Shown: piece after piece, positions 1 through 64,000 of the stretch
Layout of the letters: each line of letters begins with the position of its first letter
How positions within the stretch are numbered: the stretch's first letter is position 1
IMG/VR virus record: IMGVR_UViG_3300020123_000219
Coordinates: 24,199-88,198 of that record
Length of the DNA: 64,000 nt
DNA from: a virus
Direction: 5' to 3' (one strand)
Translations under genes and position numbers: made by a program
Notes under the pieces: generated by a model
What the model was told of the DNA's origin: nothing
Seen by the model: only the letters and a program-made list of their open reading frames with translations
Databases searched by the model: none

Positions 1-141
1 CGCTTCCGGACACGGCGCCTGTTCAGCCGGCTGTTCCAGCCGCCAGCTGCACTGCCAGCGACACCCAGCCTGACGCAGCCCCGGTACCTGTGGGGGCTTG
101 AGGCTACGGTCAGCCCCCGGATCGCCCCCGCTGTCCTGTAC

Positions 142-933
142 GTGCAGCACCACGGAACGGTCAGGGCCGTGCCTGTCTCTGCTTTCTCTGACTTCACCTG
201 GACGTACTCGTCATCGACGCCATATCCCCGGCCGCCGGTAACGCCGTTCAGCGTGCTGTCGCCATCGCTCGGCCTCCCCGCCCTGCCGCTCGCGCAGCCG
301 CACCCGGTGCCCCGGGTCGCGCAGCCGCGACCCGGGGTGATACGGGCGCAGAAGACCGCGCGGCTCACCCCGGACCGGGGCGCCCCGTTCCGGGGCAGCG
401 GCGTGTACATACGGTACGGCGCCAAGGATACCGCGCAGTGCTGCGGGTTCTCCGCCCGGTCGTACCGGGGCGGGGAGGCGCCGGATGACAAGGGGGCGCA
501 TGAGGCCCCGCACCCGGACTGCTCGTGCGGGTTCCACGCCCACCTCCACGGCCCGCGCCTGGACTGCTGCGGGCGGTACGCGTGGCTGCTGGACGTGGAG
601 CTTCACGGCAGGATCATCGAGCACGCGGACGGGTACCGCGCGCAGTGCCAGCGGGTCATTTCCGTGACACCGTCACGGAAATGCTGCGCCTCATCCGGTT
701 GCTTGCTCGATGCCACTGTGTACGCGCTGCGAGACGGGTACATCCTCCCGTGCTGCGTGAGGTGCCTGCAGGCACCCGTGACTGTGTGGCGCCGCCAGGT
801 CCCCATGCCGTGGCAATGGATGTACGGGAGCCAGCCCGATTCCCCGGTCGCTTACACGTACATGACTGCGGTCAGCGCGGACACGGTCCGTGACCTGGTT
901 GCGCCCGCGCTGCTGAAACCCCCGGTGGAATGA
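142..933 (+). CDS. hypothetical Cys/His-rich protein
   Basis: ORF with HEAPHPDCSCGFHA...VELHGRIIEH.DGYRAQ motif resembling actinobacterial/phage hypotheticals; start uncertain. Confidence 0.6.
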   Translation: MQHHGTVRAVPVSAFSDFTWTYSSSTPYPRPPVTPFSVLSPSLGLPALPLAQPHPVPRVAQPRPGVIRAQKTARLTPDRGAPFRGSGVYIRYGAKDTAQCCGFSARSYRGGEAPDDKGAHEAPHPDCSCGFHAHLHGPRLDCCGRYAWLLDVELHGRIIEHADGYRAQCQRVISVTPSRKCCASSGCLLDATVYALRDGYILPCCVRCLQAPVTVWRRQVPMPWQWMYGSQPDSPVAYTYMTAVSADTVRDLVAPALLKPPVE

Positions 934-981
934 GAATGTGCCCCTCCCCCCGGTTCGGGCGGGGGGAGGGGCACATTCTCA
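931..981. terminator. perfect 22-bp inverted repeat between convergent genes
   Basis: tgagaatgtgcccctccccccg-N7-cggggggaggggcacattctca. Confidence 0.7.
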
Positions 982-1011
982 AGGGGAGGGCTACGGGGTT
1001 CACGTCATAGG

Positions 1012-1419
1012 TCAGGGCACATCACCCCCGTTCAGCTTCCGGTGGATCTCGTCCAGCTTCGCGGCGTGGGCCGAGTGCTGGGAGTCCAGTTTCTCGTGCA
1101 GCTTCGCGGTCTCGTTCTTCACGTGAGCCTCGGTGAGCCCGGAGGTGAAGAACGAGATCACCGCACCGAACAGGGGGATGAGGACGAGCAGCACGACCGT
1201 GTTGCACACGTACCCGGCTGTGTTGGTAGGGGGAACGTCCCCGCCGAATGTCTCCGCGTTCGCGAGGATCACGTACAGGCCGTGCCAGAACGGGATGCGT
1301 TCCGCGACCGCGAACCCGGCCGAATCAGCGAGAAGCACCAGCAGGCACACGGCGATCACCTTCACGGCCCGGCGCCTGCCGTCATTATCCGGGAGCAACC
1401 CCACGGCCTGCCTCCTCAT
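1012..1419 (-). CDS. 2-TM ion channel pore protein (KcsA/Ion_trans_2-like), degenerate filter
   Basis: TM1-AER-pore helix FWHGLYVILANAE-TFGGDVPP-TM2 aligns by eye to KcsA ALWWSVETATTVGYGDLYP; coiled-coil C-terminus; ATG at 1419. Confidence 0.7.
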   Translation of the reverse strand: MRRQAVGLLPDNDGRRRAVKVIAVCLLVLLADSAGFAVAERIPFWHGLYVILANAETFGGDVPPTNTAGYVCNTVVLLVLIPLFGAVISFFTSGLTEAHVKNETAKLHEKLDSQHSAHAAKLDEIHRKLNGGDVP

Positions 1420-1486
1420 CAGCCTGCTACCCTCGCTGCATGACCCGTTCACGGAACAGTACGGGTCCGCGCACGCGGGCCTGCAG

Positions 1487-1954
1487 ATGACCGCCACGGC
1501 CCGCCGCACCGTGGACACGCGGGCGCTGGCCGCAGCGATCGACCGGAAGCGCAAGCGTCACCACCTGTCGTGGCGGCAGGCCCTCACGCAGATCACCGGC
1601 TCCCCGTCGGGGTCACTGAGAGCCAGGATGGAAGCCGGGCAGCCCGTGTCCGGCGACATGGTCGGCGCTATCATGATCTGGCTCGGTCACACAGACATGA
1701 AACCCTACCTGCTGCCGTTCACCCGTAACCGTTTCCGCCCGTTACCCTTCGCCACAGGGCAGCCCACGTCCGGGGCCAGCTGGCTGAGTTTCTCGTGGAG
1801 CCGCTGCTCGAACGCCCGCGACGGGTTCGTGGCCGGGTTCCCCGGTGGCGGCCGGAGCTGCACCAGCCCGTCCAGCGTCTGGCAGAGCTTGCGTTCCACG
1901 ATCCTGCCCTGCTGTTCCTGCACCTGCTGCTGGCGGCGCTGCGCAGCCTGGTAG
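1487..1954 (+). CDS. XRE-like HTH DNA-binding protein
   Basis: VDTRALAAAIDRKRKRHHLSWRQALTQITGSPSGSLRARMEAG...AIMIWLG pattern; C-terminal tail overlaps opposite-strand gene. Confidence 0.6.
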   Translation: MTATARRTVDTRALAAAIDRKRKRHHLSWRQALTQITGSPSGSLRARMEAGQPVSGDMVGAIMIWLGHTDMKPYLLPFTRNRFRPLPFATGQPTSGASWLSFSWSRCSNARDGFVAGFPGGGRSCTSPSSVWQSLRSTILPCCSCTCCWRRCAAW

Positions 1955-2124
1955 CTGACGCTGTCCACGATCACGCCGATGACGGCAGCAACCGCGATCA
2001 GCGACGGCAGCAGGAACAAGACGACCAGCGCCCTGCTGACCTGGGGCGACAGCCTGGCGTCGCCCTTGTCGCCCTTCGGCCCCTTCGGTCCCTGCGGCCC
2101 GAGCCTATTCGCTATGCTGCTCAC
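1705..2124 (-). CDS. membrane protein with short collagen-like repeat
   Basis: GPQGPKGPKGDKGD then one TM helix; GTG after GGGGGA RBS. Confidence 0.65.
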   Translation of the reverse strand: MSSIANRLGPQGPKGPKGDKGDARLSPQVSRALVVLFLLPSLIAVAAVIGVIVDSVSYQAAQRRQQQVQEQQGRIVERKLCQTLDGLVQLRPPPGNPATNPSRAFEQRLHEKLSQLAPDVGCPVAKGNGRKRLRVNGSR

Positions 2125-2392
2125 CAGATCCCCCTCGCATAGGTGATGATGGCTGTGACCCATGCTGCTGCGATGACTGCGACAATGAGTCGGCTGCGGA
2201 AGACGGCAAGATCGCCTTCACGTGCTCCGCGATCGACGGCACCGTGAACGCGAGCGCTACCCCGAGGACCCCTTCCCAGTCTGGTCCTGGCGCGAACGTT
2301 TCCTTGAAAACCAGGAATATGCCGGTGCCGGTGAGGACCACATCCCTGATCAGCGCCCATGTGCGCCTGAGCAGCAGTTCCCAGGGCTTCAC
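2105..2392 (-). CDS. 2-TM membrane protein (lysis-cassette/holin-like)
   Basis: Two hydrophobic segments; downstream of tail genes. Confidence 0.6.
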   Translation of the reverse strand: MKPWELLLRRTWALIRDVVLTGTGIFLVFKETFAPGPDWEGVLGVALAFTVPSIAEHVKAILPSSAADSLSQSSQQHGSQPSSPMRGGSGEQHSE

Positions 2393-2576
2393 CGCTCTCC
2401 CCCCCGTATGTGGCGCTTGCCGGTGGCTGGACAGGCAGTTCTGCGGGCTGGTACGTCAGGTAGGGAAGGACCGCCAGGCCGGAGCAGGTGACCATCCCGA
2501 GAACCGGGGCCAGCGAATCCCAGGTGACGGGCTCGCGCGCCGTCAGGGCATGCGCGACGATCGGGAGGAACAGCAT
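2121..2576 (-). CDS. small membrane protein, probable true end near 2389
   Basis: GGGAG RBS and ATG; runs over next gene after a G7 tract. Confidence 0.35.
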   Translation of the reverse strand: MLFLPIVAHALTAREPVTWDSLAPVLGMVTCSGLAVLPYLTYQPAELPVQPPASATYGGESGEALGTAAQAHMGADQGCGPHRHRHIPGFQGNVRARTRLGRGPRGSARVHGAVDRGAREGDLAVFRSRLIVAVIAAAWVTAIITYARGIW

Positions 2577-2586
2577 GCAGGGCTCC

Positions 2587-3117
2587 CTACTGGCTGATGA
2601 GTATGATCCCGAGCTGCGAGTACCGCCCGATGCTGGTCGTGTCCGTCGGCGTGCTCCCAGCCGACGGGGTGGCCTGCACCGTGATGTAGTCCTGGCCCCC
2701 GATCAGGAACACCTGCGCCCACGCGGACGCGCCTCCCGACGTGCCCCCGGCCAGCGTCACCTGGTTCGTGGTGTACGACACCGACCCGTTGACCGTGATG
2801 GCGAGCTGCAGGTTGACGGCGGTGGTGTTGATTGACACGAACGCCTCAGCCTGGTACCAGGCATCGAATGGCGGCGTCCACGAGTTCGCGGGCATCCCGG
2901 TCGCGTTCCACCCGCTGTACGGGTCTTCGAGCACCGCGTCGTACTGCACGGTGTTCACCGACCCGGTCAGGGTCTGGGTGACTGTCTGCTGGGCGCGGAA
3001 CACCACCCCGGCTGTCTGGAATCCTGCCGGCGCGGTGACCCAGCCGGCGAAATCAGCTGGCAGGGGGTTGAGCCCGGCGGTGAACACGGGGATCTCGGGG
3101 GGCTGCAGCAGCGTCAA
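2587..3117 (-). CDS. minor tail protein (C1q-like beta sandwich)
   Basis: FRAQQTVTQTL...YDAVLEDPYSGWN...WTPPFDAWYQ...L.GGQDYITVQ pattern; tail module context. Confidence 0.7.
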   Translation of the reverse strand: MTLLQPPEIPVFTAGLNPLPADFAGWVTAPAGFQTAGVVFRAQQTVTQTLTGSVNTVQYDAVLEDPYSGWNATGMPANSWTPPFDAWYQAEAFVSINTTAVNLQLAITVNGSVSYTTNQVTLAGGTSGGASAWAQVFLIGGQDYITVQATPSAGSTPTDTTSIGRYSQLGIILISQ

Positions 3118-4499
3118 GCGCCCTCCCAGATCGTGATCAGCCGGCAGGAGTAGTTACCCGACCCAAGGAGGGTCGCGCCGAGCCCGCTGGTGTCGTGCTG
3201 GAACCCGGCCAGCGCTATCGCGTCGCCTGCGTTGAGCCTGAGGTACCGGGTGACGGTGCACGCGGTGACCAGTCCCTCGACCGAGGCGGCCGGGTCGGAG
3301 TTGACGGCGGACTGGCCTCCGCCCCACAGCGTGAACGTGGTCCCGGAGTTGTAGTTCGCTGACGTGATGGTGAGCCCTGCCGCCGCGACTGTGGTAGTGG
3401 CGTTGCTGGCGATGGCCACGCACCCGTGCGCGTAGTACAGGCCGCCGACCGGGGCAATCCACCCGTTCGAGTTCGACGCGCTGTAGTTATCCATGGTCGC
3501 CGAGAACAGCTGGATAGGCTGCCCGATCGCCGGCAGGCCGGTGGACGAGCCCAGCGGGATCGGGGAACCGCCCAGGTACTGGCGCTGCATGACCGGCGGG
3601 TACAGCAGGAACGCGGCAGCGTCCCTGACGTTCTTGTTGAAGAACGGCGCGTCAACGGGGACGCTCACCGCCGCCCCCGACGCGTGCGCGTGCGCGGCAG
3701 GCGTGATCGGCACGGTCCCGGACGCTGCCGGGCCGGTCATCACGACGTTCTCAGCGGCCGGGGTGCCGATGTCAAGGCCCAGCGTGGTGCCCTGCCCGCC
3801 GTAGAACGTCATCCCGGTCAGCGACGCGGGCACCATCTGGGTGCCTCCGGCCGCGACCGTGCCGGTCAGGGTGGTGGACGGCGGCGGGAACGCGTCGTTC
3901 GACGGGACAGGCAGCGGCGCGGTGCCGGACAGCGCGCACACCCACCGGCAGGCCAGGCGCGGGAACCTGGACGTGCCGTTCAGCAGCGGCCAGGAGAACG
4001 CTCCCGTGCCGGTCTGGTTCACCGACATCGCGATGAAATCTCCGGAGCCGCCGACCACCCCGGTCACCGCGATCTGGCACAGCCGCGCCCCCGATGCCAC
4101 GGAGAAGCTGCCTGACGTGTTCGGCATCCGCATACCGAACTTCGTGGTCGCCGTGCCGTTCTGCTGCGCCTGCACGCCGACCGCGAACGCCCCCCCGCCG
4201 CCCGTGTAGTTCAGCGGCGCGGTCACCTCGGCCAGGTACCAGCCGGGGAACTGGCCGAAGTACTGGGCGCTGTCGGTGGTCAGGAAATGCCCGCTGACCG
4301 AGTCCGCGACCTCGGTGTCCAGGGTGACTGGCGTGTTCGTGTCGGCGGTGATCACCTGGCTGGTGAGGGTCTGGGCGCCGATGAACATGGGCGGGTGCGA
4401 CAGCAGCTGGATGGTGCCCGCGAAGTCCGCTCGCAGCTGCGGCGCGGTGATCACCTCGGCGGTGGACCAGGTGGACGGCTGCGGCAGGTAAAGCGACAC
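3114..4499 (-). CDS. minor tail protein with two C1q-like domains
   Basis: Internal duplication; WIAPVGGLYY...YLRLNAGDAIAL; coupled overlap with neighbour. Confidence 0.75.
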   Translation of the reverse strand: MSLYLPQPSTWSTAEVITAPQLRADFAGTIQLLSHPPMFIGAQTLTSQVITADTNTPVTLDTEVADSVSGHFLTTDSAQYFGQFPGWYLAEVTAPLNYTGGGGAFAVGVQAQQNGTATTKFGMRMPNTSGSFSVASGARLCQIAVTGVVGGSGDFIAMSVNQTGTGAFSWPLLNGTSRFPRLACRWVCALSGTAPLPVPSNDAFPPPSTTLTGTVAAGGTQMVPASLTGMTFYGGQGTTLGLDIGTPAAENVVMTGPAASGTVPITPAAHAHASGAAVSVPVDAPFFNKNVRDAAAFLLYPPVMQRQYLGGSPIPLGSSTGLPAIGQPIQLFSATMDNYSASNSNGWIAPVGGLYYAHGCVAIASNATTTVAAAGLTITSANYNSGTTFTLWGGGQSAVNSDPAASVEGLVTACTVTRYLRLNAGDAIALAGFQHDTSGLGATLLGSGNYSCRLITIWEGA

Positions 4500-4502
4500 C
4501 GG

Positions 4503-7500
4503 TCACCACGCCAGCGTGTTCAGGCCGTTGAGCAGCCCCAGCGTCGTGCTGCCCAGCTGCAGCGCCGCCGCCTCAGGCGCGTTGTCGATGATGCAGGTCA
4601 CGGACGCTGACACCTCGCCTTTCACCCCGAACGCCCAGCGGCGCTGGGTCTGCGTCACCCGCCCTGTGATGGAGATGACCGGGTTCCCCGCCCCGAACGG
4701 CCTGCGGTTCACCGTCACCAGGTCACCCACCGACACCCCGAGAACGAACCGCCACCGGAACGGGGACGCCTGCGCCGTCACGGTCACGTGGTTGAGCCGC
4801 AGGTCCGGCGCCGCGTACGTGTTCGCGAGCCAGTTCGCGAGGTCGAGCAGACCGGGGCCGTAGTTCAGCGCGACCCTGGTGTCGCCGTTCAGGTAGCCGG
4901 TGGCGAAGTTCGTGACGCAGCCGTACTGCTTCTGCGAGGCGTCGACCAGCGCCGTGTCGGCGGGCACGACATCGTCCTGCGTGTCGAGCTGGGTGAGCTG
5001 GATCTCGTTCTGGATGCGGGTCAGGTCGTAGTCGAACGAGATGTCCGGCTCGTAGTGGAACTCCCCGGCGAAAGATTCCTCTCCTAGCACCCACTGCACT
5101 GCCTGGTTCCAGGCAGCCTGCCTGGAAAGCGACACCAGGTCACCGGTCGGCGCAACGTAGAACATGCCGGGCAGCACGGCCTGCGCGATGTTGCTGACCG
5201 ACTGCGACGTTGGCTCTCCCGGTATGTCCTGGCAGGACACGACCGGGGTGACGTAAATGCCGCCCTGCTTGCCGATGGCCCTGCGGCCCGGCGCGTTGTC
5301 GCCGCCCTGCAGCAGCCGCTCGATCCGGTTCTGCGACGGCTCGCCCGCCAGCCCGGTCAGGCCGGCCTTGTAATGGGTCAGGATTCTCTGCTGCGGGAGC
5401 AGGAACGGGAACACCGCGAGCTGGCCGGTGCTGCCGTTGAAATTCAGGCTGCTGATCCCCGCCGCGTTCGAGGTCCCGTTCAGCCAGATGAACGAGAAGT
5501 CCTGCGGAAGGTGCGGAGATCCCCACGACCCGGACCCGGCCTGCTGGCCGTTCAGGTACACGGTCCACGCGGTCCTGTTGAACGTGATCACGACCTGGGT
5601 CATCGGCGGGGTGCCAGGCGTCAGCGTGTACACCGTCGACCCGATCGTGGTCAGGCTTGCCCCGTTATGCCAGGACATGTGCAGGCCCGCCGACAAGGTG
5701 TCGGCGTAAAAGCCGAAGATCTGCCCGGCCGTGTTCCCCACCGTCATCAGCGACGGCTGCTGGAGGCTGAACGGGCTCTGCATCTGGAACCAGAACTCGA
5801 TGGACACCCCGCCCGCTATCGGCGGGAACGTGCTGGTGGAAGCCACGAGGGTGTACCCGCTGTTCGCGCTGAGCGCGCCGACGTTCGTCAGCTGCCACAT
5901 GCCCTCGCCGACCGTGACCCGGAACGTCGGGTTGATCAGCAGCGTCGACGAGGTCCCGACCAGCGTGGTCGCGGGGGTGCTCCCGAACTGCTGCTGGATT
6001 CCGCCGGCCCCGTATTTCGACTGCGTCACCGTCAGCGGCACGTTGCTGCCCTGCGCGAGGTTCGCTGCCGCTGACGCTCCCTGCGCGTCCGCGCACGGCC
6101 AGTAGTGAGACGGGTTGTCGTGCAGGACCTCGGTGGACATGATCGGCTGCGGCTCGCAGTTCATCGCGAACCACGCGTCGGTGACCGTGGCCTCGGTGAA
6201 ACCCCGGTACGTCTCGTCCCACTGCTGCGGCAGCCGCTCGATGTTCCCCGAGTACGGCAGGTACCACGGGGTGGCCCACGGCGGTCCCAGCGGGTCGGGC
6301 TTCCACTGCCCCGTCACGGTCACGGTCGCGCCGTTCGCGGCGGTCCACGGCACCGCCGGGGGAAGCAGCAGCCAGCCGGGCACGGACGGGTACGGCGCGG
6401 ACGCAGCCCGGAACGCGGCGTTGACCGGCGGTATCCCGTTGGCCTGGACCGTGATCACCGCCTGCACCGTGCCTGACGGGGCGATGCCGGTGACGATCGC
6501 CAGCGTCGCAAGGGGGCTGGTCACCGGAGCGGACGCCGCTGTCCCGAGCGGGGTGCCGCTCCCGTTCTGGAACGTGATCACCAGCGACACTCCCGCTGCC
6601 CACGGCACCGAGCACGCGAGCCACGCCGGGAACGAGTACGTGGCCCCGGCGGTCGCTGGGATGGTCACCGATCCCTGCGCCTGAGGGTTCGCCGTGAAGC
6701 CGTTCCCGGTGAACGACACCTGCCACGACCCGCCGGTCCACGCGGTCCGCAGCCGTACCGGGGTGCCCGCGTTGATGCCGGCCAGCGACCCGGACCCGGG
6801 CGGCAGGAACGACCCGGTCGGGTTGTCGAACAGCAGCGTTCCCTCGCCCGTGGACAGCTGCGCCGTCTCGTACTGCCTGCCCTGCGTGATCTCCAGCGCC
6901 ATCGACGCGGTCGTCACCGGCACCCACGTCATGTTGTCGGGCATCGTCTGGAACCCGGAGCCGGGCGCCATCTCGAAGTACGTCACCGGCCAGTTCGACA
7001 GCGGCCTGGCCGGCGCGGCTGCCGCGCACAGCATCCCCCCGAGCCCGACCGCGAAGTTCACCGTGCCCGTCGAGTTCCACGTCGCCGAGCACGCCGTCGT
7101 GGTGTACTGCCATGCGGCCGAGCACTGGATGTCAGCGGAGTCGTCCACGCCGTTGCTGCCGGTCACGGTCGCCACCGGGGACCACAGGCCGCCGGGCGCG
7201 AGGGTGACCGTGTCGGTCAGGTTGTCCGACGCGGCCACGGTGACCGCGAACTGCTGGCTCACCGGGGCGGGCAGGCTCCCTGTGATGGCGGTGACTGAGT
7301 TCCCGAAGCCCGTGGCTGCCATGGTGTTCACCCACGGAGCCATGTTGGCCACGTTCCAGATGATCGCCGCGAATGCGGTGGTGTAGCTGTTCGGGGCCAC
7401 GAACACCGTGGTCTGCGGCGGCAGCCCGGAGTCTTTCGGCGGCGCGGTAACCCTGGCAGCCGGGGCACGCCACACGGAGCACCGGACCAGGCCCTGGTCC

Positions 7501-7820
7501 GAGGACATCGACGAGCCTGCGTCGCACGGCTCCCACCAGTTATGGGCGTCGTCAGCGACCGTGAACACCGGGGCGTCGTACCCGGGCGGGCACCGCCACG
7601 TGATCACCGCGACCATCCAGTCCCCGGGGGTGTTCGCGCACTTGATCGCCAGCGACGCCGTGCCCGGCAGCGGCGACCCGGTCACGGGCGTGGCGAACAC
7701 CTGCGACCCGGACCCGATGACCGTCGCCCCGATCGGGGCGGGCGGCACGGGACCGGGAAGCGGCGGCCCGGTGTCAGGCAGCAGCCCCGGCAGCGGGCCT
7801 GGGAGGAGCGGAAGCGCCAC
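4503..7820 (-). CDS. large minor tail/baseplate protein with LamG-like domain
   Basis: 1105 aa; VLHDNPSHYWP...SIEFWFQ...VYLNGQ...ILTHY LamG-like signature; ITQGRQYET tail motif. Confidence 0.8.
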   Translation of the reverse strand: MALPLLPGPLPGLLPDTGPPLPGPVPPAPIGATVIGSGSQVFATPVTGSPLPGTASLAIKCANTPGDWMVAVITWRCPPGYDAPVFTVADDAHNWWEPCDAGSSMSSDQGLVRCSVWRAPAARVTAPPKDSGLPPQTTVFVAPNSYTTAFAAIIWNVANMAPWVNTMAATGFGNSVTAITGSLPAPVSQQFAVTVAASDNLTDTVTLAPGGLWSPVATVTGSNGVDDSADIQCSAAWQYTTTACSATWNSTGTVNFAVGLGGMLCAAAAPARPLSNWPVTYFEMAPGSGFQTMPDNMTWVPVTTASMALEITQGRQYETAQLSTGEGTLLFDNPTGSFLPPGSGSLAGINAGTPVRLRTAWTGGSWQVSFTGNGFTANPQAQGSVTIPATAGATYSFPAWLACSVPWAAGVSLVITFQNGSGTPLGTAASAPVTSPLATLAIVTGIAPSGTVQAVITVQANGIPPVNAAFRAASAPYPSVPGWLLLPPAVPWTAANGATVTVTGQWKPDPLGPPWATPWYLPYSGNIERLPQQWDETYRGFTEATVTDAWFAMNCEPQPIMSTEVLHDNPSHYWPCADAQGASAAANLAQGSNVPLTVTQSKYGAGGIQQQFGSTPATTLVGTSSTLLINPTFRVTVGEGMWQLTNVGALSANSGYTLVASTSTFPPIAGGVSIEFWFQMQSPFSLQQPSLMTVGNTAGQIFGFYADTLSAGLHMSWHNGASLTTIGSTVYTLTPGTPPMTQVVITFNRTAWTVYLNGQQAGSGSWGSPHLPQDFSFIWLNGTSNAAGISSLNFNGSTGQLAVFPFLLPQQRILTHYKAGLTGLAGEPSQNRIERLLQGGDNAPGRRAIGKQGGIYVTPVVSCQDIPGEPTSQSVSNIAQAVLPGMFYVAPTGDLVSLSRQAAWNQAVQWVLGEESFAGEFHYEPDISFDYDLTRIQNEIQLTQLDTQDDVVPADTALVDASQKQYGCVTNFATGYLNGDTRVALNYGPGLLDLANWLANTYAAPDLRLNHVTVTAQASPFRWRFVLGVSVGDLVTVNRRPFGAGNPVISITGRVTQTQRRWAFGVKGEVSASVTCIIDNAPEAAALQLGSTTLGLLNGLNTLAW

Positions 7821-7828
7821 CGGCTACC

Positions 7829-9559
7829 TCACGGGTTGTTGATCTGCCAGTAGAACGCGGAGTTGTCGCCGCCGTTCGACGACGACACGACGAAACTCGT
7901 GCCCGCGTTCCGCGCCCCCACGTGCAGGAACCCGGGCGTCCCGGAGGTCACGCCGGCGGTCACCAGGATCACGCTGGACGAGGTCACCGACGTGCACGCC
8001 ACCGTGGCCACCCCTGACGACAGCGAAGCCGTGCCGTACCTCGGTCCCTGCACCGTCGGCGCGCTCGTCGACCCGGACGCGGCGAGCACGGTCAGGTCGT
8101 ACAGGGTGGCCGCCGTCGTCCCGTCGTCGATGATCGCAGAGTTGAACCCCTGGATGTAGGTCGCGCCCCCTACCTGCACGAACGTCTTGTTCGTGTTGTT
8201 ACTCGACAAGATCATCCCGACCTGCGGGGAAGTTACCCCCGAGCCGTCGTCATCGACCCCGGGCCACACCTGGCAGCCGGAGATCTGCAGCGCGTTCGGG
8301 AACGCCGTGCAGAAGATCCCGGAGAGAACCCCGCCTCCGGCGTTGCCGTTCCTGCCGTCGCGGCGGAACGCGCACCCGGACAGGATGACCGGCGCGGCAG
8401 AGTTGTTGTTCGACGAGATGTAGAACCCGTACCCCTCGTTCCGGTCCGTCGAGCAGCCGATGAACCGGCAGCCACCCGACCCGGTCGAGGACGACGTGGC
8501 GGTGAACGTGTACCCGTTCCCCACCCCCGCCGTGCCGTTGTGCTCGCTGCGGCACCCGATGAACACGCCGCTCGACGCGTTCGTGATCTGCCACCCGTCC
8601 CCCGCGCAGCCCTCGACCAGGCAGTCGATGTACGTCGAGTCGGAGATCTTCGGGTGCAGGATGCCGACCGAGTTGCCGTGCAGGACGTTGCAGCGGAACA
8701 TGTGCACGGCGTCCTGCCCGTTCCCGGCGAGGTCGTTCACGAAGTTCACGCCCGCCCCGCGCGGGAACTCGATCAGGACGTGCTCCACGCGGGGCCGCGA
8801 GATACCGCCGTAGAACTGGATGCCGTCCGCTGACCCGGTAGTCAGCAGCGAGCAGTCGATCGCGAAGTCGTACAGCTTCTGCTCGTCGGCCACGTTGGCG
8901 TACCCGCCCGTGAACTGGCCTTGCACCACGATGATCGCGTTCGCCGGGGCGGTGCCCTGCGCCCACGTCGCCGACGGCTGGATGATGCTGCCCCACCGGC
9001 CCACCGACGGCTTGGCGACCTCGTTGGAATGATCCCCGATCAGCACCGCGCCCGGCGGGACGAGGATCGGGGACGTGGTCTTGTAGATCCCGGCCGGAAG
9101 GTACACCGGCTGTCCCGGGGCGTTGTTGTACGCGTCGGTCAGCGCGTTGTTGATCGCCGTGGTGGAGTCGACCACCCCGGTCGGGTCCGCGCCGTACGCG
9201 GGCTGCACCACGTTGACCCAGTCGGTCTTGTACAGGTCCCGCCCGGCAGCGCCGTGCGCGATCGTCACCCCCGCGCTGTGCGCCGGGGCCGCTGACCCGT
9301 CATCACCCCGGATGCTGTTGCTGTAGGTGAACGGCCCGGTCCCGGTCGCCGCCTGGGTGACCGTGATGACCTCGGAGTTCGTGGTACCGGGCTCGACGAC
9401 CAGCGTGAACGGGAACCTGGCGTTCCCCTGCACGCCCGGGTTCCCGGTGATCGAGTTCACCTGCACGGTCCCCGTCGTGCCGGGTGACACCGACCCGAGC
9501 GGCGCGGCCAGCGTCGTCAGCGCCGCGTCCGAAGAGTAGTACCACCTGGTCTGCGCCAT
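7829..9559 (-). CDS. tail spike with right-handed beta-helix (pectate-lyase-like depolymerase)
   Basis: YGADPTGVVDSTTAINNAL...VYLPAGIYK motif and beta-helix repeats; ATG at 9559. Confidence 0.8.
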   Translation of the reverse strand: MAQTRWYYSSDAALTTLAAPLGSVSPGTTGTVQVNSITGNPGVQGNARFPFTLVVEPGTTNSEVITVTQAATGTGPFTYSNSIRGDDGSAAPAHSAGVTIAHGAAGRDLYKTDWVNVVQPAYGADPTGVVDSTTAINNALTDAYNNAPGQPVYLPAGIYKTTSPILVPPGAVLIGDHSNEVAKPSVGRWGSIIQPSATWAQGTAPANAIIVVQGQFTGGYANVADEQKLYDFAIDCSLLTTGSADGIQFYGGISRPRVEHVLIEFPRGAGVNFVNDLAGNGQDAVHMFRCNVLHGNSVGILHPKISDSTYIDCLVEGCAGDGWQITNASSGVFIGCRSEHNGTAGVGNGYTFTATSSSTGSGGCRFIGCSTDRNEGYGFYISSNNNSAAPVILSGCAFRRDGRNGNAGGGVLSGIFCTAFPNALQISGCQVWPGVDDDGSGVTSPQVGMILSSNNTNKTFVQVGGATYIQGFNSAIIDDGTTAATLYDLTVLAASGSTSAPTVQGPRYGTASLSSGVATVACTSVTSSSVILVTAGVTSGTPGFLHVGARNAGTSFVVSSSNGGDNSAFYWQINNP

Positions 9560-10146
9560 CAGGAATACCCCACCCAGAACGTGAACGCCGACGTGGGCGT
9601 GTTCGACGTGACGGTGAGCTGCGTGCCCAGCACCGTCCCGGTGCCGTTCGTGCAGAACCGCAGCCCCGACGCGGTCAGGCCCAGGTTCAGCAGCGTCACC
9701 GACCCGGTGGACCCCAGACGGAACAGCGACGGCTGGGTGGTGCCCAGGTTCGACAGCAGCGCCGCCCACACGAACGTGCCCGCCGACACCGGCTGAGCGG
9801 TGGCCAGCGGCGCCGTCACGATCGACGGGGCAGCAGCTGTGAACAGCGTCCCCACGTCAGCAGACCCTGACAGCAGCACCCCCGTGGAGGAGTACACGCC
9901 GACGAACGTCCCCGTCGAGCTGCCGACTCCCGAAGCGCCGAGCCCGAACCACAGGTTCGTCATCGTCCCCGACGCCCGGATCGGGATCTTCATCATCGTG
10001 ACGGTGCCCTTGGAGATCGCCACGGTCGACCCCCCGGCCGCAGCGACGTTGTCGTTGGCGCCCAGCAGCGCATTATCCGCCGGGGTCCAGAACACCGTGG
10101 AAAGCTGGCCGTTCACGACCAGGTTGTCGTTGATCGTTGTCGCCAT
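9559..10146 (-). CDS. minor structural protein, paralog of 24428..25132
   Basis: Shared PAD.AL...G(V/L)Y.STG.L....AD motif. Confidence 0.7.
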   Translation of the reverse strand: MATTINDNLVVNGQLSTVFWTPADNALLGANDNVAAAGGSTVAISKGTVTMMKIPIRASGTMTNLWFGLGASGVGSSTGTFVGVYSSTGVLLSGSADVGTLFTAAAPSIVTAPLATAQPVSAGTFVWAALLSNLGTTQPSLFRLGSTGSVTLLNLGLTASGLRFCTNGTGTVLGTQLTVTSNTPTSAFTFWVGYS

Positions 10147-10147
10147 G

Positions 10148-11533
10148 TCAGCTCCCGCTCAGGAATCGGGTCATGTAGTCGCCGATCATCTGGTGGCCCT
10201 TGTTCGACGGGTGCACCAGGTCGCCGCCCTGCCACAGGCTGTAGGTATCGGTGTCCGCGCCCGGCATGCGCGGCCCGAGGGTGAAGTCCATCACCGTCGT
10301 GATAGGCGTCAGGTTCGGCCCTGACGTGTCCGCTCCCGCGACGTTCCACGCGGCGTTCACGTACTGTGCCCACGGGTAGGTGTAGGACGACTGGCTCGTG
10401 CGCGGCGGGTACATGCACAGCACGAACGACGGGAACGGCGTCGACAGGACCGCCTGCAGGTCCGTGATCATGGTCTGAAGGTTCGTCTGGAACGTCGCCG
10501 GGAGGACGTTGTTGAACTGGTCGTTCACCCCGAGCGCGATGACGATCAGGTTCGGGTTCAGGGCCTTGATGGCAGCAGCAGGCCCCGTAGTGCCGTTCGC
10601 GAGGACCGTGATCCAGTTCTGGGTGGTCCACCCGAAGTGCCCGCAGTCGTGAACCTGGATGCCCTGCGAGAAATCCCCCCAGTACTCCACGACCCCGGTC
10701 ACGTCCGCGTTCCCCGACACCCACGCGAGCGTGAGGGTATGCTGCCCGGCCGAACCCAGCGAGATGTGCGTGACCTTCCCGTCGACGATCGACCCGCCGG
10801 ACGTGGACACGTTCGTTGCCGACCCGCCGTCCACCGCCCACGAGAACGTCCCGCCGCCCGGTGCCTGGGTCCACATGATGTCCGCCGAGTCGCCGTTCAG
10901 CGTGTACACGACCGACTGCCCGGTGTTGTTCAGCTGCAGGAACGAGGACTTCGGGCCTAGCGTCGACGCCGGGGTCGGCGACCCGTTGATCGTCGTCGGC
11001 CACGTGAACGAGGTCTCGCCCGTGGACTGCACGCCGATGAACCCCTGGCCCCCGCCGGTCACGAACGGCGTCGGGTAGGCAGACCTCAGCGAGTCGCGCA
11101 GCCGCGCGACCCACCGGTCCTGGAACCCCGTGGACGGCGGCCCGACAGCGTGCTGCCCCTCGGTGATCGAGTCGCCGATGACCGCCACGTTGCAGCGCGC
11201 CGCCTGCCGGTTCGCCAGGCCCGCGAACCACGGGGTCAGGGCCTGCGCCCGCTGGGTAGCGAGCTGCTGCTGCCCGTACTGCGTCAGGTTGACCAGGTTC
11301 GAGCCGGCGAACGTCAGGTTCCCGTCAACGGTGAGGTTGCCTGCGATCTCGACGTTGGCGGGCAGGTACGCGAAGTTAGGCATGACCACCGTGTCCGTGA
11401 TAGTGCCGGGCGCGAAGTTCTGGGTAGTGGCGGCGACCGCGACCTTGTCCCACGTCTGCCCTCCTGGCGCAGGCAGGCCGGACGACGGGCTGATCCCGGC
11501 GAAGTACCGGAACAGCGCCAGGGTGGTGTCCAC
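10148..11533 (-). CDS. SGNH/GDSL esterase-domain virion protein
   Basis: GDSITEG, GVND and DLVHPSNKGH blocks. Confidence 0.85.
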   Translation of the reverse strand: MDTTLALFRYFAGISPSSGLPAPGGQTWDKVAVAATTQNFAPGTITDTVVMPNFAYLPANVEIAGNLTVDGNLTFAGSNLVNLTQYGQQQLATQRAQALTPWFAGLANRQAARCNVAVIGDSITEGQHAVGPPSTGFQDRWVARLRDSLRSAYPTPFVTGGGQGFIGVQSTGETSFTWPTTINGSPTPASTLGPKSSFLQLNNTGQSVVYTLNGDSADIMWTQAPGGGTFSWAVDGGSATNVSTSGGSIVDGKVTHISLGSAGQHTLTLAWVSGNADVTGVVEYWGDFSQGIQVHDCGHFGWTTQNWITVLANGTTGPAAAIKALNPNLIVIALGVNDQFNNVLPATFQTNLQTMITDLQAVLSTPFPSFVLCMYPPRTSQSSYTYPWAQYVNAAWNVAGADTSGPNLTPITTVMDFTLGPRMPGADTDTYSLWQGGDLVHPSNKGHQMIGDYMTRFLSGS

Positions 11534-11592
11534 CGTGCCTCCCCGCCCCGGTATAATGGGTCACGCAAAAGGACAACTGAAAGGTTTGCGTT

Positions 11593-11862
11593 TTGTCGGT
11601 CAGGACACGGGTCTTCATCACGTTCGCCCTGATAATCGGGGCAGTCCTCACCGCAACCGCGCTAATGAACGCGCCCGCTGATGAACAGCTGCGTCGAGCC
11701 GTTCCTGATCGTCTTCCGGTTCAGGCCCGCCTGGGCCACCCTGATCATTTCCTGCTCGGCCATCAGCGACCCGTGCACGTGCACCACCACCTGAGACGCC
11801 CCGCCGCCCCCCAGCCGCACGATCCCCGGGTTAGGGCCGTGCACCCCGCCCGGTGCCCCTGA
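11593..11862 (+). CDS. possible antisense membrane/secreted protein
   Basis: TATAAT at 11552, GAAAGG RBS, TTG start, hydrophobic N-terminus; overlaps TMP 3' end. Confidence 0.35.
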   Translation: MSVRTRVFITFALIIGAVLTATALMNAPADEQLRRAVPDRLPVQARLGHPDHFLLGHQRPVHVHHHLRRPAAPQPHDPRVRAVHPARCP

Positions 11863-14514
11863 CGGCCCTCCGCCCCCGCCGCCTACCCCCGGGACGTTGC
11901 CCTGCTGGGTGACCGTGACAATGATGTTCTTGCCGTGCATTGAGTCGATGAACGCCTGCAGCCGCTCCGCTGACGCCTGCGCGCTGGAGAACGCGCTCGT
12001 CATGCTGTGCCCCGCCGACTGCACCGACGTGGACGCGTGGCTGCTGCCCTGAGCCATCTGGTTACCCCACGCGATGCCCCGCAGCCCGGCGGTGTTGATC
12101 GCGTCCTGCACCGTCTGCAGGTCGCCCCTGATCGTGGCCCACGGGGCGCCGTTCGCCGCGTCGGTCTGCAGTTTCGCGAGCTTGGTGTTGAACCCGGTCG
12201 AGGCCAGCGCGGCGTTCGCGAGCTGGGTGGACACCTGCTGCGACAGGGCGCTCGCGACGTTCTTCGCCATCTGCGACAGGTTCGACATCGCGATCGTCGT
12301 GTTCGATACCCGCTTGCTGAGGTCCCCGAACCCGACGCCGGCCTGCGCGACCATCTGCTTCAGCCTGTTGAACGACGGGATGTTCAGCCCCGCCGACCGC
12401 AGCACCCCGAGCAGCGTGGCCTGCGCGGTCTTCGACTTCGCGGCGAGCGGCACCAGCGCCTTCGCCATGTCCAGCGCCGCGTGGGTCACGTCCCTGCCCG
12501 TGGACGCCCCCAGCACCCCGGCGGTCCTGAACCAGTCCAGCATCTGCGGCATCGTCGAACCGACCACCTGGTCGAAGTTGTTCCACGCCGCCGCGCCCGT
12601 CCCCTTGAACGACTGCAGCGCCGTCGCGAACTGGCCGACCGACAGGCTCATCTGCCCCGTCGCCTTACCCAGGTTGTTCCGCACGTTCGCGGCGACCTGC
12701 CCGATGTTCTGCATCGACTCCGAGAACGCCGCCAGCGCCCCAGTCCCGCCGGTCAGCAGCCCGATGTACTGGTCGATGGCCTGGTTCAGCTGCTGGACCT
12801 TCGAATCCTGCACCGCCGTCGCCAGCGACAGGGCGTCCATCCCGGCGCCGACCTGCCCGGCCCGCAGCCCCATCTGCGCGTACCCGATCTCCAGGTTCAC
12901 CAGCGCCATCGCCTGCGTCCCGATCGCCTGCGACAGCCTGCTCATGTCACTGGTCAGCCCCGCGACCTTGTTACCCGCCAGCACGTTCCCGAACCGGCCG
13001 AACGACCCGGCGGCCCCCGTCGCCGCGCGGGTAGCGGCGTTCAGCTGCGGAGCCAGGTTCTTCACCCCGCCGAGCAGCAGCTTCACGCCACTGGTCATGT
13101 TGCCCAGCGACGGGGTCATCGACTGGACCTTCTTGATCAGCGCGTCCGACGCGTCCGCGCCCCGCGTCATCGCCACCACGAGATCAGCGCCGATGACAAC
13201 CGCCGCCGCAGCGGCCATGACCCCGAGCGGGGTCATGAGGAACGTCCCGAGCTTGTACAGCGAGGCCCCCAGCGGGCCGGAGTACGACAGCGCGGTCCCG
13301 AGGCCCTGCGACATGTAGCTCAGGCCGGTGACGATCCCCCGGATCGCGCTGACGAGCTGCATGCCGATCAGCGCCCGGAACATGCCGACCAGCAGCAGCC
13401 CGTACCGGTACGCCGCAGACAGGGCGGCGGCCATGCCGATCAGGAACCCGATCACCGGGTTCGCGGTCAGCATCTCCAGGACGTGCGAGATCACCACCAG
13501 CACGTTCAGCAGAGCCGTGCCTGCACCCCACATATTGTGGGCGACGTTGACGAACGTGTGCCCCAGGTTCCCCAGCAGCTGGCCCCACTGCGTCATGAAG
13601 TGCACGCCGCCGGACAGCATCTTGGTGAGCTGGCCGCCCAGCGCGCCGCCCGGCCCCAGCTCGGTGGACAGGTGCGACGCGAACCGGGCCATCACGTTCC
13701 CCGCCTGCTCGGCGACCTGAGAGAACGCGCTGAGGTGGCTGCTGATCGACGTGATGATGCTCCCGAAGATCATGTACACCTCGGGGGCCATCGCCCGGGA
13801 CAGGGTACCGAAACTCTGCCCGAGGGCGTGCAGCGGCCCCACCGAGTTCAGCAGAGCGTTCCCCAGCCCGCCCGACGCCACGAGCAGGTTATTCATCACG
13901 TCGGAGATGTGGATCACTGTCGGTGCCATGCCCGCCGCCGCCGACCCGAACGCGATCAGCGCCGGGATCGCCGTCGCCGCGACCTCCAGCGTCCCCATCA
14001 CCAGCCAGTGCAGCGCCTGGGTCGTCAGCCTGATCCCTGTGCCCCAGATCCGGATCGAGTTATTCGCGCCACTGGCCGCAGCAGCAGACGCCGTCGTGCC
14101 CGCGCTGAGGACACCGAGCCCGGCCGCCATCACCGCAGCTGTCGCGCCGACCTTATCCAGCGCGTCTTTCTTCTTGTCCAGCTCGGTGTCAAGAGCAACC
14201 AGGGCGCCGAGCAGGGTGCCGATCTTGCCGTTCAGCCCGGTGAACCGCCGCGACAGCGACGAGGTCTGGTCGCCCACGGAGCTGAGCGCCCTGGCGGTGC
14301 CTTCCGCCTTCACCCCGAGTTCGCCCAGCCTGTCGCTCAGCGCCCCCACGCCCCCGGCGGCGGCAGCGGCATCCAGGCGCCCGATCTCCCCCACCAGCTC
14401 GCCGACCGCCCCCGCCGCCGCCGCCGTCACGCCGATCATGTCCCGGACCGGGCCGATATACCGCTCCGCTGACGCTATGAACTCCTGGATGATCGGCGGA
14501 AGGTAATCAGCCAC
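11662..14514 (-). CDS. tape measure protein
   Basis: 950 aa Ala/Gly-rich helical protein; MADYLPP start; VVVHVHGS C-terminus; position in tail module. Confidence 0.9.
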   Translation of the reverse strand: MADYLPPIIQEFIASAERYIGPVRDMIGVTAAAAGAVGELVGEIGRLDAAAAAGGVGALSDRLGELGVKAEGTARALSSVGDQTSSLSRRFTGLNGKIGTLLGALVALDTELDKKKDALDKVGATAAVMAAGLGVLSAGTTASAAAASGANNSIRIWGTGIRLTTQALHWLVMGTLEVAATAIPALIAFGSAAAGMAPTVIHISDVMNNLLVASGGLGNALLNSVGPLHALGQSFGTLSRAMAPEVYMIFGSIITSISSHLSAFSQVAEQAGNVMARFASHLSTELGPGGALGGQLTKMLSGGVHFMTQWGQLLGNLGHTFVNVAHNMWGAGTALLNVLVVISHVLEMLTANPVIGFLIGMAAALSAAYRYGLLLVGMFRALIGMQLVSAIRGIVTGLSYMSQGLGTALSYSGPLGASLYKLGTFLMTPLGVMAAAAAVVIGADLVVAMTRGADASDALIKKVQSMTPSLGNMTSGVKLLLGGVKNLAPQLNAATRAATGAAGSFGRFGNVLAGNKVAGLTSDMSRLSQAIGTQAMALVNLEIGYAQMGLRAGQVGAGMDALSLATAVQDSKVQQLNQAIDQYIGLLTGGTGALAAFSESMQNIGQVAANVRNNLGKATGQMSLSVGQFATALQSFKGTGAAAWNNFDQVVGSTMPQMLDWFRTAGVLGASTGRDVTHAALDMAKALVPLAAKSKTAQATLLGVLRSAGLNIPSFNRLKQMVAQAGVGFGDLSKRVSNTTIAMSNLSQMAKNVASALSQQVSTQLANAALASTGFNTKLAKLQTDAANGAPWATIRGDLQTVQDAINTAGLRGIAWGNQMAQGSSHASTSVQSAGHSMTSAFSSAQASAERLQAFIDSMHGKNIIVTVTQQGNVPGVGGGGGGPSGAPGGVHGPNPGIVRLGGGGASQVVVHVHGSLMAEQEMIRVAQAGLNRKTIRNGSTQLFISGRVH

Positions 14515-14535
14515 CAGCCTCCCGCGTCACAACGC

Positions 14536-14564
14536 AAAAAAGCGGGACGCGAACCACGTCCCGC
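14536..14564 (-). terminator. intrinsic terminator
   Basis: GCGGGACG/CGTCCCGC stem followed by T6 on minus strand. Confidence 0.7.
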
Positions 14565-14580
14565 CATCCCGTCCCGGCCA

Positions 14581-15075
14581 TCACAGCACCGCGTCGACGA
14601 TCGCGCCGAAAGCCTCCCCGGCCGCGTCCCTGATCCCGCCCTCATACACCGCGATCGCATTCGCCGGCCGCATGTACGGACGCGGCGGCAGGCTATGCGC
14701 CCTCGACCTGTGCCACACCCCCGGCGGCTGCTGCCAGTGCATGAACCCCGACGGGTTATGCGCTCGCATCATCCCGCCCAGCTCCTGAATCCTCGCGTAC
14801 CTCACCGTCGGACCCGTCAGCGACCGCGCCGTCACATCCCCCGTCAGCACCGCCGCCGTGTTCACGAAGGACCCCTTCAGCGCCCCCGAGATCCACGCAG
14901 GCGGCGTGCCCGGCATCGACGGAGTCTGCGTATGCAAAGGGTGCCCCAGCCTCATGATCGAACGCGCGATGCTCACGAACGGCGGCGGCATCTCATTCGC
15001 CGCCGCCAGCACCGCCGACGGGAGCACCGCCTCCAGCCGCGCGAACCGCGCCTCAAGATCACCGAAACTAGCCAC
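14581..15075 (-). CDS. HK97 gp10-like neck/tail protein
   Basis: PGTPPAWISGALKGS...YARIQELGG...LPPRPYMRPA motifs. Confidence 0.8.
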   Translation of the reverse strand: MASFGDLEARFARLEAVLPSAVLAAANEMPPPFVSIARSIMRLGHPLHTQTPSMPGTPPAWISGALKGSFVNTAAVLTGDVTARSLTGPTVRYARIQELGGMMRAHNPSGFMHWQQPPGVWHRSRAHSLPPRPYMRPANAIAVYEGGIRDAAGEAFGAIVDAVL

Positions 15076-15600
15076 GCGCCGCCCTCCGCCGGTCCTCCGC
15101 GATATGATCCAGCGCCGTCCACATCACCGGCAGGTAGATATAGCACTGCAACGGCTGCTCCAGCGTCACCTCCGCCGCCCACCCGTACTTCTCGTAGCAC
15201 ATCAGGCACATCAAGTCCGCGTTGTCAAGACCCCACGGAAGCGGCCCGCCCTGCCCTTCGAGAATGTGCTTCAGGCGGGAGGCGTCCTGCGGTTTGGGAC
15301 CACCCGCATCACCTCCAGGTGATCCGTCGTCGCCTCCGACAGCGCGTTATACGCCTCCAGCGGCAGATCCTCCAGCTGCGCCCTCGTCACCGGCATGTCC
15401 CCGTACGACCACGACGTGATCACCGACACCAGCAACGCGATCTGCATGTCCTCCTGCATCCCCGCGTTAATCATCATCGGCTTGCCGTCAGGATCAGGAA
15501 CATAAGACAAAGCCCGCTGAATCGCGACCTTATCCTTCGCCCTCAGCTCATCCAGCCCCCGCAGCTCCGCCCAGTTGCCACCAGGCAAATCAACGCGCAC
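15068..15600 (-). CDS. tail assembly chaperone, -1 frameshift product (gpGT-like)
   Basis: C CCA AAC at 15292-15298; -1 frame open (PQDASRLKH...YEKYGWAAEVTLEQP) to TAG at 15068. Confidence 0.75.
15271..15600 (-). CDS. tail assembly chaperone (gpG-like)
   Basis: ITSWSY...QLEDLP motif; ends just after slippery CCCAAAC. Confidence 0.8.
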   Translation of the reverse strand: MRVDLPGGNWAELRGLDELRAKDKVAIQRALSYVPDPDGKPMMINAGMQEDMQIALLVSVITSWSYGDMPVTRAQLEDLPLEAYNALSEATTDHLEVMRVVPNRRTPPA

Positions 15601-15611
15601 AAACGCCTCCG

Positions 15612-16385
15612 CTAAGAATGGTTAATGATGTGCCACGCCACCGTCGACGAATCCGACGACGAAGTAGAAAGCACCGTGAACGAAACACCCGGGGTAACCG
15701 TCCCCACATAAGGCCCCCCCGGCGTGCCCCCCGGCACCTGCGTCGTCAGGAACACCCTCGACTTAGCAGAAACAGCCGACGTGGACACCGTCACCGGGGT
15801 AACCCCGTTCAGGACCGCCGTTCCCATCCACGCATTCGAGCCCTCAGGAACCACGATCGACTGAGAAAACGTATTCGCAGCCGTCCACGTGTTCGCCAGC
15901 CCCAGCAGACCAGCATTCGCGACCGTCACAACCCCCGACTGGCCGTTCACCGACGAAACAAACGGGACCGACAAGCCGCCCGCCTGCTGCGCGAAAACAA
16001 TCGGTGCGCTCGTAGGACCCGACACCTGCGCCGTGGGCAGCGACGCCTCAGGAGAAACAGCCGTAATATCCACCGTCGCCCCGAACGACGATGGCAGAAA
16101 CGCCGAAAACGTCTGCTGCGCCCCCGGAACCGCAACCCCGATAACCCACCACCAGCCAGAAGGCCGCAGATTCGCGTTATCCGTGCACGCAAGGCCAGGC
16201 TGCGAAAACGTCCCGAGCGTGCCCAGCGCGGAAACGATAGGAACCTGAGCCAGAACGGTTTTCCCCGACAAGTCAGAAAGCTCATTCGACGGCGAGAAAG
16301 TCACCGCACCCGCCTGCGGACTACCGCCGCCGTCCAGGTACTTCCCGGTGACGGTGATCGTGGTCAAGTCGACCGGAAGAGGCAC
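15612..16385 (-). CDS. minor structural protein
   Basis: TITVTGKYLDGGGSPQAGAVTFSPS N-domain; C-terminal domain resembles that of 7829..9559. Confidence 0.7.
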   Translation of the reverse strand: MPLPVDLTTITVTGKYLDGGGSPQAGAVTFSPSNELSDLSGKTVLAQVPIVSALGTLGTFSQPGLACTDNANLRPSGWWWVIGVAVPGAQQTFSAFLPSSFGATVDITAVSPEASLPTAQVSGPTSAPIVFAQQAGGLSVPFVSSVNGQSGVVTVANAGLLGLANTWTAANTFSQSIVVPEGSNAWMGTAVLNGVTPVTVSTSAVSAKSRVFLTTQVPGGTPGGPYVGTVTPGVSFTVLSTSSSDSSTVAWHIINHS

Positions 16386-16408
16386 TGACCTCCACGGAAA
16401 CTGTTAGC

Positions 16409-16912
16409 ATGCCGAACATGGACGATGCAACCTGGGCAGACATACCAGACCGGCCTGGCTACCAAGCCAGCACGCACGGGCAAATCCGCAGCACCGACAG
16501 GCTCGGCTCCGACGGACGCCGACTCAAAGGCCGAATCCTCAAACCCCGGCCCACGCCGACCGGATACCTCCGGGTGTCGCTATGCACCGGAGGCAAGCCC
16601 GTCGACGAGTACATCCATTACCTCGTAGCACGAACCTTCATCGGGCCTCGCCCCGAAGGACTAGACGTTGCCCACGACGACGGCAACCCCTCAAACAACG
16701 CCGTCACCAACCTGGCCTACAAAACCAGGTCAGAAAACCAGCTCGACATGCGCAGGCACGGCACGCACCGCAACGGAAGGAAGACCCACTGCGACAGCGG
16801 ACACGAGTTCAGCGAGGAAAACACGCATGTTGACCCTGCGCACCCCGACTGGCGTATCTGCAAGATCTGTCGGCGCCAGCGCCTTCGGGACTGGCGTGCG
16901 AGGAATCAGTAA
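16409..16912 (+). CDS. NUMOD4-HNH homing endonuclease
   Basis: WADIP...YQASTHGQIRS (NUMOD4); VAHDDGNPSNNAVTNL (HNH); KTHCDSGHEF...RICKIC. Confidence 0.9.
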   Translation: MPNMDDATWADIPDRPGYQASTHGQIRSTDRLGSDGRRLKGRILKPRPTPTGYLRVSLCTGGKPVDEYIHYLVARTFIGPRPEGLDVAHDDGNPSNNAVTNLAYKTRSENQLDMRRHGTHRNGRKTHCDSGHEFSEENTHVDPAHPDWRICKICRRQRLRDWRARNQ

Positions 16913-18156
16913 ACTGGCGTCTGATTCTTCAGAGTGATTTGGATTGGACCGTATCCAGCTGAATTGCCCGTATTGGTAGTGTTTGCTATTCCTTGCCAGG
17001 AATCGTTGTAACCCAACAAAGCCTTACCGGGTTCGATGACCGATGCGTCGAATGCGCATTGCTGTACGTCGAACTGGATGGATTCGGCGAGGGTTCCGGT
17101 GAGTCCGTTGGTCTGGATGACCTGGATCTGCGGCTGAACATTGTTCAGCATCTCGGTGAGCGGAACTTCGTCGATGGTCGGGGCGAACGTGACCTTGCCG
17201 GTGGTGGAGAACTTGCCCCGGCCGAGGATATAGGGGTTCTGCGCTCCGTCGGCGGTGTAGAAGGGCTCGACGACGCGGGTGAGGGTGAATTCCCATTCGC
17301 CGACCTGGTAGATCTGGGCTCCGGAGACGGTGCCGCCGAGGCCGAATGTGGAGTTCCAGGACGGTTCGGCGGGGATGTTGCTGAACGTGCTGGTGGGCGC
17401 GGAGTTGGGTTCCTGGTTGGCGTAGCTCATGCCCTTGCCGGCCCAGGTGAACAGTTTCTCGGCGTTGCCGGTGAACGTCATCTCGGACATGCAGGTGAAC
17501 GGGTACCAGCGGGCCTGGTTCGCGGGGATGAAGGTGCGGTCGGTGATGGTGTGGGTCGGGGGCTGGGCGTTCCCGGTGCCGTTGAGCAGGGAGAACACGT
17601 GGGTGTAGGAGCCGGTGACCTGGAATACGGTGGCGTTCTGGGCGTGAGCGAAACGGGTGGTGCCGGACAGGACGATGTTGGTTCCGGCGGCGGAGGAGTA
17701 GGCGACGATTTCGCTGTTGGTGCCGGTAGCGTCGAGCTGCACGTAGCCGGGGGCTCCGGCAGTGAAGTTGGAACCCTGCGGGACCTTGATCGAGCCGGTG
17801 GTCGCGGCGGGGTACCCGCCGACGTTGCTGATCGTGCCGGTGGTGCCGGTGGACACCCCGGATGCGGTGTAGTCACCGAGGATGTTCCACAGGAAATGAC
17901 CGATGGTGTCCATGTAGACCGGGGAGGCGTCGAACGTCAGGTCAGCGACGTACGGTCCCTGGATGAGGCCGTAAGTTGCGGCCATGGCGGCGCGCATGGA
18001 CTCGTCGGGCAGCCAGATCGGCTTGTCTTCCGGGACGAATCCGACCATGGGGATCGAGAACGTGGGAGCCAGCGGCGTGCCGGGAGTGGCCTCGCGGGCA
18101 CCGCCGATCGCGCGGCGCTCGCTGGGAAACACATTTGTAGGCACCGTCAGGGGCAT
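16906..18156 (-). CDS. major tail tube protein
   Basis: IGGAREATPGTP N-terminus, YTHVFSL motif; upstream of chaperone. Confidence 0.8.
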   Translation of the reverse strand: MPLTVPTNVFPSERRAIGGAREATPGTPLAPTFSIPMVGFVPEDKPIWLPDESMRAAMAATYGLIQGPYVADLTFDASPVYMDTIGHFLWNILGDYTASGVSTGTTGTISNVGGYPAATTGSIKVPQGSNFTAGAPGYVQLDATGTNSEIVAYSSAAGTNIVLSGTTRFAHAQNATVFQVTGSYTHVFSLLNGTGNAQPPTHTITDRTFIPANQARWYPFTCMSEMTFTGNAEKLFTWAGKGMSYANQEPNSAPTSTFSNIPAEPSWNSTFGLGGTVSGAQIYQVGEWEFTLTRVVEPFYTADGAQNPYILGRGKFSTTGKVTFAPTIDEVPLTEMLNNVQPQIQVIQTNGLTGTLAESIQFDVQQCAFDASVIEPGKALLGYNDSWQGIANTTNTGNSAGYGPIQITLKNQTPVY

Positions 18157-18166
18157 TAGCCTCCGG

Positions 18167-18391
18167 TTAGTCCGTGGTGTCGGGGTCAGTCGTCACCGGG
18201 GGCGCAGTACCGGTGGTGTCCTTGTCCGCCGGGGGCGCCTCGCGGGTCCACCAGGCCGGGTTCCCGGGCGGGTCGCCCCCGAATTCGTATTCCTGTCCGG
18301 GGCGGAGGATCAGGGTGCCGCCGATGTCGTCCTGCGCGCCCATGTCGGGCACGGTTTCTTCCTGCGGTCCCGCGTATGTCCACGTGCTCAT
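18167..18391 (-). CDS. hypothetical protein
   Basis: Coupled small ORF before major tail. Confidence 0.6.
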   Translation of the reverse strand: MSTWTYAGPQEETVPDMGAQDDIGGTLILRPGQEYEFGGDPPGNPAWWTREAPPADKDTTGTAPPVTTDPDTTD

Positions 18392-18909
18392 GCCTGGAAG
18401 CTCTCCTTAGCGATGACCTTTACCAGCGCCTCGTACAGCATTGACCTCTGGTTCAGCTCCGTTCGCGGCGTGGCGATCTCGTAGGCCATGTTCTCTCCGA
18501 TGGAGAACAGCGTGGAGTACCGGAACGTGGCGGAGTCCTGCAGGTTGTAGGCGGCGTCCACTGAGCAGCGCATCGCGTCCATGACCGCGTCCACGATCAC
18601 CGGGAACGAGATGCTGGGTGTCAGGTCGCCCTGGTCGCGCCACCACATGAGCCACACGTCAACGCGGTGCTCCATCTGCTTGTGCCCGGCTTGCGTCGAC
18701 CCTGTACCGGGGGTGCCCTGCTGCGGGCGTGGCAGCGACTCGCGTTTCTCGTCCCCGGCCGTCGGCCACACGTAGGCGACGGCGTTCTGCTGCTCGGTCT
18801 GCGGGTCCGGCGGGTCGATGACGGCTAGGAGCGTAGAGCCCCCGAATCCGGGGAGGGGCAGGTTTTCGAGGAGGCTGTGCACGTGCGTCAGCGCGGTTGC
18901 GATGGGCAC
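18388..18909 (-). CDS. tail terminator/completion-like protein
   Basis: Position and size. Confidence 0.6.
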   Translation of the reverse strand: MPIATALTHVHSLLENLPLPGFGGSTLLAVIDPPDPQTEQQNAVAYVWPTAGDEKRESLPRPQQGTPGTGSTQAGHKQMEHRVDVWLMWWRDQGDLTPSISFPVIVDAVMDAMRCSVDAAYNLQDSATFRYSTLFSIGENMAYEIATPRTELNQRSMLYEALVKVIAKESFQA

Positions 18910-19830
18910 TCAGGTCATCCTGCGGTACGGCTTGCACAGCAGCTCGGCTTCGGTGGCGTACGCGGCCGGGTTGTCGCCGTGGATCGTGGCCGCGTTGGTG
19001 GACTGCACCGCTGTGGCGGTAGCGCCCCGCATCAGGGCCTGGGACATGGCGAACAGGATCGCGGCCTGCATCAGCTGGGGCGGCAGCGACGAGATCAGCG
19101 TCCCCGTCTGGTGCGCGAAGAAGGTCGGGGTTTCCAGGACCAGGGTTCCGGGGCCGAACGCTGCGCTGGTGTCCAGGCAGTGCAGGGATTCCTCGTTGCC
19201 CGCGTCGTACACCAGACCGGATGCGCCGGGTCCGTTCATTGTCTGCGGCGCCCACCCGGTCACGTCGTCGACCTGGACGGTCAGGGAACCGGCGGGGGAG
19301 TCGGCGGTCAGGACCGCATGCGGGTACCCGGACACGTACGACACGGTCAGGGTCGTTCCCCGGCGCCCGTTCCGCCAGGTCACGAACCCCGGTGCGAGGG
19401 TCACGGACTGCCCGGATTCCCCCGCGTCCCCGGGGACGGTGGACCCGAACACCCCGGGGGACGGCTGGTTGATGAGGAAGGCGCTGGCCGGGACCGGCTG
19501 GTAGTTCACGGGCGGGATGGTCAGCCCCCACTGGCCGCCGGTCACTTCCAGGATGGGCTTGCGGGCCAGCAGGATGTAGGCCGCGCCTGACGGCATGACC
19601 GTGACCCGGTAGTCCGGGGCCAGGAGCGTTTCCTTCGACGCCGTAGCGCGGAGCCGCTGGTTGACCTCGGTGTCGATCATGGCGGAGGCGCGGCGGCAGA
19701 TGTTCCACTGCTCGGCAAGCTGCTGCGCAGGGGTCGCGTTGCGTGACGGGAGCGTCTGCCACGAGATCCCCGTCGCCGCGTTCGTCAGGATCTCGGGAGT
19801 GATGTACGGGGCTGGCGTCAGCGCCGACAC
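18910..19830 (-). CDS. head-to-tail adaptor protein
   Basis: PYITPE...RASAMID...VSYVSGY...LPPQLMQAAIL...AELLCKPYRR. Confidence 0.75.
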   Translation of the reverse strand: MSALTPAPYITPEILTNAATGISWQTLPSRNATPAQQLAEQWNICRRASAMIDTEVNQRLRATASKETLLAPDYRVTVMPSGAAYILLARKPILEVTGGQWGLTIPPVNYQPVPASAFLINQPSPGVFGSTVPGDAGESGQSVTLAPGFVTWRNGRRGTTLTVSYVSGYPHAVLTADSPAGSLTVQVDDVTGWAPQTMNGPGASGLVYDAGNEESLHCLDTSAAFGPGTLVLETPTFFAHQTGTLISSLPPQLMQAAILFAMSQALMRGATATAVQSTNAATIHGDNPAAYATEAELLCKPYRRMT

Positions 19831-20147
19831 TAGCCTCCCGTCGCTGGCGGCAGCACCGTGGTCTTCCCCTTGAACTCCGGCCGGCCGGCCAGGGCTTCGA
19901 GCGCCTCGTGCATCATCGCAGGGTCAGGCAGCGGGACGGCCGGGGGATGCCGGGACGTGTGCGGCGCCCAGTAGCTGGCGGCAGCGCCGAGCAGGGCCGA
20001 CACAGCCCAAGGCAGGAACGTCTGCAACGTCGGCGGCAGGCCGCTGTGGAACGCCGGGACGTAGGTCACGAGAATCCACGCGATCATGCCGGTGACCAGA
20101 GCCGACGCGCCGCCGGCGGCTGTCTTGATCTCAACCGGTTCTTTCAC
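19830..20147 (-). CDS. holin-like 2-TM protein
   Basis: PVEIKTAAG...TM...TM...SYWAPHTSR resembles actinophage holins. Confidence 0.6.
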   Translation of the reverse strand: MKEPVEIKTAAGGASALVTGMIAWILVTYVPAFHSGLPPTLQTFLPWAVSALLGAAASYWAPHTSRHPPAVPLPDPAMMHEALEALAGRPEFKGKTTVLPPATGG

Positions 20148-20343
20148 GCCGCACACCCTCATCCAGGCACCGCTGGCAGTAAAACGCGTCCTCATCCCAC
20201 TTGGCGTGCTTCGGGCACAGCGGGACATGGCACTGCTGGCACATCGTCACGGACTGGGGGGCCTTCCGTGACCTGGCGCCGGTCGCGCCGCACCGGCCGC
20301 AAGAGCGGGCCTGCCCGGGTGCGCCGCGCCGACGCCAGCTCAC
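20131..20343 (-). CDS. small zinc-finger protein
   Basis: CGRC, CQQC, CPKH, CQRC. Confidence 0.6.
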   Translation of the reverse strand: MSWRRRGAPGQARSCGRCGATGARSRKAPQSVTMCQQCHVPLCPKHAKWDEDAFYCQRCLDEGVRRERTG

Positions 20344-20972
20344 TTACGGCAGTCCAGGCAGTCTGAGGGCCACCGGCCGGTGGCGTGTGCCCGGCGGGTC
20401 AGCGTGTTCCCGCACGTCCCGCACTTCCGGGACGGGTGCGCCTCGGCGGGGAAATCAGGAACGTCGCGGCCAGGCGCGGGAACCGCGTCTCGCACCTCCT
20501 GCCCGGACGCTGCCTTCGCCACCGACGCCTGCCCCGGCACTGATGCCATCGCGATCCTGGTGGCCTCCTTCAGCGCAGCCGCCCGGTCCTCAGCTGCCCG
20601 CTCGGCGGCGGCAGCCGCCCGCTCGGCTTCCGCAGCAGCAGCGAACCGGGCCTGCGTCGCAGCCGTCTGCGCCTCGGCGACATCCCGCTCGTGCAGGATC
20701 TTGCCCGCCGACATGGCCAGCGCTTCCGCGACCTGCCGCATCGTCGACGTGCCCTCGACTTCGAGTTTCCTCGCCTTCCGCTCCTCATCAGCGGTCGACG
20801 GGATCATGTCCGGGTGCTGCGACCAGCACGGATCGGACGACAGCTCCATCTCGCACATCGGGCATGCCAGCGCGAACACCCGCACCGGCTCGCCGTCCAC
20901 CACCGGCCGGTCATGCACGTGCCCGTGCGACGACACGTACCGGTCCACGTCAGACCGCGCGAAAACCGTCAT
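20340..20972 (-). CDS. hypothetical protein, zinc ribbons and coiled coil
   Basis: CPMC, CGTC, CLDC; coupled to neighbours. Confidence 0.65.
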   Translation of the reverse strand: MTVFARSDVDRYVSSHGHVHDRPVVDGEPVRVFALACPMCEMELSSDPCWSQHPDMIPSTADEERKARKLEVEGTSTMRQVAEALAMSAGKILHERDVAEAQTAATQARFAAAAEAERAAAAAERAAEDRAAALKEATRIAMASVPGQASVAKAASGQEVRDAVPAPGRDVPDFPAEAHPSRKCGTCGNTLTRRAHATGRWPSDCLDCRK

Positions 20973-21274
20973 TCCTGCTCACTTCCTTCCGGAACCGTCG
21001 GGCCGCCGCATTTATGGCACTCCATGGTCCACCCCTGCCAGAGGCGCCTGCACGGCAGGCACCAGCGGCCCTGCTTGGTGCCGATGCTGACCTGCAGCTT
21101 CGATGAGATCAGGCCCAGCCGCCCGTTAGACGACGACTCGATCTGCGCCGCCTGATGATCATCGACAGTGACAGTCCCGCCGGGCTTCCCGCTGACCTTC
21201 GACCCGTCCTCGAACTCCAGCCCGTAACAGCCGGTCTTCCTGCCAGTCTTCGGCAGCGCCACCCGCGCGCTCAT
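20969..21274 (-). CDS. hypothetical zinc-ribbon protein
   Basis: ATG overlapping upstream stop; CLPC...CHKCG. Confidence 0.65.
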   Translation of the reverse strand: MSARVALPKTGRKTGCYGLEFEDGSKVSGKPGGTVTVDDHQAAQIESSSNGRLGLISSKLQVSIGTKQGRWCLPCRRLWQGWTMECHKCGGPTVPEGSEQE

Positions 21275-21561
21275 GTCGTCGTCATTATCGTGACCTGCAG
21301 CGTGGAAACGCCGCCTGTGGACACCGCGTACAGGCTCGCCGGCTGCGAAGTCAGCGGCAGGTACATCGGGTACGGGAACTGTGTGCCGTTCGGGCAGTAG
21401 ATCCCGTTCGATGAGGTCAGGGCCGTGCCGATGCCGACGTAGTTCGGGTTCGTGCCCGTGGTCTGGAACAGCGCAGTCCCGCCCGGCGGGAGGAACCCTA
21501 CCGGGGTCAGCAGCGTGCCCGTGCCGGTGCCCGTGGAGTAGGTGTTCACCGAGACAGCCAT
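21271..21561 (-). CDS. small virion (decoration-like) protein
   Basis: YVGIGTALTSSNG resembles YLGAGSGVATTTG of 25465..25740. Confidence 0.6.
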   Translation of the reverse strand: MAVSVNTYSTGTGTGTLLTPVGFLPPGGTALFQTTGTNPNYVGIGTALTSSNGIYCPNGTQFPYPMYLPLTSQPASLYAVSTGGVSTLQVTIMTTT

Positions 21562-22103
21562 CAGCCTCCCAGCCGTATCTCACCCAGGCCGTTGCAGCCG
21601 GGATGGTTGACCCAGGTCAGCCCGTTGGCCGGGCAGAAGTCGTCGAGAGCCTGCGCGACCTCGCGGCGCTCCCACTCAGTGTCGTGCAGCAGGACCGTGC
21701 CCCGGGAGTGCAGCAGCGGTATCCACAACCTGAGTTCGTCCATCGTGTGCTGGTACAGGTGCGAGGTGTCGATGAACAGCAGGTCCGCCGGGGCGGCGTG
21801 CTCACGGTGCCAGTCCACGATCTCCCCGGCGGTGTCGTCACCTCGGGTGAACGTCCACGACGGCAGATCCAGCCACCCGGGCGGAACCTTCGGCGCGTCG
21901 ATGTCAACCGACCACAGGTGCCCGGCGCCGAGATGCTCGATCGCCGCGAGGAACGCTGACGTGGAGTTCCCCGTCCTGGTTCCCAGCTCGATGATCCTCG
22001 GCTCCGGTGACCGGCACGCCGCCGCGAACAGGTAATCCATGTGCTCCCAGATGTCCGACGGCACCAGGCGCCGCGCGTCGAACTGCCGGGTGACGGTCAG
22101 CAC
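21561..22103 (-). CDS. class I SAM-dependent methyltransferase (Methyltransf_24-like)
   Basis: IIELGTRTGNS, LFIDTSHLY, LLHDT motifs. Confidence 0.85.
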   Translation of the reverse strand: MLTVTRQFDARRLVPSDIWEHMDYLFAAACRSPEPRIIELGTRTGNSTSAFLAAIEHLGAGHLWSVDIDAPKVPPGWLDLPSWTFTRGDDTAGEIVDWHREHAAPADLLFIDTSHLYQHTMDELRLWIPLLHSRGTVLLHDTEWERREVAQALDDFCPANGLTWVNHPGCNGLGEIRLGG

Positions 22104-24057
22104 CCCGCTGCCTCGCGGACCTTGCGGACGGTTTCCACGTCCGCTTTCATCCGCTCGAACCGCCACTGCTCGAAGTTCCCCATGTCCTGCGTGAACTTCG
22201 TCTCCGCCTGCCGGTACGTGTCATCGCGCACCGACGGGTGCTTCGGGTTTAGGTGATGCAGGTGCTCGACGTGCACGTCCTCGCAGTACGTGATGCACCC
22301 GGCGAACTGGCCCAGGTCCGACCACACGTTGTCGACGAAGAAATGCTCCAGCCGGGGCTCGCACATCCACCCGAGCGCCTGCACGATCTCCGACGACACG
22401 ACCACGGCCTGCGGGATGTCCTCGCGCACATGGTCGTTCGGGTACGTGAACCCCGGGCCTCCGGCTTCCAGGACGCGTATCAGCATCTCGTCCCACCCAT
22501 CGGTCAGCGGCAGGTGATCATCGCCGAACGACGCGAGGTACCGGTACCCGGACGCGTGGTCCAGGGCCAGCTTGTTCGTCCACGGCCCCAGGTCCATCCG
22601 CTCCCCGGAGGTCACGATCACCGACGGCACGCGCCTGTCGCGGAAGCCTGTCAGCGACTCGCTGACCGCCTTCAGGTTCGCCTCGAACTCCGGGTCATCG
22701 TCGTCGAACCCGAATGCGATGTCGGTGCGCATCACTGCGGTTTCCGCGACAGCCCTGATCAGCCGCCGCACGTTCTCCGGCCTGCCCCTGGACGGGACGA
22801 TGAGCAGCAGGTCCCCGTCCGTGCTGCCCTCAGATGCCTTCGGCAGCTCGTCCAGCTGCGCGGCGCTGACCCGCCGGGTCTTCGGCCGCTGATCGTCGAT
22901 CGCTTTCAGCACCGGGGTCCAGTACTCGTCAAGCACCCGGTCCGCGTCATACTGCAGAGCGAACTCCCGGGCCTTGGCCTGCACCTGCGCCCACGTCACC
23001 GTGCCCTGACCCGGCACGCGGGTGCCCTTGTCACCCGCGTCGTGGAGCTTGCGTGCGTTGTTCAGGGCAGACAGGATTCCGGACACGTTCGGCCGGGTCC
23101 ACATCGCGTCATGGCCGTCAACGAAAAAGTCCTCGCCCGACACCTTCCACCCGGAGCCGCACAGCTCCGTCATCGACGACGCGTTCGTCACGATCACCGG
23201 AACCCCGCACGCCTGCGCCTCGACCACCGGCAAGCCGAACCCCTCCCCGTAGGAGCAGTTCAGCAGCACGTCCAGGCACCCGTACCAGCGGGCCATCGTC
23301 GGGGTGTCCATCAGCCCGCACGCGTACGCGTATTGGTCCGGCAACATGATCGCGTTCGCGATCCCGTAGTAGTCGGCGAGGTTCTTCACGTTCAGGCCCT
23401 CGCGCGGCTGCGCGAACGAGTGCACCAGCAGCCGCGAATCCGGGTGCTTCTCATGGAAGTACGCGAACGCGATGATCTGCTCCTGCAGGCCCTTCCGAGG
23501 CCCTGCTTTATTCGCCGCGTTCAGCCCGACCAGGAAATGCTCCGGAGAGAACCCCAGCTCCTCCCGCAGCGCCCTCTTATCCTCAGGAGGAGAGAACACC
23601 TGCGTGTCAATCCCGTGCGGCACGTAGAACGGGTCGAAGCCCGCCTCCCGCATCTGCTCCTCGCCGAACCGCGACATCGCGATAAGCGCCGACGCGTGCC
23701 GCGCCTTCTCCGCGTCCTGCTTCCCCATCCGCCGGCAGTCCACCGGCAGCCAGTGCACCACGTTCAGGCCCCGCATCGCCGCAGGCTCCATCATGAACAC
23801 GTCACACAAAGTGATCATGATGTCGCATTGATTCCGGCGGTAATGCCCCGCGATCACATCCGACCCGAACGGGTCCTGCGCGCCCGGCAGGACCTGGAAA
23901 CCGCCCCACGCCATCGGCGACCCGGCAAAAGAAAAAGGCCCCGAGATAACAATCTCATGGCCTAGGGCCTGCAATCTCGGCGCCCAGATTCCTGTTTGCT
24001 GACCGTACCCGGTAAAGTACGAATCCAGGGAGCATTACTGTGGAATAGGATTCGCAT
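22097..24057 (-). CDS. GT4 + GT2-like glycosyltransferase fusion, frameshifted near N-terminus
   Basis: PHGIDT, RKG, EGFGLPVVEAQACG (GT4); VPSRGRP...GDDH (GT2-like); MRILFHSNAPW and TGYGQQT lie in different frames. Confidence 0.8.
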
Positions 24058-24231
24058 TTAAACATCACCTCCCTGCGCACGGGAAGTAATGTCCCGTGCG
24101 TAAGCGCAGTCCTGCACTCTCACGCACTAGCCTCCATATGATGTGACCGGCAGTGGCATTCATCGCCGGCGCAGCGGAAAACGACGCAGCCTCCGTGCGG
24201 GCAGCGGTCGCAGTGATAAACAGACCTCAGG

Positions 24232-24426
24232 TCAAGTGCCATCGTTTCTCAGGTCGTCGCCGCGTTTCAGGTCCCGCTGCTGTTTCAGGTCAGCGATCTG
24301 CGACAGCGCAGAGTCAAGCCGCGAGTTCACCAGGAGGTGAACCTCGGTCAGCTTTTTCCTGTTCAGGAGTCCCAGGACTGCCGCCGCGAGGGCGGCGGCA
24401 GCCGAGATCACTGATGCCCAGGCCAC
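24232..24426 (-). CDS. small membrane protein
   Basis: N-terminal TM then VHLLVNSRL coiled coil. Confidence 0.65.
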   Translation of the reverse strand: MAWASVISAAAALAAAVLGLLNRKKLTEVHLLVNSRLDSALSQIADLKQQRDLKRGDDLRNDGT

Positions 24427-24427
24427 G

Positions 24428-25132
24428 TCAGGACAGGCCGCACCAGAACACCTGCGCCCCGGTGGTTCCGGCGGAACCGAGAGCGAAGGTACCGGGCATC
24501 GCGGTGCCCGAGGTGGTGGCGATGGCCGCGAACGGGGACGGGTAGACCGTGCCGCCCGTGCCGACCGGGGTGGTGAGGGTGGACAGGGCGGTGAACCCGA
24601 CGGACCCCGCGTAGGTGGTCAGTGAGTTCGCTGCTGTCTGCCCCGTCATCCCGCCGAGCACCGGGAACGACGCCGTCCCGGAGGCGTTGAAGAACATGCC
24701 CACGTAGTACGGTCCCGACGTGGTCGGGGTGTAGGCAGTGGCCAGCGGGAAGGTCATCAGCCCGGTCTTGCCGGCGACGGTGGACAGCACGCCGGACAGG
24801 TCAGCGGTGGTAGCCACCAGGGTGCCCGTGGAGTTGTACAGCCCCGCGAAACATGATCCGGCTGACGCGGTACCGCCGTTGGCGATGACGTTGACGTGAA
24901 TGTTGGAATAGGTGAGCCCGGTCTGCAAGTGCATCAGCGTCATGTAGACAGACCCAACGACGGAGAACGTCGCGGTGCCGGTGCAGTTGTAGGTCGGGAA
25001 GTTCCACGCCTTCAGGGCAAGGTCGGCGGGGTTGAGCGGGGACATGGCCAGCGTCACGTTCGCGCCGCCGGTCAGGACCGTGCCGTCGAACAGGTACGGG
25101 GCCTGGGTCTCGTTGACTTGCGGGTTAGGCAC
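24428..25132 (-). CDS. virion structural protein
   Basis: Thr/Gly-rich beta protein downstream of capsid; paralog of 9559..10146. Confidence 0.7.
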   Translation of the reverse strand: MPNPQVNETQAPYLFDGTVLTGGANVTLAMSPLNPADLALKAWNFPTYNCTGTATFSVVGSVYMTLMHLQTGLTYSNIHVNVIANGGTASAGSCFAGLYNSTGTLVATTADLSGVLSTVAGKTGLMTFPLATAYTPTTSGPYYVGMFFNASGTASFPVLGGMTGQTAANSLTTYAGSVGFTALSTLTTPVGTGGTVYPSPFAAIATTSGTAMPGTFALGSAGTTGAQVFWCGLS

Positions 25133-25156
25133 TTACCTCCTGTGAGCGGGGTGCTT

Positions 25157-25450
25157 CTACTGCCGTGGGAGCGTGGTGACTGAGCCCCCGCTGCCCGAAT
25201 TGGAGTGGGTGATCCCGACGCTGCCGATGTTCCCGGCAGAGCCCTTGGCCAGGCTCACCGCCGAGGACACCGCCGTGGCGAGGACCGCCGGCGCCGAGAA
25301 CCAGGTCAGGTCCACCTCGGACCCGTTGGCTTCCACCAGGTCCGGGCGGACCTGCCCGGACCACTGCGCGGCCTGGCCCAGCAGGGCAGCCAGCCTGGCC
25401 GCATCTGCAGGGCTGGCGCACGCGATTCTCGTGTATGACTGGCGGTTCAC
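25157..25450 (-). CDS. hypothetical protein
   Basis: GTG after AAGGA RBS. Confidence 0.5.
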   Translation of the reverse strand: MNRQSYTRIACASPADAARLAALLGQAAQWSGQVRPDLVEANGSEVDLTWFSAPAVLATAVSSAVSLAKGSAGNIGSVGITHSNSGSGGSVTTLPRQ

Positions 25451-25464
25451 CAACGCAGGTCCTT

Positions 25465-25740
25465 CTAGCTGATCGACTGGGTGATGGTCAGGGTGACCGA
25501 TGTCCCGGATGCGGTGATGCCCCAGATGCCCGCCGCCGGCAGGTTGAGGAACACGGCCTGGGAACCCGGGGGGAACGGGCATCCCGTGGTCGTGGCGACC
25601 CCGGAGCCCGCCCCGAGGTACGCGGTCACGCCGGAGGTAGGAGGGTTGAAGATGGTGACGGTCTCGTTGCCGTACTGCGCCTCGCCAGCCACGACGAGGG
25701 CGGCAGAGCTGGTCACTGTCGCGAAAAGCTGGTTAGCCAC
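25465..25740 (-). CDS. capsid decoration-like protein
   Basis: 91 aa immediately after major capsid; GGAGG RBS. Confidence 0.65.
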   Translation of the reverse strand: MANQLFATVTSSAALVVAGEAQYGNETVTIFNPPTSGVTAYLGAGSGVATTTGCPFPPGSQAVFLNLPAAGIWGITASGTSVTLTITQSIS

Positions 25741-25757
25741 TGGCCTCCGGGATGGAG

Positions 25758-25798
25758 CGGTCCTGCTGCGGGGTTAGCGCAGCCTCGCAGCAGGACCG
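25758..25798 (-). terminator. stem-loop after major capsid gene
   Basis: cggtcctgctgcgggg/cctcgcagcaggaccg. Confidence 0.55.
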
Positions 25799-25809
25799 GG
25801 TCGCAGGGA

Positions 25810-27696
25810 TCAGGAGTAGGGGGTGGTGTCGGAAATCTGGATGCCGCCGAGCCGAGCGCAGTAGTACGGGGCGTTCGCGACAAGCGAGCCGTACATGAAC
25901 AGCGAGTAGCGGAAGGTGGCGTCGATGACGGGCCACGCGATCGAGATGTAGTCCTGGACCAGGGTCATTTCCCACACGTTCGCGACGTTCGTCCACGTGT
26001 AGGGCAGCGAGTAGCTCATGAGGAGCGCGTTGCCCTGGGACAGGAACGGGTGGACCAGGATCTTGATCAGCTTGCGGGTAATCGGGTTCTGGAACTCGCT
26101 CACTGCCGCGCCGGTCGTGATCCCGGACGACTGGTCTTGCTGGACGAACATGCGGAAGTTCGTGGCGTTACCGGACTGCACGATGTCGTTCGACATGCGC
26201 ATGATGTCGCCGCCCTCGCCGATCAGCTCGTCAGGGTCGGCCCGGAACGCGCCCGGGGAGATCGAGCCGGTGCCGTCGAACATGCCCTGAAGCGCGTTGT
26301 TCACGGCGGTGATCGACAGGTGGGTGCCGAGTTTCTGGTTGATGTACCCGCCGTCCCAGTTCGCCGGGTACACCCCGGCGGTGGACGCCTGCCCGTCGAG
26401 AGTCGGGATGATACCCGCCATGCGGGTGTTCTTCCCGGTGCCGGTGTCCACGGTCGGAGGGTTCGCGCCCGTGGTGGCCACCGCGCCCTGGATGGTGAAC
26501 CGCAGGCCGCCCGCAGACGCGGCGGTCTGCGACCCGGTCGACAGGACCCCGTTCTGGGTGGTGGACCCGACCTGCAGGAAGTACTGCGAGTTCGTCGGCG
26601 CCGCAGCGGCGTTCGACACGTAGATGTTGTACTGCAGCGCCCCGGCGACAGTCGGGATGGTCACGTCCGCGACCTGCGAGGTGGTCACGGTGGTGTCCGT
26701 GGACTGCGCCGACGCGATGGTCTCGCCGTAGTAGTTCACGGCGGTGACCTTCACCGAGAAGTGCGAGGTCGCGCCGGTCATGGCGGTCTCGTTCGACCCG
26801 GCGGTGCGCACCGCGACGGTCGGGGTGCCCGGGGTGGCCAGCGCGGCGGGAGTCGCCGCGATCATCGCGTACTCCTCGGCCAGCATGAACTCCTGCAGGA
26901 GTACCAGGTTGGCCAGGGCGGACAGGTCCTCGAAACCCTGGCCGGCGAACTGCGACAGCCACGACAGGGACTCAGTCAGGCCGAAGAACTGGTACGGGAC
27001 GTTCAGGTCAACAGCGGTCTGCGCCCCTGCGCCGGGCAGGTTCAGCGGCCACGTGCCGGTGATCGACGATCCGCTCACCAGCTCGGGGATCGAGATGTCG
27101 ATGACTCCCTGACCGCCGGTCTGGGAACCCGAGATCCCGGTCATGACCTTCACCCTGCGGCTGGTGCCCTGGCCCTGCACGCGCGGCAGCTTGTTCCGCA
27201 GCGGCGTGTACACCGGGTAGATCAGCCGGGACGGCGCCACCAGGTCGAACGGGACGAACCCGGACGCCAGCGGCGAAGTAAGGGTGAAGTTCTTCAGCGC
27301 GTCGACCTGGCTGAACGCCGAGTTCAGCTCCGACACCAGCTTCTGCAGGCCCTGCCCCCCGAACCCGGGGGTGCCCTGCGCGAGAAACGCGGGGAACTGG
27401 CTCGCGAAACCGGAGTTCAGGCCCTTGTACACCGACTGGGAGTCATAGATCCCGTCGTGGGTGGCCTTGCGGAGCTTGGTGACGGCGTTGAACGAACGCT
27501 CGAAGATGACATCTTCGTCCCTCACCGAGTCCAGCGGCTCCACGCCGCCGGGCTTGGCGTACCCGAATCCCTTGACCGCGTCGGGCATGCGGTGCGCGAG
27601 CATGTCGTTCGAGCCATTCGGCCCGTTCGCGAACTTGGCGGCCTCGCCGGCCGCCTGCGCCTGCACCTGGGCAGGCGTGTCATACAGAACTGCCAC
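25810..27696 (-). CDS. major capsid protein with inserted Ig/FN3-like domain
   Basis: PFDLVAPSRLIYPVYTPLRNKLPRV; VKVTAVNYYGETIAS insertion; VHPFLSQGN; follows protease/scaffold. Confidence 0.85.
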   Translation of the reverse strand: MAVLYDTPAQVQAQAAGEAAKFANGPNGSNDMLAHRMPDAVKGFGYAKPGGVEPLDSVRDEDVIFERSFNAVTKLRKATHDGIYDSQSVYKGLNSGFASQFPAFLAQGTPGFGGQGLQKLVSELNSAFSQVDALKNFTLTSPLASGFVPFDLVAPSRLIYPVYTPLRNKLPRVQGQGTSRRVKVMTGISGSQTGGQGVIDISIPELVSGSSITGTWPLNLPGAGAQTAVDLNVPYQFFGLTESLSWLSQFAGQGFEDLSALANLVLLQEFMLAEEYAMIAATPAALATPGTPTVAVRTAGSNETAMTGATSHFSVKVTAVNYYGETIASAQSTDTTVTTSQVADVTIPTVAGALQYNIYVSNAAAAPTNSQYFLQVGSTTQNGVLSTGSQTAASAGGLRFTIQGAVATTGANPPTVDTGTGKNTRMAGIIPTLDGQASTAGVYPANWDGGYINQKLGTHLSITAVNNALQGMFDGTGSISPGAFRADPDELIGEGGDIMRMSNDIVQSGNATNFRMFVQQDQSSGITTGAAVSEFQNPITRKLIKILVHPFLSQGNALLMSYSLPYTWTNVANVWEMTLVQDYISIAWPVIDATFRYSLFMYGSLVANAPYYCARLGGIQISDTTPYS

Positions 27697-27714
27697 TAAC
27701 CTCCACTGATTAGG

Positions 27715-30405
27715 TCAGGTAGAGAGCATCTTGCGGATTTGTGCCTTCGCGCCTTCCCGCAGTTGCGGGTCGCCGCTGTTCTCCAGCGACTGGAGCCACG
27801 ACAGGTAACCCGCCCGGTGCTGCTCGCCTGCCTCATCAACCAGGGAGCGCCGCTCCGCTGGAATTACGGCAGAGGCCGCCTTCGCCACGACGGACCGGTT
27901 AGGCGCGTCAGCGGTGTCAGGCTGTGAGCCGAGGATGTCGACGCTGCGCCGCAGCGTGTCGATCTCGGCCTGCTGGTGTTGCAGCCGGGACTCGTAACCC
28001 TTGGTGAGTTCCGCGATCTGGCTGTCCTGCTCCTCGCGGGCCTTGCCCAGCTTCCTCAGCTGGCGCTCGACCCGGGCGAGCAGGACGGAAATGTCGCCGG
28101 TCTGGGCGACGTAATCACTAGAAGGGACATATGTAGCGGTGAACCCTGATTCGTTCACCTTGACGGACGACGGGGTCGCGGGCATAGACGGGATCGGGTC
28201 CATCGGCGCCCATTCGGCGGGCGGCTTCTTAGACTTCTTCTTCTTGCCCTTCCCGATCCCGGTGGCCGGGCCGGCGTCCGCGCCCATCGGGCAGACGCCG
28301 TTCCAGCGGGCAGCGAAGTGGTTGTGGATGGTGCGGAGCTGCGCAGCTGCCTGCTGCGCATCAGCCGCGTGATCGTAGACCTGCCCTGCCGGGGTGCCGG
28401 CAGGGAACGGGTTGGAGTCGCCCTTGTTCCCGGGCGACGGGGACTCGTGGCCTGCGGTAAGCGGGCCGCGCCTGAAATCGTTCGCCATCGGGTGATACGA
28501 CGGTACCGTGCCCGGCGATGTGTCCCCAGACGGCGCAGGAGCGTTCGCGTGCCCCGCCGAGATGTACGGGCGGTGGAACTGGCCCGGCATGATCTCGCCC
28601 GGGGACAGCCGCACCGACGGGTACATGTCGGTGAACGCCTTTCGCAGCCCAGCCATCGCGTCCGCGATCACCAGCGGGTCAGCCTTCGACAGCATCTCTG
28701 CAGCCTTCGCTGCGGCGAGCAGCCGCTCCCCGCCGTCAAGATCACCGGAGGCGACCGCTGACAGGGCGGCTTCCTTCAGCTCACCCGGGTCGCAGGCAAC
28801 GCCCGGATGCGCCAGCGCCGGGTACGCCGCCTTCACTGCGACAGGGTCATACGCAGGGCACGTCGCGTCGTGCGCCCGCTGCGCCGAGTACGGGGCGTCG
28901 GTGGTGCGCTTGACCGCCTTGCCCCACGGCTGGTCCGGGTGGATGACATCCGGGCCGCAGTCCATCGACCCGCCGCCCCGGTGCGCCGGAACAGGCGACG
29001 CCTGGGGCACGCCCTGCACGCCCACCGTCGGCGTGCATTTCGCCAGCTCGGCCTGTAGCTGCTCGATCTGCTTCATGATCTCCGCAGCCCGGCCGCCCTT
29101 CCCAGAGTCATTGTCGTCATCGTCATCGTCGCCGCCGGGAGGCATCTTCTTGCCGTCCTTCGGCTTCTTGCCGAACGGCTTGGCCTGGTTACCGCCGAAC
29201 GGCTTCGCGGCCTTCCCTGCGGTCTGCGGGGCCTCGTCGTCATCGAGGTCGTTGTCTTCGTACTCGTCGGCCGTTTCCTGCGAGGACCGCGAGTCCTTCA
29301 CTGACTCAGGCGCGTAACCGAGGTACTTGACCGCCATCTCCTCAGCCAGGTTCCCGTCAGCGAGGGCCTTCGACACGGACCCCGTGTCGATCTCCACGTC
29401 GTCGACATCGAAGACCTTTCCCGTGTGATCGCCTTCCAGCGACGGAGGGAGCTTCTTGCCCGGCCACTTCCTGCGCGCGATAGCCGCGATCCGGGACCGC
29501 ACCGCGCCCGGGTTCTTCGCGTGATGCGCCAGCGACGCCGCGTCGGACACGTCGCCCCACGTCTCGATCGGGAAAGTCTTCCCCGGTCCTGCGAAGTCGC
29601 CGGAAGCTACATCGGAGCGGTCCTGCCCTGAGGAGTCCACCACCCTGCCCGACGCCGTCACCCGCTTCGCCACCTCGGCGTCAAGCACAGGCGCTGCGTA
29701 CCGCATGTCCTCCGACTTGGCGACAGCCTCAGCCAGCGACGACTCCGCCAGCGCGTCAGCGAGCCGCTGCGCGACAGGGTCGGAATACAGGTGCCCGATC
29801 TGGCCGGCGTCGCGGCGCCGTGCCACCCGAGCCGCGATGTCGGCCGGACTCGGCGCCGTCACCGACTTCTCCAGCGCCAGCCGGGGGTCGCCGTGCATCT
29901 CCGCGACCCTGACCAGGTTCCCGGACGCATCGGACTTCACCAGGGTGAACGCGCAGTTCTTGTTCGCCGGCCGGTCCACCAGCGAGATCTCCGCGAGCTG
30001 ACCGCCCTTGATGATCCCGCCCCGCGCCTTACCCGAGATGTCCCGCTCGACCACAGGACGGGCGATCCCCACCGAGTAGGCACGCAGCACGCCCTTCTTC
30101 ACCAGGTTCTTCGCGTTCGAGTCCACGACCAGGCTCTTGACGAAAACACCGTCGTCGGTCAGGTCCACGCCCAGCGACGTGCCGACGGCCTTCGTCGGGT
30201 CATGCGACTGGCGGACGTTCCCCCCGGTCTCGTGCCACTCCGGGACGGCTGTCTTCGCCCACATCGGGTCAACGATCTGCAGGTCCGAATCCACGCTGCC
30301 GTCAGTGGCCTTGCCGTAGACGACCAGGTCCCCGTCTTCGGTGGTGTCCCACTTCTCGATCGGGAAGGAGACGAAAGTCAGCTCGTCGGTCAGGGTCTGC
30401 GGCAT
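27715..30405 (-). CDS. prohead protease / scaffold fusion
   Basis: VYGKAT...DSDLQIVD...VRQSH...YSVG...EISLVDRPAN (HK97-type protease); long acidic/coiled C-terminus. Confidence 0.85.
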   Translation of the reverse strand: MPQTLTDELTFVSFPIEKWDTTEDGDLVVYGKATDGSVDSDLQIVDPMWAKTAVPEWHETGGNVRQSHDPTKAVGTSLGVDLTDDGVFVKSLVVDSNAKNLVKKGVLRAYSVGIARPVVERDISGKARGGIIKGGQLAEISLVDRPANKNCAFTLVKSDASGNLVRVAEMHGDPRLALEKSVTAPSPADIAARVARRRDAGQIGHLYSDPVAQRLADALAESSLAEAVAKSEDMRYAAPVLDAEVAKRVTASGRVVDSSGQDRSDVASGDFAGPGKTFPIETWGDVSDAASLAHHAKNPGAVRSRIAAIARRKWPGKKLPPSLEGDHTGKVFDVDDVEIDTGSVSKALADGNLAEEMAVKYLGYAPESVKDSRSSQETADEYEDNDLDDDEAPQTAGKAAKPFGGNQAKPFGKKPKDGKKMPPGGDDDDDDNDSGKGGRAAEIMKQIEQLQAELAKCTPTVGVQGVPQASPVPAHRGGGSMDCGPDVIHPDQPWGKAVKRTTDAPYSAQRAHDATCPAYDPVAVKAAYPALAHPGVACDPGELKEAALSAVASGDLDGGERLLAAAKAAEMLSKADPLVIADAMAGLRKAFTDMYPSVRLSPGEIMPGQFHRPYISAGHANAPAPSGDTSPGTVPSYHPMANDFRRGPLTAGHESPSPGNKGDSNPFPAGTPAGQVYDHAADAQQAAAQLRTIHNHFAARWNGVCPMGADAGPATGIGKGKKKKSKKPPAEWAPMDPIPSMPATPSSVKVNESGFTATYVPSSDYVAQTGDISVLLARVERQLRKLGKAREEQDSQIAELTKGYESRLQHQQAEIDTLRRSVDILGSQPDTADAPNRSVVAKAASAVIPAERRSLVDEAGEQHRAGYLSWLQSLENSGDPQLREGAKAQIRKMLST

Positions 30406-30451
30406 TCGCCTCCGGTAGGAAACTTCATCGTCAAATTCTCGGGAAGGGCGC

Positions 30452-31006
30452 TCAGGTATCCCACGCAAGGCCCCAGGAAAGCAGCGGCACAGTTTCCCAG
30501 GGTGATTCAATCCCGTGCGACACGGCGAAATCACCGGCCACGTACACGCAATGGTCCCCGGTTACCGCGATATCGCAGCCGGGAACTATCTCTGCTTCCG
30601 GGCCGAGGAACCCGCTCGCTGCCAGCGCCACCACCTCAGCCGGGTCAGCCCATGCGGCGTTGCCGCCCGCAGCGACATGCAGCCGGACAGCGTCCTCGTC
30701 GGTCACCGGCACGCCTGCGGCGACAAGGCTGTTAGCGACCGCGACAGCCGCGCACGTTCCCAGGACATCGTTCATGCCGGTCAGCCAGCGGGAACCCGGA
30801 GCCAGCACGCCCGCAGCCCCGGCCTTGTGGCGGCGGCCATGATGTTTCGCTGCCGCCGCAGTGTGTTTCGACGCCGACCTTTTCGTGCCCGCGTGCTTGC
30901 GCTTGACTGTAACCCTGCTCCGTGCGCTGCCGCCCGGAAGGCCCAGGAGTTTCTTGGCCGCCTTGAACTGCGAGGGCGTCAGCGTGTTGATTCCGGCAGC
31001 GGCCAC
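30452..31006 (-). CDS. hypothetical protein, possible papain-like Cys/His pair
   Basis: Basic N-terminus; NDVLGTCAAVAVAN...GDHCV. Confidence 0.5.
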   Translation of the reverse strand: MAAAGINTLTPSQFKAAKKLLGLPGGSARSRVTVKRKHAGTKRSASKHTAAAAKHHGRRHKAGAAGVLAPGSRWLTGMNDVLGTCAAVAVANSLVAAGVPVTDEDAVRLHVAAGGNAAWADPAEVVALAASGFLGPEAEIVPGCDIAVTGDHCVYVAGDFAVSHGIESPWETVPLLSWGLAWDT

Positions 31007-31015
31007 CGGGTCACC

Positions 31016-31321
31016 TCACTGGATCTGGATCTGACCCGGGGTGCGGACAGGTACCTCCGGGTTATCGGTGATCTTTACCCAGATCGTGTAGATCCCGGGC
31101 GTGAGGGCCACCACTCCGGACGGCCCGATGTTGCAGGCCGCGTAGTAGGTGTTCGCGACAGGGATGAACCACGTGCCCGTGTACCACGTTCCAGGGGCGA
31201 CTGCGCCCGGCTCGAACGCGAACTGCACCACGTCACCGGTCGGGTTGTACGGCTGGTTCACCCCCGCAGCTGACACCGGGACGAACACGTACTCCGTTGA
31301 CGAAGCCAGGTAGGTCAGCAT
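31016..31321 (-). CDS. small Ig-like virion protein
   Basis: STEYV...GIYTIWVKITDNPEVPV motif. Confidence 0.7.
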   Translation of the reverse strand: MLTYLASSTEYVFVPVSAAGVNQPYNPTGDVVQFAFEPGAVAPGTWYTGTWFIPVANTYYAACNIGPSGVVALTPGIYTIWVKITDNPEVPVRTPGQIQIQ

Positions 31322-31458
31322 CAGCGGCCCGGCGCCAGCGTGACCGGCTGCCCGGCCACCCAGCGCGGCAGCGGCGCCGCAAGGTCCCACCGTGCCAGCG
31401 GCTCCCCGAAAGCCCAGCGGGGCAGCGGCGGCCCCAGCTCGAACACGATCACGGCCAT
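31321..31458 (-). CDS. 45-aa peptide with three PLxRW repeats
   Basis: Fills gap with coupled start/stop at both ends. Confidence 0.5.
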   Translation of the reverse strand: MAVIVFELGPPLPRWAFGEPLARWDLAAPLPRWVAGQPVTLAPGR

Positions 31459-32288
31459 CAGGTCACCAGCGTCTCGGTCATCTTCCGGAAAGCGGCAGCG
31501 AACACCGGGTTCCGCATAATCCTGAAATCACCGTCGCGGCACCCCGACAGCCAGACCAGGTCACCGCAAGGCTTCCCGTCCGCGATCCTGCGGGCAAAGA
31601 AATCCTGGGTGTAATCAAGGAACGACATGTTGTCGCGCTCGCAGAGCCGGTCAAAGTCCGGGGTGAACTCGGCGAGCCCGAACGGCTTGCCGTGCTCGTC
31701 AGCAAACGCCGCAGCCCGGTCCAGCGACAGCCCCGTCGGGTAGAACGTCACCGCCACAGAATCGGCGTACTCATCACCCGGCCAGAACCGTTCCAGCGCA
31801 TCAGTGGTAATGGCAGCGAAATTGGAGACGCAGAACGTGTGCGTGAACCCGTACTGGTGAATCACCGGGACGTAGATCTCGCACAGCACCCGGTACTGCT
31901 CCGCGTGCATCTTGTGATGCGCCTCAGGATGCAGCGTCACATCCACGACCAGCCCAGCCGCCTTGCACAAGCCAAGGAACAGCGCCAGCCTGCCCGGTAC
32001 CCAGCCCGCGCCCGGACGGAACACCACCAGCGTCTTGCGGCCCGTGCCCCGGTCCGTCCACGAATCAGACTCCTGCAGCCGCTCCGGGATATCCGCCCCG
32101 TAATCATGCTTGCGGGCATACAGCGGAGCCCCGGTGAACTCCACGAACTCCGCGATAGCCCCATCCATCGGCTGGCCAGGCTCGGGGATGATGAACGCGC
32201 CGGTCAGCGAACCCCGGCCGTCCGCCACCACGAGCGGCGCCGACGCGCTCGCCTCCCCGGCGGTCACGGTCGCGAGATACCTCGTCAA
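31458..32288 (-). CDS. glycoside hydrolase clan A (GH26-like) TIM-barrel protein
   Basis: TLHPEA, WPGDEYADSVAVTFY, KPFGLAEF motifs. Confidence 0.65.
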   Translation of the reverse strand: MTRYLATVTAGEASASAPLVVADGRGSLTGAFIIPEPGQPMDGAIAEFVEFTGAPLYARKHDYGADIPERLQESDSWTDRGTGRKTLVVFRPGAGWVPGRLALFLGLCKAAGLVVDVTLHPEAHHKMHAEQYRVLCEIYVPVIHQYGFTHTFCVSNFAAITTDALERFWPGDEYADSVAVTFYPTGLSLDRAAAFADEHGKPFGLAEFTPDFDRLCERDNMSFLDYTQDFFARRIADGKPCGDLVWLSGCRDGDFRIMRNPVFAAAFRKMTETLVT

Positions 32289-32575
32289 GCGGTCGCGGTG
32301 AACACGGCCACGGTGCCGTTATCGGACGACTGCGCCCACGTGCGGCTGCCCGTGTCCGACACCGACACGGTGTCACCGGCCTGCGGCGTGTTCACCGTGA
32401 AAGGGGCACTGTCCTGCGCCACCGGGGTGCCGTCGGTGTTCGAGATCACCACCGTCGCAGTGAACGTCTGGGGGACGACGCCGGGAGTGTCCGGAGTGTA
32501 GTCAGCGGTCAGGGTGATCATCTGGCCCGGCGTGTACGACGCCTGGTCGAACGTGATCGAGTTGACGACGGCCAT
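32285..32575 (-). CDS. small Ig-like protein
   Basis: FDQASYTPGQMITLT; ATG after GAAGG. Confidence 0.65.
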   Translation of the reverse strand: MAVVNSITFDQASYTPGQMITLTADYTPDTPGVVPQTFTATVVISNTDGTPVAQDSAPFTVNTPQAGDTVSVSDTGSRTWAQSSDNGTVAVFTATA

Positions 32576-32602
32576 CAGCGAGCCTTCCGGTGAACGGGCA
32601 TC

Positions 32603-32629
32603 AAAAAAGCCCAGACATCGGCCTGGGCT
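32603..32629 (-). terminator. intrinsic terminator
   Basis: AGCCCAG/CTGGGCT stem plus T tract. Confidence 0.6.
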
Positions 32630-32731
32630 CACCTGGAGACAGATCTGTCCCGCTGGCTGAATTATAGACACAAATTGAACGCCGTCAACACCCGCCGCAT
32701 AACGAGGCGCATCCCGGGGAAGAACAACCAT

Positions 32732-32887
32732 ATGCCGGCCTCCCGCATGCTGCTCCTCGTAGCCGCCGCATGCTTCCTTATCGCGGCGCTCGCAGCAGCG
32801 GTCGCCGGGTTCCCGCTAGGCCCCCCGCTCGCGTGGATCGCGGGCGGGCTCAGCGCGTGGGCGCTCAGCGGCGTAGTGACCCCGTGA
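32732..32887 (+). CDS. small 2-TM membrane protein
   Basis: Hydrophobic 51 aa followed by palindromic terminator. Confidence 0.55.
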   Translation: MPASRMLLLVAAACFLIAALAAAVAGFPLGPPLAWIAGGLSAWALSGVVTP

Positions 32888-32892
32888 AAAGC

Positions 32893-32924
32893 AGGACCCC
32901 CCGGGCTGCAGCCCGGGGGGTCCT
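32893..32924. terminator. perfect palindrome between convergent units
   Basis: aggaccccccgggctgcagcccggggggtcct. Confidence 0.7.
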
Positions 32925-32987
32925 CAACGCCCACGAAGGCCGTCAGATAATCACCGCCACCTATCTTAGGTGACTAATGTGCCTTTG

Positions 32988-33242
32988 TCAAGGCCACGAG
33001 ATATCCCGCCACGATTTCGGCTTCCCAGCCGGGCTCAGCAGCCGCTTCAGCAGTACTTCGCCCGGTGGGACATCCATTCGCCACGTGCGCAGCGGAACTC
33101 GCTTCCCTTTCTTCCCGACCGGCCATTTCTTGCCCATGAACTTCATCGGCCTGCGGCACAGCGGGCACGCCGGGGTGCCGTGCGACTTCGCCACGAAATC
33201 GCACGGCACGCACCAGAACTTGTACCGCTCGCTAGCTCGCAT
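32988..33242 (-). CDS. small zinc-ribbon protein
   Basis: CVPC...CPLC; downstream of Ro60. Confidence 0.6.
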   Translation of the reverse strand: MRASERYKFWCVPCDFVAKSHGTPACPLCRRPMKFMGKKWPVGKKGKRVPLRTWRMDVPPGEVLLKRLLSPAGKPKSWRDISWP

Positions 33243-33254
33243 CGCGCTGCCCCC

Positions 33255-35075
33255 TTAGCCTGCGGTCCCCCACGGCCCGTCGGACATGTAGTCCTCCGGA
33301 ACCCCGTGCTCGGTGAAAGCCTTGCAGGTAGCCGGGCGGACCTCGGCCATGCGTGCCTTCAGCCGATCCGTCCCGCTCTCGGCGAGCCACGGCCACGGCA
33401 CGGTCTTGCCCGCCTGCAGCGCCGTGATCAGCCGGAACGCCGCGTCAGTCAGGCCGCCGAACGTGTGCCGGTTCGACCCGCCCGACGGCAGCGCCCCGGT
33501 CTTGTACCCGGCGAAGTTCCACATGTACACCGGGACGGTCTTCGGGATCAGGTCATCGATCAGGGTCTCGCTCATGCTGTTCGCCGCGATGCTGCGCCCG
33601 TACTGGATGCAGTTCGACGGAAGCCACCCCGGCCGGGTCTGCTCGTCAGTCAGGATCACGACCTCCGTGTGGTACGGCTTCAGGTGATCCCGCACCGCCG
33701 CCGGGATATCAGTCCCGCCCGGAGCGGGCTTCACGGAGAACTTCTCCATGATCTTCAGCACCGACTCGCCCTTCCCGAACGGCACCGGCTTCGAATGCGC
33801 CCAGAACTCCGCCAGGTCCGCGTTATCCGCCCGCACCGCCAGCGCGGCGCCGAACAGCGCAGCAGCATCCGCCCAGTCCATGTCCGAATGCTCCGTCATC
33901 TTGTACGCCCACATCGACGGGGACCGGTCCACCAGGACCAGCGGGCGCCGCAGCGGAGTCACGTTCGCCAGCGACGCGTCCAGCGCCTTCTCCAGCGGCC
34001 ACGCCCACCGCAGCGACGGCGCGTTCCTGTACGCAAGCCAGAACGCGAACGGGAACTCACCCGACCGCGCGACCGCCTCCGGGTCGGCCAGACGGGCAGC
34101 CACCTTCGCGGCGACCGCGTCCGAGATCCCGGCCCGGTCGAAGTTCGCGAGGTTCCGCCGCAGTGCCATGTACGGCATCGACGGGATCGCCGCCTCCCAC
34201 TTCCCGGCAGTCATCTCGCCATGCGACGCGGCCCGCTCCCACGTCATCCCCGCCTTCTTAGCCGACTCAGCCGTGATCTTCGACGGATCGCGCATCAGCC
34301 GCTTGTTCTGCCGCAGAACCCGCAGCACTGCCGGGATCTCCGCGTCCTGGTCGTGGCGCCGCGCGATCAGGTACTTCCACAGCACCGCACGGTACGCCGG
34401 GTCGCCCTCGCAGCCCGGAGCGTGATGCCCCAGCGCGCCGCACAGGTAGCACGTGCCGCGAGACGTGGCGTTGTACCGCGCGTTGACGATCTCGATCACG
34501 TCACCGAACCGGACCGCAGCCGACGGAGTATCGTACTTCGCGACCGCGTACTCCGTGTACAGGCGCGGCAGCGCATCGGCGATGCCGCGCTTCAGGCCCT
34601 TCGGCATGGTGTTCCGGCCGTACTTGGTGATCCAGTACGCGATCAGCTCGCCTGGCTCGTCACCGCGCTGCAGGACAGCGTCGGTCACCTTCCGGACCGT
34701 CCACTCCTGAGGGTCGGCGCGGTAACGTGCCTCTTCCTTGCGTGCCTGCGCGAACTCGGCTGCGCCGTACACCGGCCCGAGCCGCAGGTTCCCGCCATCG
34801 CGTGCCCGCAGGTAGTTCAGCAGGCCACCGGCCCAGTCAGGGTCCGTGCTGGCGTTCGCGCGCACCAGCTCCGTCCACCGGGCCACCCGGGCGTCCTTGC
34901 CCTCGTGCAGGGTCTTTTCGTCCGGCATGTAGCACGACGCCAGCACGTACAGCTCTGACTTCAGGTCCCGCAGGTAGCCCTGCGCGCCCAGTGCGGTCTT
35001 CGCGTCCGGCGCAGCCTCGGAGAAGACCGGCGACGACGGCAGGGTCGTGACCCTGCCCCTGTTGTACCGCGACAT
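33255..35075 (-). CDS. rsr: Ro60/Rsr TROVE-domain RNA-binding protein
   Basis: YLRARDGGNLR, RGDEPGE, KGLKRGIADA, YAVAKYD, MTWE, MPYMALRRNLANF, PFAFWLAY; vWA LVDRSPSM, GGTD, ILTDEQ. Confidence 0.92.
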   Translation of the reverse strand: MSRYNRGRVTTLPSSPVFSEAAPDAKTALGAQGYLRDLKSELYVLASCYMPDEKTLHEGKDARVARWTELVRANASTDPDWAGGLLNYLRARDGGNLRLGPVYGAAEFAQARKEEARYRADPQEWTVRKVTDAVLQRGDEPGELIAYWITKYGRNTMPKGLKRGIADALPRLYTEYAVAKYDTPSAAVRFGDVIEIVNARYNATSRGTCYLCGALGHHAPGCEGDPAYRAVLWKYLIARRHDQDAEIPAVLRVLRQNKRLMRDPSKITAESAKKAGMTWERAASHGEMTAGKWEAAIPSMPYMALRRNLANFDRAGISDAVAAKVAARLADPEAVARSGEFPFAFWLAYRNAPSLRWAWPLEKALDASLANVTPLRRPLVLVDRSPSMWAYKMTEHSDMDWADAAALFGAALAVRADNADLAEFWAHSKPVPFGKGESVLKIMEKFSVKPAPGGTDIPAAVRDHLKPYHTEVVILTDEQTRPGWLPSNCIQYGRSIAANSMSETLIDDLIPKTVPVYMWNFAGYKTGALPSGGSNRHTFGGLTDAAFRLITALQAGKTVPWPWLAESGTDRLKARMAEVRPATCKAFTEHGVPEDYMSDGPWGTAG

Positions 35076-35076
35076 G

Positions 35077-35109
35077 AAAAAGTCCTCCTCGCGTCAGCGG
35101 CGGGAGGAC
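35077..35109 (-). terminator. terminator-like hairpin that contains the Ro60 RBS
   Basis: GTCCTCC...GAGGAGGAC-TTTTT-C-ATG. Confidence 0.6.
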
Positions 35110-35114
35110 GTGCA

Positions 35115-35283
35115 TCAGGTGACCGCGCCCGACAAGAAATGCCGGAAGACATATCAAGGACGGGACTCGAACCCGCGACCTCTACCTGCGTAGGGTAGCG
35201 CTCTTCCAACTGAGCTACCAGCACCGAATGGTGTGCTGTTATTGAAGGAACTCCCGGCGGGCACCCCGGGCGCGGTCATCTGA
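35115..35283 (-). ncRNA. Y RNA (YrlA-like) with tRNA-like module
   Basis: Terminal stem with CCGGGGTGC/TTGTCGG; internal D, anticodon and T arms; adjacent to Ro60. Confidence 0.85.
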
Positions 35284-35291
35284 AGTTATGT

Positions 35292-35377
35292 CCCCTCACC
35301 GACAACAATCGGGAAGCGGCTGTGGTTTCCACTGCGAAGGTGAGAAGTAACCGCTGCCCAGCACCCCGGTGACGGGG
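35292..35377 (-). ncRNA. second, short Y RNA without tRNA module
   Basis: Same CCGGGGTGC, GTTNCTTC and TTGTCGG motifs in a closed stem. Confidence 0.75.
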
Positions 35378-35390
35378 TAGAACGAAAACT

Positions 35391-35419
35391 ACCCTACATT
35401 GGGGAGTGCCGTTATGCAA
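35391..35419 (-). promoter_or_regulatory. sigma70/HrdB-type promoter for the Y RNA-Ro60 unit
   Basis: TTGCAT-N17-TAGGGT just upstream of the short Y RNA. Confidence 0.65.
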
Positions 35420-35825
35420 GCCTTTTTCGGGTCATCGTCCCGCTGTGCCTTCCGGCAGCACCAGCACGGGTCCTCCGGCGTGCACCGCTGCATGCAGTCC
35501 GGGCATATCCCGTGCCGTTCCATGACCTTCCTTTCCCTTCACGGGCTTGTGGGCGCAGTCGCACCACGTGCCTCCCCGGCACTTCCCGTGCCGCTGCCTG
35601 CAGCACGCCTTGCAGATCACGCCCGCCCCAGGACCAGGCCGCCAAGACACGATGACTCGTGTACCCGCCGGTCAGCGGCAAGCGCAACGAAATCACGCTG
35701 CGAGTTCGCTGTCCTGTGCCACCCGCACCACCGCTCACCCTGGGTGCACAAAAGTATATACGGTATCTTAATAGGATTTCCGGTGACTTCACCAGCGACC
35801 GGTTCGCTGCTGTACTTTACGGCCA

Positions 35826-36401
35826 TCAGTAGAACTTCCCAACTCCCCGCTCAGTCCGGAGAACGGTCGTTGCTGAGCAACCGACGATCCTTCCCACCTC
35901 CGCCTGCGACAGGCCAGCAGCCCGCAGATTCAGTATTACAGCGGTGCGCTCGGCGAGCGCAGCCCGGTAACCCGCGCGTTCAGGAGCCCTTCTGCGCTCA
36001 GCGTACTCGCGCGCGCATGTCTTGCACTGGCCCCTGGCATTGTCGTTACCGTTCCCCCACGAGTGACCGCACGAGCGAAGCCGACTGCGACGCTCAGTAC
36101 CAGAGCGCTGCATGTTCTCCGCGTGGGTAACGGCCTCAAGATGTTCCGGCCAGAAACAAGCCCTAGACCGGCATCCGCGTTCCCAAACGTGGTCGATTTC
36201 CTTCCCTGCGGGGATCGGGCCGTTAAATCTCTCATACGCGACCCGGTGAACATACTCGGGGTGTTCACCCCAGCGACAGACACCGTATCCAGATGACTTG
36301 CCGAGCGGCCAGACCAGGCAGCCGTTAGCATCACGACCCAGCGCGCCAAGCCTGACGTACTCAGGGAAGCACAGTGCCGACATGACATCTTCCGGCGTCA
36401 T
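35826..36401 (-). CDS. HNH endonuclease with C-terminal HTH
   Basis: HRVAYE...EIDH...CRSRAC..PEHLEAVTHAEN; LSQAEVGRIVGCSATTV. Confidence 0.85.
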   Translation of the reverse strand: MTPEDVMSALCFPEYVRLGALGRDANGCLVWPLGKSSGYGVCRWGEHPEYVHRVAYERFNGPIPAGKEIDHVWERGCRSRACFWPEHLEAVTHAENMQRSGTERRSRLRSCGHSWGNGNDNARGQCKTCAREYAERRRAPERAGYRAALAERTAVILNLRAAGLSQAEVGRIVGCSATTVLRTERGVGKFY

Positions 36402-36433
36402 GTCGGCACTGTATCACCTACATGATGTGCAGG

Positions 36434-36832
36434 TCAGATCGTCGCGTGCTTGAATACCTTGGCGGCATCCTGGACACCGGTCTGCTCACGCAGCCTGTCC
36501 AGCTCCTCCTGCACCGGGGTCTGCCTCCGGTCGAACTCGCCGTTCCTCACCCCTGCGAGGAACGCATCCCACTCGGCAGCAGTGAACTCCAGCACCGGGC
36601 CGTCAGGGTTCTTCGAATCCCTCACGAGCACCTCGGTTCCCTCTTTCACAGGATGGTAGGACTCGGGGACGGCCGACGCCTCGACGCAGCCGCTCCGCTC
36701 GCTGAAGCTGGACTTGCCCCACCCGACTTCCACGCAGCCGCCGCCGTTCCCGCCGCTGAAGCTCGCCTTGTGCCACGAGACCTCAACGCAGGACTGGCTG
36801 GCGAACGAATATGACGACTTGAACCAGGTCAT
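36434..36832 (-). CDS. DUF397 protein with triplicated N-terminal motif
   Basis: WxKxSxS...CVE three times, then VRDSKNPDGPVLEFTAAEWDAFLAGV. Confidence 0.9.
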   Translation of the reverse strand: MTWFKSSYSFASQSCVEVSWHKASFSGGNGGGCVEVGWGKSSFSERSGCVEASAVPESYHPVKEGTEVLVRDSKNPDGPVLEFTAAEWDAFLAGVRNGEFDRRQTPVQEELDRLREQTGVQDAAKVFKHATI

Positions 36833-36845
36833 GGGCGTTTCCTTT

Positions 36846-37442
36846 TCATCGGACTCGGAAGTATTCCGTCGGGTGCCACCACTGGTCATAGTGGATGACG
36901 CTGACAGGGGAACCGGAATCGTGCGCCCCCAGAGTGTACCCGGAGCGGTCGTACAGCTCCACGTGCCCGGACCCGTAGAACGCGAGATCGCCTTTCCTCG
37001 GGTGGTAGACGCGGACCAGCTGCCGGCTGCCCAGCATCTCGTACGTCGTCCGGGGCAGGTAAACCCCGGCGTGCCGGTAGGCCATCATCACCAGCCCCGA
37101 GCAGTCGTAACCGTCGTGGCACGGCCCGGTGCCGCCCCACACGTACCAGCAGCCCCTCTGGGACATCGCCCACCTGTAGGCGATCAGCCGCCGGGACGTA
37201 CCCGACCGGACCGGGATCAGGTCACCGTGCGCCTTCCCCGAACGGGTAACCAGCACGCGTGCGTCCCGCGCCGCCGGAGCTGCAGGGACAGCAGGAGCAG
37301 CCGGCGCGGCGAACCTGGCTGCTTTCGACAGGGCAGCGGGCTGGGCGAACGCGGACGTGCCGCGCGGAGTAGCCAGCAGAACCCCCGCCAGGATGAAGGA
37401 CGCCGCGCCGAGCCACGCAGCCGTGATCTTCGCGCGCCTCAT
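36846..37442 (-). CDS. secreted NlpC/P60 peptidoglycan peptidase
   Basis: Signal peptide; YVWGGTGP...YDCSGL...LPRT...GHV. Confidence 0.9.
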   Translation of the reverse strand: MRRAKITAAWLGAASFILAGVLLATPRGTSAFAQPAALSKAARFAAPAAPAVPAAPAARDARVLVTRSGKAHGDLIPVRSGTSRRLIAYRWAMSQRGCWYVWGGTGPCHDGYDCSGLVMMAYRHAGVYLPRTTYEMLGSRQLVRVYHPRKGDLAFYGSGHVELYDRSGYTLGAHDSGSPVSVIHYDQWWHPTEYFRVR

Positions 37443-38206
37443 GCCTGGCACCCGTCGTAGCTGCTCCACGGCGAGGCGCCGGCTTCGGCGTAAAGCTTGT
37501 CGAATGCCTCGTACTGCACCGACGGGGGTGCCGTGGATGCGCCGCCCGGGTAGCCGAGGCCCATGCCGTCCCAGGTGGACAGCAGGAACCCGAACAGGCC
37601 CGACGCCCCCGATGACGGGTTGTAAGCAGCCGGGTCTCCGCCGGACTCGGACGCGATCACGCACGCGGTGAACGCGGCGGGCGGGGTGCCGTAACCGCCG
37701 GAAACCGGCGGAGCGGGAGCGGGCGCCGCCGGGGGCGGCGAGGTGACCGGCTGGGCGGGCTGGGCGGGCTGCGCAGTGGTCACTGGCGCAGGAGGCGGCG
37801 GCGGGGCGGCAGCGCTCTGCGCCTTCGCCATCACCAACGAGGAAACACCCGGCGACGCGGGGATCTGGACGCCGTCACCTGCCTCGATGACGTTCGGGTC
37901 CGGGATCAGGTTTCTGTTCGCCCACCACAGGGCAGGCCAGTCACCAGCGGACCCGAACACGCGGCGGGCGATGACGGACAGCGTGTCGCCCCGCCTGACC
38001 ACGACGTACCGGGGACGTGCAGGCCGTGCGGCCTGCGGGTGCTCCTGAGCAGCCCCTGCCGGGCCGGGAGACGTGAGAGAGATCGTGCCCGCCAGGCGCG
38101 CAGCCGGACCGGGCCGGGCACTGGCGGACGGGACCGCCGCGACCAGGATCGCGGCGGTGGCGGAGACGCCCGCTAGGGACAGGGCGATCCTCCGGGATCG
38201 GTGCAT
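37439..38206 (-). CDS. secreted LysM + Rpf/transglycosylase-like protein
   Basis: Signal peptide; LysM VRRGDTLSVIA...IPDPNVI; ESGGDP...GASGLFGF..STW...PW. Confidence 0.88.
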   Translation of the reverse strand: MHRSRRIALSLAGVSATAAILVAAVPSASARPGPAARLAGTISLTSPGPAGAAQEHPQAARPARPRYVVVRRGDTLSVIARRVFGSAGDWPALWWANRNLIPDPNVIEAGDGVQIPASPGVSSLVMAKAQSAAAPPPPPAPVTTAQPAQPAQPVTSPPPAAPAPAPPVSGGYGTPPAAFTACVIASESGGDPAAYNPSSGASGLFGFLLSTWDGMGLGYPGGASTAPPSVQYEAFDKLYAEAGASPWSSYDGCQA

Positions 38207-38483
38207 GTGTCTCCAGACACTCGCAGTGCGCGCTGACCGCCAGCGCCCGGCTACGGGGGGTGACGGCAGCGCCTGGTGAAAGGCACAGTAACACATCCGT
38301 GATCCCGCGCAAACCTTTTGATGAAATTTTCATCCGTTCCTTAGCGGCGCTAAGATAGTGATAGGTTCCGAAAGACGGGGAACGGAAGGAAACGAACATG
38401 AACTGCGACCGGTGCGGCCAGTGGGTCGGGATCGCCAGCAACGGTGAACTAGCCAGGCACAACGACCCGAAGACGGGCAGGAC

Positions 38484-38810
38484 GTGCACCTGACGGACAG
38501 GATCAGGATCTACCTGGAGCCACGCGACCTGTGGGTCGGGCTCTACGTCAGCCCCCGGCACCTCTACTGGTGCCCGCTGCCCTGCCTCGTGGTCAGGTGG
38601 ACGAGGAAACGCAGGATAAAGTACCCGCTGGTGCCGAACTGCGCGGGCTGCGGCCACATGTGGGCTCTCCACGGCCTGAACTACCGAGGCGGCGGCTGCT
38701 ACGCCGACAGCGACTGCCCGTGCCTTGAATACGAGGCTAGTGGTGAGAAGCCCGGAGTTCTTCCCATTCTGCGAGCGCTCGCCGGGACGCTGCGACGACC
38801 TCGGGGGTGA
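38484..38810 (+). CDS. hypothetical protein
   Basis: EPRDLWVGLY...YWCPLPCLV motif; Cys-rich C-terminus. Confidence 0.55.
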   Translation: MHLTDRIRIYLEPRDLWVGLYVSPRHLYWCPLPCLVVRWTRKRRIKYPLVPNCAGCGHMWALHGLNYRGGGCYADSDCPCLEYEASGEKPGVLPILRALAGTLRRPRG

Positions 38811-40965
38811 TCTTGTGGTGCCCCCAGTGCAGGTCACCGCGAGCCCACCTCTTCACCGCGTTGATCGCGGTGGCGATGGCCTGTGACTCATCCATGCCCT
38901 GGTCCCGCATGAGGGCGTGGGCTATGTGCTCGATATAGTTCGGGAGCTTCTGCGGACGACTGACGTGCCGGTCCGGTGTGTGCCACAGCCCGTGCGTGCC
39001 CAGCAGGTCCGGGGTCGCCTCAAGACGGGGGGTCTCCGCTGACTTCGACACCATCGCCGCGATGTGGTCCCACTCCGACGCCAGTTCCATCCGCAGGTCC
39101 GGATGCGACCCCATCTCCCCCGGATGGAACCACCCCAGATCCTCCGGGTCACCGTCCGGGTGATCCGGGTCGACGACATGGCCGCGTCGCTGCGGGACCG
39201 CTGATTCTGACGGTACTTCGAGGAAGTACACGCGGTGCTTCCCGTTCGGCGAGTCCACCCAGCCCGTGACCTTCCCGTCGGGCGGCAGGCACCTGGTCTC
39301 CTCCGCCCACTCCCGCATCGCCGCGTCCAGCGGCAGCTCCCCGTCCTCCATCCGCCCGCCCGGGAACTCCCACTTCCCGCCCGCGTCATCATCCGGGTCA
39401 GGGCGGCGCCGCATCATCAGCACCCGCCCGGAATCCGCAGCGTGCACGGCCACCGACGCGGCCCGCATGCCCTTCGACGCCGCCGAGTCGGTCGCTCCCG
39501 GGTCACCCTCGTGGTACTGGTAGTCGTGGGACTTCTCCGCCTCCCGCGCCGTCTCCATGTCAACCCGGCCCACATAGGCGTGGATCGGCTCGCCCAGCTC
39601 GTGGTACGCCACCGCGTGATGATGCCCGTCGATAATGATCAGGTGCGTGCCCCGGTCAGTGTCCGGCCGGTCGATCATCACGACCGGCTTCGGCTGCCTG
39701 CCCGCCGCCAGGTCGTCCTTGATCTTCCGCTTGAAACGGTCGACCTTCGCGTCCTCATGCCCCGCCGCCCACTTCTCCGGGGTATAGTTCACCTGCGTCG
39801 CAGGCACCTGCACCGGGCCGGTCCACTCGGCCCGGTGCACCCACTCAATCGAGTGAGCCGGGTAGTCCGGCAGGAGCTGCTGGTATACCCGCCCGCCCAC
39901 CGGGTCCGAGCGGTCCCGCCACGGCTTCGCCTTCACCAGCCCCGGCTCGTCGTCCTTCCCGATCATCCGCATGATCCGGTTCGACGGGCGCAGGTAACAC
40001 CGGCAGTTCGGGTGCTGCGGGGGCGCTTTGACGCCGCCGGGGAACTTCTCCCCGAGCCTGATGGTGCCCTTCGCCTCATTCGCCCGGCACACCTTGCACA
40101 CCAGGCCGTCGTGGCGGGTGACCCACCGCACCCACTTGATCCCGGCCCTCTGGTATACCACCAGCATGCTCGCGCCAGATGCCCGCGCAGCCTCCGTCGC
40201 GCTGATCATCTGAGCCCGCCACCGGGCAAGGAACGCCCGCTCCAGCGCATCAGCGAGCCGCTGCGAGCCCCACCCGTTCGCGGTGGCAACCGCCAGGATC
40301 TGCGCGACCCGGGCAGCCAGGCTGCCCACGATCAGCGCAACCTCGGCGCTCAGCATTGCTGAGGTCGCCCACGCCACGAAAGCTGCGTCGGCTGCTATCA
40401 GCAATGCGAGCTGCTGGCCGGGAGGCAGCTGCGGCGGCGGGGCAGGCGGCGGCGGTACCCGCTGCGGCGGCGGATTCCCCCGCATCTGCCGCGCCTGCTG
40501 CCGGCGGCGCTTCTTCTTCCGTTTCGCCGGCTTCTTACCCGCCGGCGGAGGCGTCAGCAGCGGTTCCGCGAGCATTGCCTCGGCCTGGGCTTTCGCGTCT
40601 GCCCAGGCCCGCGCCCACAGCCTGGGCAGCACCTGCTCCAGCGACTGCGCGAACCGGTCCAGGAACCCGCGCTCAGCCAGCCACTGCGCCGCGAACGCGG
40701 TCACGTCCGCTGAGGGCGGCGTGTTGGTCTCGACCGGCGGGGTCGGCGGGCCTGGCAGCGACGGCGGGGGCGGCGGCACCGCTCCGCGCACCGCGTACTT
40801 CAGGATTCCCGACGCGTTCAGCCACGCCGTGGCGATTCCCTCCGGGCTGACGGACGCGAGGGCGTCCCAGACCTGGGTCGCGAACTCCGCAGCGGCCGGG
40901 TCCGCGTCAGCCTGCCAGCGTGCCGCTGCCTCGTGGTCGTCGCCGTAGTGCCACGGGGTCGTCAT
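38737..40965 (-). CDS. MuF (gp7-like) head protein fused to ParB-like and NUDIX domains
   Basis: RAQMISATE...CKVC...PPQHPNCRC; IIDGHHH; GGRMEDGELPLDAAMREWAEET. Confidence 0.85.
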   Translation of the reverse strand: MTTPWHYGDDHEAAARWQADADPAAAEFATQVWDALASVSPEGIATAWLNASGILKYAVRGAVPPPPPSLPGPPTPPVETNTPPSADVTAFAAQWLAERGFLDRFAQSLEQVLPRLWARAWADAKAQAEAMLAEPLLTPPPAGKKPAKRKKKRRRQQARQMRGNPPPQRVPPPPAPPPQLPPGQQLALLIAADAAFVAWATSAMLSAEVALIVGSLAARVAQILAVATANGWGSQRLADALERAFLARWRAQMISATEAARASGASMLVVYQRAGIKWVRWVTRHDGLVCKVCRANEAKGTIRLGEKFPGGVKAPPQHPNCRCYLRPSNRIMRMIGKDDEPGLVKAKPWRDRSDPVGGRVYQQLLPDYPAHSIEWVHRAEWTGPVQVPATQVNYTPEKWAAGHEDAKVDRFKRKIKDDLAAGRQPKPVVMIDRPDTDRGTHLIIIDGHHHAVAYHELGEPIHAYVGRVDMETAREAEKSHDYQYHEGDPGATDSAASKGMRAASVAVHAADSGRVLMMRRRPDPDDDAGGKWEFPGGRMEDGELPLDAAMREWAEETRCLPPDGKVTGWVDSPNGKHRVYFLEVPSESAVPQRRGHVVDPDHPDGDPEDLGWFHPGEMGSHPDLRMELASEWDHIAAMVSKSAETPRLEATPDLLGTHGLWHTPDRHVSRPQKLPNYIEHIAHALMRDQGMDESQAIATAINAVKRWARGDLHWGHHKITPEVVAASRRALAEWEELRASHH

Positions 40966-42938
40966 CTGGCTCCTGCAAGCTCGCGCTCGCGGTTCTCCAG
41001 CCTGCGCAGGTACTCGACCGCGTGTCCCGCATACCCCTCATGTGAGGCAGATATGACAGTGTTGAGAGTCTTGTCGGAGATGTACCTGTTTTCCCATGTT
41101 TGCGGGTCTCTGCCCTTGTTAACATGCCTGCGCAGCGCCGCCAGCTCCGCAGCCTTCGCAGCCGGGCTCGCGGCAGGCTTCCGCCGGGCACCCGAGGACA
41201 TCGCGTGCCCAGGTGCTTCCTGCGCCGGCTGGGGCGGGCGCACTGTATTCATGGGCCGCTGCGGGTTCCCGCCGCCGCCCGGCACGATCCCCGCCAGCGC
41301 CGCGTCGCCCGCCGCCGCCTGCTGCCCGGCAGCCTGGCCCTGAGCCGTCCCCGGCATCGCGGCAAGAGGCACCAGCCCCGACGAAGTAGCCCACACCGGC
41401 TCGCGCGTGAGGTCCAGGTCCCAAGGATCATGTCCGGTTTCCTGGCGCAGCTCGTCGATGGACAGGCCGCCGTGCTCCAGCCTGTTGATCAGGTCGGCCG
41501 TGAGGGACGCCGCGTCCTGCTCCTCCTCGATCCCTTCCCACCGCCACGCCATGTCGTCCTGCTTCAGGACGTTCTGGATCACGTGGTTGAAAATCGACGC
41601 CAGCCACTTCAGGTCCGGCAGCGTCGCCTTCCGCTGATGGATGTTCTGCGTCTGCTGCGAGAACATGCGGATCGACGCAGTCGACACCGTCGGCCCGATC
41701 TGCGGGATGATCCCCAGCTCGGTAGGCATCACCGAGTCGCCCATGCACACCTCCGTCATCAGCGTGGTATCATCCTCGCCCGCCAGCGCCGGGGGCTTCT
41801 GCGGAGACACCTTCGACCCGGGCGGCAGCACGAGAAGCTTGTGCTTCCACGCCTGATCCCCCGCGATCACGTTCAGGTTCTCCTGAAGCTCCCGGATCTG
41901 GTTCGGCGTGAAGCTAGGGTCACCCGGCGAGATGAACATCCCCGGGATCGTGCCCTCAGTGAAGAACTCAAGCTGGTACTGCTGCTTCCGCAAATGCGCC
42001 ATCGCAGGAATGATGACCCGCTCCAGCGGGGACTGGCCGTACACCGTCCACGACCGGGGCCAGCGCGGCATGTACATCAGCTGGTCGCCACGGTACTGCT
42101 TCAGCGGCGCGTCCATGTCCTTCTGGTCGTCGCCCATGAGCAGCGTCATCAGGTCAACCCGGGGCACCCCGTACGCGTACACCTGGTAGGCCGGGTTCGG
42201 GGGGCGTGGCTTCGCGCCCCGAAGGTCGATCAGCGGGCGGACGATCGTGCCGTCCAGCAGCTGCATCTCGGTCAGGTCCGAACCGAGAACGCCCTTCCCC
42301 GGCAGCCGGGACGGCATCAGGTACACCGACAGGGCATCGACCACGAAAATGTCTTCGAGGACCGCCGACATCCACGACCCGAAATCCTGGTAGTTCGAGT
42401 CAGGGTGGCGGAAGAACTTCATCAGCTCAGCACGGCGCTCCGCGAAATCCCGCATCCCCTTCTTGTCGCCGTGCAGCGACTTCCCGGCCTCTTTCGTGGG
42501 AACGATGTCCCATTCGATGCCGGTGATCTCGTCCTTGCGGAGCTGGATGCACGCCCGCGCCACCGAGTACAGGTCAGAGTAAAGGCGGAGCGTGGCAAAG
42601 TCGCACAGCTTCAGGCCCTCGGTGCCCGGCTGCCCGATCGGCAGGTTCCACGCCTGCGGGTACTGCCACCTGCGCGGCTCAGGCCGCTCGAACCCCGGCC
42701 TCGGGGCGTCGATCGGAGTGGGCGGCAGCGGGGTCAGCGGAGCGAACGCCCCCGTCACGAATGCGGACGGGTCACGCGGAAGCGCCGCATAGGCCGTCTG
42801 GCCCATGCTCCACTGCTGGTAGGACGCCAGAAGCGGTGACACCGACGAGCCGAAAGGCTGCCCGCCCCGCGAGGTCAGCGCTGCTGACCTCGCCGCAGCG
42901 CCAGCAGCAATCGCGCCTGCGCGGCTACGAGGAGCCAA
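40962..42938 (-). CDS. portal protein
   Basis: VARACIQLR, LDGTIVRP, YGQSPLE, FFTEGTIP, SIDELRQETG. Confidence 0.9.
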   Translation of the reverse strand: MAPRSRAGAIAAGAAARSAALTSRGGQPFGSSVSPLLASYQQWSMGQTAYAALPRDPSAFVTGAFAPLTPLPPTPIDAPRPGFERPEPRRWQYPQAWNLPIGQPGTEGLKLCDFATLRLYSDLYSVARACIQLRKDEITGIEWDIVPTKEAGKSLHGDKKGMRDFAERRAELMKFFRHPDSNYQDFGSWMSAVLEDIFVVDALSVYLMPSRLPGKGVLGSDLTEMQLLDGTIVRPLIDLRGAKPRPPNPAYQVYAYGVPRVDLMTLLMGDDQKDMDAPLKQYRGDQLMYMPRWPRSWTVYGQSPLERVIIPAMAHLRKQQYQLEFFTEGTIPGMFISPGDPSFTPNQIRELQENLNVIAGDQAWKHKLLVLPPGSKVSPQKPPALAGEDDTTLMTEVCMGDSVMPTELGIIPQIGPTVSTASIRMFSQQTQNIHQRKATLPDLKWLASIFNHVIQNVLKQDDMAWRWEGIEEEQDAASLTADLINRLEHGGLSIDELRQETGHDPWDLDLTREPVWATSSGLVPLAAMPGTAQGQAAGQQAAAGDAALAGIVPGGGGNPQRPMNTVRPPQPAQEAPGHAMSSGARRKPAASPAAKAAELAALRRHVNKGRDPQTWENRYISDKTLNTVISASHEGYAGHAVEYLRRLENRERELAGAR

Positions 42939-43009
42939 TAACCTCCCGGACGACCAGCCAGATCATGGCCCTGACCATACCATTATGCCCCACAGCGGAA
43001 AAGCCGTCG

Positions 43010-43081
43010 TTGGCCTGGGGAGACTCGAACTCCCGTGTCCGACTTAGGAGGTCGGCGCTCTGTCCCCTGAGCTACAGGCCA
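43010..43081 (-). tRNA. tRNA-Arg(CCT)
   Basis: Cloverleaf; loop CTCCTAA. Confidence 0.9.
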
Positions 43082-43453
43082 ATGCCTGTCAGTCGTCCCC
43101 CGGGCAGTTACTGGCCCCGCACCCGGACGGGCACGTGCAGCTCCACCGGGAGCTATTGCTCCCGCCACAACCCGTATACGGGCAGCCGCCCTCATCCTCA
43201 TGACACATAAACATACGCACCCCGTTTCTCACGGCTTCAGGATCAGGTTAACCGCGCCGAGCGCCATCTCCTCGGCGTCATCAATGGCCAGGTCCACGCG
43301 CACCGTGCCCGCAGCCTGCCTCAGGCACCCGTCCACATCGAACGCCACAGTAACCATTTCCCGTTTCCTTTCCGCTGCGCGGGCACGGACCCCCGGTGGG
43401 GGTCAGATGCACGACGGGGGGAGTCATGCGTCGGGCTGGGAGCCCGTGCCCTG

Positions 43454-43527
43454 TGTCCCTAGGGTGATTCGAACACCCGACCTTTCGCTCCGGAGGCGAA
43501 CGCGCTGTCCATCTGCGCTATAGGGAC
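43454..43527 (-). tRNA. tRNA-Arg(CCG)
   Basis: Cloverleaf; loop CTCCGGA. Confidence 0.9.
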
Positions 43528-43545
43528 TCGCCTATTACATCACAT

Positions 43546-43854
43546 TCACTCGCCGATCCCGAGTTCTCTTTCCAGATCTTCTGTCTTCCGTTCCCGCTCA
43601 GCCACCAGCCGTTCCCGCTCATCAAGCGCAGCCGCCTGCTCAGCCGGGGTCGGCCTCATCTTCCACAACATCGCCGCCGCGAGCAGCACTAGCGGCCAGA
43701 TCATCCCGCAGCACATCGCCAGGACGCCATCCAGGACCCTGTCCTCTAGATCGCGCGGGCTATCGTCGTCCAGGTGCGTATACCAGACCACAGCGCGGCC
43801 AGTCACCACGAACGCGACCATGTACGCCGCGAAAATCAGCCAGCCGATCATCAT
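43546..43854 (-). CDS. 2-TM membrane protein with coiled coil
   Basis: Two hydrophobic helices, IWPLVL. Confidence 0.65.
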   Translation of the reverse strand: MMIGWLIFAAYMVAFVVTGRAVVWYTHLDDDSPRDLEDRVLDGVLAMCCGMIWPLVLLAAAMLWKMRPTPAEQAAALDERERLVAERERKTEDLERELGIGE

Positions 43855-44321
43855 TCTTCCATTCCCTGACGATTGCGGGGCGCGATCACGATCCATTTCC
43901 ATGAACTGTCGTCCCTGTAGTCCAGCGCCTTCCCTGTTTTCCTGTCCCAGCCCTGCATCCGCACGAGATGCGGCCTGCACCGTACCCTCCGCATGACCGC
44001 GCCCATCTCCTCGCGGTGCCACGACAGCAACCCGACCGTCACATGATGCCTCCGGCTGTTCAGGGACAGCCGGTTCGGCTCCCCGAAGAACGCGTTAAGG
44101 TCCAGCGTGAACCCGCGCGCAGGGGACGGCACTACCGTGCACCGGCAGGCACTGGCCTTGCATCCGGGTTCATGCCGTGTGCGGGCGTCCTTACCGACCC
44201 GGACCGCGAGGCAGCACCCGTACGGGAACCTCGGGTTCAGGTCCAGGTCAAAATACAGCCACGGCACATCCTTAACCTCGATGCACACCGCGCCGTAATA
44301 ATCGCCTTTCGTTATCTTCAC
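43851..44321 (-). CDS. hypothetical protein
   Basis: ORF directly after tRNA-Tyr, coupled to next gene. Confidence 0.45.
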   Translation of the reverse strand: MKITKGDYYGAVCIEVKDVPWLYFDLDLNPRFPYGCCLAVRVGKDARTRHEPGCKASACRCTVVPSPARGFTLDLNAFFGEPNRLSLNSRRHHVTVGLLSWHREEMGAVMRRVRCRPHLVRMQGWDRKTGKALDYRDDSSWKWIVIAPRNRQGMEE

Positions 44322-44322
44322 G

Positions 44323-44402
44323 TGCTGGAGGAGGGACTCGAACCCCCGATGCCGAAGCCAGGACTTTACAGGCCCCTGAGCAAGCCGCTGCTCAACTCCA
44401 GC
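44323..44402 (-). tRNA. tRNA-Tyr(GTA)
   Basis: Loop CTGTAAA; short variable arm. Confidence 0.85.
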
Positions 44403-44409
44403 CAGTCGT

Positions 44410-44757
44410 TTATGCTTGCTTCGCCTTGTCCTCGGGGAGAGGCGGCAGTTCGGCGAGGGATTTCGTCCATTCGAGCGCGATCTCGGACAGGGTCGCCATC
44501 ATCTCGCGGGCGTTGTCCGGGGTCAGGCACACCCCGACATAGGTATCGGCGTGACCTCTCCGGATCACGTTCCACGCGGTGCGGAACCGGTTTTTCAGGG
44601 ACGGGAAGAAATCCCCGCCGACGTGGAGGTACCCGTCGACCTCGAAGCCGTGGTCGCGGTATCCGTCGCTGTCGGGGACGGGCCACCAGGTGATGCGGAG
44701 GAAGTGGTCGCCGCCGCAGTCACACGGGTAGATCAGGTCCCGCTGGCTTTTCTCCAT
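44410..44757 (-). CDS. hypothetical protein
   Basis: GGAAAGGG RBS; CDCGGDH motif. Confidence 0.65.
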   Translation of the reverse strand: MEKSQRDLIYPCDCGGDHFLRITWWPVPDSDGYRDHGFEVDGYLHVGGDFFPSLKNRFRTAWNVIRRGHADTYVGVCLTPDNAREMMATLSEIALEWTKSLAELPPLPEDKAKQA

Positions 44758-44937
44758 TGTCCCTTTCCCTTGTCAGCCGTGCCGGAGCCGGCAAAGGTGA
44801 GCCAGCTTGAACTGGTCAATCCGCCACGACCCGATGTGGTAGGCGCCGTGCTGAGAGCACCACCAGATAAACGGCTCTACCAGCCACGCCGGAAGTTTCG
44901 TGAGCATGATCTTGCTGATCATCGCTACCTCTTTTCG

Positions 44938-45012
44938 GGTGAGCCACGAGACTCGAACTCGCAACCTCCGGGATCACAACCCGGCGCTCTGGCCTGTTGA
45001 GCTAGGCCCACC
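44938..45012 (-). tRNA. tRNA-His(GTG)
   Basis: Loop TTGTGAT; G-1/C73. Confidence 0.9.
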
Positions 45013-45129
45013 ATGTGGCAGGTGCGCGCCCTCCCTGCGTGGAGGGCGCGCATAACGCTGGCGTGATCGTACGCAGAACCCACCAGCAGAGACAGCCTGC
45101 CGTCCATCTCTAGCCCGTTTTAAGGGCCG

Positions 45130-45201
45130 TAGGCGCTGAGGGGATCGAACCCCCGACCCGCCGCTCGTGAAGCGGCTGCTCTCCCGCTGAGCTAAGCGCC
45201 C
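45130..45201 (-). tRNA. tRNA-Val(CAC)
   Basis: Loop TTCACGA. Confidence 0.9.
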
Positions 45202-45591
45202 TCGTAGTTGCCGATTTCCGTGCCGCAGATCTTGCACCCGATCTTGCGGATTGTGCGGTAACTGCCCTGCATCTGCGATGCAGACCCGGATGTAGCCCTG
45301 ATATCCCCGCCCAGCCGTACCCGGTACAGCAGGTCCGGGTACCTGTCAGGACAGCCCGCTGCCCGGAGGGCCTGCACACGGGCGGTTTCGAACGGTTCCA
45401 GCTGCCGGGGTGTTCGCCAGTGGTCCCAGCTCACCGGGACAGGCACCTCATTCACGCCATTCATGATACCATTCACGGGTTCCGATCACAAGAAAGGGGA
45501 ACAGCGATGAGCAAGCACGACGCCTCCCAGACAAGAGGCACCCGCCAGGGGCTGCCTCCGTAGGCCGAGCGGAGGGAGGTGACAACCGAAA

Positions 45592-45738
45592 ATTGCCCAG
45601 AAGCCCAAGCAGGGAGGCAAGAAGAACCGGAAGCACAACCGCAACCGGATCAAGTGCCAGCGCTACGCTGCCGAGCACCGCCGGGTCAAGAACAACCCCG
45701 CCCGCACCCAGCGGAACCCCGAAAGGACCCCGCACTAG
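45592..45738 (+). CDS. 48-aa highly basic peptide, ATT start
   Basis: GGAGGT RBS; GGKKNRKHNRNRIKCQRY; terminator hairpin at 45765-45800. Confidence 0.45.
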   Translation: MAQKPKQGGKKNRKHNRNRIKCQRYAAEHRRVKNNPARTQRNPERTPH

Positions 45739-46037
45739 AATGAGCAACGCGAGGCTTCCAGCCAGGAACCCCGGAGGGGACGTAACCCTCCGGGGTTTCC
45801 CATGTGCGTGCCCGGCCAGAGACCGGCAGGACCGTGGGCGACTCCCGGGCCAGCATCAGGTAGTAACACTGCGCGATGCATGGTGACAAATGCCCGCGTG
45901 ATCGAGTTGCACTGTTCACGAATGTAGAAGACTCGGAACTTCTACAGTGGGCGAGGCTGATCCTGTATGAGAGGGGCCTCAGCTCGATGCTCGCTCCCGG
46001 GACACGGCCCTGCCGGCGTCTGGCCGGGCACGCTGCC

Positions 46038-46508
46038 TTACCCGGCCAGGTCTGTCGCGAAGTTCGACGCCTGGATCATGTTGTCCAGCTCCTGGTACTC
46101 CCGCGCCAGGTCATCAGCCTGCTGCCGCAGGTCCGGGATGCGCAGGTCCGTCTTCGACGCCAGCTCCGACCGGCGGCGCCCGAACCCGTACCGGTCCGAC
46201 TCCGGCCCGGCCGCGTCCGCGATCTCCGTGACCGCCTTCCGCGTCACCGACAGCACATCCCGGCGCGCAATCGCCGCCGTGACCGTCATCCCGTTCGGCA
46301 GCACCGTAGACAGGTTCGTCACGTTGAGCTGCGTGGTCAGCACCTGCAACCGCTTTGCTAGCCCCAGATACCGCTCCAGCAACACCAGCGCGCTCTCCTG
46401 CGGCTCCTCACCCTCCTGATACCGCGCGCACCGCGTCGCCCGGGACTTCACCTCACCCATCCGGCGCACCACATCCGCCCGCTCAGCGAGCGCCTCAGAC
46501 ACCTTCAC
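46038..46508 (-). CDS. DIP1984-family coiled-coil protein
   Basis: MKVSEALAERAD...QEGEEP.E...LDNMIQASNF. Confidence 0.8.
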   Translation of the reverse strand: MKVSEALAERADVVRRMGEVKSRATRCARYQEGEEPQESALVLLERYLGLAKRLQVLTTQLNVTNLSTVLPNGMTVTAAIARRDVLSVTRKAVTEIADAAGPESDRYGFGRRRSELASKTDLRIPDLRQQADDLAREYQELDNMIQASNFATDLAG

Positions 46509-46978
46509 AGATCCGCCTCTTCCTTTCCGTCGCCATCACGGGCGATCAGCTCATCCCGGTCCCACGTCGGCACCTGAGTCACGTCAGCGGGATCAACCCC
46601 TGCCATCACGCACACCCGTGCGATAAGGTCCGCGTGGGCAGCCGACGGGTCACTGCCCCTGCCCACCGGCCAGTCCTCAGACCGGACCCGGTCCCACCAG
46701 ACCATGCACTCAACGTCGCTGCCGTTCCAGTCCCGCCACGCCTCGTCAGACAGCCGGTGCGGCGCGACGGGGAAGGCCAGCCACGCCGCCGAACCGAAAC
46801 CGCCCTCATACCCCCCGCCATACCGCGCCTGGACCACCGTCACAGGATAAATATGAGGGACCGTGCCGAAACCGCCCGCAGCCACGACCGTCTCCGCCTG
46901 CAGATGAATCGAACCCATCCACGCATGCTCAAACGGCACTTCCCAAAAATCCTTCAACGTGCCCCTCATCCTCGCCAC
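46505..46978 (-). CDS. hypothetical protein
   Basis: YPVTVVQARYGGGYEGG...WLAF motif. Confidence 0.6.
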   Translation of the reverse strand: MARMRGTLKDFWEVPFEHAWMGSIHLQAETVVAAGGFGTVPHIYPVTVVQARYGGGYEGGFGSAAWLAFPVAPHRLSDEAWRDWNGSDVECMVWWDRVRSEDWPVGRGSDPSAAHADLIARVCVMAGVDPADVTQVPTWDRDELIARDGDGKEEADL

Positions 46979-47230
46979 GCGATAATCGCGATAACGGCGC
47001 CGACATCAGCAGCAGCGAACACAATCCACAGCAGCGCCGCGATCAGCTGCGCTCTCAGGTACGACCCGTTCTCGCCCTCACGGCGATCAGAGTACGAACA
47101 GGTGCTCCATATAGCGAAAAACACCGACGCGAAAGCCAGGAGCATGATCAGGACAGCCTGCATCACGCCCAGGTCAACCGGAATCCCGTGCTCATGCACC
47201 ACAACGTCATTCCTTTCCCATTCCGTACCG

Positions 47231-47304
47231 TGCGCCCGGAGGGACTCGAACCCCCAATCGCCTGTTCCGTAGACAGGTGCCCTAGTCCATTGGGCCACAG
47301 GCGC
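47231..47304 (-). tRNA. tRNA-Arg(ACG)
   Basis: Loop CTACGGA. Confidence 0.9.
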
Positions 47305-47541
47305 ATGCGCTAATGACAAACCGTGCAAGCACAGCCGGGGCAATAGCCGTGGTCTCCCCTGGCACATGCATCACTAACCATCCGCCCTCCTATGAGAACC
47401 CGCACGCTGCTGATTCATGAGCTGAACAAGATCCGCAAGCCGTCCGGGGATCTCTCCCGGCACCACAACACGCACGGGAACGCACCTGACCGGGCCGGCG
47501 GTGCCTTCCGGGTGTCCAGGAGCCGTTCCTTCTCCGTCCCG

Positions 47542-47614
47542 TGGGCGACGCAGGGCTTGAACCTGCGGCCTCTGCCTTGTCGAGGCAGCGCTCTCCCATC
47601 TGAGCTAGACGCCC
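47542..47614 (-). tRNA. tRNA-Val(GAC)
   Basis: Loop TCGACAA (C33). Confidence 0.85.
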
Positions 47615-47820
47615 GTGCAGCGAACCGTTAGCCTGCCGCAAGCGGCACGGCAAGACCCAGTCTCACGGCACCGTGACCGGCTGCAAGAGGCCATGCCAGG
47701 GCCATTCCGGTTCGCTTGCGCTGGCCACGGGCAACCCGGGAGTACACATCCGGGCCGGGGCGGCTGACTTCCCCGAGCTGTAACCCTGCCAGCACTGCGC
47801 TCAGCCGAGACACAGCAGCG

Positions 47821-47895
47821 CGCTTCTGACCAGATTCGAACTGGCGGCCTCTACCTTGACAGGGTAGCGAGCACTCCTGACTGCTCCACAGAAGC
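47821..47895 (-). tRNA. tRNA-Asp(GTC)
   Basis: Loop CTGTCAA. Confidence 0.9.
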
Positions 47896-47945
47896 ATTGG
47901 TGGCAGTTTATAGACGTACCCAGGTCTAGCCCCTTACGGGAACCG

Positions 47946-48018
47946 CACCCCGCCCTGGACTCGAACCAGGAATCCTCCGGTTAACAGCCGTGCGCCTTGC
48001 CAATTAGGCCAACGGGGT
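47946..48018 (-). tRNA. tRNA-Asn(GTT)
   Basis: Loop CTGTTAA. Confidence 0.9.
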
Positions 48019-48068
48019 ATGTGGATGTGGCTGGTTCCCGGGATCTGGGAACCGGGAACCAGCCACCG

Positions 48069-48143
48069 TAGCGGGGGGCGGATTTGAACCGCCGTTATTC
48101 AGGGTTATGAGCCCTGTGCCATACCGAGCTAGGCGACCCCGCG
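48069..48143 (-). tRNA. initiator tRNA-fMet(CAT)
   Basis: C1:T72 mismatch; GGG/CCC anticodon stem. Confidence 0.85.
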
Positions 48144-48213
48144 TCGCGCCGGGTTCTGGTGACCCACGAACCAGCACTCAGCGTGCTGGCAGGTACCGGC
48201 ATCAGGTTCCTCG

Positions 48214-48284
48214 TAGCGGAGACGGGAATCGAACCCGCGTGATCCTGGGTTATGAGCCCGGATGGCACCAGCAGCCTCCCCGCA
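48214..48284 (-). tRNA. second initiator-type tRNA-Met(CAT), reduced D arm
   Basis: T1:T72 mismatch; GGG-CTCATAA-CCC. Confidence 0.75.
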
Positions 48285-48290
48285 CGACTA

Positions 48291-48319
48291 AATATACAGC
48301 CCGCGTGCCTATCTGTCAA
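48291..48319 (-). promoter_or_regulatory. sigma70-type promoter inside tRNA array
   Basis: TTGACA-N17-TATATT. Confidence 0.75.
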
Positions 48320-48700
48320 CCTTTTCGTCACACGTGTTCGTGGGGGATGCCGAGCAGGTCCAGCGCCTGCTCCAGCAGGTCCGCCGGGTGCATCTCGAAG
48401 TCCCCGTCCCCCGCGAGCGTATATACGGCGTCGCTGTCGATCAGCAGCGGCCCTCTGACCGTCCCGGCTGCCAATGCTTCCCGCAGTTCGCGGAGAGTCC
48501 TGTACTGGCTCACAGCCCGTACCTCGGGCATTCCAGGAAGTCAGCGACTGACACGTGGACCCAGCCGATCACTACCCCGTCGCGGCCTGGGTACGGGCGG
48601 AGCGGGAACCCGCACCCAGGGCACGGCTTCGTCTTCCGGGCAGGTTCGGCTGCCACGTCGTCCTGATACTTGATGGTCAATGGTTTCTTCCTTTCCTGAG

Positions 48701-48775
48701 CAGCGCAGACGGGACTTGAACCCGCAAGCTCCGGGGTGAAGGCCCGGCGGCTCTGACCGTTTCGCCTACTGCGCC
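48701..48775 (-). tRNA. tRNA-Glu(TTC), non-canonical
   Basis: CCGGG-CCTTCAC-CCCGG (C33). Confidence 0.75.
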
Positions 48776-48776
48776 C

Positions 48777-48853
48777 TGGCACCCCCAACCGGATTTGAAC
48801 CGGTGATCTCCTGACTGAGAATCAGGTGTCCTAGACCGCTAGACGATGGGGGC
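48777..48853 (-). tRNA. tRNA-Glu(CTC)
   Basis: Loop TTCTCAG; CCA encoded. Confidence 0.9.
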
Positions 48854-48861
48854 GTGAACCT

Positions 48862-49329
48862 TTACTTCAGCTTGTCGAGGTAGTCGAACAGCGCCTTGTT
48901 CTCCTCGCCGGCGATGGTGCGCACATCGTCGCAGCCGCTGTCACACTCGTATCTGATGCCCACGGGCGGATACGCGTCCAGGTCGGCGTGCCTGACTATC
49001 CGGGCTGGTTTCCGGCAGTCACGGCAGAACGACCCCGGTTCGCGGTCCCGGACCTTGATCCGGTCGGGCAGCATGCCGAGGAATTCCAGGGCCTGCGCGG
49101 TGTGCCGGTCGTACTCGGTGTCCAGGAACCTCGTCCCGAACTTCTCGCGGATGCCGATGAACCCGCCGCCTGATGGCTGGTCACTGTCATACACCCCGAA
49201 CGGCAGGTTCCTGGACCGCAGCCGGTACACGCCGCCCCTGGCCAGGGGCACCAGGCTGTCCTGCGGCTCCCCGACCCACGGCGGCCTGCCCGGGTCAGTC
49301 ATGTACTTCCGTACCGCCTCGTCGCTCAC
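48862..49329 (-). CDS. hypothetical protein
   Basis: GGGAAGGG RBS; YRLRSRNL..GVY...GFIGIREKFG..FLDTEY. Confidence 0.65.
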   Translation of the reverse strand: MSDEAVRKYMTDPGRPPWVGEPQDSLVPLARGGVYRLRSRNLPFGVYDSDQPSGGGFIGIREKFGTRFLDTEYDRHTAQALEFLGMLPDRIKVRDREPGSFCRDCRKPARIVRHADLDAYPPVGIRYECDSGCDDVRTIAGEENKALFDYLDKLK

Positions 49330-49440
49330 CGGGCAGTTCCCTTCCCTCTTGAAAGCTGAGGTGCCTTTTGTCGACCCGGGAAAGCACCGAACCCGGCTAA
49401 GGTACTGTCCCCGCTAAGGGACTTACTGCGCAGTACCCCG

Positions 49441-49513
49441 CGCGCCAGGAGGGAATTGAACCCCCGTGAAGTCACTTAGAAGGCGACCGCGTCATCCGCT
49501 ACGCTACTGGCGC
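49441..49513 (-). tRNA. tRNA-Arg(TCT)
   Basis: Loop CTTCTAA. Confidence 0.9.
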
Positions 49514-49602
49514 TAATGATGAAGAATAATGAGGATAACGAACCCGGCTATGATCATCAGCCCGAAAATCAGGCTCGCAGGATCATCACCGTCCATCCCT
49601 TG

Positions 49603-49674
49603 TCCTCCGCCCGGGACTCGAACCCGGATCTCTGGAATTAAAAGTTCCGCACACGGCCTTTGTGCTAACGGAGG
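49603..49674 (-). tRNA. tRNA-Lys(TTT)
   Basis: Loop CTTTTAA. Confidence 0.85.
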
Positions 49675-49727
49675 GAGCTAAGGACACCCATCCGTTTAAA
49701 TCTCCGTTCCATTCTGCCTCCTGCTTG

Positions 49728-49801
49728 TAGCGGCGCCCGGTATCGAACCGGGGACCTTCCGGTTATGGGCCGGACGCTCTCGCCACCTGAGCTACGCCGC
49801 C
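49728..49801 (-). tRNA. elongator tRNA-Met(CAT) (Ile2 not excluded)
   Basis: Loop CCCATAA (C33). Confidence 0.8.
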
Positions 49802-49903
49802 TCGCGCCTCAACCTGTCCCTGCAGTGCACCCGCAGCCCTGGCAGTCGCACTTGCATCCCGGCCTGCACTCACAGGTCCAGCCCGTGCTGACCGCACGAT
49901 ACG

Positions 49904-49977
49904 TGGGCGCGGATGGATTTGAACCATCGGCCTTCCGGTTATCAGCCGGATGCTCCACCAGACTGAGCTACGTGCCC
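49904..49977 (-). tRNA. tRNA-Ile(GAT)
   Basis: Loop CTGATAA. Confidence 0.9.
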
Positions 49978-49978
49978 G

Positions 49979-50066
49979 TGGCGGCGGGTGCGTGGTTCGA
50001 ACACGCGGGGCTGTCACACCCGGTTGCTTTCAAGGCAACTGCATTAGGCCGCTCTGCCAACCCGCC
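49979..50066 (-). tRNA. tRNA-Ser(TGA)
   Basis: Long variable arm; CCA encoded. Confidence 0.9.
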
Positions 50067-51138
50067 TCAGACCTTCACGTACCGCATCTCCCCGTCGGTG
50101 AAGCGGCGCGACACCAGGCCCCGGGCCTTCAGAGCCGCCAGCGACGCCGCCACCCGCTCCGGGTCCAGCCTCACCGCCGACGCTAGCTCATCCTCGGTCA
50201 TCGGCTTCACCGCCAGCGCCGTCAGGATCAGCTGCCCGTTCCCCGACACCTTCGCCGTCATCATCGGCCGCCTTCCCGTTCTCGCTGAACCAGACCACCG
50301 CCGCAGCAAGACCATCCTCGACCAGGTCACACTCGACGTAGCAGCCCCGGCCCTTCAGGTCACCGCACGTGACCTCGGCCTTCACCGCCGACCACTGGTC
50401 GGTATACAAGCCGGTGATCTCCGCTGAATGCTCCCACCACAGCCACTGCACCACGCACGTCAGGAAAGTCGCGTCCGTGGCCGTCAGCGCGATCTCCCCG
50501 GGGTTAGCCATGATCTCCCGCGCCCGCGCCATCAACGCATCAGCAGCCGCACCGCCCTCCTCATCATGACGGCACTCCATCGGCAGGCGGAGAATCCCCT
50601 GCTGCTCAGCCATTCCCGTTCCCTTCACAACGCCCGAAATCCGGCAACACGCCCGCCGACGGCGGCCACCACCACTCCGGAAAAGGCAGCCCGCGCCACG
50701 ACGTAGCGGAAGCCACCTCACCCACAAGCTCACGAACACCCGCGTCCACGCGGCCCTCCGCACTGAACGCCCTGATCAGCATCCACTGCGTCAGGTAATC
50801 GCAGACACGGTCACCGAACTCGATCTCCTCAAGCTCCGTCTCCGCGCTCAGCCACCCCACCCAGACACCAGCAAGATGCTCAGCCATTCCCGTTTCCTTT
50901 CCACCGTTCCCGCACCAGCTCGCACCCCGAACAGCCACACGGCTCGCCCTCGCGCTCCACATGATTGAAGAACACCGGCAGCAGGTAACACGCGCACACA
51001 TCAGGGTCATGCCGGGCAACATCAACCCACACGCCACTCACCCACGAGAACCGCATCGCCAGCTCAGCCCGGTAACCCAGCTCAGTCAGCTCCGGCTCAT
51101 GCGCCTGCCACAACCCGGCCATCAATTCCCTTTCCCGC

Positions 51139-51226
51139 TGGCGGAAGCCGGAGTACTCGAAACCCAGCCCTTTCGGACCCTGCCGCTTTCGAGGCGGAGC
51201 CGGTGCGCCTGCCCGGTTCAGCTTCC
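51139..51226 (-). tRNA. tRNA-Ser(CGA), atypical D/T arms
   Basis: Loop CTCGAAA; long variable arm; CCA encoded. Confidence 0.8.
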
Positions 51227-51316
51227 ATGCGTTGGTGATATGACGCAGTCAGCGGCTTCACTTCCGCCGGGTCGCTGCTGAGTAGCTGACACGTTGCCCA
51301 GGGCTGCGTCATATCG

Positions 51317-51400
51317 CGGATGACGGAGTATTCGAAACTCACCCCTTGCGGAGCCATCTCGCTTCCAACGAGAGCCGAGCGCCTGCCCGGTTCATCATCC
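51317..51400 (-). tRNA. tRNA-Ser(GGA), atypical D/T arms
   Basis: Loop TTGGAAG; long variable arm. Confidence 0.8.
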
Positions 51401-51403
51401 AGA

Positions 51404-51820
51404 TTATTCCACGTGCGCCCAGATCTTACGCTGGCGTATCAGGCGTATGTTCTTTTCGTCAACGCCGACCATTCTGGCGATTTGCCGGTGCGGCAAATCT
51501 GAGACGCGGATCTCCCTGACCAGTTGCGCTGTGAGCTTCGCCGCCCCGTTCTGCTCTCCCCTGACTACCTCGGTCTTCGATTTAGCCTTGTGGCAGGTCT
51601 CGCACAGGGCGCGGCATTTAGCCAGCTCGGCCTCGCGGCGGGCTTTCGACCATGACCAGACCACGTGGTGGACCTTGGTGGCCGGGTCGACGTGATCTAG
51701 TTCCAGGTCGTCCCATGAGCCGCAGAGCGCGCAAGGGCCGTTCTCGGCGAACCACTCGGCACGGCGAGCGGCCATCCACTGCCGCTGGTACTCGCGTTTC
51801 TTCTCTCCCGTGTAGCCCAT
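51404..51820 (-). CDS. HNH endonuclease with C-terminal HTH
   Basis: CALCG...LELDHVDP...CRALCETCH; RGEQNGAAKLT. Confidence 0.85.
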   Translation of the reverse strand: MGYTGEKKREYQRQWMAARRAEWFAENGPCALCGSWDDLELDHVDPATKVHHVVWSWSKARREAELAKCRALCETCHKAKSKTEVVRGEQNGAAKLTAQLVREIRVSDLPHRQIARMVGVDEKNIRLIRQRKIWAHVE

Positions 51821-51847
51821 GCGGAGACGTTACCACTGAACTAGCGG

Positions 51848-51931
51848 CGGAGAGCGGGTTACTCGAAAACCACACCCGGAAGTGCGCACTCGTTAGCAGC
51901 GAGGCCCGGTACCCTGACCGGTTCACTCTCC
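51848..51931 (-). tRNA. tRNA-Ser(GCT), atypical D/T arms
   Basis: Loop CTGCTAA; long variable arm. Confidence 0.8.
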
Positions 51932-52466
51932 ATTACCGTGACCCGGGCCACGGGCATTCTTCCTGTGAGTGCCAGCCGGGCATCCGGTCGGCGACGTGCC
52001 GGTACCGGCAGTGCGCGGGTCCGGACCTGCAGATGAACCTGCAGGGCTGGACGCAGTCGGGGAGGGCGTTGACGGCGGCGACGATCAGGGCCGCGTACTC
52101 GGGTTTGTCGACGAGCCCTATGAGGGGGTCGCCGTCGTCAGGTTCGGGGCCGAGCTGCCGGTACAGCGTCCTCGGTATCTTCCGGCCCTGCCGCAGGCTC
52201 ATCGTGAGCCTCAGTTTCAGTGTCATCACGGTGCCCGTCGCACGCCCACAGGTGGGTAAATATATTGTATTTCAGCCAGCCTGAGTGCTGGCCGCCGAGC
52301 GGGCAGGCCGGGTCGTCGTCGCGGTCGTGGGAGCACAGGCGCGGTGCCCCGCTTTCGGTGGACCAGAACCGGTGCCGGGCGTCGGGGTAGGTGTAGCGGG
52401 CGCAGTTCCGGTTGCCGTCCGTCATCCACCTGACCATAACCTGTTCCTTTCCCTGTGCCATTACCG

Positions 52467-52539
52467 AAGCCCCTGCGGGAGTCGAACCCGCGTAAAACGG
52501 CTTTGCAGGCCGTTACCTCAGCCGCTCGGTCAAGGGGCC
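52467..52539 (-). tRNA. tRNA-Cys(GCA)
   Basis: Loop CTGCAAA; U73. Confidence 0.9.
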
Positions 52540-52636
52540 GAGCGCCCTGTTCGCCCCGCCATCACGCGGGTACTGGGGGGCTTTGGTCGCGACACCGTCT
52601 AGCCCCCGCCAGCCACAGGACATCAGCTGGCGTTCG

Positions 52637-52721
52637 TACGCGCGGAGAGAGTTGAACTCTCACGACCCTCCCAGGTCACCGGCACCTGAAGCCGGCGCGT
52701 CTGCCATTCCGCCACGCGCGC
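52637..52721 (-). tRNA. tRNA-Leu(CAG)
   Basis: Loop TTCAGGT; long variable arm. Confidence 0.9.
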
Positions 52722-52730
52722 ATGTTCGAG

Positions 52731-52802
52731 AGGGGCTGACGGATTTCGAGACCGCGACCTCGGCGTTGGCAACGCCGCGCTCTGCCGCTGAGCTACAACC
52801 CC
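52731..52802 (-). tRNA. tRNA-Gly(GCC), atypical T loop
   Basis: Loop TTGCCAA; T loop CTCGAAA. Confidence 0.8.
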
Positions 52803-52871
52803 GAGGGGAGGACACGCGGCCCCGGCGGGAACTCCCCGCACTGCGCAGCCAGCGTAGCCGCGTGTCCTTCG

Positions 52872-52942
52872 AGCAGGCGGCGAGGATCGAACTCGCGCGG
52901 CCACCTTGGGAAGGTGGCATGCTACCGCTACATCACGCCCGC
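52872..52942 (-). tRNA. tRNA-Gly(CCC)
   Basis: Loop TTCCCAA. Confidence 0.9.
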
Positions 52943-53098
52943 ATGATCCGGTTTTAGACGCCGGGACCGGTAACCCAGGCACTGCGCCGCGTTTTCTGGT
53001 AAGCGGGAACGCCTCTGTGCGCGGAACGCGAACCGCTGCGTGCAATGCCATGTTTAATAAGGGAGAACCATCTCGGCACGCAGAACCCTATCTCCCTG

Positions 53099-53171
53099 AG
53101 CCCCTACCCCGAATTGAACGGGGGACCTTTTCATTACCATTGAAATGTTCTGCCGACTGAACTATAGGGGC
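53099..53171 (-). tRNA. tRNA-Thr(GGT)
   Basis: Loop ATGGTAA. Confidence 0.9.
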
Positions 53172-53224
53172 GTGCTGGCCGGGCGGGCAAGCCCCCTAAC
53201 GGAATCCCGCCCGGCCGCGTTCTG

Positions 53225-53638
53225 CTACTCGTTGTCCTCGCTGTACTCGCCGTACTTCTTCGTGTACGACGCGGAGGCGTAGCTGTTGGACAGCTTGGCC
53301 CACTGCCGCTTCCACTCCCAGTCGTCATTGACGTACCGGGCAGCGTCAGCCTCGGCGAGTTCGATGATGTTGTTGCCCGCTTCCTTGTGCATCTTCAGCA
53401 TGCCGATGACACGGTCATAGTCGCGGGTGTGGTCGGTCGGCTCGGTCAGCGACACGTAAAGGCTCACGCCCCGCTTCCCGGCCCTGATCTTCTCGATCCG
53501 GTCGGCGAGCGCCTTCTCTGCGGCCTTCTTGTATCCGTCGAGCGCGTCCTCGAACACGGCCCGGTGCTTGTCACGGTTCTCGGTGACCTTAGCCATCAGG
53601 TCATCAACCTTCGCGTCAATGCTGAACGCCAATGCCAT
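53225..53638 (-). CDS. hypothetical helical protein
   Basis: GGAAAGG RBS; ENRDKH...PTDHTRDYDRVIGML...YVNDDWEW. Confidence 0.75.
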   Translation of the reverse strand: MALAFSIDAKVDDLMAKVTENRDKHRAVFEDALDGYKKAAEKALADRIEKIRAGKRGVSLYVSLTEPTDHTRDYDRVIGMLKMHKEAGNNIIELAEADAARYVNDDWEWKRQWAKLSNSYASASYTKKYGEYSEDNE

Positions 53639-53901
53639 TCCTTTCCTGTTCCAGTGCCGCTTCGAGCTGGTCATGGCGCACGAACGTGCGCTTCCGGCCC
53701 TTCCTCAGCCACAGCACCACCTGATTCGCCGCCGTCGCGGCCTGAGCAGCCTCCCGCACGCCCTTCAAAGGCGCGGGCTGCACCTGCTTCTTCTTCGTCC
53801 CGTTCCCCGCATGCCGCCGGGTATGGGACTTACCCGAGTGCACGTTGTGCTTGTCCCGCACCGGGATCTGCACCGGCCCGTCCATTACCTTATCCTTTCC
53901 G

Positions 53902-53973
53902 CTCGCGGAGGTGGATTCGAACCACCACAGCCGGCACCAAAGACCGGCGTCCTCGCCGTTAGACCATCCGCGA
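53902..53973 (-). tRNA. tRNA-Gln(TTG)
   Basis: T1-A72; loop CTTTGGT. Confidence 0.9.
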
Positions 53974-53977
53974 CCAG

Positions 53978-54049
53978 CGCCCCATGCCGGTGCCGACCCG
54001 GCTCCCTTCCGCTTACAGGGCGGTTGCGCTGCCGTTGCGCCAATGGGGC
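53978..54049 (-). tRNA. tRNA-Thr(TGT), non-canonical
   Basis: Loop CCTGTAA (C33); T loop GTCGGCA. Confidence 0.75.
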
Positions 54050-54055
54050 CTTAGG

Positions 54056-54139
54056 TGTGCGAGGAGGGACTCGAACCCTCATGACCTTGCGGTCACATGG
54101 ACCTCAACCATGCGCGTCTGCCAGTTCCGCCACAAGCAC
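54056..54139 (-). tRNA. tRNA-Leu(GAG)
   Basis: Loop TTGAGGT; long variable arm. Confidence 0.9.
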
Positions 54140-54144
54140 ATGAG

Positions 54145-54217
54145 AGCCCCTGGTCCGACTCGAACGGACTACCTGCGCTTTACGAGAGCGCCGCTCTGCC
54201 CGATGAGCTACAGAGGC
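54145..54217 (-). tRNA. tRNA-Thr(CGT)
   Basis: Loop CTCGTAA. Confidence 0.9.
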
Positions 54218-54222
54218 ATGGG

Positions 54223-54295
54223 CTGCCGGGGCAAGATTCGAACTTACATTTACATGAACCAGAATCATGCGTCTTGCCAATTAGACGACCCGGCA
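54223..54295 (-). tRNA. tRNA-Gln(CTG)
   Basis: Loop TTCTGGT. Confidence 0.9.
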
Positions 54296-54300
54296 TTGCG

Positions 54301-54384
54301 TGCGCGAGGCGAGAATCGAACTCGCAAGCCCGTCAGGGCACCCGTACTTGAGGCGGGCGCGTCTGCCTGTTCCGCCACTCGCGC
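54301..54384 (-). tRNA. tRNA-Leu(CAA)
   Basis: Loop CTCAAGT; long variable arm. Confidence 0.9.
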
Positions 54385-54520
54385 TGGAGCACCAACATCC
54401 CGTGCCGGATTACGGCGGAAGGGCCTTTCCGCTTTCATCCCGGGAAGGCGGGGGAAGGTAACCAACCATGAATCCCGCTTTGACCCTTCCCTCCCGAGGC
54501 CGCCGGGAAAGAACCGGGTA

Positions 54521-54597
54521 TGGTGCGCCGTGAGAGACTTGAACTCCCAACTCTTCCCTTAAGAGGGGAAAACTCTAGCCAATTGAGTTAACGGCGC
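54521..54597 (-). tRNA. tRNA-Lys(CTT)
   Basis: Loop CTCTTAA; CCA encoded. Confidence 0.9.
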
Positions 54598-55038
54598 TAG
54601 CACAAACTCGTCAATCTTGATCAGCTTGCTTTTATACTGCTTTCCCGCGAGCCTGCAACCCGGGCACTTGCATTTTTTGTACAGATACATTCGCGGTGTG
54701 CCGTGGGCGTATGAGTCATCAGGGATCTTATTGCTCCCGCCGCCGAATTCGCGGTTCTCGCTTGTTTTCTCAACGTGATGCCCGTGGCAGAGGAGCTGGC
54801 ATTTCCTTATCTCTGCCCAGAACCGTTCCTCCGAGGAGGTCCACATGCCTCCCTTGCCGCCTCGCATGCGACGGTCTGCCGTGGACGCATAGATATGATC
54901 GATTTCCAGGTTCTCGGCGGTTCCGCACCGCACGCACTTCCCGCCCAGGAAGGCGATTGCTTCTGCTCGGCGTTTCGCGTATTTCTGCCGCATGTACGCG
55001 GCCATGTACTCGTTGTACGAGGCGCGATCCCGGACCAC
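54559..55038 (-). CDS. HNH endonuclease
   Basis: LGGKCVRCG...LEIDH...KCQLLCHGHH; HGT...CKCPGC; stop codon lies inside tRNA-Lys. Confidence 0.85.
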   Translation of the reverse strand: MVRDRASYNEYMAAYMRQKYAKRRAEAIAFLGGKCVRCGTAENLEIDHIYASTADRRMRGGKGGMWTSSEERFWAEIRKCQLLCHGHHVEKTSENREFGGGSNKIPDDSYAHGTPRMYLYKKCKCPGCRLAGKQYKSKLIKIDEFVLAPLTQLARVFPS

Positions 55039-55063
55039 GAGTCTAAGATAGCACGCTCTTACG

Positions 55064-55135
55064 AGTCCCGTACCGGAATCGAACCGGTCTCCCGTGGGTG
55101 GAAGCCACGTGCACTAGCCGATGTGCTAACAGGAC
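55064..55135 (-). tRNA. tRNA-Gly(TCC)
   Basis: Loop CTTCCAC. Confidence 0.9.
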
Positions 55136-55324
55136 GTGAAAGTGCCCCTCCGCCCGTTGCCGGGCTGAGCGCTCCTGGCCCGGCTCGCTGGTGCGCGCGG
55201 GCGGAGGGGCGGGGAGGGAGCGCGGTGCGCGTTGGCCTGCAGTGCCCTCACCGCGCAGGTGATCAGCCCTTCCCGGCCTTAGCGGTTCAGCCCGCTGTAC
55301 CGGTTCAGCCTCCCCAGATCTGTG

Positions 55325-55624
55325 TTACTCGCCTGCGGCCTGCTTCAGGCTGACGTTGGCGCGCTCGTTGAGGAGCGCGCCGCCACGGAACTTGACGACG
55401 TGCTTCTCCGGGACCGCGACCTTGCCTCCCGTAGCGGGATTGTGGGTTTCCCGGGCCGCGCGGAACACCCGCTCGAACACCCCGAACCCGGCAAGGGATA
55501 CCTTCTCGCCGTCGGCGACAGCGCGGGAGATCCCGTCGAGGATGGTGCGGACCACCCGCTGGGCCTCGGACTTCGGCATGCCGTGCTCGCCTGCGACGTG
55601 CTCGGCTAGGTCTGTCATGTTCAT
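55325..55624 (-). CDS. hup: HU family DNA-binding protein
   Basis: MNMTDL...GEKVSLAGFGVF...RAARETHNPATG...VKFRGG.LL. Confidence 0.9.
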   Translation of the reverse strand: MNMTDLAEHVAGEHGMPKSEAQRVVRTILDGISRAVADGEKVSLAGFGVFERVFRAARETHNPATGGKVAVPEKHVVKFRGGALLNERANVSLKQAAGE

Positions 55625-55671
55625 GATAGGTTTTTCCTCTTCCTGGCCGGGCTACGTTGCTGCCCGTGCCG

Positions 55672-55745
55672 TGGCCGCTACCCGGATCGAACGGGTGCCC
55701 TTCCGCTTTTCAGGCGGACGCTCGTGCCGACTGAGCTAAACGGCC
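55672..55745 (-). tRNA. tRNA-Phe(GAA)
   Basis: Loop CTGAAAA. Confidence 0.9.
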
Positions 55746-55879
55746 TTGCCTGCCCTCATCTGCCCCGCGTGAACGCCGCGATCAGGACGATCACCGCGAT
55801 TCCCCAGACGACCCATTCCAGGGTCCCCCAGTTATCGGAGATCTTCCCCGGCCCGACCTTAACTGTGAGCGGGCCTATC

Positions 55880-56026
55880 CTATAGCAGCGCGGTTCTTTC
55901 TCCAAGCCTATGTTCCTTTCCCTCGCGGCTGGTGCCCCCGAGGCAGGTGCAGCCGTCGCACCAGCACCGGCACCGCAGCGAGCACCAGCAAAGCTTCGAG
56001 GGACCGCAGCACTTATCCCCGCTCAC
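55880..56026 (-). CDS. Cys-rich microprotein
   Basis: KCCGPSKLCWCSLRCRCWCDGCTC; coupled GTG start. Confidence 0.5.
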   Translation of the reverse strand: MSGDKCCGPSKLCWCSLRCRCWCDGCTCLGGTSREGKEHRLGERTALL

Positions 56027-56148
56027 GTTCCCTTCCCCGAAGCCGGGAGGCAGCCGGAGTGGTCGCCGCAGATCAGGCAGCCGCCGCAGGTGCTGCACGG
56101 GTGAAGGCTGCACGTGTGCGGCATGTCGCTGAGCGGGCCGTCTTCCAT
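56023..56148 (-). CDS. Cys-rich microprotein
   Basis: GGGAAAGGG RBS; CSTCGGCLICGDHSGC. Confidence 0.55.
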   Translation of the reverse strand: MEDGPLSDMPHTCSLHPCSTCGGCLICGDHSGCLPASGKGT

Positions 56149-56165
56149 GATGTTCCCTTTCCCTG

Positions 56166-56240
56166 TGGTCGGGAAGCGGAGACTCGAACTCCGTCTTCCT
56201 GCTCCCAAAGCAGGAGCGCTCACCCTTACGCTACATCCCG
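56166..56240 (-). tRNA. tRNA-Pro(TGG)
   Basis: Loop TTTGGGA; CCA encoded. Confidence 0.9.
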
Positions 56241-56284
56241 TTCATCCGGGAGGGCACGGTGAGACCTTCGGCCCGTGCCCTCGG

Positions 56285-56359
56285 TCGGAATGGGCGGATT
56301 CGAACCGCCGGCCTCCGCGTCCCGAACGCGGCGCGCTAACCAAGCTGCGCTACATTCCG
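56285..56359 (-). tRNA. tRNA-Pro(CGG)
   Basis: Loop TTCGGGA. Confidence 0.9.
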
Positions 56360-56370
56360 TCCCCTGCGGG

Positions 56371-56457
56371 TCATCTCCCGCAGCCGCTGTGGTCGCGCAC
56401 GCAGACCACGCACTGGTGGCACCACCTGCACTCGCACTGGGCGCATACGTGCGCCAT
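56371..56457 (-). CDS. 28-aa Cys-rich microprotein
   Basis: AGGAGG RBS; MAHVCAQCECRWCHQCVVCVRDHSGCGR. Confidence 0.55.
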   Translation of the reverse strand: MAHVCAQCECRWCHQCVVCVRDHSGCGR

Positions 56458-56491
56458 CGTGCCTCCTTCCGTCATGTGGCCGCGCTACTGC

Positions 56492-56584
56492 TCACCTGCT
56501 GCTGCATTCGCAGTTCCTGCACCTGCACTTGACGCCGCAGCTGCAGCCGACCATGTTCTCGCAGCAGGGGTCCTTGCCTTCCAC
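56492..56584 (-). CDS. 30-aa metallothionein-like microprotein
   Basis: AAAGGA RBS; MEGKDPCCENMVGCSCGVKCRCRNCECSSR. Confidence 0.55.
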   Translation of the reverse strand: MEGKDPCCENMVGCSCGVKCRCRNCECSSR

Positions 56585-56604
56585 ATCCTTTTCCTTTCCC
56601 TTAG

Positions 56605-56724
56605 CGGGCGCTGGCCGAATCGGACGGCCTCCTCGCGGGCAGTGCATCCCGCGCGTGCTGACGGCCCCTCAGGGCAGCCCGCGACTGGCCATCGCGACCA
56701 GCCGCGCCTTCACACTCAGCACCC
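56605..56724 (-). ncRNA. tRNA-like RNA with enlarged central domain
   Basis: GGGTGCT/AGCGCCC acceptor-like stem; T arm GGCCG-TCCGATT-CGGCC. Confidence 0.55.
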
Positions 56725-56865
56725 CTGACCAGGCCAGTCCTCCCGGGAGTCTGCCCCGGCCGTCGCGGTCCTGCGCACAGCCCCTGCACGCGGGTACCGC
56801 TTGCGTGCTCCCCGCAGGGTCTCCGCCCGGCGTGAACCTGGGCGCGGGAAGCACGCCGCCTCTCG

Positions 56866-57558
56866 TCAGCCGCTGAGCCCGGCCATGAGGATCAGGTCGC
56901 GGGCCAGCTCGGCGGGGTCGGTGACGGAGTCGAACGCCATGACCTTGACGTGCTTAGGGTTGGCCTGCTCGGCTCCCTGATAGGACGCGAGGGTCTTGTC
57001 GTGGGCGTCGCCGTGGCCGACGACCGCGACCGCGAAGTACCGGTCCGGGTTCGCCGCCGACAGCACCCCCGCGAATTCCTGCCAGTCAGTGGCCTCCCCG
57101 TCAGTGCAGACCAGGCACAGCAGCACGGGCGGCTCGGTCTCGTCCCCGAACTCGGAGTTGAAGTCCGCGAGCGCTGCCTTCCACGCGGGCATGATCGTGG
57201 TCCCGCCGCCCCACCGGATGCCCTGCCACTTGCGGGCGAAGTTCGAGGAGTTGAAGTCCCCCAGCTCGGTGTGGACGCTGGAGAACCCGTGGACCAGCAG
57301 CCCGCCCATCTCGTCGGACCCGCCTGCCTGCTCGGCGGCGGCCTCGGAGTCCTCTTTCTCCAGGGCGGCGACGAACAGCGGCATGGCCTCGCCGACGACT
57401 TCGCGGCGGGGTATCCCGCTGCCCTCGGCTGCCTCCCAGTTCATCGAGTCGGAGGTGTCGAGCAGGCAGATGACTTCCTTGTTGCGCCACGCGGGCACGA
57501 GCGGCTTCTCCACTCGCGGTGCCTGCGACGGCAGCTGTGCCTCAGTCAAGAGGGGCAT
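56866..57558 (-). CDS. stand-alone vWA domain protein
   Basis: MIDAS LLDTSDSM, GGGT, TDGEATD. Confidence 0.85.
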   Translation of the reverse strand: MPLLTEAQLPSQAPRVEKPLVPAWRNKEVICLLDTSDSMNWEAAEGSGIPRREVVGEAMPLFVAALEKEDSEAAAEQAGGSDEMGGLLVHGFSSVHTELGDFNSSNFARKWQGIRWGGGTTIMPAWKAALADFNSEFGDETEPPVLLCLVCTDGEATDWQEFAGVLSAANPDRYFAVAVVGHGDAHDKTLASYQGAEQANPKHVKVMAFDSVTDPAELARDLILMAGLSG

Positions 57559-57759
57559 TCCTTTCCAGTTTGTTACGGCGGGGCCGGGCCGCACCCGTGA
57601 GCCAGCACGGGAACTAGCCCTGCTTGCAGATGCGCCTCGGCTGCTTCGCGGCCCGGCCCCTTAATACCCCGCCAGTCCCGGGGGACGGCGGGGAGCAATG
57701 AGGAAGATCCCGTTTGCGTATCCGGGTCTACCCGGGCCGATTGCGACCGGGATCTTCCG

Positions 57760-57831
57760 TGGAGCTGGCGGTGATTGAAACCGCGACATCCTGCATGCAA
57801 AGCAGGCACTCTGCCACTGAGTTACAGCCCC
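57760..57831 (-). tRNA. tRNA-Ala(TGC)
   Basis: G3:U70; loop TTTGCAT. Confidence 0.9.
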
Positions 57832-57907
57832 TTGATGCCGGCCTCTGCCATTGAGGTACCGCCCCGTGAGTGAAGCGGACGGGACTCGAACCCGCAACTT
57901 CCGGCCG
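57832..57907 (-). ncRNA. circularly permuted tRNA-like RNA with Ala identity
   Basis: 3' half (T arm, CCGCTTC-A) precedes 5' half (GGGGCGG, D arm); GCCGG/CCGGC closes the ends. Confidence 0.8.
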
Positions 57908-57979
57908 TGGAGCCAGGGTGAATCGGACACCCGACCTCTTCCGTGCGAAGGAAGCGCGCTGCCACTGCGCTATGGCCCC
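57908..57979 (-). tRNA. tRNA-Ala(CGC)
   Basis: G3:U70; loop TTCGCAC; T loop TCCGATT. Confidence 0.88.
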
Positions 57980-58229
57980 ATTTGCGCCTGCTGCCGCCTT
58001 TACCGTGTATACCGACATGGAGGGGGCGGCAGCAGGCGTCCCGTACCGTGCCCCCTACAGAAGAGGCGCGGGCCGGGAGTCTTGCTGTCCCGCCACGGCG
58101 TGTATACGCGGAGGCGGGACGTTTACACCGGATGTAAACGTTTACTTGCGGCGTTTACTCCGGTGTGGCTTTTCCGCTGTGGAGTTCTCAAGGTTCGGTC
58201 ACATTCCCCCCCGGAGGGGTGGTGATCCG

Positions 58230-58301
58230 CCCGGATGCCAGGAGTCGAACCTGGATTTGCCCGGTTTTGGAGACCGGGTGCCTAGCCGCTGGCTCATCCG
58301 A
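58230..58301 (-). tRNA. tRNA-Trp(CCA)
   Basis: Loop CTCCAAA. Confidence 0.85.
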
Positions 58302-58815
58302 CTGGGGCGGGGCACCGGGCTGTGTGGCGCCCCGCCGTGGTTCCTACTGTACCCGGGGCTCGCGGTCCGTCAACCCTTTTCCGGGCCTTTCTGGTTTTCT
58401 TTTTCCTCAGCAGGGGGGCGCAACAGCCATCGCAGCCGTGGACGGCCTGCCATTCGAGGTGGGGGAACGGGCAGCCGTCCTGGTCGTCGAGGTCCAGCCA
58501 CTCGCCGGGGGCCAGTTCCTGGTCCCGGTTGAAGACGCAGCGATGTGCGGGGGTCAGGGAGAGCACGTAGGCCATGTGGTCGGGGTCGGGGTGGCCGGTG
58601 CCGTGGGGGCAGGCGCGTTCCATGACCCCGGTGTCGGCTCTCCAGGTCATGGGCCAGTCCCGCATGTGGTGGGGTGACGGGTCGTGGATGCAGCAGGGGA
58701 TGCCGCGTCCCTCGCACTGGGCGCGGGGGTGGACGCGGACGGGGGCCTGGCCCTGGACGGTGCCGTGGACGGGCTCGGCGTAGCCGAGGGTGACGGTTTC
58801 CCTGGGGTCGGTCAC
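58294..58815 (-). CDS. Cys/His-rich actinophage-type protein
   Basis: CCIHDPSPHHMRDWP..WR.D..MERACPHG.GHPDPD...HGCDGCC. Confidence 0.7.
   Translation of the reverse strand: MTDPRETVTLGYAEPVHGTVQGQAPVRVHPRAQCEGRGIPCCIHDPSPHHMRDWPMTWRADTGVMERACPHGTGHPDPDHMAYVLSLTPAHRCVFNRDQELAPGEWLDLDDQDGCPFPHLEWQAVHGCDGCCAPLLRKKKTRKARKRVDGPRAPGTVGTTAGRHTARCPAPVG
58346..58373 (-). promoter_or_regulatory. promoter at head of tRNA array
   Basis: TTGACG-N16-TACAGT. Confidence 0.55.
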
Positions 58816-59035
58816 GGGGGTTCCTTTACAGGTGGCAGCCGTTGGCGTGGGTGTAGCAGTGGCGTGCTCCGGGGCCGTTGCAGCAGGTGAACCAGCAGCG
58901 GCAGTCGGTGCGCCCGCACAGGGGCCTGCTGCACACGGGGTCGCCTCGCAGGTGGTTACTTGCAGGTGCAGGGCTGGCAGCGGCTGCATCCGCGCCGCCA
59001 GCAGCCGGTGCAGATGGCGTTGGGCTTGCCTTCGG

Positions 59036-59203
59036 TCACGGGGTCGCCTCGCGGATGAGGTAGGTGCCGTGGTGGCAGTGGGCGCGGCGTTCCCCGTCGG
59101 CTTTGCCGGGTACGGCGGATGCGGTGTGGCGGTGGAGCTGCCTGCAGAAGGGGCAGGCGATGTGGAGGTGGTCGCGGTGCCGCCGCGCGGTGACGGTGAT
59201 CAT
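59036..59203 (-). CDS. small zinc-binding protein
   Basis: GGAAAG RBS; CPFC..LHRH...RAHC. Confidence 0.6.
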   Translation of the reverse strand: MITVTARRHRDHLHIACPFCRQLHRHTASAVPGKADGERRAHCHHGTYLIREATP

Positions 59204-59230
59204 GAGCTTTCCTTTCCCTTGTGTCCGCTC

Positions 59231-59260
59231 ATCGTACTATAGTGCCTGGTCTGGGGTCAA
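59231..59260 (-). promoter_or_regulatory. sigma70-type promoter
   Basis: TTGACC-N18-TACGAT. Confidence 0.55.
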
Positions 59261-59995
59261 GTCGAGGGGGAGGGCCTGCTGGTCGAGGCGGCGGGCTGCC
59301 TTCTCGCACTCGTTTTCGCTGATCTCGATGCCGATGGCTTTCATGCCGAGGGCGCGGGCGGTTTCGAGGGCGGAGCCTGATCCTGCGAAGGGGTCGATGA
59401 CGAGGCCGCCGGGGGGGCAGGCGTGGCGGAGGAGGGGGGCGAGGACGGCGACGGGTTTCTCGGAGGGGTGGATGCCGATGCGGTGCATGTTGCGGGCGCG
59501 GATGACGGTGACGGCTTGCCGGGCGTACCCGGTGTCGTAGGAGCTGGCGCCCCGGGCGCCGTGCTGCCCTGGTTCGAGCTGCCGGCGGGTGACGTTCTTG
59601 CGGGTGGCTCCGGCAAGTTCGGGTACCTTATGGTAGATTTCTGCCCATTTGCCGGTGTACCAGTGGGCTGCTTGCTCGTGGATGCGGTGGAACCGGCCGG
59701 GGGCGAATCCGGAGCCGTTCTGCTTTTCCCAGATGATGTCGTGGGAGAGCTTCCACCCGGCGGCGGCGTATTCACCGTGGCGGGTGAGGAAGAGGCGGAG
59801 CGACCCGAAGCACCACAGGGAGTTCGCGGCGGCTGAGGCAGCGTCTAGCCAGCCTTCAGGCCATTTGTCCCATTCGCGGGATGTTTCTTCGTAGGGCGGG
59901 TCGGTGATGACGCAGTCGGCTTTGAGGGCGGGGAGGATGTCGCGGCAGTCCCCGTGGTAGAGGGTGATGCCGTCGCCCTGCCAGTAGGGGGTCAC
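59237..59995 (-). CDS. N6-adenine/N4-cytosine DNA methyltransferase (beta class)
   Basis: LYHGDC, ITDPPY, HPSEKP, DPFAGSGS; GTG at 59995. Confidence 0.92.
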   Translation of the reverse strand: MTPYWQGDGITLYHGDCRDILPALKADCVITDPPYEETSREWDKWPEGWLDAASAAANSLWCFGSLRLFLTRHGEYAAAGWKLSHDIIWEKQNGSGFAPGRFHRIHEQAAHWYTGKWAEIYHKVPELAGATRKNVTRRQLEPGQHGARGASSYDTGYARQAVTVIRARNMHRIGIHPSEKPVAVLAPLLRHACPPGGLVIDPFAGSGSALETARALGMKAIGIEISENECEKAARRLDQQALPLDLTPDQAL

Positions 59996-60405
59996 CGGAA
60001 CAGGCGGGCGATGACGGCGGCGAGCCAGGCGACGGCGAGGGAGGCGGCCAGGACCGCGAGGACGTTGAGGAGTACCGCGTAACCGTGCACCGTTCTGTTC
60101 CTTTCCTTTTGTTTTCAGTCGCGGAATATGGCGGCGAGAATGACGATGAGGGCGGCGCTGTCCTTCACCGCGTCGAGGATGCGCCGCACAGAGTCGTGGA
60201 TGTCTTGCAGGGACGGGATCTCCCGGGCGGTCATGCGGGTGCCTCTCCGATGATCCTGGGGGCGTAGCCCCTGTTTTCCAGGAGCAGCCAGGTCGCGGCC
60301 CCAGCTCTGACTTGTCCCGCTCGAACCGGTTGGCCACCGACCGGGGATGCCTGCCGCACCACGCCCCCGAAACACCGCAGCGGGGGCAGTCCCACCATCT
60401 GCGGG

Positions 60406-60687
60406 TCACTGGCACCCGCCTTTGCACGGCTCCGAATGCGCGGCCACGTTACTGCCGTGCTTGCAGTGCTTACAGCACGGGAACCGGCCCGCAGGCGGCA
60501 GCCGCACCCGCGCCGCTGCCTCCTCCGCCACGCCGCCACCTGAATCACCGGCCAGCCAGCCCTCCAGCGCCTCCCGCACAACCTCCGACCGGTCACGGCC
60601 ACCACGCGCCTCATCAACCCGCCCCAGCAGCCCCTCATCCAGCCTCACCGACACCGACCTCACCCACACACCCCCGTAATACGGCAC
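60406..60687 (-). CDS. ribbon-helix-helix (CopG-like) protein
   Basis: VSVRLDEGLLGRVDEARGGRDRSEVVREALEGWL; start uncertain. Confidence 0.7.
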   Translation of the reverse strand: MPYYGGVWVRSVSVRLDEGLLGRVDEARGGRDRSEVVREALEGWLAGDSGGGVAEEAAARVRLPPAGRFPCCKHCKHGSNVAAHSEPCKGGCQ

Positions 60688-60906
60688 TCACCTGCGGTAA
60701 TACGAGAATACCACGAAGTCTCAGCCCGGGAAAACCCCGTACTACACGCCCCGGAACACAGCCACCCCCACCCCAAAACCAGCCCAAAAGCAGCTCAAAC
60801 AGACAAAACTCGCAAAACCCTAACACGCACGGAAAACCACAAAAAACACAGACAAAAGCACCCTGGGGGGTGGCGGGCCGCCTATGCGCCCAGGTGGGGG
60901 GGTCGG

Positions 60907-61026
60907 CACTGACGACCCCCCCACCCCCCTGTGACCTGCACTGACGCACTGACAGACCGGTATGTAACGGACGAAACACTCGTCTTGCATGCTGGTCACT
61001 GAGCTGGCACTGACCTGGTCACTGAC
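60907..61026 (+). repeat. six CACTGA(C/G) direct repeats
   Basis: Copies at 60907, 60939, 60947, 60997, 61008 and 61020 in a divergent non-coding region. Confidence 0.75.
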
Positions 61027-61148
61027 GCACATGCAAGGTTGCAGTTCTGTAACAGTGACATGGCGGGAGGTTGACAGGTCATGCCTGCACAGAACAGCGT
61101 CGCCACTGTGCCACCCACGCGCACACAGGACACGGGAAAGGAACCACC

Positions 61149-61571
61149 ATGGCAGCGACACTCACCCCCAGGCCGATACGCATCAGCCCAGCCGTGCGCA
61201 ACCAGGCCGCAGACCAGCGCGGACGGGTGAAGGCCGCAGAGCTGGCAGCGAGCATCAAGGCAGAACTGGACACGCTGAGCGTGCACGCAGGCGAGGCAGC
61301 GTATGACGAGGTCCGGCGGGTACTCAATCAGGGATGCCCGCTGGCGGACCTGATCAACGCCGGCCTGGTGCACGGCGTGACCCGGGAGGGACGCGAAAGC
61401 CTGGAAGCCACGCTGGGCATGTGCAAGCAGCTCAATGCCGCCTGGTGCGCAACGCCTGAGGCGTTCAGCGCGCAGGCCTACTGGTTTGAGTACGACGGGA
61501 AGCCACGCCTGGCAACGAACTCATGGGGACTCATGTGGGACGCTGCGCAGGCATGGCAGGGACACGTCTAG
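61149..61571 (+). CDS. hypothetical protein
   Basis: GGAAAGGA RBS, ATG; followed by hairpin. Confidence 0.7.
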   Translation: MAATLTPRPIRISPAVRNQAADQRGRVKAAELAASIKAELDTLSVHAGEAAYDEVRRVLNQGCPLADLINAGLVHGVTREGRESLEATLGMCKQLNAAWCATPEAFSAQAYWFEYDGKPRLATNSWGLMWDAAQAWQGHV

Positions 61572-61583
61572 CCCTGCCCGCAG

Positions 61584-61620
61584 AAACGCCCCCCGGAGCA
61601 TGCCGCTCCGGGGGGCGTTT
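61584..61620 (+). terminator. intrinsic terminator
   Basis: aaacgccccccggagc/gctccggggggcgttt. Confidence 0.7.
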
Positions 61621-61735
61621 GCTGTGCGCGCGGCTCTGTAAGCGTCTCTGACATGATCGTTTAGCTACCCACACTAAGGTATGGGTAGCGCCCGTTCATG
61701 CGCTCACAGTGCCGCTAGCGACCGCGCAGACAGCT

Positions 61736-61771
61736 AAGGGCCCGACCCCCTCATACGGGGGTCGGGCCCTT
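61736..61771. terminator. inverted repeat terminator
   Basis: aagggcccgaccccc/gggggtcgggccctt. Confidence 0.65.
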
Positions 61772-61795
61772 TCGGGTAAGCCCGGGGCTACTGGC

Positions 61796-62134
61796 CTACT
61801 TCGATACGGTTGCGGCTGAGTTGCCCACCATGCCCGGCGTGTGCTGGTAGAGGGGCGTTTCGGGGGCGCGCTCCGGGGCTGGCCTGGGGGCTGGCTTGGG
61901 GGGTGCTGCGGGTGCTGGCTTGCGGTTCTGGCGGGTTCGGGTCTGGCTCTGAGCTGGGATGATGCTGGTTTGGAGGGGTGTGCGGTGCGGGTCGTTTGGG
62001 TCGAAACGGGTTATGGTTAGGTCCCCGATTGGACCTTTTGTCCGTGTTGGGTGTTTGGGTGTGCCTTGGGTGGGTGTGATCCAGTTTGAGTTGTTTCGTG
62101 GTGGGTTGCCGCCTGGGATGTAGTGTTTCGCCAT
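61796..62134 (-). CDS. hypothetical protein
   Basis: GGAAAGGA RBS before ATG. Confidence 0.5.
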   Translation of the reverse strand: MAKHYIPGGNPPRNNSNWITPTQGTPKHPTRTKGPIGDLTITRFDPNDPHRTPLQTSIIPAQSQTRTRQNRKPAPAAPPKPAPRPAPERAPETPLYQHTPGMVGNSAATVSK

Positions 62135-63020
62135 GGGGTTTCCTTTCCCTGTGTCCGCCTATGTGGGGACGATAGGAGTGATTGAAACATTGCTTGCGTG
62201 CTTGTGTCAAGTGTGGGGTTGTGAGCTGGGCGTTCCTTGATCTTTTTAAAAAGGTTGCTGAAATGTCTTGCCAACGTGGCGGGGTTGCCGTAGCGTCGCT
62301 CCTAGTTCGGCAGGCAGGAACCGCCGGGCAGGGCAACGGGAAAGGTCAGGCCAAGCCTGGCAAGTACCACCCTCCGGCGGAACACTCCCGCTTGACCCCC
62401 GTGCCTAGCCAGCACCGCGAATTGGGGATGCACGCCACGGGCGACGCGCCACCACGGGCAAGCCCCTAAACAGGCAGCAATGCCTCACAGTAGCCAGGAC
62501 ACGGGATCATCCCCGGCCTGTAGTGAGCCACGATGGCAACGTGGCGCGCGAACAGCATGACCCATCGCCTGTAGCGCCGTACCGGCCATGACCCCCTCAC
62601 GGGGGTACAGCGGAACGGCCGACTTGTCCAGGACTCAGGGTGACCCCCGTAGGGGGCACGCGGGTGATCATGCGTCACCGTAGCCCTGTCCTGGGCGCGG
62701 TCTGAGCGTACGGGCATGGATACCCTCTAACGCCGTAACAAGGCTCCCGTGAGGCAACGAACTTTCCCCCTTGAAATTTTCCGTAAAGTAATTCCCTTCA
62801 TGGGTGGCGCGCGGTCAAGCGAGGGGCGAGACGACAGCAACAGCATCACCGCGTGCTACGCATGGTGACGCAAGTCACCGCATGTTCACGCAACCGCTGG
62901 CGAACCCGCCCTAGTCACTGCCCGCGCGCCGCTCCGGGTACACGACGGTAGTCACCAATTCACCCGCCGTGTACCCGGCCACAAGGGAAAAACAGGAAAC
63001 CGAAAGGGGAACACACGGGA

Positions 63021-63356
63021 ATGAGTGACGACCAGCTCATCGCGTCGCACATCAGGCACGCGCAAGCACGCCAGCAGGAAATCAGCGACGCATGCGCCCG
63101 CATGATCGCCAGCCAGTACCACGACGGGCAGGCCAGCGACAGCTACGCATTCACCTCAACCGGCGCGATCAGCGACCCCGACACCGTTTGGCGGGACCTG
63201 TTCTACCTCCGCACCGGAGACGCCATGTACTTCCACATGAACACGCAGGAGCAGGCCAAAGCCGACATGCTCGGCACCTACCTCATCCACGCCGGCCCGC
63301 GCGGACCCGTCGAAGGCTGGGCAAACCTCTGGCTCAGGGCAGGAGACGGATACTAA
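63021..63356 (+). CDS. hypothetical protein
   Basis: ISDACARMIASQYH.GQ.S..YAF.STGAI motif. Confidence 0.7.
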   Translation: MSDDQLIASHIRHAQARQQEISDACARMIASQYHDGQASDSYAFTSTGAISDPDTVWRDLFYLRTGDAMYFHMNTQEQAKADMLGTYLIHAGPRGPVEGWANLWLRAGDGY

Positions 63357-63622
63357 TGGACCCCGACCAGGCATTAGACGACATCCACGCCGCGATCAGG
63401 GACCTGCGCGACGCCACCGACGGCAGCGACACCTACACCGACGCCGCCGAAACGCTCACAGACCGCATCGAAGCGCTAGACGAATGGCTCACCAGAGGCG
63501 GCATGCTGCCCGCAGCATGGGCCAGAGGCGGAGACCAGTCCCCGCCCGAACCAGACTGGGACGCAATCCACGACGGGACAGCACCAGAACCAGACTGGGA
63601 CGCAATCCACGACGGAGGCTGA
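63356..63622 (+). CDS. hypothetical protein
   Basis: MDPDQAL...ALDEWLTRGGMLPAAW; coupled start. Confidence 0.7.
   Translation: MDPDQALDDIHAAIRDLRDATDGSDTYTDAAETLTDRIEALDEWLTRGGMLPAAWARGGDQSPPEPDWDAIHDGTAPEPDWDAIHDGG
63548..63615 (+). repeat. 29-bp duplication, 39-bp period (PEPDWDAIHDG twice)
   Basis: gaaccagactgggacgcaatccacgacgg twice. Confidence 0.85.
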
Positions 63623-63692
63623 ACCCCAGGCCCGCGCCGCCTTCACCAGCGGCACGGGCACGAAAGGGAACCAAAGGGAAAAGGGGAAAACA

Positions 63693-63905
63693 ATGACGAA
63701 ACCGGCAACACTCGGCGTCGCCGGGCTGCTCGCCATCGTCGCGCTCACCATAACCGCCATGGCAGCAGTACTCCAGGCCGCCGCCCAGGAAACCAGGACC
63801 GCAGTCAACCAGCGGCACCAGCAAACCCGCGCATGCGTCACCGGGGCTTACTTCACCATCGGGAACATCACCTACACCTGCGACCCGCAAGGCACCAGGC
63901 CATGA
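63693..63905 (+). CDS. small membrane/secreted protein
   Basis: Hydrophobic N-terminus; RBS. Confidence 0.55.
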   Translation: MTKPATLGVAGLLAIVALTITAMAAVLQAAAQETRTAVNQRHQQTRACVTGAYFTIGNITYTCDPQGTRP

Positions 63906-64000
63906 AAACCGGCACGCCAATGAACGACCTGGAACGCGCGGTCTGGCTTCTCATGCAGACCGACGACTACCAGGTCACCGCACGCGGCGAGAACTGGGCA

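What the first reader, a model, noticed from the sequence alone, without database searches (positions are those of the whole stretch)
33255..58301. Candidate phage tRNA-mimic / RNA-surveillance system
Seen together in one genome arm: Ro60 with a zinc knuckle, two Y RNAs, a free permuted tRNA with YrlA-like topology but no Ro stem, another tRNA-like RNA, a stand-alone vWA protein and 40 tRNAs, many with altered loops. Established: bacterial Ro60/Y RNA is linked to RNA damage responses and PNPase, and phage tRNAs can offset host tRNA-cleaving defences. Inference: these form a replace-plus-decoy counter-defence whose modules are split across loci. No RtcB, Rnl ligase or CCA-adding gene was recognised in this window.
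Basis: inference. Interest (0 to 1): 0.8.

Follow-up and report, generated by a model that had tools for sequence, protein, structure and literature searches.

The report
Phage Ro60, Y RNAs, tRNA mimics
A soil actinophage carries a Ro60 protein with two partner Y RNAs, about 40 tRNA genes and two unusual tRNA look-alikes; the parts are real and some are new variants, but I found no evidence that they work together as one anti-defence system, and the neighbouring vWA protein looks unrelated.

Summary
There is a true Ro60 with a rare CCHC zinc knuckle. Two Y RNAs lie just upstream of it, and their stems covary with those of Y RNAs in relatives. A 75-nt anticodon-less, circularly permuted tRNA-like RNA with alanine identity marks sits exactly between two tRNA-Ala genes. 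There is also a stand-alone vWA-fold protein and about 40 tRNA genes. Only the "other tRNA-like RNA" (56605-56724) could not be supported.

Ro60 with tRNA-mimicking Y RNAs in phages is already published, so the core is a known kind. In 7 of 10 related phage genomes the Ro60/Y RNA module lies within about 2.5 kb of a tRNA gene, often inside a tRNA array. Two relatives have 0-1 tRNA, so the array is not required.

The vWA protein has no homologue in 50,697 phage records. Its bacterial homologues lie near neither Ro60 nor tRNAs. No RNA ligase, RtcB or CCA-adding enzyme was found in the 88-kb record (78% complete). A seryl-tRNA synthetase and a borderline PNKP-type phosphatase were found.

Three details are new: a Y RNA enclosing a complete four-arm tRNA, the free alanine-type mimic, and the zinc knuckle. 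The "replace-plus-decoy" reading stays untested. This scan has noted similar phage Ro60/tRNA-array RNAs on other DNA.

The parts
33255..35075 (-). Ro60 (TROVE + vWA/MIDAS), 606 aa, with a unique roughly 40-aa C-terminal tail
   Evidence: Pfam TROVE 2e-14. phiLo Ro60 by phmmer 1.5e-20. All 13 best Foldseek PDB hits to the AF2 model are Ro60. 1503 homologues at E<=1e-20.
34410..34451 (-). CCHC zinc knuckle (CX2CX4HX4C) within a roughly 19-residue insertion in the TROVE domain, aa 209-222
   Evidence: Translation. Absent from 12 phage Ro60s. Present in 4 of 122 homologues, at 95%, 81% and 54% identity, always at the same site. pLDDT is low here.
35077..35109 (-). Hairpin GUCCUCC/GGAGGAC followed by a U-tract. 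It buries the Ro60 Shine-Dalgarno sequence and may end the Y RNA transcript.
   Evidence: Read from the sequence. Analogous anti-SD hairpins lie before Ro60 in L006, L015 and L019.
35113..35284 (-). Y RNA B: long stem, Ro-type internal-loop module and an enclosed tRNA-like domain
   Evidence: MFE fold z -3.5. Module motifs. L017 is 98% identical and all 8 substitutions inside B fall in loops.
35160..35238 (-). Four-arm tRNA-like domain of Y RNA B. The order is sealed acceptor hairpin (its loop encodes N73-CCA), D arm, anticodon arm (ACG), T arm.
   Evidence: Rfam tRNA 45.6 bits at 35152-35224. ARAGORN does not call it. Sequence reading. CCA is kept in L017 while 4 other loop bases change.
35297..35371 (-). 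Y RNA A: small, YrlB-like, with a UUACUUC motif and no tRNA-like domain
   Evidence: Aligns with small Y RNAs of L006, L015, L018 and L019. Covariation is well above controls.
43009..58301 (-). Array of about 40 tRNA genes covering all 20 amino acids, interspersed with HNH endonucleases, an HU-like protein and small ORFs
57832..57906 (-). Free, circularly permuted, anticodon-less tRNA-like RNA. It has G3:U70 and A73, and it abuts tRNA-Ala(cgc) and tRNA-Ala(tgc).
   Evidence: Sequence. MFE is the permuted cloverleaf. Rfam YrlA 32 bits. Its 5' half closely matches tRNA-Ala(tgc). Identical in two other soil studies.
56866..57594 (-). Stand-alone vWA-fold protein with MIDAS motif DTSDS. It is probably host-derived and not part of the Ro60 module.
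56605..56724 (-). Candidate third tRNA-like RNA (unconfirmed)
   Evidence: T-arm-like hairpin found by motif scan. Folds. No Rfam hit.

Best explanation
This is a phage RNA island made of separable pieces, not one dedicated system.

(a) Ro60 with two Y RNAs forms a ribonucleoprotein of the type already known in actinobacteria and phages. Ro60 is inferred to bind the conserved helix, internal loop, helix module of each Y RNA. By analogy with Deinococcus and Salmonella RYPER and with Thermus phage phiLo, the particle most likely engages host RNA-decay enzymes such as PNPase, or handles misfolded or damaged RNA during infection.

(b) The roughly 40 tRNAs form a self-sufficient decoding set. It either supplements host tRNAs or replaces those that host defences cleave.

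(c) Y RNAs and tRNAs tend to lie together in phages. I infer that this is because both are transcribed as RNA-gene arrays and matured by tRNA-processing enzymes. In this phage a portal, MuF, lysin and HNH block separates them.

(d) Two mimics are new variants: Y RNA B's complete tRNA, opened between the T stem and the acceptor stem, and the free alanine-type element. I infer that RNase P cuts both in the sealed acceptor loop. That would give two-piece molecules with a tRNA-like CCA end, as shown for M. smegmatis YrlA.

(e) The vWA gene is a host-derived passenger.

Shown here: sequences, folds, homology, covariation, gene neighbourhoods. Inferred: binding, processing, partners, role in infection.
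For: Ro60 identity rests.

Y RNA family membership and covariation rest.

Y RNAs lie next to Ro60 in most relatives examined. Good YrlA hits lie within about 1.2 kb of Ro60.

Ro60 lies in or beside tRNA arrays in most relatives.

For Y RNA B, the close variant L017 differs only in loops and keeps CCA.

The free element has a canonical T loop, G18G19, an A15:U48 Levitt pair, a 7-bp acceptor stem with G3:U70 and A73, and C74 encoded as in most of the array's tRNAs.

The vWA protein is unlinked.
Against: I have no expression, processing or binding data for this phage.

The Rfam YrlA model does not reach its gathering score on any of the three RNAs.

The free element is a single case. It has no divergent relative, so there is no covariation for it.

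The record is only 78% complete, so a ligase or CCA enzyme could lie in the missing part.

SerRS and a PNKP-type phosphatase elsewhere in the record, and an RNA ligase next to Ro60 in phage Kela, fit a closer link to tRNA repair than I assume.
Confidence: 0.6

Rival explanations
1. One reading: one integrated counter-defence. The tRNA array replaces cleaved host tRNAs. The Y RNAs, the free permuted tRNA and the other mimic act as decoys for tRNA-targeting nucleases. Ro60 and the vWA protein act as the surveillance or clearance arm.
For: Ro60, Y RNAs and tRNA arrays lie together in most relatives. Y RNA B keeps a complete anticodon arm that could mimic tRNA-Arg(ACG). Four tRNAs have C33. Phage tRNAs are known to evade anticodon nucleases (PMC10264068, PMC11555353). 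Defences that cut tRNA tails exist (PMC12851939), and an anticodon-less mimic with an acceptor end could in principle distract them.
Against: Ro60 with Y RNAs occurs with 0-1 tRNA in VanLee and G003. The vWA protein is absent from all phage records and is unlinked in bacteria. No ligase, RtcB or CCA enzyme is in the record. The free element has no anticodon loop, so it cannot act as a decoy for anticodon nucleases. No functional data exist.
Confidence: 0.15
2. The Ro60/Y RNA module is an RNA-repair platform for cleaved tRNAs. It would work with the PNKP-type phosphatase and with a ligase that lies in the unsequenced 22% of the genome or is borrowed from the host.
For: A HAD_PNKP phosphatase domain protein lies at record 21070-21702 (27.6 bits, exactly at the cut-off) and SerRS at 16591-17871. 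Kela has an annotated RNA ligase directly upstream of Ro60. Iyer et al. 2021 place phage TROVE proteins among RNA-repair systems (PMC7824862).
Against: No ligase was found with PF01139, PF09414 or the Kela ligase as query. Among the Ro60 loci examined, only Kela has an annotated ligase beside Ro60. The phosphatase hit is borderline and lies about 36 kb from Ro60.
Confidence: 0.15
3. The free permuted element is a functionless by-product of recombination between tandem tRNA genes, for example after cuts by the HNH endonucleases in the array. It would be excised only as spacer debris.
For: Its 5' half is 26/29 identical to the start of tRNA-Ala(tgc). Its 3' half is 27/30 identical to tRNA-Glu(ttc) and shares its T arm with Y RNA B. 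No second example was found in 10 related genomes. Three HNH genes lie in or near the array.
Against: Its boundaries are exact: it starts 1 nt after C74 of one tRNA and ends 5 nt before G1 of the next. All four helices are intact. The D stem carries a compensatory change relative to tRNA-Ala(tgc) (C10-G25 against A10-U25). The tertiary pairs and the G3:U70/A73 marks are kept.
Confidence: 0.25

Closest known systems
Bacterial and phage Rsr(Ro60)-YrlA/YrlB ribonucleoproteins (Chen et al. 2014, PMC4201824; Rfam RF02553)
   Same: The Ro60 gene is preceded by two or more Y RNAs. One carries a tRNA-like domain and one is small. There is a stem plus internal-loop Ro module. The lineage is actinobacterial. 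The M. smegmatis YrlA precedent for RNase P cutting and CCA addition applies.
   Different: None of the three RNAs reaches the RF02553 gathering score. Y RNA B has the order acceptor, D, anticodon, T, with a full anticodon arm, in place of T, acceptor, D. The module has an extra G (CCGGGGUGC). The free element has the YrlA core order but no Ro module, and it lies 22.7 kb from Ro60.
Thermus phage phiLo Ro60 with Yrl1/Yrl2 and host PNPase (PMC12135203; PDB 9L5Y/9KOP)
   Same: It is the closest solved structure. It is phage-encoded and has two Y RNA-like genes upstream.
   Different: Identity is only about 22%. phiLo Ro60 has no zinc knuckle in the alignment.
Deinococcus radiodurans Yrn1
   Same: According to Chen et al. 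2014, Yrn1 has the order D-like, anticodon-like arm, T arm. That is the same direction as in Y RNA B.
   Different: In Yrn1 the Ro stem takes the place of the acceptor stem, the loop has 6 nt and the D arm is doubtful. Y RNA B also has a sealed 6-7 bp acceptor hairpin that encodes NCCA.
Phage tRNA arrays as a counter to tRNA-targeting defences (PMC10264068, PMC11555353)
   Same: This is a large array with some non-canonical anticodon loops.
   Different: I made no comparison with host tRNAs or host nucleases, because the host is unknown. It is probably in Streptosporangiaceae, judged from homologues.
Permuted tRNA genes of Cyanidioschyzon merolae and two-piece (permuted) tmRNA. These comparisons are from my own knowledge and were not tested here.
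   Same: The 3' half precedes the 5' half. The alanine identity marks (G3:U70, A73) match the tRNA-like domain of tmRNA. There is a weak Rfam hit to the cyanobacterial permuted tmRNA model (18 bits).
   Different: There is no anticodon loop, no tag reading frame and no pseudoknots, and no circularisation machinery is known here. If the two ends were joined they would make a 7-nt loop, AUCAACG, but its C37 and the short variable arm do not fit a real tRNA.

Membership tests
Ro60 / TROVE proteins | TROVE (HEAT-repeat ring) domain | tested here: met
   Pfam PF05731 54 bits against a cut-off of 23. The AF2 model matches Ro60 structures over 537-597 columns.
Ro60 / TROVE proteins | C-terminal vWA domain with a MIDAS motif | tested here: met
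   DRSPS, GGTD and TDEQ motifs. The vWA part of the model is confident.
Ro60 / TROVE proteins | Binds Y RNA or misfolded RNA | not testable with these tools
   Needs pull-down or EMSA.
Y RNA (Ro60 partner RNA) | Encoded next to Ro60 | tested here: met
   Y RNAs A and B lie 38-296 nt upstream of the Ro60 start. The free element does not meet this; it is 22.7 kb away.
Y RNA (Ro60 partner RNA) | Terminal stem with a conserved internal loop or bulge (the Ro-binding module), supported by covariation | tested here: met
   In A4, 12 of 16 pairs are compensatory, 90.7% of cells are paired against 67.8% in shuffles, and 0 of 500 shuffles reach the observed value. B carries the same motifs. The free element has none.
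YrlA (Rfam RF02553) | Reaches the family's gathering score (69 bits) | tested here: not met
   The free element scores 32 bits. A and B give no hit. Relatives score 31-57 bits, also below the cut-off.
YrlA (Rfam RF02553) | tRNA-like domain in the order T arm, sealed acceptor, D arm, inside the Ro stem | tested here: not met
   B has the order acceptor, D, anticodon, T. The free element has the right order but no Ro stem.
tRNA | Cloverleaf with open acceptor ends and an anticodon loop | tested here: not met
   Free element: the acceptor is sealed and there is no anticodon loop. B: the acceptor is sealed and ARAGORN does not call it, although Rfam tRNA gives 45.6 bits.
vWA domain proteins | Rossmann-like vWA fold with a DxSxS MIDAS motif | tested here: met
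   DTSDS. pLDDT 92, and all top Foldseek hits are vWA. Pfam VWA is only sub-threshold.
Phage RNA-repair system (ligase plus end-healing enzymes) | RNA ligase (RtcB or Rnl type) | tested here: not met
   There are no PF01139 or PF09414 hits and no Kela-ligase homologue in the 88-kb record. The record is 78% complete.
Phage RNA-repair system (ligase plus end-healing enzymes) | Polynucleotide kinase/phosphatase | tested here: inconclusive
   HAD_PNKP scores 27.6 bits at a cut-off of 27.6. No kinase domain was tested.

The most novel reading that the evidence does not exclude
The 75-nt element is a working, Ro60-independent tRNA mimic. The tRNA operon releases it through RNase P and 3' processing of its neighbours. 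RNase P then cuts its sealed acceptor loop, and its 3' end is trimmed to A73-C and completed to CCA. AlaRS, which needs only G3:U70 in the acceptor helix, then charges it. The product is a two-piece, anticodon-less Ala-tRNA look-alike. It could distract defences or toxins that recognise the tRNA elbow or acceptor end, or divert AlaRS or EF-Tu. Y RNA B would be the Ro60-tethered, arginine-like counterpart, with its CCA end already encoded.
Probability: 0.1. Interest if true: 0.8.

Novelty: new variant of a known kind. Interest (0 to 1): 0.5.

Why it matters
Phage Ro60 has only one experimental study, on phiLo, and its role in infection is unknown. This locus and its relatives show that in actinophages the Ro60/Y RNA unit usually lives among tRNA genes. 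They also show that its Y RNAs are modular: one shared protein-binding handle carries interchangeable interiors.

Three features here could be tested directly. The first is a Y RNA that encloses a whole tRNA with a pre-encoded CCA. The second is a handle-less alanine-type mimic that published searches would have discarded, because they dropped hits overlapping tandem tRNAs and hits more than 4 kb from Ro60 (PMC4201824). The third is a zinc knuckle added close to a histidine that is conserved in all the Ro60 sequences aligned here.

If the mimics are charged or act as decoys, that would be a new way for phages to deal with tRNA-directed immunity. If they do not, the locus still helps annotation. 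For example, the "tRNA-Arg" genes annotated beside Ro60 in VanLee and GiJojo are probably parts of Y RNAs.

Tried and rejected
- Megablast of 12 kb against phage records found no match.
I therefore could not see the contexts of the knuckle-bearing Ro60s P0003, P0004 and P0022, or of the 56%-identity Ro60 clade on contigs of up to about 154 kb.
- An exact 24-nt pattern from the free element found nothing in viral contigs.
- The vWA protein found nothing in viral contigs.
- Sequencing runs: no RNA holder was listed. Contigs laid from four soil runs were identical or fragmentary over the element, so they gave no covariation.
- The RF02553 search of ten related genomes found no second handle-less permuted element. 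Weak distant hits (22-25 bits) fall in tRNA arrays at the score level of tandem-tRNA artefacts, which also ring in control genomes.
- The 56605-56724 "tRNA-like RNA" is not supported by folding or by Rfam.
- Position of the knuckle in 3D: the model is unreliable there (pLDDT about 50) and the tool returns no coordinates. My recollection that the neighbouring conserved histidine matches the cavity histidine of Xenopus Ro60 could not be checked in the papers held.
- The Burroughs and Aravind 2016 paper on RNA-repair systems is not held.
- I considered and rejected the idea that the stand-alone vWA is a split-off Ro60 domain. BLASTP shows no similarity.
- I did not use complex prediction, because I do not claim that the vWA protein and Ro60 bind.

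Full report
**Source and layout**

The window is bases 24199-88198 of an 88,198-bp IMG/VR virus record. The record has 66.5% GC and is 78% complete by CheckV. Every feature in the finding lies on the minus strand.

Read in the direction of transcription, the order is:
- a DNA methylase;
- a tRNA array (58301 down to 43009);
- portal, a MuF-NUDIX fusion, peptidoglycan hydrolases, a DUF397 protein and an HNH endonuclease;
- two small RNAs;
- Ro60 (35075 down to 33255);
- structural genes.

Homologues of Ro60 and of the vWA protein point to an actinobacterial host, probably in Streptosporangiaceae. That host assignment is an inference.

**Ro60**

The 606-aa protein meets every test I could run:
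- It has a Pfam TROVE hit.
- It matches the Thermus phage phiLo Ro60 by sequence.
- It has the MIDAS motif DRSPS.
- Its AF2 model (pLDDT 78) has 13 best PDB matches that are all Ro60 structures, from phiLo, Xenopus, human and Deinococcus.

The knuckle CYLCGALGHHAPGC lies in an insertion of about 19 residues. The insertion sits next to a histidine that is conserved in all 13 Ro60 sequences aligned, and it is absent from the 12 phage Ro60s in that alignment. Among 122 homologues, only four carry a CCHC at this site. These are the window's protein, two close relatives (95% and 81% identity) and one at 54% identity with a different knuckle sequence, CYNCGYDGHRRAHC. Retention of the Cys and His positions across that divergence argues that the knuckle is functional. 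The model is unreliable in this region, so its position on the ring is unknown.

**The two Y RNAs**

Upstream of Ro60 in relatives lie arrays of two to five small RNAs (L002-L006, L015, L018, L019 and several cultured actinophages). Each array member has the same plan:
- an outer helix;
- an asymmetric internal loop, with GUGC on the 5' side and a U-rich UUG(A/U)U on the 3' side;
- an inner helix;
- usually the motif UUACUUC;
- an interior that varies between copies.

The window has two such RNAs, A (35297-35371) and B (about 35113-35284). Their 3' loop motif TTNTTGTCGG occurs nowhere else in the 64 kb.

I aligned seven small members from five contigs, including A. RNAalifold returns helix, internal loop, helix, and 12 of 16 pairs show changes on both sides. 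In the pair count, 90.7% of cells are paired against 67.8% in shuffles. None of 500 shuffles reaches the observed value on any measure, and slid controls give 37-56%. So the "two Y RNAs" are real members of a phage Y RNA family. However, the Rfam YrlA model does not reach its gathering score on them or on the relatives.

**Y RNA B is unusual**

Inside its Ro module the order is:
- a sealed acceptor hairpin;
- a D arm;
- a full anticodon arm with loop CUACGCA;
- a variable loop;
- a T arm.

This is a whole tRNA opened between the T stem and the 3' acceptor strand. Rfam's tRNA model scores it at 45.6 bits, while ARAGORN rejects it. Canonical YrlA runs T arm, sealed acceptor, D arm (PMC4201824). 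That is the order found in every relative examined here.

A metagenomic variant, L017, has a Ro60 that is 95% identical. Across the whole RNA region L017 is 98% identical. All eight substitutions within B fall in loops and none falls in a stem. The sealed acceptor loop reads A-CCA-UUCG in the window and G-CCA-UCUU in L017. The CCA is kept while four other loop bases change. G15:C48 and G18G19 are present.

**The free permuted element**

The 75 nt between tRNA-Ala(cgc) and tRNA-Ala(tgc) has these parts:
- a 5-bp closing stem, equivalent to an anticodon stem;
- a variable loop;
- a canonical T arm with loop UUCGAGU;
- a 7-bp acceptor helix sealed by ACUCAC;
- U8 and A9;
- a D arm with G18G19.

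The cloverleaf is the MFE structure and takes 61% of the ensemble. The z-score is only -1.4, which I attribute to the high GC content.

There is no room for a Ro module, because the neighbouring tRNAs abut the element directly. The acceptor helix carries G3:U70 and A73, the alanine identity marks (established knowledge). An A15:U48 Levitt pair is possible.

The element looks like a chimera:
- Its 5' half is 26/29 identical to the start of tRNA-Ala(tgc), with a compensatory change in the D stem.
- Its 3' half is closest to tRNA-Glu(ttc).
- Its T arm is identical to that of Y RNA B.

Contigs from two other soil studies span both junctions with no differences, so the element is not an assembly artefact. 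They add no covariation, however.

In ten related genomes, every good YrlA-type hit lies within about 1.2 kb of Ro60, and each one I inspected carries Ro-module flanks. The handle-less element is therefore so far unique. Chen et al. discarded hits that overlapped tandem tRNAs or lay more than 4 kb from Ro60 (PMC4201824). Elements like this one would have been missed by design.

**tRNAs**

ARAGORN's default settings give 35 tRNAs. Relaxed settings add three tRNA-Ser and tRNA-Thr(tgt), and Rfam adds tRNA-Gly(gcc). The total is 40, covering all 20 amino acids. Most encode only the first C of the CCA end. Four have C33 in place of U33.

**The vWA protein**

The fold is confirmed: pLDDT is 92 and all top PDB hits are vWA domains. 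The protein has about 270 homologues at up to 86% identity. Most are in metagenome assemblies and actinobacterial MAGs such as Streptosporangiaceae.

Several results argue against a link to Ro60:
- It has no homologue in any of 50,697 phage records.
- It shows no similarity to Ro60's own vWA domain.
- In 32 bacterial loci it lies near no Ro60, no tRNA and no conserved neighbour.

One metagenome contig of 66,736 bp seems to hold both a Ro60 (56% identity) and a vWA homologue, judged from matching contig lengths. I could not inspect that contig. I treat the vWA as a host-derived passenger.

**Do the parts travel together?**

Ro60 and Y RNAs do. The tRNA association is looser. Rfam tRNA counts in Ro60 phages are as follows.

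| Genome | Rfam tRNAs |
|---|---|
| VanLee | 0 |
| G003 | 1 |
| G001 | 6 |
| Neville | 7 |
| Kela | 12 |
| Quantum | 13 |
| G002 (46% complete) | 26 |
| GiJojo | 27 |
| BRock | 28 |
| Atuin | 28 |

Seven of these ten relatives have a tRNA within about 2.5 kb of Ro60, and several have Ro60 inside the array. So co-location is common but not obligatory. The 8-kb separation in this phage is a local rearrangement.

An RNA ligase is annotated next to Ro60 only in Kela among the loci examined. That ligase has no homologue in this record. The record has no RtcB, PF09414 ligase or CCA-enzyme family. It does encode a seryl-tRNA synthetase and a borderline PNKP-type phosphatase outside the window.

**Interpretation**

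The best-supported reading is a known kind of phage Ro60/Y RNA particle beside an independent full tRNA set. I infer that the two are linked mainly by shared expression and tRNA-type processing.

The only experimental phage precedent shows Ro60 plus two Y-like RNAs binding host PNPase and damping its activity (PMC12135203). The M. smegmatis precedent shows that a YrlA with a 7-bp acceptor stem is cut by RNase P and receives CCA in vivo (PMC4201824). Both B and the free element have the features that process needs. I therefore predict two-piece, CCA-tailed mimics.

The vWA arm is not supported. The anticodon-less element could only distract factors that read the elbow or the acceptor end. The general idea that phage TROVE proteins with tRNA-like partners belong to RNA-damage responses is already published (PMC7824862). 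Earlier notes of this scan describe similar handle-tagged tRNA mimics among phage tRNA genes on other DNA; I did not test those notes.

**Verdict**

This is a new variant of a known kind. The interest comes from the four-arm Y RNA, the free alanine-type mimic and the zinc knuckle, not from the proposed system.

Noticed in passing
window 35077-35109 (-); L006 about 2965-2995; L015 about 9965-9995; L019 about 4250-4285: A hairpin whose 3' strand is the Ro60 Shine-Dalgarno sequence (GGAGGAC), followed by a U-tract, lies between Y RNA B and the Ro60 start. Similar anti-SD hairpins precede Ro60 in three relatives. This hints at translational control of Ro60 or at a Y RNA terminator.
   Followed up: partly
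window 35389-35523 (-); 56490-56585 (-); 56370-56458 (-): There are small cysteine-rich ORFs of about 30-44 aa (CxxC, CC and CxC runs) with good ribosome-binding sites. One lies just upstream of the Y RNAs and two lie downstream of the vWA gene. They look like metallothioneins or zinc ribbons.
   Followed up: no
L008:2704-2775 (VanLee) and L009:2769-2843 (GiJojo): The tRNA-Arg genes annotated directly upstream of Ro60 are not hit by the Rfam tRNA model. They overlap YrlA hits, so they are probably parts of Y RNAs and not tRNAs.
   Followed up: partly
record 16591-17871 (+), outside the window (L020): A phage-encoded seryl-tRNA synthetase is present (tRNA-synt_2b plus Seryl_tRNA_N). The array holds four tRNA-Ser genes, and three of them have weak T arms that only relaxed ARAGORN settings detect.
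   Followed up: partly
record 21070-21702 (+), outside the window (L021:3071-3703): A HAD-family protein hits the PNKP phosphatase domain exactly at the Pfam cut-off (27.6 bits).
   Followed up: no
window 54559-55038, 51404-51820, 35826-36401 (all -): Three HNH endonuclease genes lie inside the tRNA array or next to the Y RNAs. They are plausible drivers of rearrangement in the RNA-gene region.
   Followed up: no
window 53977-54049, 49727-49801, 48700-48775, 47541-47614 (-): tRNA-Thr(tgt), one tRNA-Met(cat), tRNA-Glu(ttc) and tRNA-Val(gac) have C33 in place of the near-universal U33, by ARAGORN's anticodon placement.
   Followed up: no
window 56600-56865 (-): The GC-rich non-coding stretch after the vWA stop folds better than shuffles (z -2.9). 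It contains the unconfirmed tRNA-like candidate.
   Followed up: partly
window 38737-40965 (-) and 55325-55624 (-): A MuF-like head protein is fused to a NUDIX hydrolase domain, and an HU-family DNA-binding protein is encoded inside the tRNA array.
   Followed up: no
L022:4762-5016 and record 7421-7690 (-): In one actinobacterial MAG, the gene after the vWA homologue is 54% identical to a small protein that this phage encodes 74 kb away from its own vWA gene.
   Followed up: no

What the first reader, a model, noticed from the sequence alone, without database searches (positions are those of the whole stretch)
35115..35283. Y RNA containing a complete four-arm permuted tRNA, unlike canonical YrlA
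Seen: inside the Ro-binding stem the order is CAGCAC-ACCA-TTCG-GTGCTGG (acceptor 3' strand with ACCA joined by TTCG to the 5' strand), D arm TAGCTCAGTTGGAAGAGC, anticodon arm CTACC-CTACGCA-GGTAG, AGGTC, T arm GCGGG-TTCGAGT-CCCGT-C. It is a whole tRNA opened between about nt 66 and 67. Established: YrlA modules run T arm, closed acceptor, D arm, with the Ro stem replacing the anticodon arm. Inference: this is an independent tRNA capture that keeps an exposed ACG anticodon loop and an internal CCA, so it could act as bait for anticodon nucleases or tRNA-binding enzymes while tethered to Ro60.
Basis: partly seen in the sequence, partly recalled or inferred. Interest (0 to 1): 0.85.

Follow-up and report, generated by a model that had tools for sequence, protein, structure and literature searches.

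The report
Phage Y RNA with re-cut tRNA
A small non-coding RNA just upstream of a phage's Ro60 gene holds a complete tRNA look-alike whose strands are joined in an unusual order and which carries its own CCA end; the same design recurs in four other phage contigs, so it looks like a real, apparently undescribed variant of the known tRNA-mimicking Y RNAs.

Summary
On the minus strand at 35115-35283, 39 nt upstream of a TROVE/Ro60 gene, a long terminal stem encloses these parts in order: acceptor 3' strand, ACCA, a 4-nt spacer, acceptor 5' strand, D arm, a 5-bp/7-nt "anticodon" arm, AGGUC, T arm and C66. This is a tRNA opened between nt 66 and 67.

It does not match Rfam YrlA (RF02553). Only out-of-order T and D scraps match. 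The tRNA model matches it, but with a broken acceptor stem.

The design recurs. I found three more copies upstream of Ro60 genes (L098, L374, L378) and one in a Ro-less phage fragment (L354).
- In the four Ro-linked copies, all 84 base-pair cells pair, and 5 of 6 acceptor pairs covary.
- NCCA is kept in all five.
- A 97%-identical soil strain differs at 8 positions, all unpaired.

The flanks share the Y RNA scaffold of neighbouring minimal and canonical Y RNAs. I therefore read it as a new architectural subclass of Y RNA, not an independent capture.

The anticodon-bait idea is not a family trait: three of the four Ro-linked copies have 4-6-nt loops in that arm.

The likely mechanism, which is inferred, is that Ro60 binds the RNA, RNase P cuts at G1, and a two-piece tRNA mimic with a free CCA end results.

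The scan also noted this stretch from an overlapping window (e1-6083557).

The parts
35115..35283 (-). Whole Y RNA (169 nt), here called the permuted-tRNA type
   Evidence: Fold has z -4.5. Helix map. CM R2 scores 86.8 bits.
35267..35283 (-). P1 terminal stem, 5' strand (UCAG-A-UGACCGCGCCCG)
   Evidence: Pairs with 35115-35131 in the MFE fold. An almost identical stem occurs in the Ro-proximal Y RNA of L017.
35115..35131 (-). P1 terminal stem, 3' strand
35258..35266 (-). 5' side of the internal loop (GGGUGCCCG); presumed Ro60-binding motif
   Evidence: GUGC is shared with the window's upstream Y RNA, L017, L374 (CCCGAAGUGCAGG) and L098/L378 (GGUGCGCAGG). Ro60 binding itself is inferred.
35132..35141 (-). 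3' side of the internal loop (CAUUUCUUGU), followed by CGGG
   Evidence: The UUGUCGGG motif is shared with L017, L374 and the window's upstream Y RNA. It is the analogue of UUGAUCUCGG in other phages.
35251..35257 (-). P2 inner stem, 5' strand (CCGGGAG); pairs with 35142-35148 (CUUCCGG)
   Evidence: Present in the MFE fold. L098 (GGUUCGG/CCGGACC) and L354 (AGACUCC/GGAGUCU) have 7-bp stems of different sequence at the same place.
35142..35148 (-). P2 inner stem, 3' strand
35239..35250 (-). 5' linker UUCCUUCAAUAA; counterpart of the YrlA YUAY/UACUUC motif
   Evidence: Compare L098 AGUUCUUCAAU, L378 GGGUACUUC and L374 GGUUACUUC, each directly before the acceptor 3' strand.
35233..35238 (-). Acceptor 3' strand (nt 67-72)
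   Evidence: 6/6 pairs with 35219-35224. 5 of 6 pairs covary across members.
35229..35232 (-). Encoded discriminator plus CCA (ACCA)
   Evidence: NCCA is present in all five members. In the 97% strain variant CCA is unchanged, while the discriminator and 3 of 4 spacer bases change.
35225..35228 (-). Spacer UUCG between CCA and G1. The predicted RNase P site lies between 35225 and 35224.
   Evidence: Spacers are 4-8 nt and not conserved. RNase P cutting is inferred from M. smegmatis YrlA (PMC4201824).
35218..35224 (-). Acceptor 5' strand (nt 1-7)
35200..35217 (-). U8, A9 and the D arm
   Evidence: Rfam tRNA alignment. Invariant in all members.
35182..35198 (-). Arm in the anticodon position: 5 bp with 7-nt loop CUACGCA (ACG, with C at position 37)
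   Evidence: All 5 pairs covary across members, but loop length runs from 4 to 7 nt.
35160..35181 (-). Variable loop AGGUC and the T arm
35159..35159 (-). C66, which pairs with G7. The chain leaves the tRNA module after it.
   Evidence: The 7:66 pair is G-C in four members and A-U in L354.
35149..35158 (-). 3' linker CUUGAUAUGU
35077..35109 (-). Terminator-like hairpin plus U5. Its 3' arm holds the AGGAGG Shine-Dalgarno of the Ro60 gene.
   Evidence: Fold -17.5 kcal/mol, z -3.1.
33255..35075 (-). Ro60/TROVE gene (606 aa)
   Evidence: Pfam TROVE, E 2e-14. 36-41% identity to the 'Ro-like RNA binding protein' of actinophages.
35292..35376 (-). Upstream minimal Y RNA in tandem (same GUGC/UUGUCGG loop, apical GGUUACUUC hairpin, no tRNA arms)
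   Evidence: Fold; sequence.

Best explanation
This is a Y RNA, the non-coding partner of the phage's Ro60 protein. It belongs to an architectural subclass that I could not find described.

Shown:
- A terminal stem and internal loop, homologous to those of neighbouring Y RNAs, enclose a full L-shape-competent tRNA module.
- The chain enters that module at nt 67 and leaves at nt 66. The order is therefore acceptor 3' strand, NCCA, a short spacer, acceptor 5' strand, D arm, an arm in the anticodon position, T arm.
- Canonical YrlA is instead opened at the anticodon loop and has no anticodon arm and no CCA.

Inferred:
- Ro60 binds the GUGC/UUGUCGG internal loop.
- RNase P cuts 5' of G1 (between 35225 and 35224), and exonucleases trim the 4-nt spacer back to the encoded CCA.
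- The product is a two-piece RNA, held together by P1, P2 and the acceptor stem, that presents a true tRNA-like 5'-P/CCA-3' end while tethered to Ro60.
- The module then either protects the RNA from 3' exonucleases or recruits a tRNA-end-recognising factor to Ro60. The arm in the anticodon position is structural, not a decoding element.
For: Position and strand: the RNA lies 39 nt upstream of a TROVE gene, after a second, minimal Y RNA.

Scaffold homology: P1, the GUGC loop, P2 and the UUCYUUC loop start match L017's minimal Y RNA and the Y RNAs of L098, L374 and L378.

Module:
- Rfam tRNA scores 45.6 bits with a broken colinear acceptor.
- All tertiary-pair nucleotides are present: U8, A14, G15:C48, G18G19, U54U55C56, A58 (read).

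Recurrence:
- CM R2 scores L378 92.7, L374 91.4, L098 89.4, window 86.8 and the untrained L354 66.1 bits. The best ordinary tRNA scores 58.2 bits.
- In L098, L374 and L378 the element stands in the same array as a canonical YrlA-like unit.

Covariation:
- In the four Ro-linked members, all 84 cells pair and 11 of 21 pairs change on both sides. The acceptor hairpin accounts for 5 of 6. Slid controls pair 42-51%.
- The upstream strand pairs 6-7/7 in all five members, against 2-4/7 for the colinear strand.

Selection:
- A 97% strain variant in two soil runs has 8 changes inside the RNA, all at unpaired positions (81 of 169 nt are unpaired, so chance is about 0.003).
- In that variant CCA is kept, while the discriminator and 3 of 4 spacer bases change.
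- Only 4 of the phage's 35 tRNA genes encode CCA.

Precedent for processing: M. smegmatis YrlA, with a 7-bp acceptor stem, is cut by RNase P and carries CCA in vivo (PMC4201824).
Against: - No RNA data exist; no RNA run holds the stretch.
- Ro60 binding is inferred from position and homology only. The published GNCGAAN0-1G/CGAA motif is absent from this RNA.
- The MFE fold (-80.1 kcal/mol) keeps P1, P2, the acceptor hairpin and the D arm but re-pairs the anticodon/T region. The full cloverleaf model scores only -62.8 kcal/mol.
- The structural alignments were fitted to the model, and there are only 4-5 members.
- The base at -1 is G here and C in L098, neither of which is ideal for RNase P. 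Position +1 is C or U in L378 and L374.
- A CCA joined to G1 by only 4 nt may not be free to meet RNase P.
- L354 has no Ro60 gene in its 13-kb fragment, so the module may not be tied to Ro60 everywhere.
Confidence: 0.62

Rival explanations
1. Same Y RNA, but never cleaved. The acceptor hairpin stays closed, as in most YrlA RNAs, and the looped NCCA is a protein or RNA contact rather than a future 3' end.
For: Most YrlAs are thought to remain closed (bioRxiv 10.1101/312249). The spacer is only 4 nt here. The -1 base is G or C in two members.
Against: NCCA sits exactly after a 6-7-bp acceptor stem in all five members, and CCA is kept while its neighbours drift. The 7-bp acceptor plus T stem is the RNase P determinant that sets the cleaved M. 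smegmatis YrlA apart.
Confidence: 0.2
2. One reading: a tethered decoy whose exposed ACG anticodon loop, or CCA end, baits host anticodon nucleases or other tRNA-targeting defence toxins.
For: The window copy has a 7-nt loop with U33 and ACG, and ACG is unchanged in the 97% variant. L354 has a near-canonical GAA loop. The phage carries 35 tRNAs, which fits pressure on the tRNA pool.
Against: Three of the four Ro-linked members have 4-, 5- or 6-nt loops that cannot mimic an anticodon loop. Position 37 is a pyrimidine here. A20, an Arg identity element by general knowledge, is U in the close variant. No nuclease partner is known.
Confidence: 0.1
3. A genuine circularly permuted tRNA-Arg(ACG) gene. 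The enclosing stem is excised, nt 66 and 67 are ligated, and the acceptor loop is opened to give a decoding tRNA.
For: The topology resembles the permuted tRNA genes of red algae that Wang et al. discuss. RNA ligase genes lie beside Ro60 in some relatives, for example Kela.
Against: A normal tRNA-Arg(ACG) already exists at 47230-47304. C37 is atypical. Three relatives have no anticodon loop at all. No bulge-helix-bulge motif or splicing endonuclease is known in bacteria. The flanks are conserved as a Y RNA scaffold rather than as a disposable leader.
Confidence: 0.04
4. A decayed remnant of two adjacent tRNA genes (the 3' end of one plus a truncated second) with no function of its own.
For: Tandem duplicate tRNAs automatically give an upstream strand complementary to the next 5' strand. 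Such pairs score up to 64 bits with R2.
Against: All 8 strain differences avoid the stems. Five contigs keep the layout with compensatory changes and a closing stem. The colinear 3' strand is missing in all five, not merely decayed in one.
Confidence: 0.03

Closest known systems
YrlA (Rfam RF02553; Chen et al. 2014, PMC4201824; Wang et al. 2018, bioRxiv 10.1101/312249)
   Same: - Encoded just upstream of Ro60 on the same strand.
- A 5'/3' stem with a Ro-type internal loop.
- The UACUUC-type motif.
- tRNA-like D and T arms and an acceptor hairpin.
- Co-occurs with it in the same arrays in L098, L374 and L378.
   Different: - YrlA runs V-T-AS-D, and the Ro stem replaces the anticodon arm. Here the order is AS-D-AC-T, and the Ro stem leaves at nt 66/67.
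- YrlA has no anticodon arm and usually no CCA. Here both are present.
- There is no match to RF02553.
Mycobacterium smegmatis YrlA (Chen et al. 2014)
   Same: A 7-bp acceptor stem. It is cut by RNase P and ends in CCA, which gives a two-piece Ro-bound RNA. That is the fate proposed here.
   Different: It has the canonical V-T-AS-D order, and CA is added after nibbling. Here the whole NCCA is encoded.
Deinococcus radiodurans Yrn1 (Chen et al. 2014)
   Same: The arms run in tRNA order: D-like, an 'anticodon arm' with a 5-bp stem and 6-nt loop, then T, between the strands of the Ro stem.
   Different: As described, Yrn1 has no separate acceptor hairpin, no CCA and only a partial D arm. I did not have its sequence to test.
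Minimal Y RNAs (YrlB-like) of the same phages, e.g. L017:2368-2470 and window 35292-35376
   Same: Same P1, GUGC/UUGUCGG loop, P2 and loop start. The window RNA looks like one of these with a tRNA module in its apical loop.
   Different: They have no tRNA arms.
Circularly permuted tRNA genes of red algae and two-piece (permuted) tmRNA genes
   Same: The acceptor 3' strand with CCA is encoded upstream of the 5' strand, and a loop between them must be opened. For the permuted tRNA genes. For two-piece tmRNA I rely on my own knowledge.
   Different: Those mature into a decoding tRNA or a working tmRNA. Here the break at 66/67 is bridged by a Ro60-binding stem, and most members lack an anticodon loop.

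Membership tests
Y RNA (Ro60 partner, broad sense) | Encoded next to a Ro60/TROVE gene, on the same strand | tested here: met
   The TROVE gene at 33255-35075(-) starts 39 nt downstream. The same holds for L098, L374 and L378.
Y RNA (Ro60 partner, broad sense) | 5' and 3' ends pair into a stem with a conserved internal loop or bulge that Ro60 binds | tested here: inconclusive
   The stem and a loop conserved among related phage Y RNAs are present. The published GNCGAAN0-1G/CGAA motif is absent, and binding was not tested.
Y RNA (Ro60 partner, broad sense) | Physically bound by Ro60 | not testable with these tools
   Needs co-IP or EMSA.
YrlA (RF02553) | Match to the covariance model at or above 69 bits | tested here: not met
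   No hit at E<=10 over 34900-35500. The own-genome search gives only T (model 31-47) and D (63-81) scraps of 10.5 and 8.7 bits, in reversed order.
YrlA (RF02553) | Module order V - T - closed acceptor - D, with the Ro stem in place of the anticodon arm | tested here: not met
   The order here is acceptor - D - anticodon-position arm - T.
YrlA (RF02553) | tRNA-like D and T arms with conserved tertiary-pair nucleotides | tested here: met
   Rfam tRNA alignment. The D arm is invariant across members.
tRNA (RF00005) | Covariance model score at or above 29 bits | tested here: met
   45.6 bits. In L098 and L378 only model positions 6-65 match.
tRNA (RF00005) | 7-bp acceptor stem formed by the 5' end and the strand that follows the T arm | tested here: not met
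   4/7 pairs here and 2-4/7 in the other members. ARAGORN makes no call.
tRNA (RF00005) | 7-nt anticodon loop with U33 and a purine at 37 | tested here: not met
   The loop CUACGCA has C37 (G in a strain variant). Relatives have 4-6-nt loops.
Circularly permuted tRNA gene | 3' half upstream of 5' half, with termini forming a processing motif that allows ligation to a mature tRNA | tested here: inconclusive
   The strand order fits, but only nt 67-76 lie upstream. No bulge-helix-bulge motif is seen, and no mature product could be tested.

The most novel reading that the evidence does not exclude
Some actinophages make a two-piece, CCA-ended, full-size tRNA mimic that stays tethered to Ro60. This acceptor end is functional. 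It could be charged, or it could be the target or sensor of host toxins that modify or cut tRNA ends or anticodon loops. Either way it would couple the state of the host's tRNA-directed defence to a Ro60 RNA-surveillance or decay machine.
Probability: 0.15. Interest if true: 0.85.

Novelty: new variant of a known kind. Interest (0 to 1): 0.62.

Why it matters
Y RNAs tether Ro60 to effectors, and what the tRNA-like module of bacterial and phage Y RNAs does is still open.

This second, independent way of wiring a tRNA fold to the Ro60-binding stem keeps the acceptor end, an encoded CCA and the elbow. It lets the anticodon loop decay. That points to the acceptor/T half and its 3' end as the functional part, and it yields a directly testable prediction: RNase P cleavage into a two-piece RNA.

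The subclass also bears on the proposed dimeric-tRNA origin of YrlA. It keeps the part of the second tRNA that canonical YrlA lost.

There is a practical gain too. It explains tRNA-model hits without an acceptor stem next to Ro60 genes, and it shows that several annotated 'tRNA' genes upstream of phage Ro60 genes are really pieces of Y RNAs.

Tried and rejected
- Megablast of the locus against cultured phages found no match.
- Blastn of the RNA against cultured phages found only ordinary tRNAs, for example tRNA-Gly(gcc) of cluster C mycobacteriophages inside a normal tRNA array.
The contigs of the 95%- and 81%-identical Ro60 relatives (P0001, P0002) could therefore not be read.
- No RNA holder is listed among public runs, so there is no expression or end data.
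- Recent capture from the phage's own tRNAs is rejected. The best identity is about 52 of 73, and the best match is not the Arg(ACG) gene.
- IMG/VR pattern scans keyed on the GAGUUC..UUCAA linker or on ACCA plus the D and T arms found only the L098 contig again.
A specific scan for L354 relatives found none.
All 120 loci were ordinary tandem tRNAs with intact acceptors.
- R2 found nothing at E<=1e-12 in 151 Streptomycetaceae genomes. This is a weak test, because few candidates were scored per genome.
- Tandem duplicate tRNAs reach 62-64 bits with R2. Scores alone near that level do not define membership, so the failed colinear acceptor must also be checked.
- No protein gene other than Ro60 is shared between the L098 contig and the window.
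- MAFFT could not align the acceptor hairpins. Model-guided alignments were used instead, and these lean towards the structure.

Full report
**What is there**

The feature lies on the minus strand. Reading 35283 down to 35115 gives, in order:
- A terminal stem P1: UCAG-A-UGACCGCGCCCG, pairing with CGGGCGCGGUCA-C-CUGA.
- An internal loop: 5' GGGUGCCCG, 3' CAUUUCUUGU.
- A 7-bp inner stem P2: CCGGGAG/CUUCCGG.
- A 12-nt linker, UUCCUUCAAUAA.
- The tRNA module: CAGCAC, ACCA, UUCG, GUGCUGG, the D arm, CUACC-CUACGCA-GGUAG, AGGUC, the T arm and one C.
- A 10-nt linker back to P2.

The supporting scans:
- The Rfam tRNA model matches 35152-35224 colinearly at 45.6 bits, but it marks three acceptor pairs as broken.
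- ARAGORN, which finds 35 tRNAs elsewhere in the window, does not call it.
- The upstream strand pairs 6/7 with GUGCUGG, while the colinear strand pairs 4/7. The C that follows the T stem pairs with G7, so the chain is opened between nt 66 and 67.
- The 191-nt fold has z = -4.5 and recovers P1, P2, the acceptor hairpin and the D arm.
- The anticodon/T region is re-paired in the MFE structure. The full cloverleaf model is 17 kcal/mol worse than the MFE. That is common for tRNAs, but it is a caveat.

**Context**

The window is part of an 88-kb IMG/VR virus record with a 35-tRNA array.
- A 606-aa TROVE/Ro60 gene starts 39 nt downstream of the RNA (Pfam E 2e-14). It is 36-41% identical to the 'Ro-like RNA binding protein' of Streptomyces, Gordonia and Arthrobacter phages.
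- Between the RNA and the gene is a -17.5 kcal/mol hairpin with a U5 tail. Its 3' arm holds the gene's AGGAGG.
- Upstream, at 35292-35376, is a second, minimal Y-type RNA with the same internal-loop motifs.
- No canonical YrlA exists anywhere in the record. RF02553 gives only di-tRNA artefacts, plus T-arm and D-arm scraps of this element in reversed order.

**Relatives**

Related phages carry tandem arrays of Y RNAs upstream of Ro60. These include canonical YrlA-like units (V-T-AS-D, 25-57 bits against RF02553) and minimal units with only the GGUUACUUC hairpin.

The Ro-proximal RNA of L017 has almost the same P1, loop motifs and P2 as the window RNA, but only a 21-nt apical loop. The window RNA therefore looks like that scaffold with a tRNA module in its apical loop.

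A rough census of 87 Y units in 47 loci gave about 44 canonical, 34 minimal, 8 with a T arm only, and one with the D arm before the T arm (L098).

**The design recurs**

I found the other members in three ways:
- A structural scan found L098:1993-2079.
- Model R1, built from the window alone, then found L378:2050-2131 and L374:2170-2253 among 78 further Ro60 loci.
- A pattern scan found L354:7097-7179 in a 13-kb AT-rich phage fragment. That fragment has a tRNA array, a ROOL RNA and a group I intron, but no TROVE gene.

Model R2, built from the four Ro-linked members, separates members from ordinary tRNAs:

| Sequence | R2 bits |
|---|---|
| L378 | 92.7 |
| L374 | 91.4 |
| L098 | 89.4 |
| window | 86.8 |
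| L354 (untrained) | 66.1 |
| best ordinary tRNA | 58.2 |

About 165 distinct Ro60 loci were surveyed, and four carry this type. In L098, L374 and L378 it stands in one array with a canonical YrlA-like unit, so it is a distinct paralogous class rather than a replacement.

**Evidence for the structure and for selection**

In the four Ro-linked members, all 84 base-pair cells pair and 11 of 21 pairs change on both sides. That covers 5 of 6 acceptor-hairpin pairs and all 5 pairs of the anticodon-position stem. Slid controls pair only 42-51%.

With L354 added, the 7:66 pair changes from G-C to A-U.

These alignments were fitted to the model and are small. The counts are therefore supportive, not final.

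Independent support comes from a 97%-identical strain in two soil runs. It spans the whole stretch and differs at 8 positions inside the RNA:
- T-loop position 59
- position 37 (C to G)
- position 20 (A to U)
- three of the four spacer bases
- the discriminator (A to G)
- one linker base

All eight lie at unpaired positions of the model. Since 81 of 169 nt are unpaired, the chance of this is about 0.003. CCA and ACG are untouched.

NCCA follows the acceptor 3' strand in all five members. Only 4 of the phage's 35 tRNA genes encode CCA.

**What varies**

The arm in the anticodon position differs between members:

| Member | Stem | Loop |
|---|---|---|
| window | 5 bp | 7 nt, CUACGCA |
| L098 | 7 bp | 6 nt, CUUCGC |
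| L378 | 5 bp | 5 nt, CUGAG |
| L374 | 6 bp | GGAA tetraloop |
| L354 | 5 bp | 7 nt, GUGAAAA |

The arm is kept, but an anticodon loop is not. That argues against anticodon bait as the family's function.

The module is also no closer to any of the phage's own tRNAs than tRNAs are to each other. Together with the shared scaffold motifs, this argues against an independent capture.

**Mechanism**

Shown: the architecture, its linkage to Ro60 genes, and the conservation of the stems and of CCA.

Inferred:
- Ro60 binds the GUGC/UUGUCGG loop. This loop resembles the GGUCCGA/UUGACU site of animal Y RNAs and the conserved loop of the other phage Y RNAs.
- RNase P cuts 5' of nt 1, as it does in M. smegmatis YrlA, the one YrlA with a 7-bp acceptor stem (PMC4201824).
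- The spacer is trimmed to the encoded CCA.
- The two pieces stay together through P1, P2 and the acceptor stem.

The Ro stem leaves at the nick between the acceptor and T helices. This leaves the elbow, the acceptor end and the anticodon-position arm free. In canonical YrlA the Ro stem occupies the anticodon end instead (bioRxiv 10.1101/312249).

What the CCA-ended module then does is open. It could protect against exonucleases, as Chen et al. suggested. It could recruit a tRNA-end enzyme or PNPase. It could act as a decoy.

**Comparison and novelty**

The closest known forms are these:
- YrlA: same scaffold and arms, different permutation, and the model match fails.
- M. smegmatis YrlA: the same proposed processing.
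- D. radiodurans Yrn1: arms in tRNA order with a 6-nt-loop 'anticodon arm', but no acceptor hairpin or CCA as described.

Wang et al. proposed that YrlA arose from a dimeric tRNA. The present class fits that idea: it could be a derivative that kept the second tRNA's D, anticodon and T arms.

Full-text searches for Y RNA with phage, tRNA-like or permuted tRNA terms found no description of this arrangement. I rate it a new variant of a known kind.

Noticed in passing
L354:7068-7212 (-), IMGVR_UViG_3300021426_000490: A fifth permuted tRNA-like RNA, made of UUUAUUC-GCCA-UUAAUU-GAAUGAA, a D arm, a near-canonical GAA anticodon loop and a T arm, enclosed by the AGACUCC/GGAGUCU stem. It sits in an AT-rich phage fragment with a tRNA array, a ROOL RNA (4842-5441) and a group I intron. 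No TROVE gene is present in the 13 kb. It may mean the module is not restricted to Ro60 loci.
   Followed up: partly
L002:1245-1335, L003:1204-1275, L004:1269-1343: GenBank 'tRNA' features upstream of Ro60 in Streptomyces phages Frankenweenie (tRNA-Pro, 91 nt) and GiJojo (tRNA-Arg cct) and Gordonia phage VanLee (tRNA-Arg tct) overlap canonical YrlA-like units. They score below the Rfam tRNA threshold (26.9 bits, 24.1 bits, or no hit). They are probably Y RNA pieces in which the V hairpin was read as an anticodon arm.
   Followed up: partly
window 35077-35109 (-): The terminator-like hairpin between the Y RNAs and the Ro60 start codon has the gene's AGGAGG in its 3' arm. Read-through transcripts would therefore have a sequestered ribosome-binding site, which may couple Y RNA and Ro60 expression.
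   Followed up: no
window 35292-35376 (-): A minimal Y RNA lies in tandem, with the same GUGC/UUGUCGG loop and a GGUUACUUC apical hairpin. A TTGCAT-N17-TAGGGT promoter-like site precedes it at about 35391-35419. The sigma-70 scan did not score that site.
   Followed up: partly
L124:3611-3692 (-), L125:7702-7783, L128:2227-2306, L129:896-975: tRNA-like genes whose acceptor stem seems to be extended by a further ~9-bp helix. For example, UCUGCGAGG precedes the acceptor and CCUCGCAGA follows it. Seen in four IMG/VR contigs and not examined further.
   Followed up: no
window 35826-36401 (-) and 36434-36889 (-): An HNH endonuclease with an HTH tail and a DUF397 protein lie directly upstream of the Y RNA/Ro60 cassette. 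The cassette itself sits among virion and lysis-type genes (portal, MuF-NUDIX, NlpC/P60, transglycosylase). This hints that the cassette is a mobile insertion.
   Followed up: no
L001:729-1481: In Streptomyces phage Kela an RNA ligase gene lies directly upstream of the Ro-like gene, and a YrlA-like hit lies further upstream at 531-601. Ro60 is thus linked with RNA repair in a relative.
   Followed up: no

Follow-up and report, generated by a model that had tools for sequence, protein, structure and literature searches.

What occupies the short interval between two adjacent tRNA-Ala genes in the tRNA array of a soil phage, and is it more than a spacer? The interval was examined within a 64,000-nt stretch of the IMG/VR record IMGVR_UViG_3300020123_000219 (the window). 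The phage is uncultured. The interval is a tRNA-like element of 76 nt with its parts in permuted order, the 3′ half of a tRNA body standing before the 5′ half (Table 1). Folding of the 76 nt gives the permuted cloverleaf as both the MFE and the centroid structure, and all 21 expected pairs form in it, G2:U71 and G3:U70 included; a 5-bp stem bears a T arm, a 7-bp acceptor stem closed by a hairpin loop, and a D arm. The D stem contains an unusual C10:G25 pair. The folded core begins 2 nt past tRNA-Ala(CGC) and ends 5 nt ahead of tRNA-Ala(TGC). A preliminary description of the locus had divided the minus strand into these tRNA parts and proposed a permuted, anticodon-less tRNA topology; the division agrees exactly with the sequence, the topology is borne out by the folds and by rearrangement of the halves, and the ends of the element coincide, as had been claimed, with the points at which the neighbouring tRNAs are processed.

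Table 1. Coordinates of the permuted tRNA-like element, of its flanking tRNA genes (positions in the window) and of related phage modules.
Feature	Position	Strand	Basis or remark
Whole element, 76 nt	57832..57907	-	Sequence; MFE and centroid fold; Rfam YrlA 32 bits; model R1 92 bits; covarying orthologs
Lead CG	57906..57907	-	Best read as 3′ trailer (C74-G) of upstream tRNA-Ala(CGC); same CG in all orthologs
Closing (anticodon-stem-like) helix, 5′ strand GCCGG	57901..57905	-	Pairs with 57837-57841
Variable-loop equivalent AAGTT	57896..57900	-	G46 and pyrimidine at 48 present; ortholog alignment
T arm GCGGG / TTCGAGT / CCCGT	57879..57895	-	T54, T55, C56 and A58 in place; fold
Acceptor stem, 3′ strand CCGCTTC (positions 66-72)	57872..57878	-	U70, U71; seven pairs with 57859-57865
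A73 and linker CTCAC	57866..57871	-	Loop sealing the acceptor stem; C after A73 conserved
Acceptor stem, 5′ strand GGGGCGG (positions 1-7)	57859..57865	-	G3; fold and orthologs
U8-A9 and D arm CCTC / AATGGCA / GAGG	57842..57858	-	A14, G18, G19 and A21 present; fold and orthologs
Closing helix, 3′ strand CCGGC	57837..57841	-	Abuts D stem; nucleotide 26 lacking, as in the YrlA model
Tail ATCAA	57832..57836	-	Also 5′ leader of tRNA-Ala(TGC); not conserved among orthologs
Upstream tRNA-Ala(CGC)	57908..57979	-	ARAGORN; Rfam tRNA 62 bits
Downstream tRNA-Ala(TGC)	57760..57831	-	ARAGORN; Rfam tRNA 63.5 bits
Module of Microbacterium phage BAjuniper (OQ938582.1)	41356-41424		Unannotated in the record, found here
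Module of Microbacterium phage Percival (MH271308.1)	46674-46734		Unannotated in the record, found here
Modules of Microbacterium phages Gretchen and Floof			Unannotated in the records, found here

As encoded, the interval is called a tRNA neither by ARAGORN nor by the Rfam tRNA model (RF00005) and is recognised only once rearranged: when its halves are swapped in silico, a check proposed at the outset, ARAGORN reports a tRNA. The same rearrangement (3′ half, linker of 0–12 nt, 5′ half) was applied to both strands of the 64-kb window, and among the 1.66 million constructs the ARAGORN positives comprised only the element locus and overlaps with real tRNAs or with the tRNA-like RNA adjacent to the phage rsr gene. 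This control rules out a chance origin of the tRNA-like arrangement. The folding energy of the element is not distinctive by itself (MFE z = -1.24).

Orthologs were found in three further soil-phage contigs, namely G001 (IMG/VR, 159.8 kb), L062 and L063, each located after an Ala-type tRNA and CG; a fifth copy lies between tRNA-Phe and tRNA-Gly in L070, a contig binned with Actinomycetota. In the ortholog stems 99% of the cells are paired and both sides have changed in 8 of the 21 pairs, values reached by none of 500 shuffles; slid-alignment controls pair at 42–60%, against 99% in the true register. In the closing helix the window and L062 have C:G as the third pair, G001 and L063 have G:C, the second pair of the T stem changes from C:G to A:U in G001, and its third pair changes from G:C to C:G in L070. 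Acceptor pairs 2:71, 4:69, 5:68 and 6:67 vary among the orthologs, whereas 3:70 is constantly G:U in the window, L062, G001 and L063. The D-arm stem is invariant in all five orthologs of the element type. The variable-loop equivalent is identical in the window, L062, G001 and L063; in L070 it is parsed as AGTT, the closing-stem strand there being shorter by one G. The loops closing the acceptor stem (ACTCAC, ACGCATT, ACGCACGCAT) all start with A-C; the tails read ATCAA, ATCAC, ATCTT and ATTC. The absence of homologs with covarying acceptor pairs, or relatives carrying a random, decaying duplication scar, had been named as findings that would speak against a genuine RNA; the homologs covary in the acceptor, T and closing stems.

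Several other routes to relatives yielded little. The first strict pattern of the element gave no match among viral contigs, and relatives found through a nearby DNA methylase contained no tRNAs. Most relatives found by portal protein had no tRNA array within reach, and the ORFs within the tRNA array were too poorly conserved to be usable as anchors. A pattern combining T loop and D arm returned chance matches or ordinary tRNAs in two of three IMG/VR, nine of 12 metagenome and two of three genome matches. Contigs from four soil DNA runs contained only pieces identical to the window and fragments of unrelated tRNAs, and they supplied neither variant information nor ends.

Comparison of the window with G001 gives 82% identity for the element, against 70–73% for the flanking tRNAs, 45% for the Trp–Ala spacer and 49% for the portal proteins; in nucleotide identity, conservation of the element at least equals that of the surrounding tRNAs. 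These values bear on a neutral explanation, in which the element would be the functionless scar of a tandem tRNA-Ala duplication, made of the 3′ half of one copy and the 5′ half of the next. The element shares 79% identity with the neighbouring tRNA-Ala(TGC) when the latter is permuted, and such duplications may happen in these arrays, because in L070 the tRNA-Ala(TGC) is followed at once by an incomplete and apparently decaying 5′ half. However, a scar is very improbable given that all 21 pairs are intact, that compensatory changes occur in three helices across phages as distant as 49% portal identity, and that the element has changed less than the tRNAs flanking it.

The element is dispensable, since G004, the closest relative by portal protein (63%), carries in its place a 113-nt spacer of unrelated structure. 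This would suit a spacer acting in cis, which would present clean substrates to RNase Z and RNase P or prevent mispairing between the near-identical acceptor strands of adjacent tRNA-Ala precursors and would serve no function after release. The conserved distances to the neighbours (2 nt and 4–5 nt) and the Ala-type tRNA that precedes the element in each of four copies are in keeping with such a role. Nevertheless, most tRNAs of these arrays are packed 0–5 nt apart without a spacer of this kind, and a spacer needs neither the conserved tertiary nucleotides of the D and T loops, nor G3:U70 and A73-C74, nor conservation above that of tRNAs. Furthermore, similar modules, such as that of Microbacterium phage Percival, come last in their tRNA clusters, where no tRNA follows. 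A purely structural spacer is thus an unlikely reading.

Permuted tRNA genes are known from Cyanidioschyzon merolae, some green algae and Thermofilum; the 3′ half lies upstream, and the linker is removed by RNase P and RNase Z. The precursors are circularised at a bulge–helix–bulge by splicing endonuclease and ligase, so that the resulting tRNA has an ordinary anticodon loop and decodes. The element resembles these genes in the order of its halves, in its matching acceptor and anticodon-stem strands and in its short acceptor linker, but it has neither a conserved anticodon nor a bulge–helix–bulge junction, and its setting is bacterial. If its ends were ligated in the same manner, a contiguous, alanine-charged decoder of UUG codons would result, as the preliminary description had envisaged. 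ARAGORN does accept the rearranged sequence as a tRNA(CAA), and lead and tail together amount to 7 nt in three of four orthologs. The idea of a UUG reader fails, however, because the anticodon formed by the joined ends is not conserved: it would be CAA, CAC, CUU and UCC in the four orthologs, one of them with a 6-nt loop. Such a tRNA would have C at position 37 and lack nucleotide 26. The leading CG, taken earlier for a remnant of an anticodon loop, is a generic trailer at the 3′ end of the upstream tRNA: of the 33 tRNAs in the array, 32 have C after the discriminator and 20 have CG, the commonest trailer dinucleotide. Neither an RtcB nor an RNA_ligase domain was found in 88 kb of the phage, a weak negative at 78% completeness. 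The suggestion that a tRNA-Ala(GGC) was the consumed ancestor is contradicted by two relatives, in each of which an intact Ala(GGC) gene immediately follows the element. Ligation into a decoder is hardly credible on these grounds, and, to judge from its orthologs, the element is not a decoding tRNA.

A resemblance to the tRNA-like domain of YrlA, a bacterial Y RNA, which had been mentioned in passing, proves to be the closest known relationship, as indicated by Rfam alignment, blastn and a model of our own (R1). The Rfam YrlA model (RF02553) matches the element at 32 bits (E = 7.8e-5 in a 1-kb scan) and aligns its T arm, acceptor hairpin and D arm. At gathering thresholds the Rfam scan gave no match for the element (the YrlA threshold is 69 bits), and the YrlA model also gives 20–29 bits to tRNA–tRNA junctions, which makes the 32 bits ambiguous by themselves. 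Model R1 gives 92 bits to the element, 42–54 bits to independent modules and up to about 41 bits to tRNA–tRNA junctions. A paralogous module between two tRNA-Pro genes in contig L023 matches positions 23–85 of the YrlA model, that is, the module alone. Using blastn, the element was tied to the YrlA adjoining the Ro-like gene of Gordonia phage Cashline and to modules near tRNA genes in the Microbacterium phages BAjuniper, Percival, Gretchen and Floof. The 79% identity to the permuted tRNA copy and the 74–75% identity to YrlA modules are about equal, so the ancestry of the element is ambiguous.

Element and YrlA share the same order of parts (stem, variable-loop nucleotides, T arm, loop-closed acceptor, U8-A9, D arm, stem), and both lack nucleotide 26; the element holds the conserved T- and D-loop nucleotides, and its 7-bp acceptor stem is common to it and the YrlA of M. 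smegmatis. The structure of YrlA is the subject of a preprint (10.1101/312249). The Ro60-binding helix of YrlA is formed by its 5′ and 3′ ends and contains the motif GNCGAAN0-1G (Chen et al. 2014, PMC4201824). The element differs in having no such helix or motif, in lying away from rsr and in occupying a tRNA slot, and therefore its ends would be set by the processing of its neighbours. G3:U70 and A73 are a further difference, being absent from the YrlA consensus and from the full-length YrlA-like RNAs of the relatives. The Microbacterium phage modules likewise sit on a 5-bp stem a few nucleotides from a tRNA gene, but have other acceptor stems (G3:C70), possess nucleotide 26, and never adjoin tRNA-Ala. 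The Percival module has a sealed acceptor hairpin of nine positions with a 3-nt loop, and BAjuniper carries two modules in tandem. Taken together, the element is probably a functional gene whose small RNA corresponds to the tRNA-like module of YrlA-type Y RNAs, standing by itself and without the Ro60-binding handle. A literature search found no paper joining "permuted tRNA" and phage, and the paper on Ro60 of a Thermus phage does not treat tRNA-like RNAs.

The phage itself encodes a TROVE (Rsr) protein (window 33255-35075, minus strand). Could the element then be a canonical Ro60-bound Y RNA, acting like YrlA as a tether or gate for this protein? The encoded partner and the shared topology speak for this, as does a possible extension of the closing stem before the transcript is processed, by pairing between the Ala(CGC) 3′ acceptor strand and the Ala(TGC) 5′ acceptor strand. 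This would-be handle, however, consists of two full-scoring tRNA genes that are to be processed away; a scan of positions 57500-58300 on the minus strand found no GNCGAAN0-1G motif, and the element has no long helix. The rsr gene lies 22.8 kb from the element and has its own adjoining structured RNAs (35115-35377). Moreover, orthologs or related modules occur in genomes with no TROVE or Rsr match, namely G001 (98% complete, carrying an ortholog), BAjuniper and Percival. A canonical Y RNA partnership with Ro60 is accordingly improbable, and the handle-less module remains the preferred reading.

The other feature emphasised in the preliminary description, G3:U70 with A73, is present, and together with the encoded C74 it is kept in all four alanine-adjacent copies (window, L062, G001 and L063), which amount to only three distinct sequences. 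Each of these copies thus contains the tRNA-Ala identity set, a G3:U70 pair in a 7-bp acceptor helix plus A73. Alanine identity is a feature of this one subgroup, because the copies not adjoining tRNA-Ala (L070, L023, Percival and BAjuniper) have neither G3:U70 nor A73. A rule by which each module copies the identity of its neighbour was considered and rejected; it fits the alanine copies and, loosely, L023 (C1:G72, between tRNA-Pro genes), but not Percival, BAjuniper or L070. Essentially all tRNAs in these arrays have an encoded C74.

The strand and spacing of the element suggest that it is co-transcribed with the array of about 35 tRNA genes. It would then be freed by 3′ processing of tRNA-Ala(CGC), 2 nt upstream, and by RNase P cleavage at G1 of the next tRNA, 4–5 nt downstream; the conserved flush spacing points to such release by the maturation enzymes of the neighbours. 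The freed RNA is predicted to fold as an L-shaped tRNA body, since the cloverleaf pairs and the nucleotides of tertiary contacts are present and conserved. Its acceptor stem is encoded sealed, with no free 3′ CCA. RNase P cuts the YrlA of M. smegmatis, whose acceptor stem measures 7 bp, in vitro; within the cell this RNA is also found cleaved, with an added CA that completes a CCA (PMC4201824). By analogy, RNase P could nick the acceptor loop of the element and the CCA could be completed, giving a two-piece RNA that AlaRS might charge; this sequence of events is a serious possibility, though we do not count on it. The 7-bp acceptor stem on a 5-bp T stem, G3:U70, A73 and the encoded C74 argue for the nick and the CCA completion, and the conservation of G3:U70, A73 and C74 in all four alanine-adjacent copies makes nicking, CA addition and alanylation plausible. 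The small 6-nt acceptor loop may resist RNase P. No CCA-adding (PolyA_pol) domain was found in 88 kb of the phage, which at 78% completeness is a weak negative.

Two-piece tmRNA, the product of permuted ssrA in alpha-proteobacteria and cyanobacteria, offers another comparison. It shares with the element the succession of T arm and 3′ acceptor strand, loop and 5′ acceptor strand, as well as the alanine identity of G3:U70 and A73 and the missing anticodon. In contrast, the element has only 76 nt, contains neither a tag reading frame nor pseudoknots, and has a normal D stem of 4 bp, whereas the D loop of tmRNA is reduced. Assignment to tmRNA was rejected: the ARAGORN tmRNA search was negative, and the best match to a tmRNA family (cyano_tmRNA, 18 bits) covered the T arm only. 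Non-decoding RNAs within tRNA clusters have a precedent in phage T4, whose small stable RNAs (species 1 and 2, rnaC/rnaD), of unknown function, are co-transcribed and co-processed with tRNAs. These RNAs are larger than the element and are not known to contain a permuted tRNA body.

As no anticodon is conserved, the element cannot decode. Most likely it acts in trans, as a tRNA look-alike engaging some factor that recognises tRNAs. It might serve as a decoy or sponge for a host protein or defence toxin that binds acceptor ends or elbows, or as a ligand of phage RNA-surveillance proteins. More specifically, and quite tentatively, RNase P could nick the element at G1; once its end had been trimmed back to A73-C74 and extended to CCA, host AlaRS could charge it, making it a two-piece, anticodon-less look-alike of Ala-tRNA that works independently of Ro60. 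Such an RNA would be immune to anticodon nucleases, as the preliminary description had proposed for a two-piece decoy that can be alanylated; it could be a decoy for host factors or defence toxins attacking the acceptor ends or elbows of tRNAs, or a non-ribosomal donor of alanine.

The tRNA-like head of bacterial Y RNAs, a part without an assigned function, occurs here by itself, free of the Ro60 handle, in the tRNA slots of phages. Its presence in tRNA arrays, where it is conserved at least as well as tRNAs, suggests that phages make use of an activity residing in the head itself. The alanine-adjacent subgroup keeps the minimal recognition set of AlaRS and may therefore represent a charged, non-decoding mimic of tRNA. 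Since related modules exist in four cultured Microbacterium phages, the question is within reach of ordinary experiments. Permuted genes of this kind are missed by tRNA finders and resemble empty spacers.

The 76-nt element is the entire spacer separating tRNA-Ala(CGC) from tRNA-Ala(TGC). Its reading in the preliminary description, as a tRNA 3′ half and its 5′ half in permuted order, agrees exactly with the minus-strand sequence, and both the MFE and centroid structures are permuted cloverleaves. The tRNA-elbow nucleotides are complete, as read from the sequence: U8, A14, G18, G19, A21, G46, pyrimidine 48, T54, T55, C56 and A58. Because the folding energy is undistinguished in GC-rich DNA (z = −1.24), a direct rearrangement control was run: for every position of either strand, ARAGORN was given a rearranged sequence that joined a 5′ half to a 3′ half, allowing for linkers of 0–12 nt. 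In 1.66 million tests, positives appeared only at the element and at overlaps with real tRNAs or with the tRNA-like RNA adjacent to rsr, the gene of a Ro60-like (TROVE) protein.

Features of the element, its array and related loci (window coordinates unless another sequence is named; rc, reverse complement)
Feature	Position	Strand	Remark
Element	57832–57907	−	76 nt
Closing helix, 5 bp	GCCGG/CCGGC	−	MFE and centroid fold
Variable-loop nucleotides, n = 5	element	−	MFE and centroid fold
T arm, 5 bp, loop TTCGAGT	element	−	MFE and centroid fold
Acceptor helix, 7 bp, sealed by 6-nt loop starting with A73	element	−	MFE and centroid fold
U8-A9	element	−	between acceptor helix and D arm
D arm, 4 bp, loop AATGGCA	element	−	closing helix directly next; nucleotide 26 absent
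tRNA-Ala(CGC)	57908–57979	−	62 bits as tRNA; adjoins element
tRNA-Ala(TGC)	57760–57831	−	63.5 bits as tRNA; adjoins element
Rfam tRNA match	52731–52802	−	53.5 bits
Rfam tRNA match	53978–54049	−	44.1 bits
HNH endonuclease ORF	51404–51820	−	Pfam HNH, E = 4.8e-5
Block right after tRNA-Trp	~58160–58228	−	conserved
TROVE (rsr) gene	33255–35075	−	Ro60-like
rsr-adjacent tRNA-like RNA	35152–35224	−	normal order; just upstream of TROVE gene
YrlA-like RNA, L049 (stretch of G001)	G001:152845–152955	−	full length
YrlA-like RNAs, L048 (stretch of G004)	G004:59448–59560, 59591–59694	−	full length
Slot between Ala(CGC) and Ala(TGC), L048	G004:67934–68046	−	two hairpins and a TATAAT box, no mimic
Tandem modules, BAjuniper	OQ938582.1 ~41285–41435; L065:1430–1580		unannotated
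tRNA-Ala-like gene	L023:16734–16808	+	non-canonical
tRNA-Ala-like gene	L063 rc 2464–2536		non-canonical
Partial 5′ half	L070 rc 5285–5322		right after tRNA-Ala(TGC)

The window (GC 66.6%) makes up the final 64 kb of a phage record in IMG/VR that is 88 kb long, and soil metagenome runs contain DNA identical to it. ARAGORN reports 35 tRNA genes between 43009 and 58301 on the minus strand; Rfam contributes a few others, and the two tabulated Rfam matches that ARAGORN missed bring the array above 35. The array also contains an HNH endonuclease ORF, and the tRNA clusters of Microbacterium phages BAjuniper and Percival are likewise flanked by HNH genes. The block after tRNA-Trp, shared by all the related arrays (L047, L062, L063, L023 and L070), consists of CACCACCC, a short hairpin, GGGGGAATG and then CTTGAGAACTCCACAGCGG, the remaining spacer being unalignable; this block could represent either a regulatory element or a further small RNA.

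Relatives were reached via the portal protein. A syntenic tRNA array (Trp, Ala, Pro, Phe, Gly, Lys, Leu etc.) is present in three of them: G001 (159.8 kb), G004 (97.9 kb) and L023 (25 kb). The G001 ortholog, 78 nt long, occupies the same position, in the order A73 of tRNA-Ala(CGC), CG, module, 5 nt, tRNA-Ala(GGC). A metagenome pattern scan recovered orthologs in contigs L062, near-identical to the window copy and followed by Ala(GGC), and L063, with a non-canonical tRNA-Ala(UGC)-like gene upstream and tRNA-Pro downstream. A genome scan found a copy in L070, a contig of 265 kb from an Actinomycetota bin; this module lies between tRNA-Phe and tRNA-Gly, has a 58-nt insertion in its acceptor loop and scores 58.7 bits with R1, a model built from the five array copies. 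In L023, a paralogous module directly abuts a tRNA-Pro gene on either side. In G004, the closest portal relative (63%), the same slot holds a structurally unrelated 113-nt spacer; the element is thus conserved yet dispensable.

In a five-copy alignment, standard pairs fill 99% of cells versus 42–60% with slid partners, 8 of 21 pairs show both-sided change, and none of 500 shuffles matched the observed pairing values. Among the copies, the third closing-stem pair alternates between C:G and G:C, the second T-stem pair between C:G and A:U, and acceptor pair 4:69 between G:C and C:G; in L070 the whole sequence of the acceptor helix is replaced, and it is still paired. Homologs with covarying acceptor pairs, whose absence the preliminary description had named as evidence against its reading, are present in this alignment. 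Between the window and G001, identity is 82% for the element, 70–73% for the flanking tRNAs, 45% for the Trp–Ala spacer and 49% for the portal protein. A decaying duplication scar is ruled against by the covarying stems and by an identity higher than that of the flanking tRNAs.

The likeness to the YrlA domain, already suggested from the sequence, is borne out by Rfam alignment, blastn links and R1 scores. The Rfam YrlA model (RF02553) aligns the T arm, acceptor hairpin and D arm of the element (32 bits, E = 7.8e-5); the pairs of its outermost helix do not fit there, and for its middle helix a match comes solely from the acceptor strands of both flanking tRNA genes. The L023 match covers model positions 23–85, the module alone. 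This score by itself is no proof, since tRNA–tRNA junctions also reach 20–29 bits, and dimeric tRNAs are false positives of which Chen et al. (PMC4201824) warned; in contrast to such artefacts, this module is self-contained and has a complete tRNA on each side. With the 76-nt query, blastn found an RNA directly upstream of the gene for the ‘Ro-like RNA binding protein’ of Gordonia phage Cashline, a classical YrlA position. It also found unannotated modules that lie within a few nt of tRNA genes in four Microbacterium phages, namely BAjuniper, Percival, Gretchen and Floof. R1 scores 42–54 bits with these modules and with full-length YrlA-like RNAs of G001 and G004.

The features that define YrlA as a Y RNA are all missing from the element: it lacks the long terminal helix (the Ro60-binding ‘handle’), the GNCGAAN0-1G motif and adjacency to rsr, lying 22.8 kb from the phage's TROVE gene, which has its own adjacent structured RNAs. 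Searches of three module carriers, G001 (98% complete), BAjuniper and Percival, gave no match to TROVE/Rsr; two different queries agree, though an empty search is weak evidence. The element is therefore read as a handle-less YrlA-type head. Its identity is 79% to permuted neighbour tRNA-Ala(TGC) and 74–75% to YrlA modules; descent from YrlA and descent from a permuted tRNA-Ala would fit about equally well.

The full-length RNAs of G001 and G004 have long imperfect terminal helices and Rfam YrlA scores of 49.6, 50.5 and 32.9 bits; the G004 pair lies ~0.9 kb past the tRNA-array end. Their genomes gave no match to the TROVE model (G001) or the window Rsr protein (G001, G004). The rsr-adjacent tRNA-like RNA of the window (Rfam tRNA, 45.6 bits) has three mismatched acceptor pairs and loop CUACGCA, and is enclosed by a long terminal helix, about GACCGCGCCCG / CGGGCGCGGTC; 35100–35400 on the minus strand has no YrlA match at E ≤ 1. 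The T arm of this tRNA-like RNA (GCGGG TTCGAGT CCCGT CC) matches the element's own, at 57879–57895, base for base. In BAjuniper, two tandem permuted modules within one enclosing stem separate tRNA-Pro from tRNA-Asn; each runs T arm, acceptor hairpin, D arm, a small hairpin stands between them, and the first acceptor hairpin has G:U at 3:70.

All four Ala-type copies start 2 nt (CG) past the upstream discriminator and stop 4–5 nt short of the following tRNA, which starts with G1 or C1. C directly follows the discriminator in 32 of 33 tRNAs of the window array and in all those scored in L047 (33/33), L048 (36/36), L023 (30/30) and L063 (18/18); this near-universal C could be a signal for processing, or else a CCA that is encoded only in part. 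Full CCA is encoded in only 5 of 35 window tRNAs. CG is the commonest trailer dinucleotide (20/33 in the window, 20/36 in G004 arrays). Since CG is generic among array tRNAs, the element's lead is its neighbour's trailer and its tail the other neighbour's leader; maturation of both neighbouring tRNAs would free the module. According to Chen et al. (PMC4201824), M. smegmatis YrlA, which alone among their three YrlAs has an acceptor stem of 7 bp, is cut in vitro by RNase P RNA and exists in vivo as two halves, an added CA on one completing CCA. In the element, too, the acceptor helix is 7 bp long and sits on a 5-bp T stem. A73 is followed by an encoded C in 4/4 Ala-type copies, and this C74 at the mimic's acceptor end is the same as in the array tRNAs. 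An RNase P nick and CA addition, as in M. smegmatis, would plausibly give a two-piece RNA held by 12 base pairs; by this analogy, nicking and completion to CCA are possible, if somewhat short of probable.

G3:U70 and A73, from which alanine identity had been proposed, are kept in the four Ala-adjacent copies (only three distinct sequences), in which pairs 2:71, 4:69, 5:68 and 6:67 vary. AlaRS requires little beyond an acceptor helix with G3:U70 and A73. Copies elsewhere in arrays lack G3:U70, with A:U in L070 and G:C or C:G in L023, Percival and BAjuniper. Charging with alanine would be a little less likely than nicking and completion. A suggested role as a UUG reader is not supported: joining tail to lead would give anticodons CAA, CAC, CUU and UCC across orthologs, the loop would have 6 nt in L063, position 37 would be C and nucleotide 26 is absent, and no RNA-ligase domain was found in the 88-kb record sequence. 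Nor was Ala(GGC) consumed as the ancestor, as had been surmised: in both G001 and L062 the element is directly followed by an intact Ala(GGC), a gene that the window phage simply seems to lack.

The most economical reading is that the element acts in trans as a tRNA look-alike, engaging a tRNA-recognising protein outside translation; it could serve as a decoy or sponge, or be bound by the RNA-surveillance set of the phage. The carrier itself encodes Ro60 (a TROVE protein). The literature searched yielded no account of tRNA mimics, permuted or handle-less, within the tRNA arrays of phages; the Rfam YrlA family and the 2014 paper of Chen et al. (PMC4201824) include Ro-adjacent forms only. Charging or a defined target, if shown, would raise the significance of the element beyond moderate.

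The tRNA-Ala-like genes of L023 and L063, both missed by ARAGORN at default settings, have a 7-bp acceptor stem, G3:U70, A73, a normal T arm, a degenerate D region and a bulged 7–8-bp anticodon stem, with loops CCCGCAA and TTTGCAA. In L070, pairing is possible between a partial degenerate 5′ half (TGACTGG TA CC...GG CCTGT) and the 3′ half of the tRNA-Ala just before it; this 5′ half could be a duplicate in decay, or an intermediate stage from which permuted modules arise.
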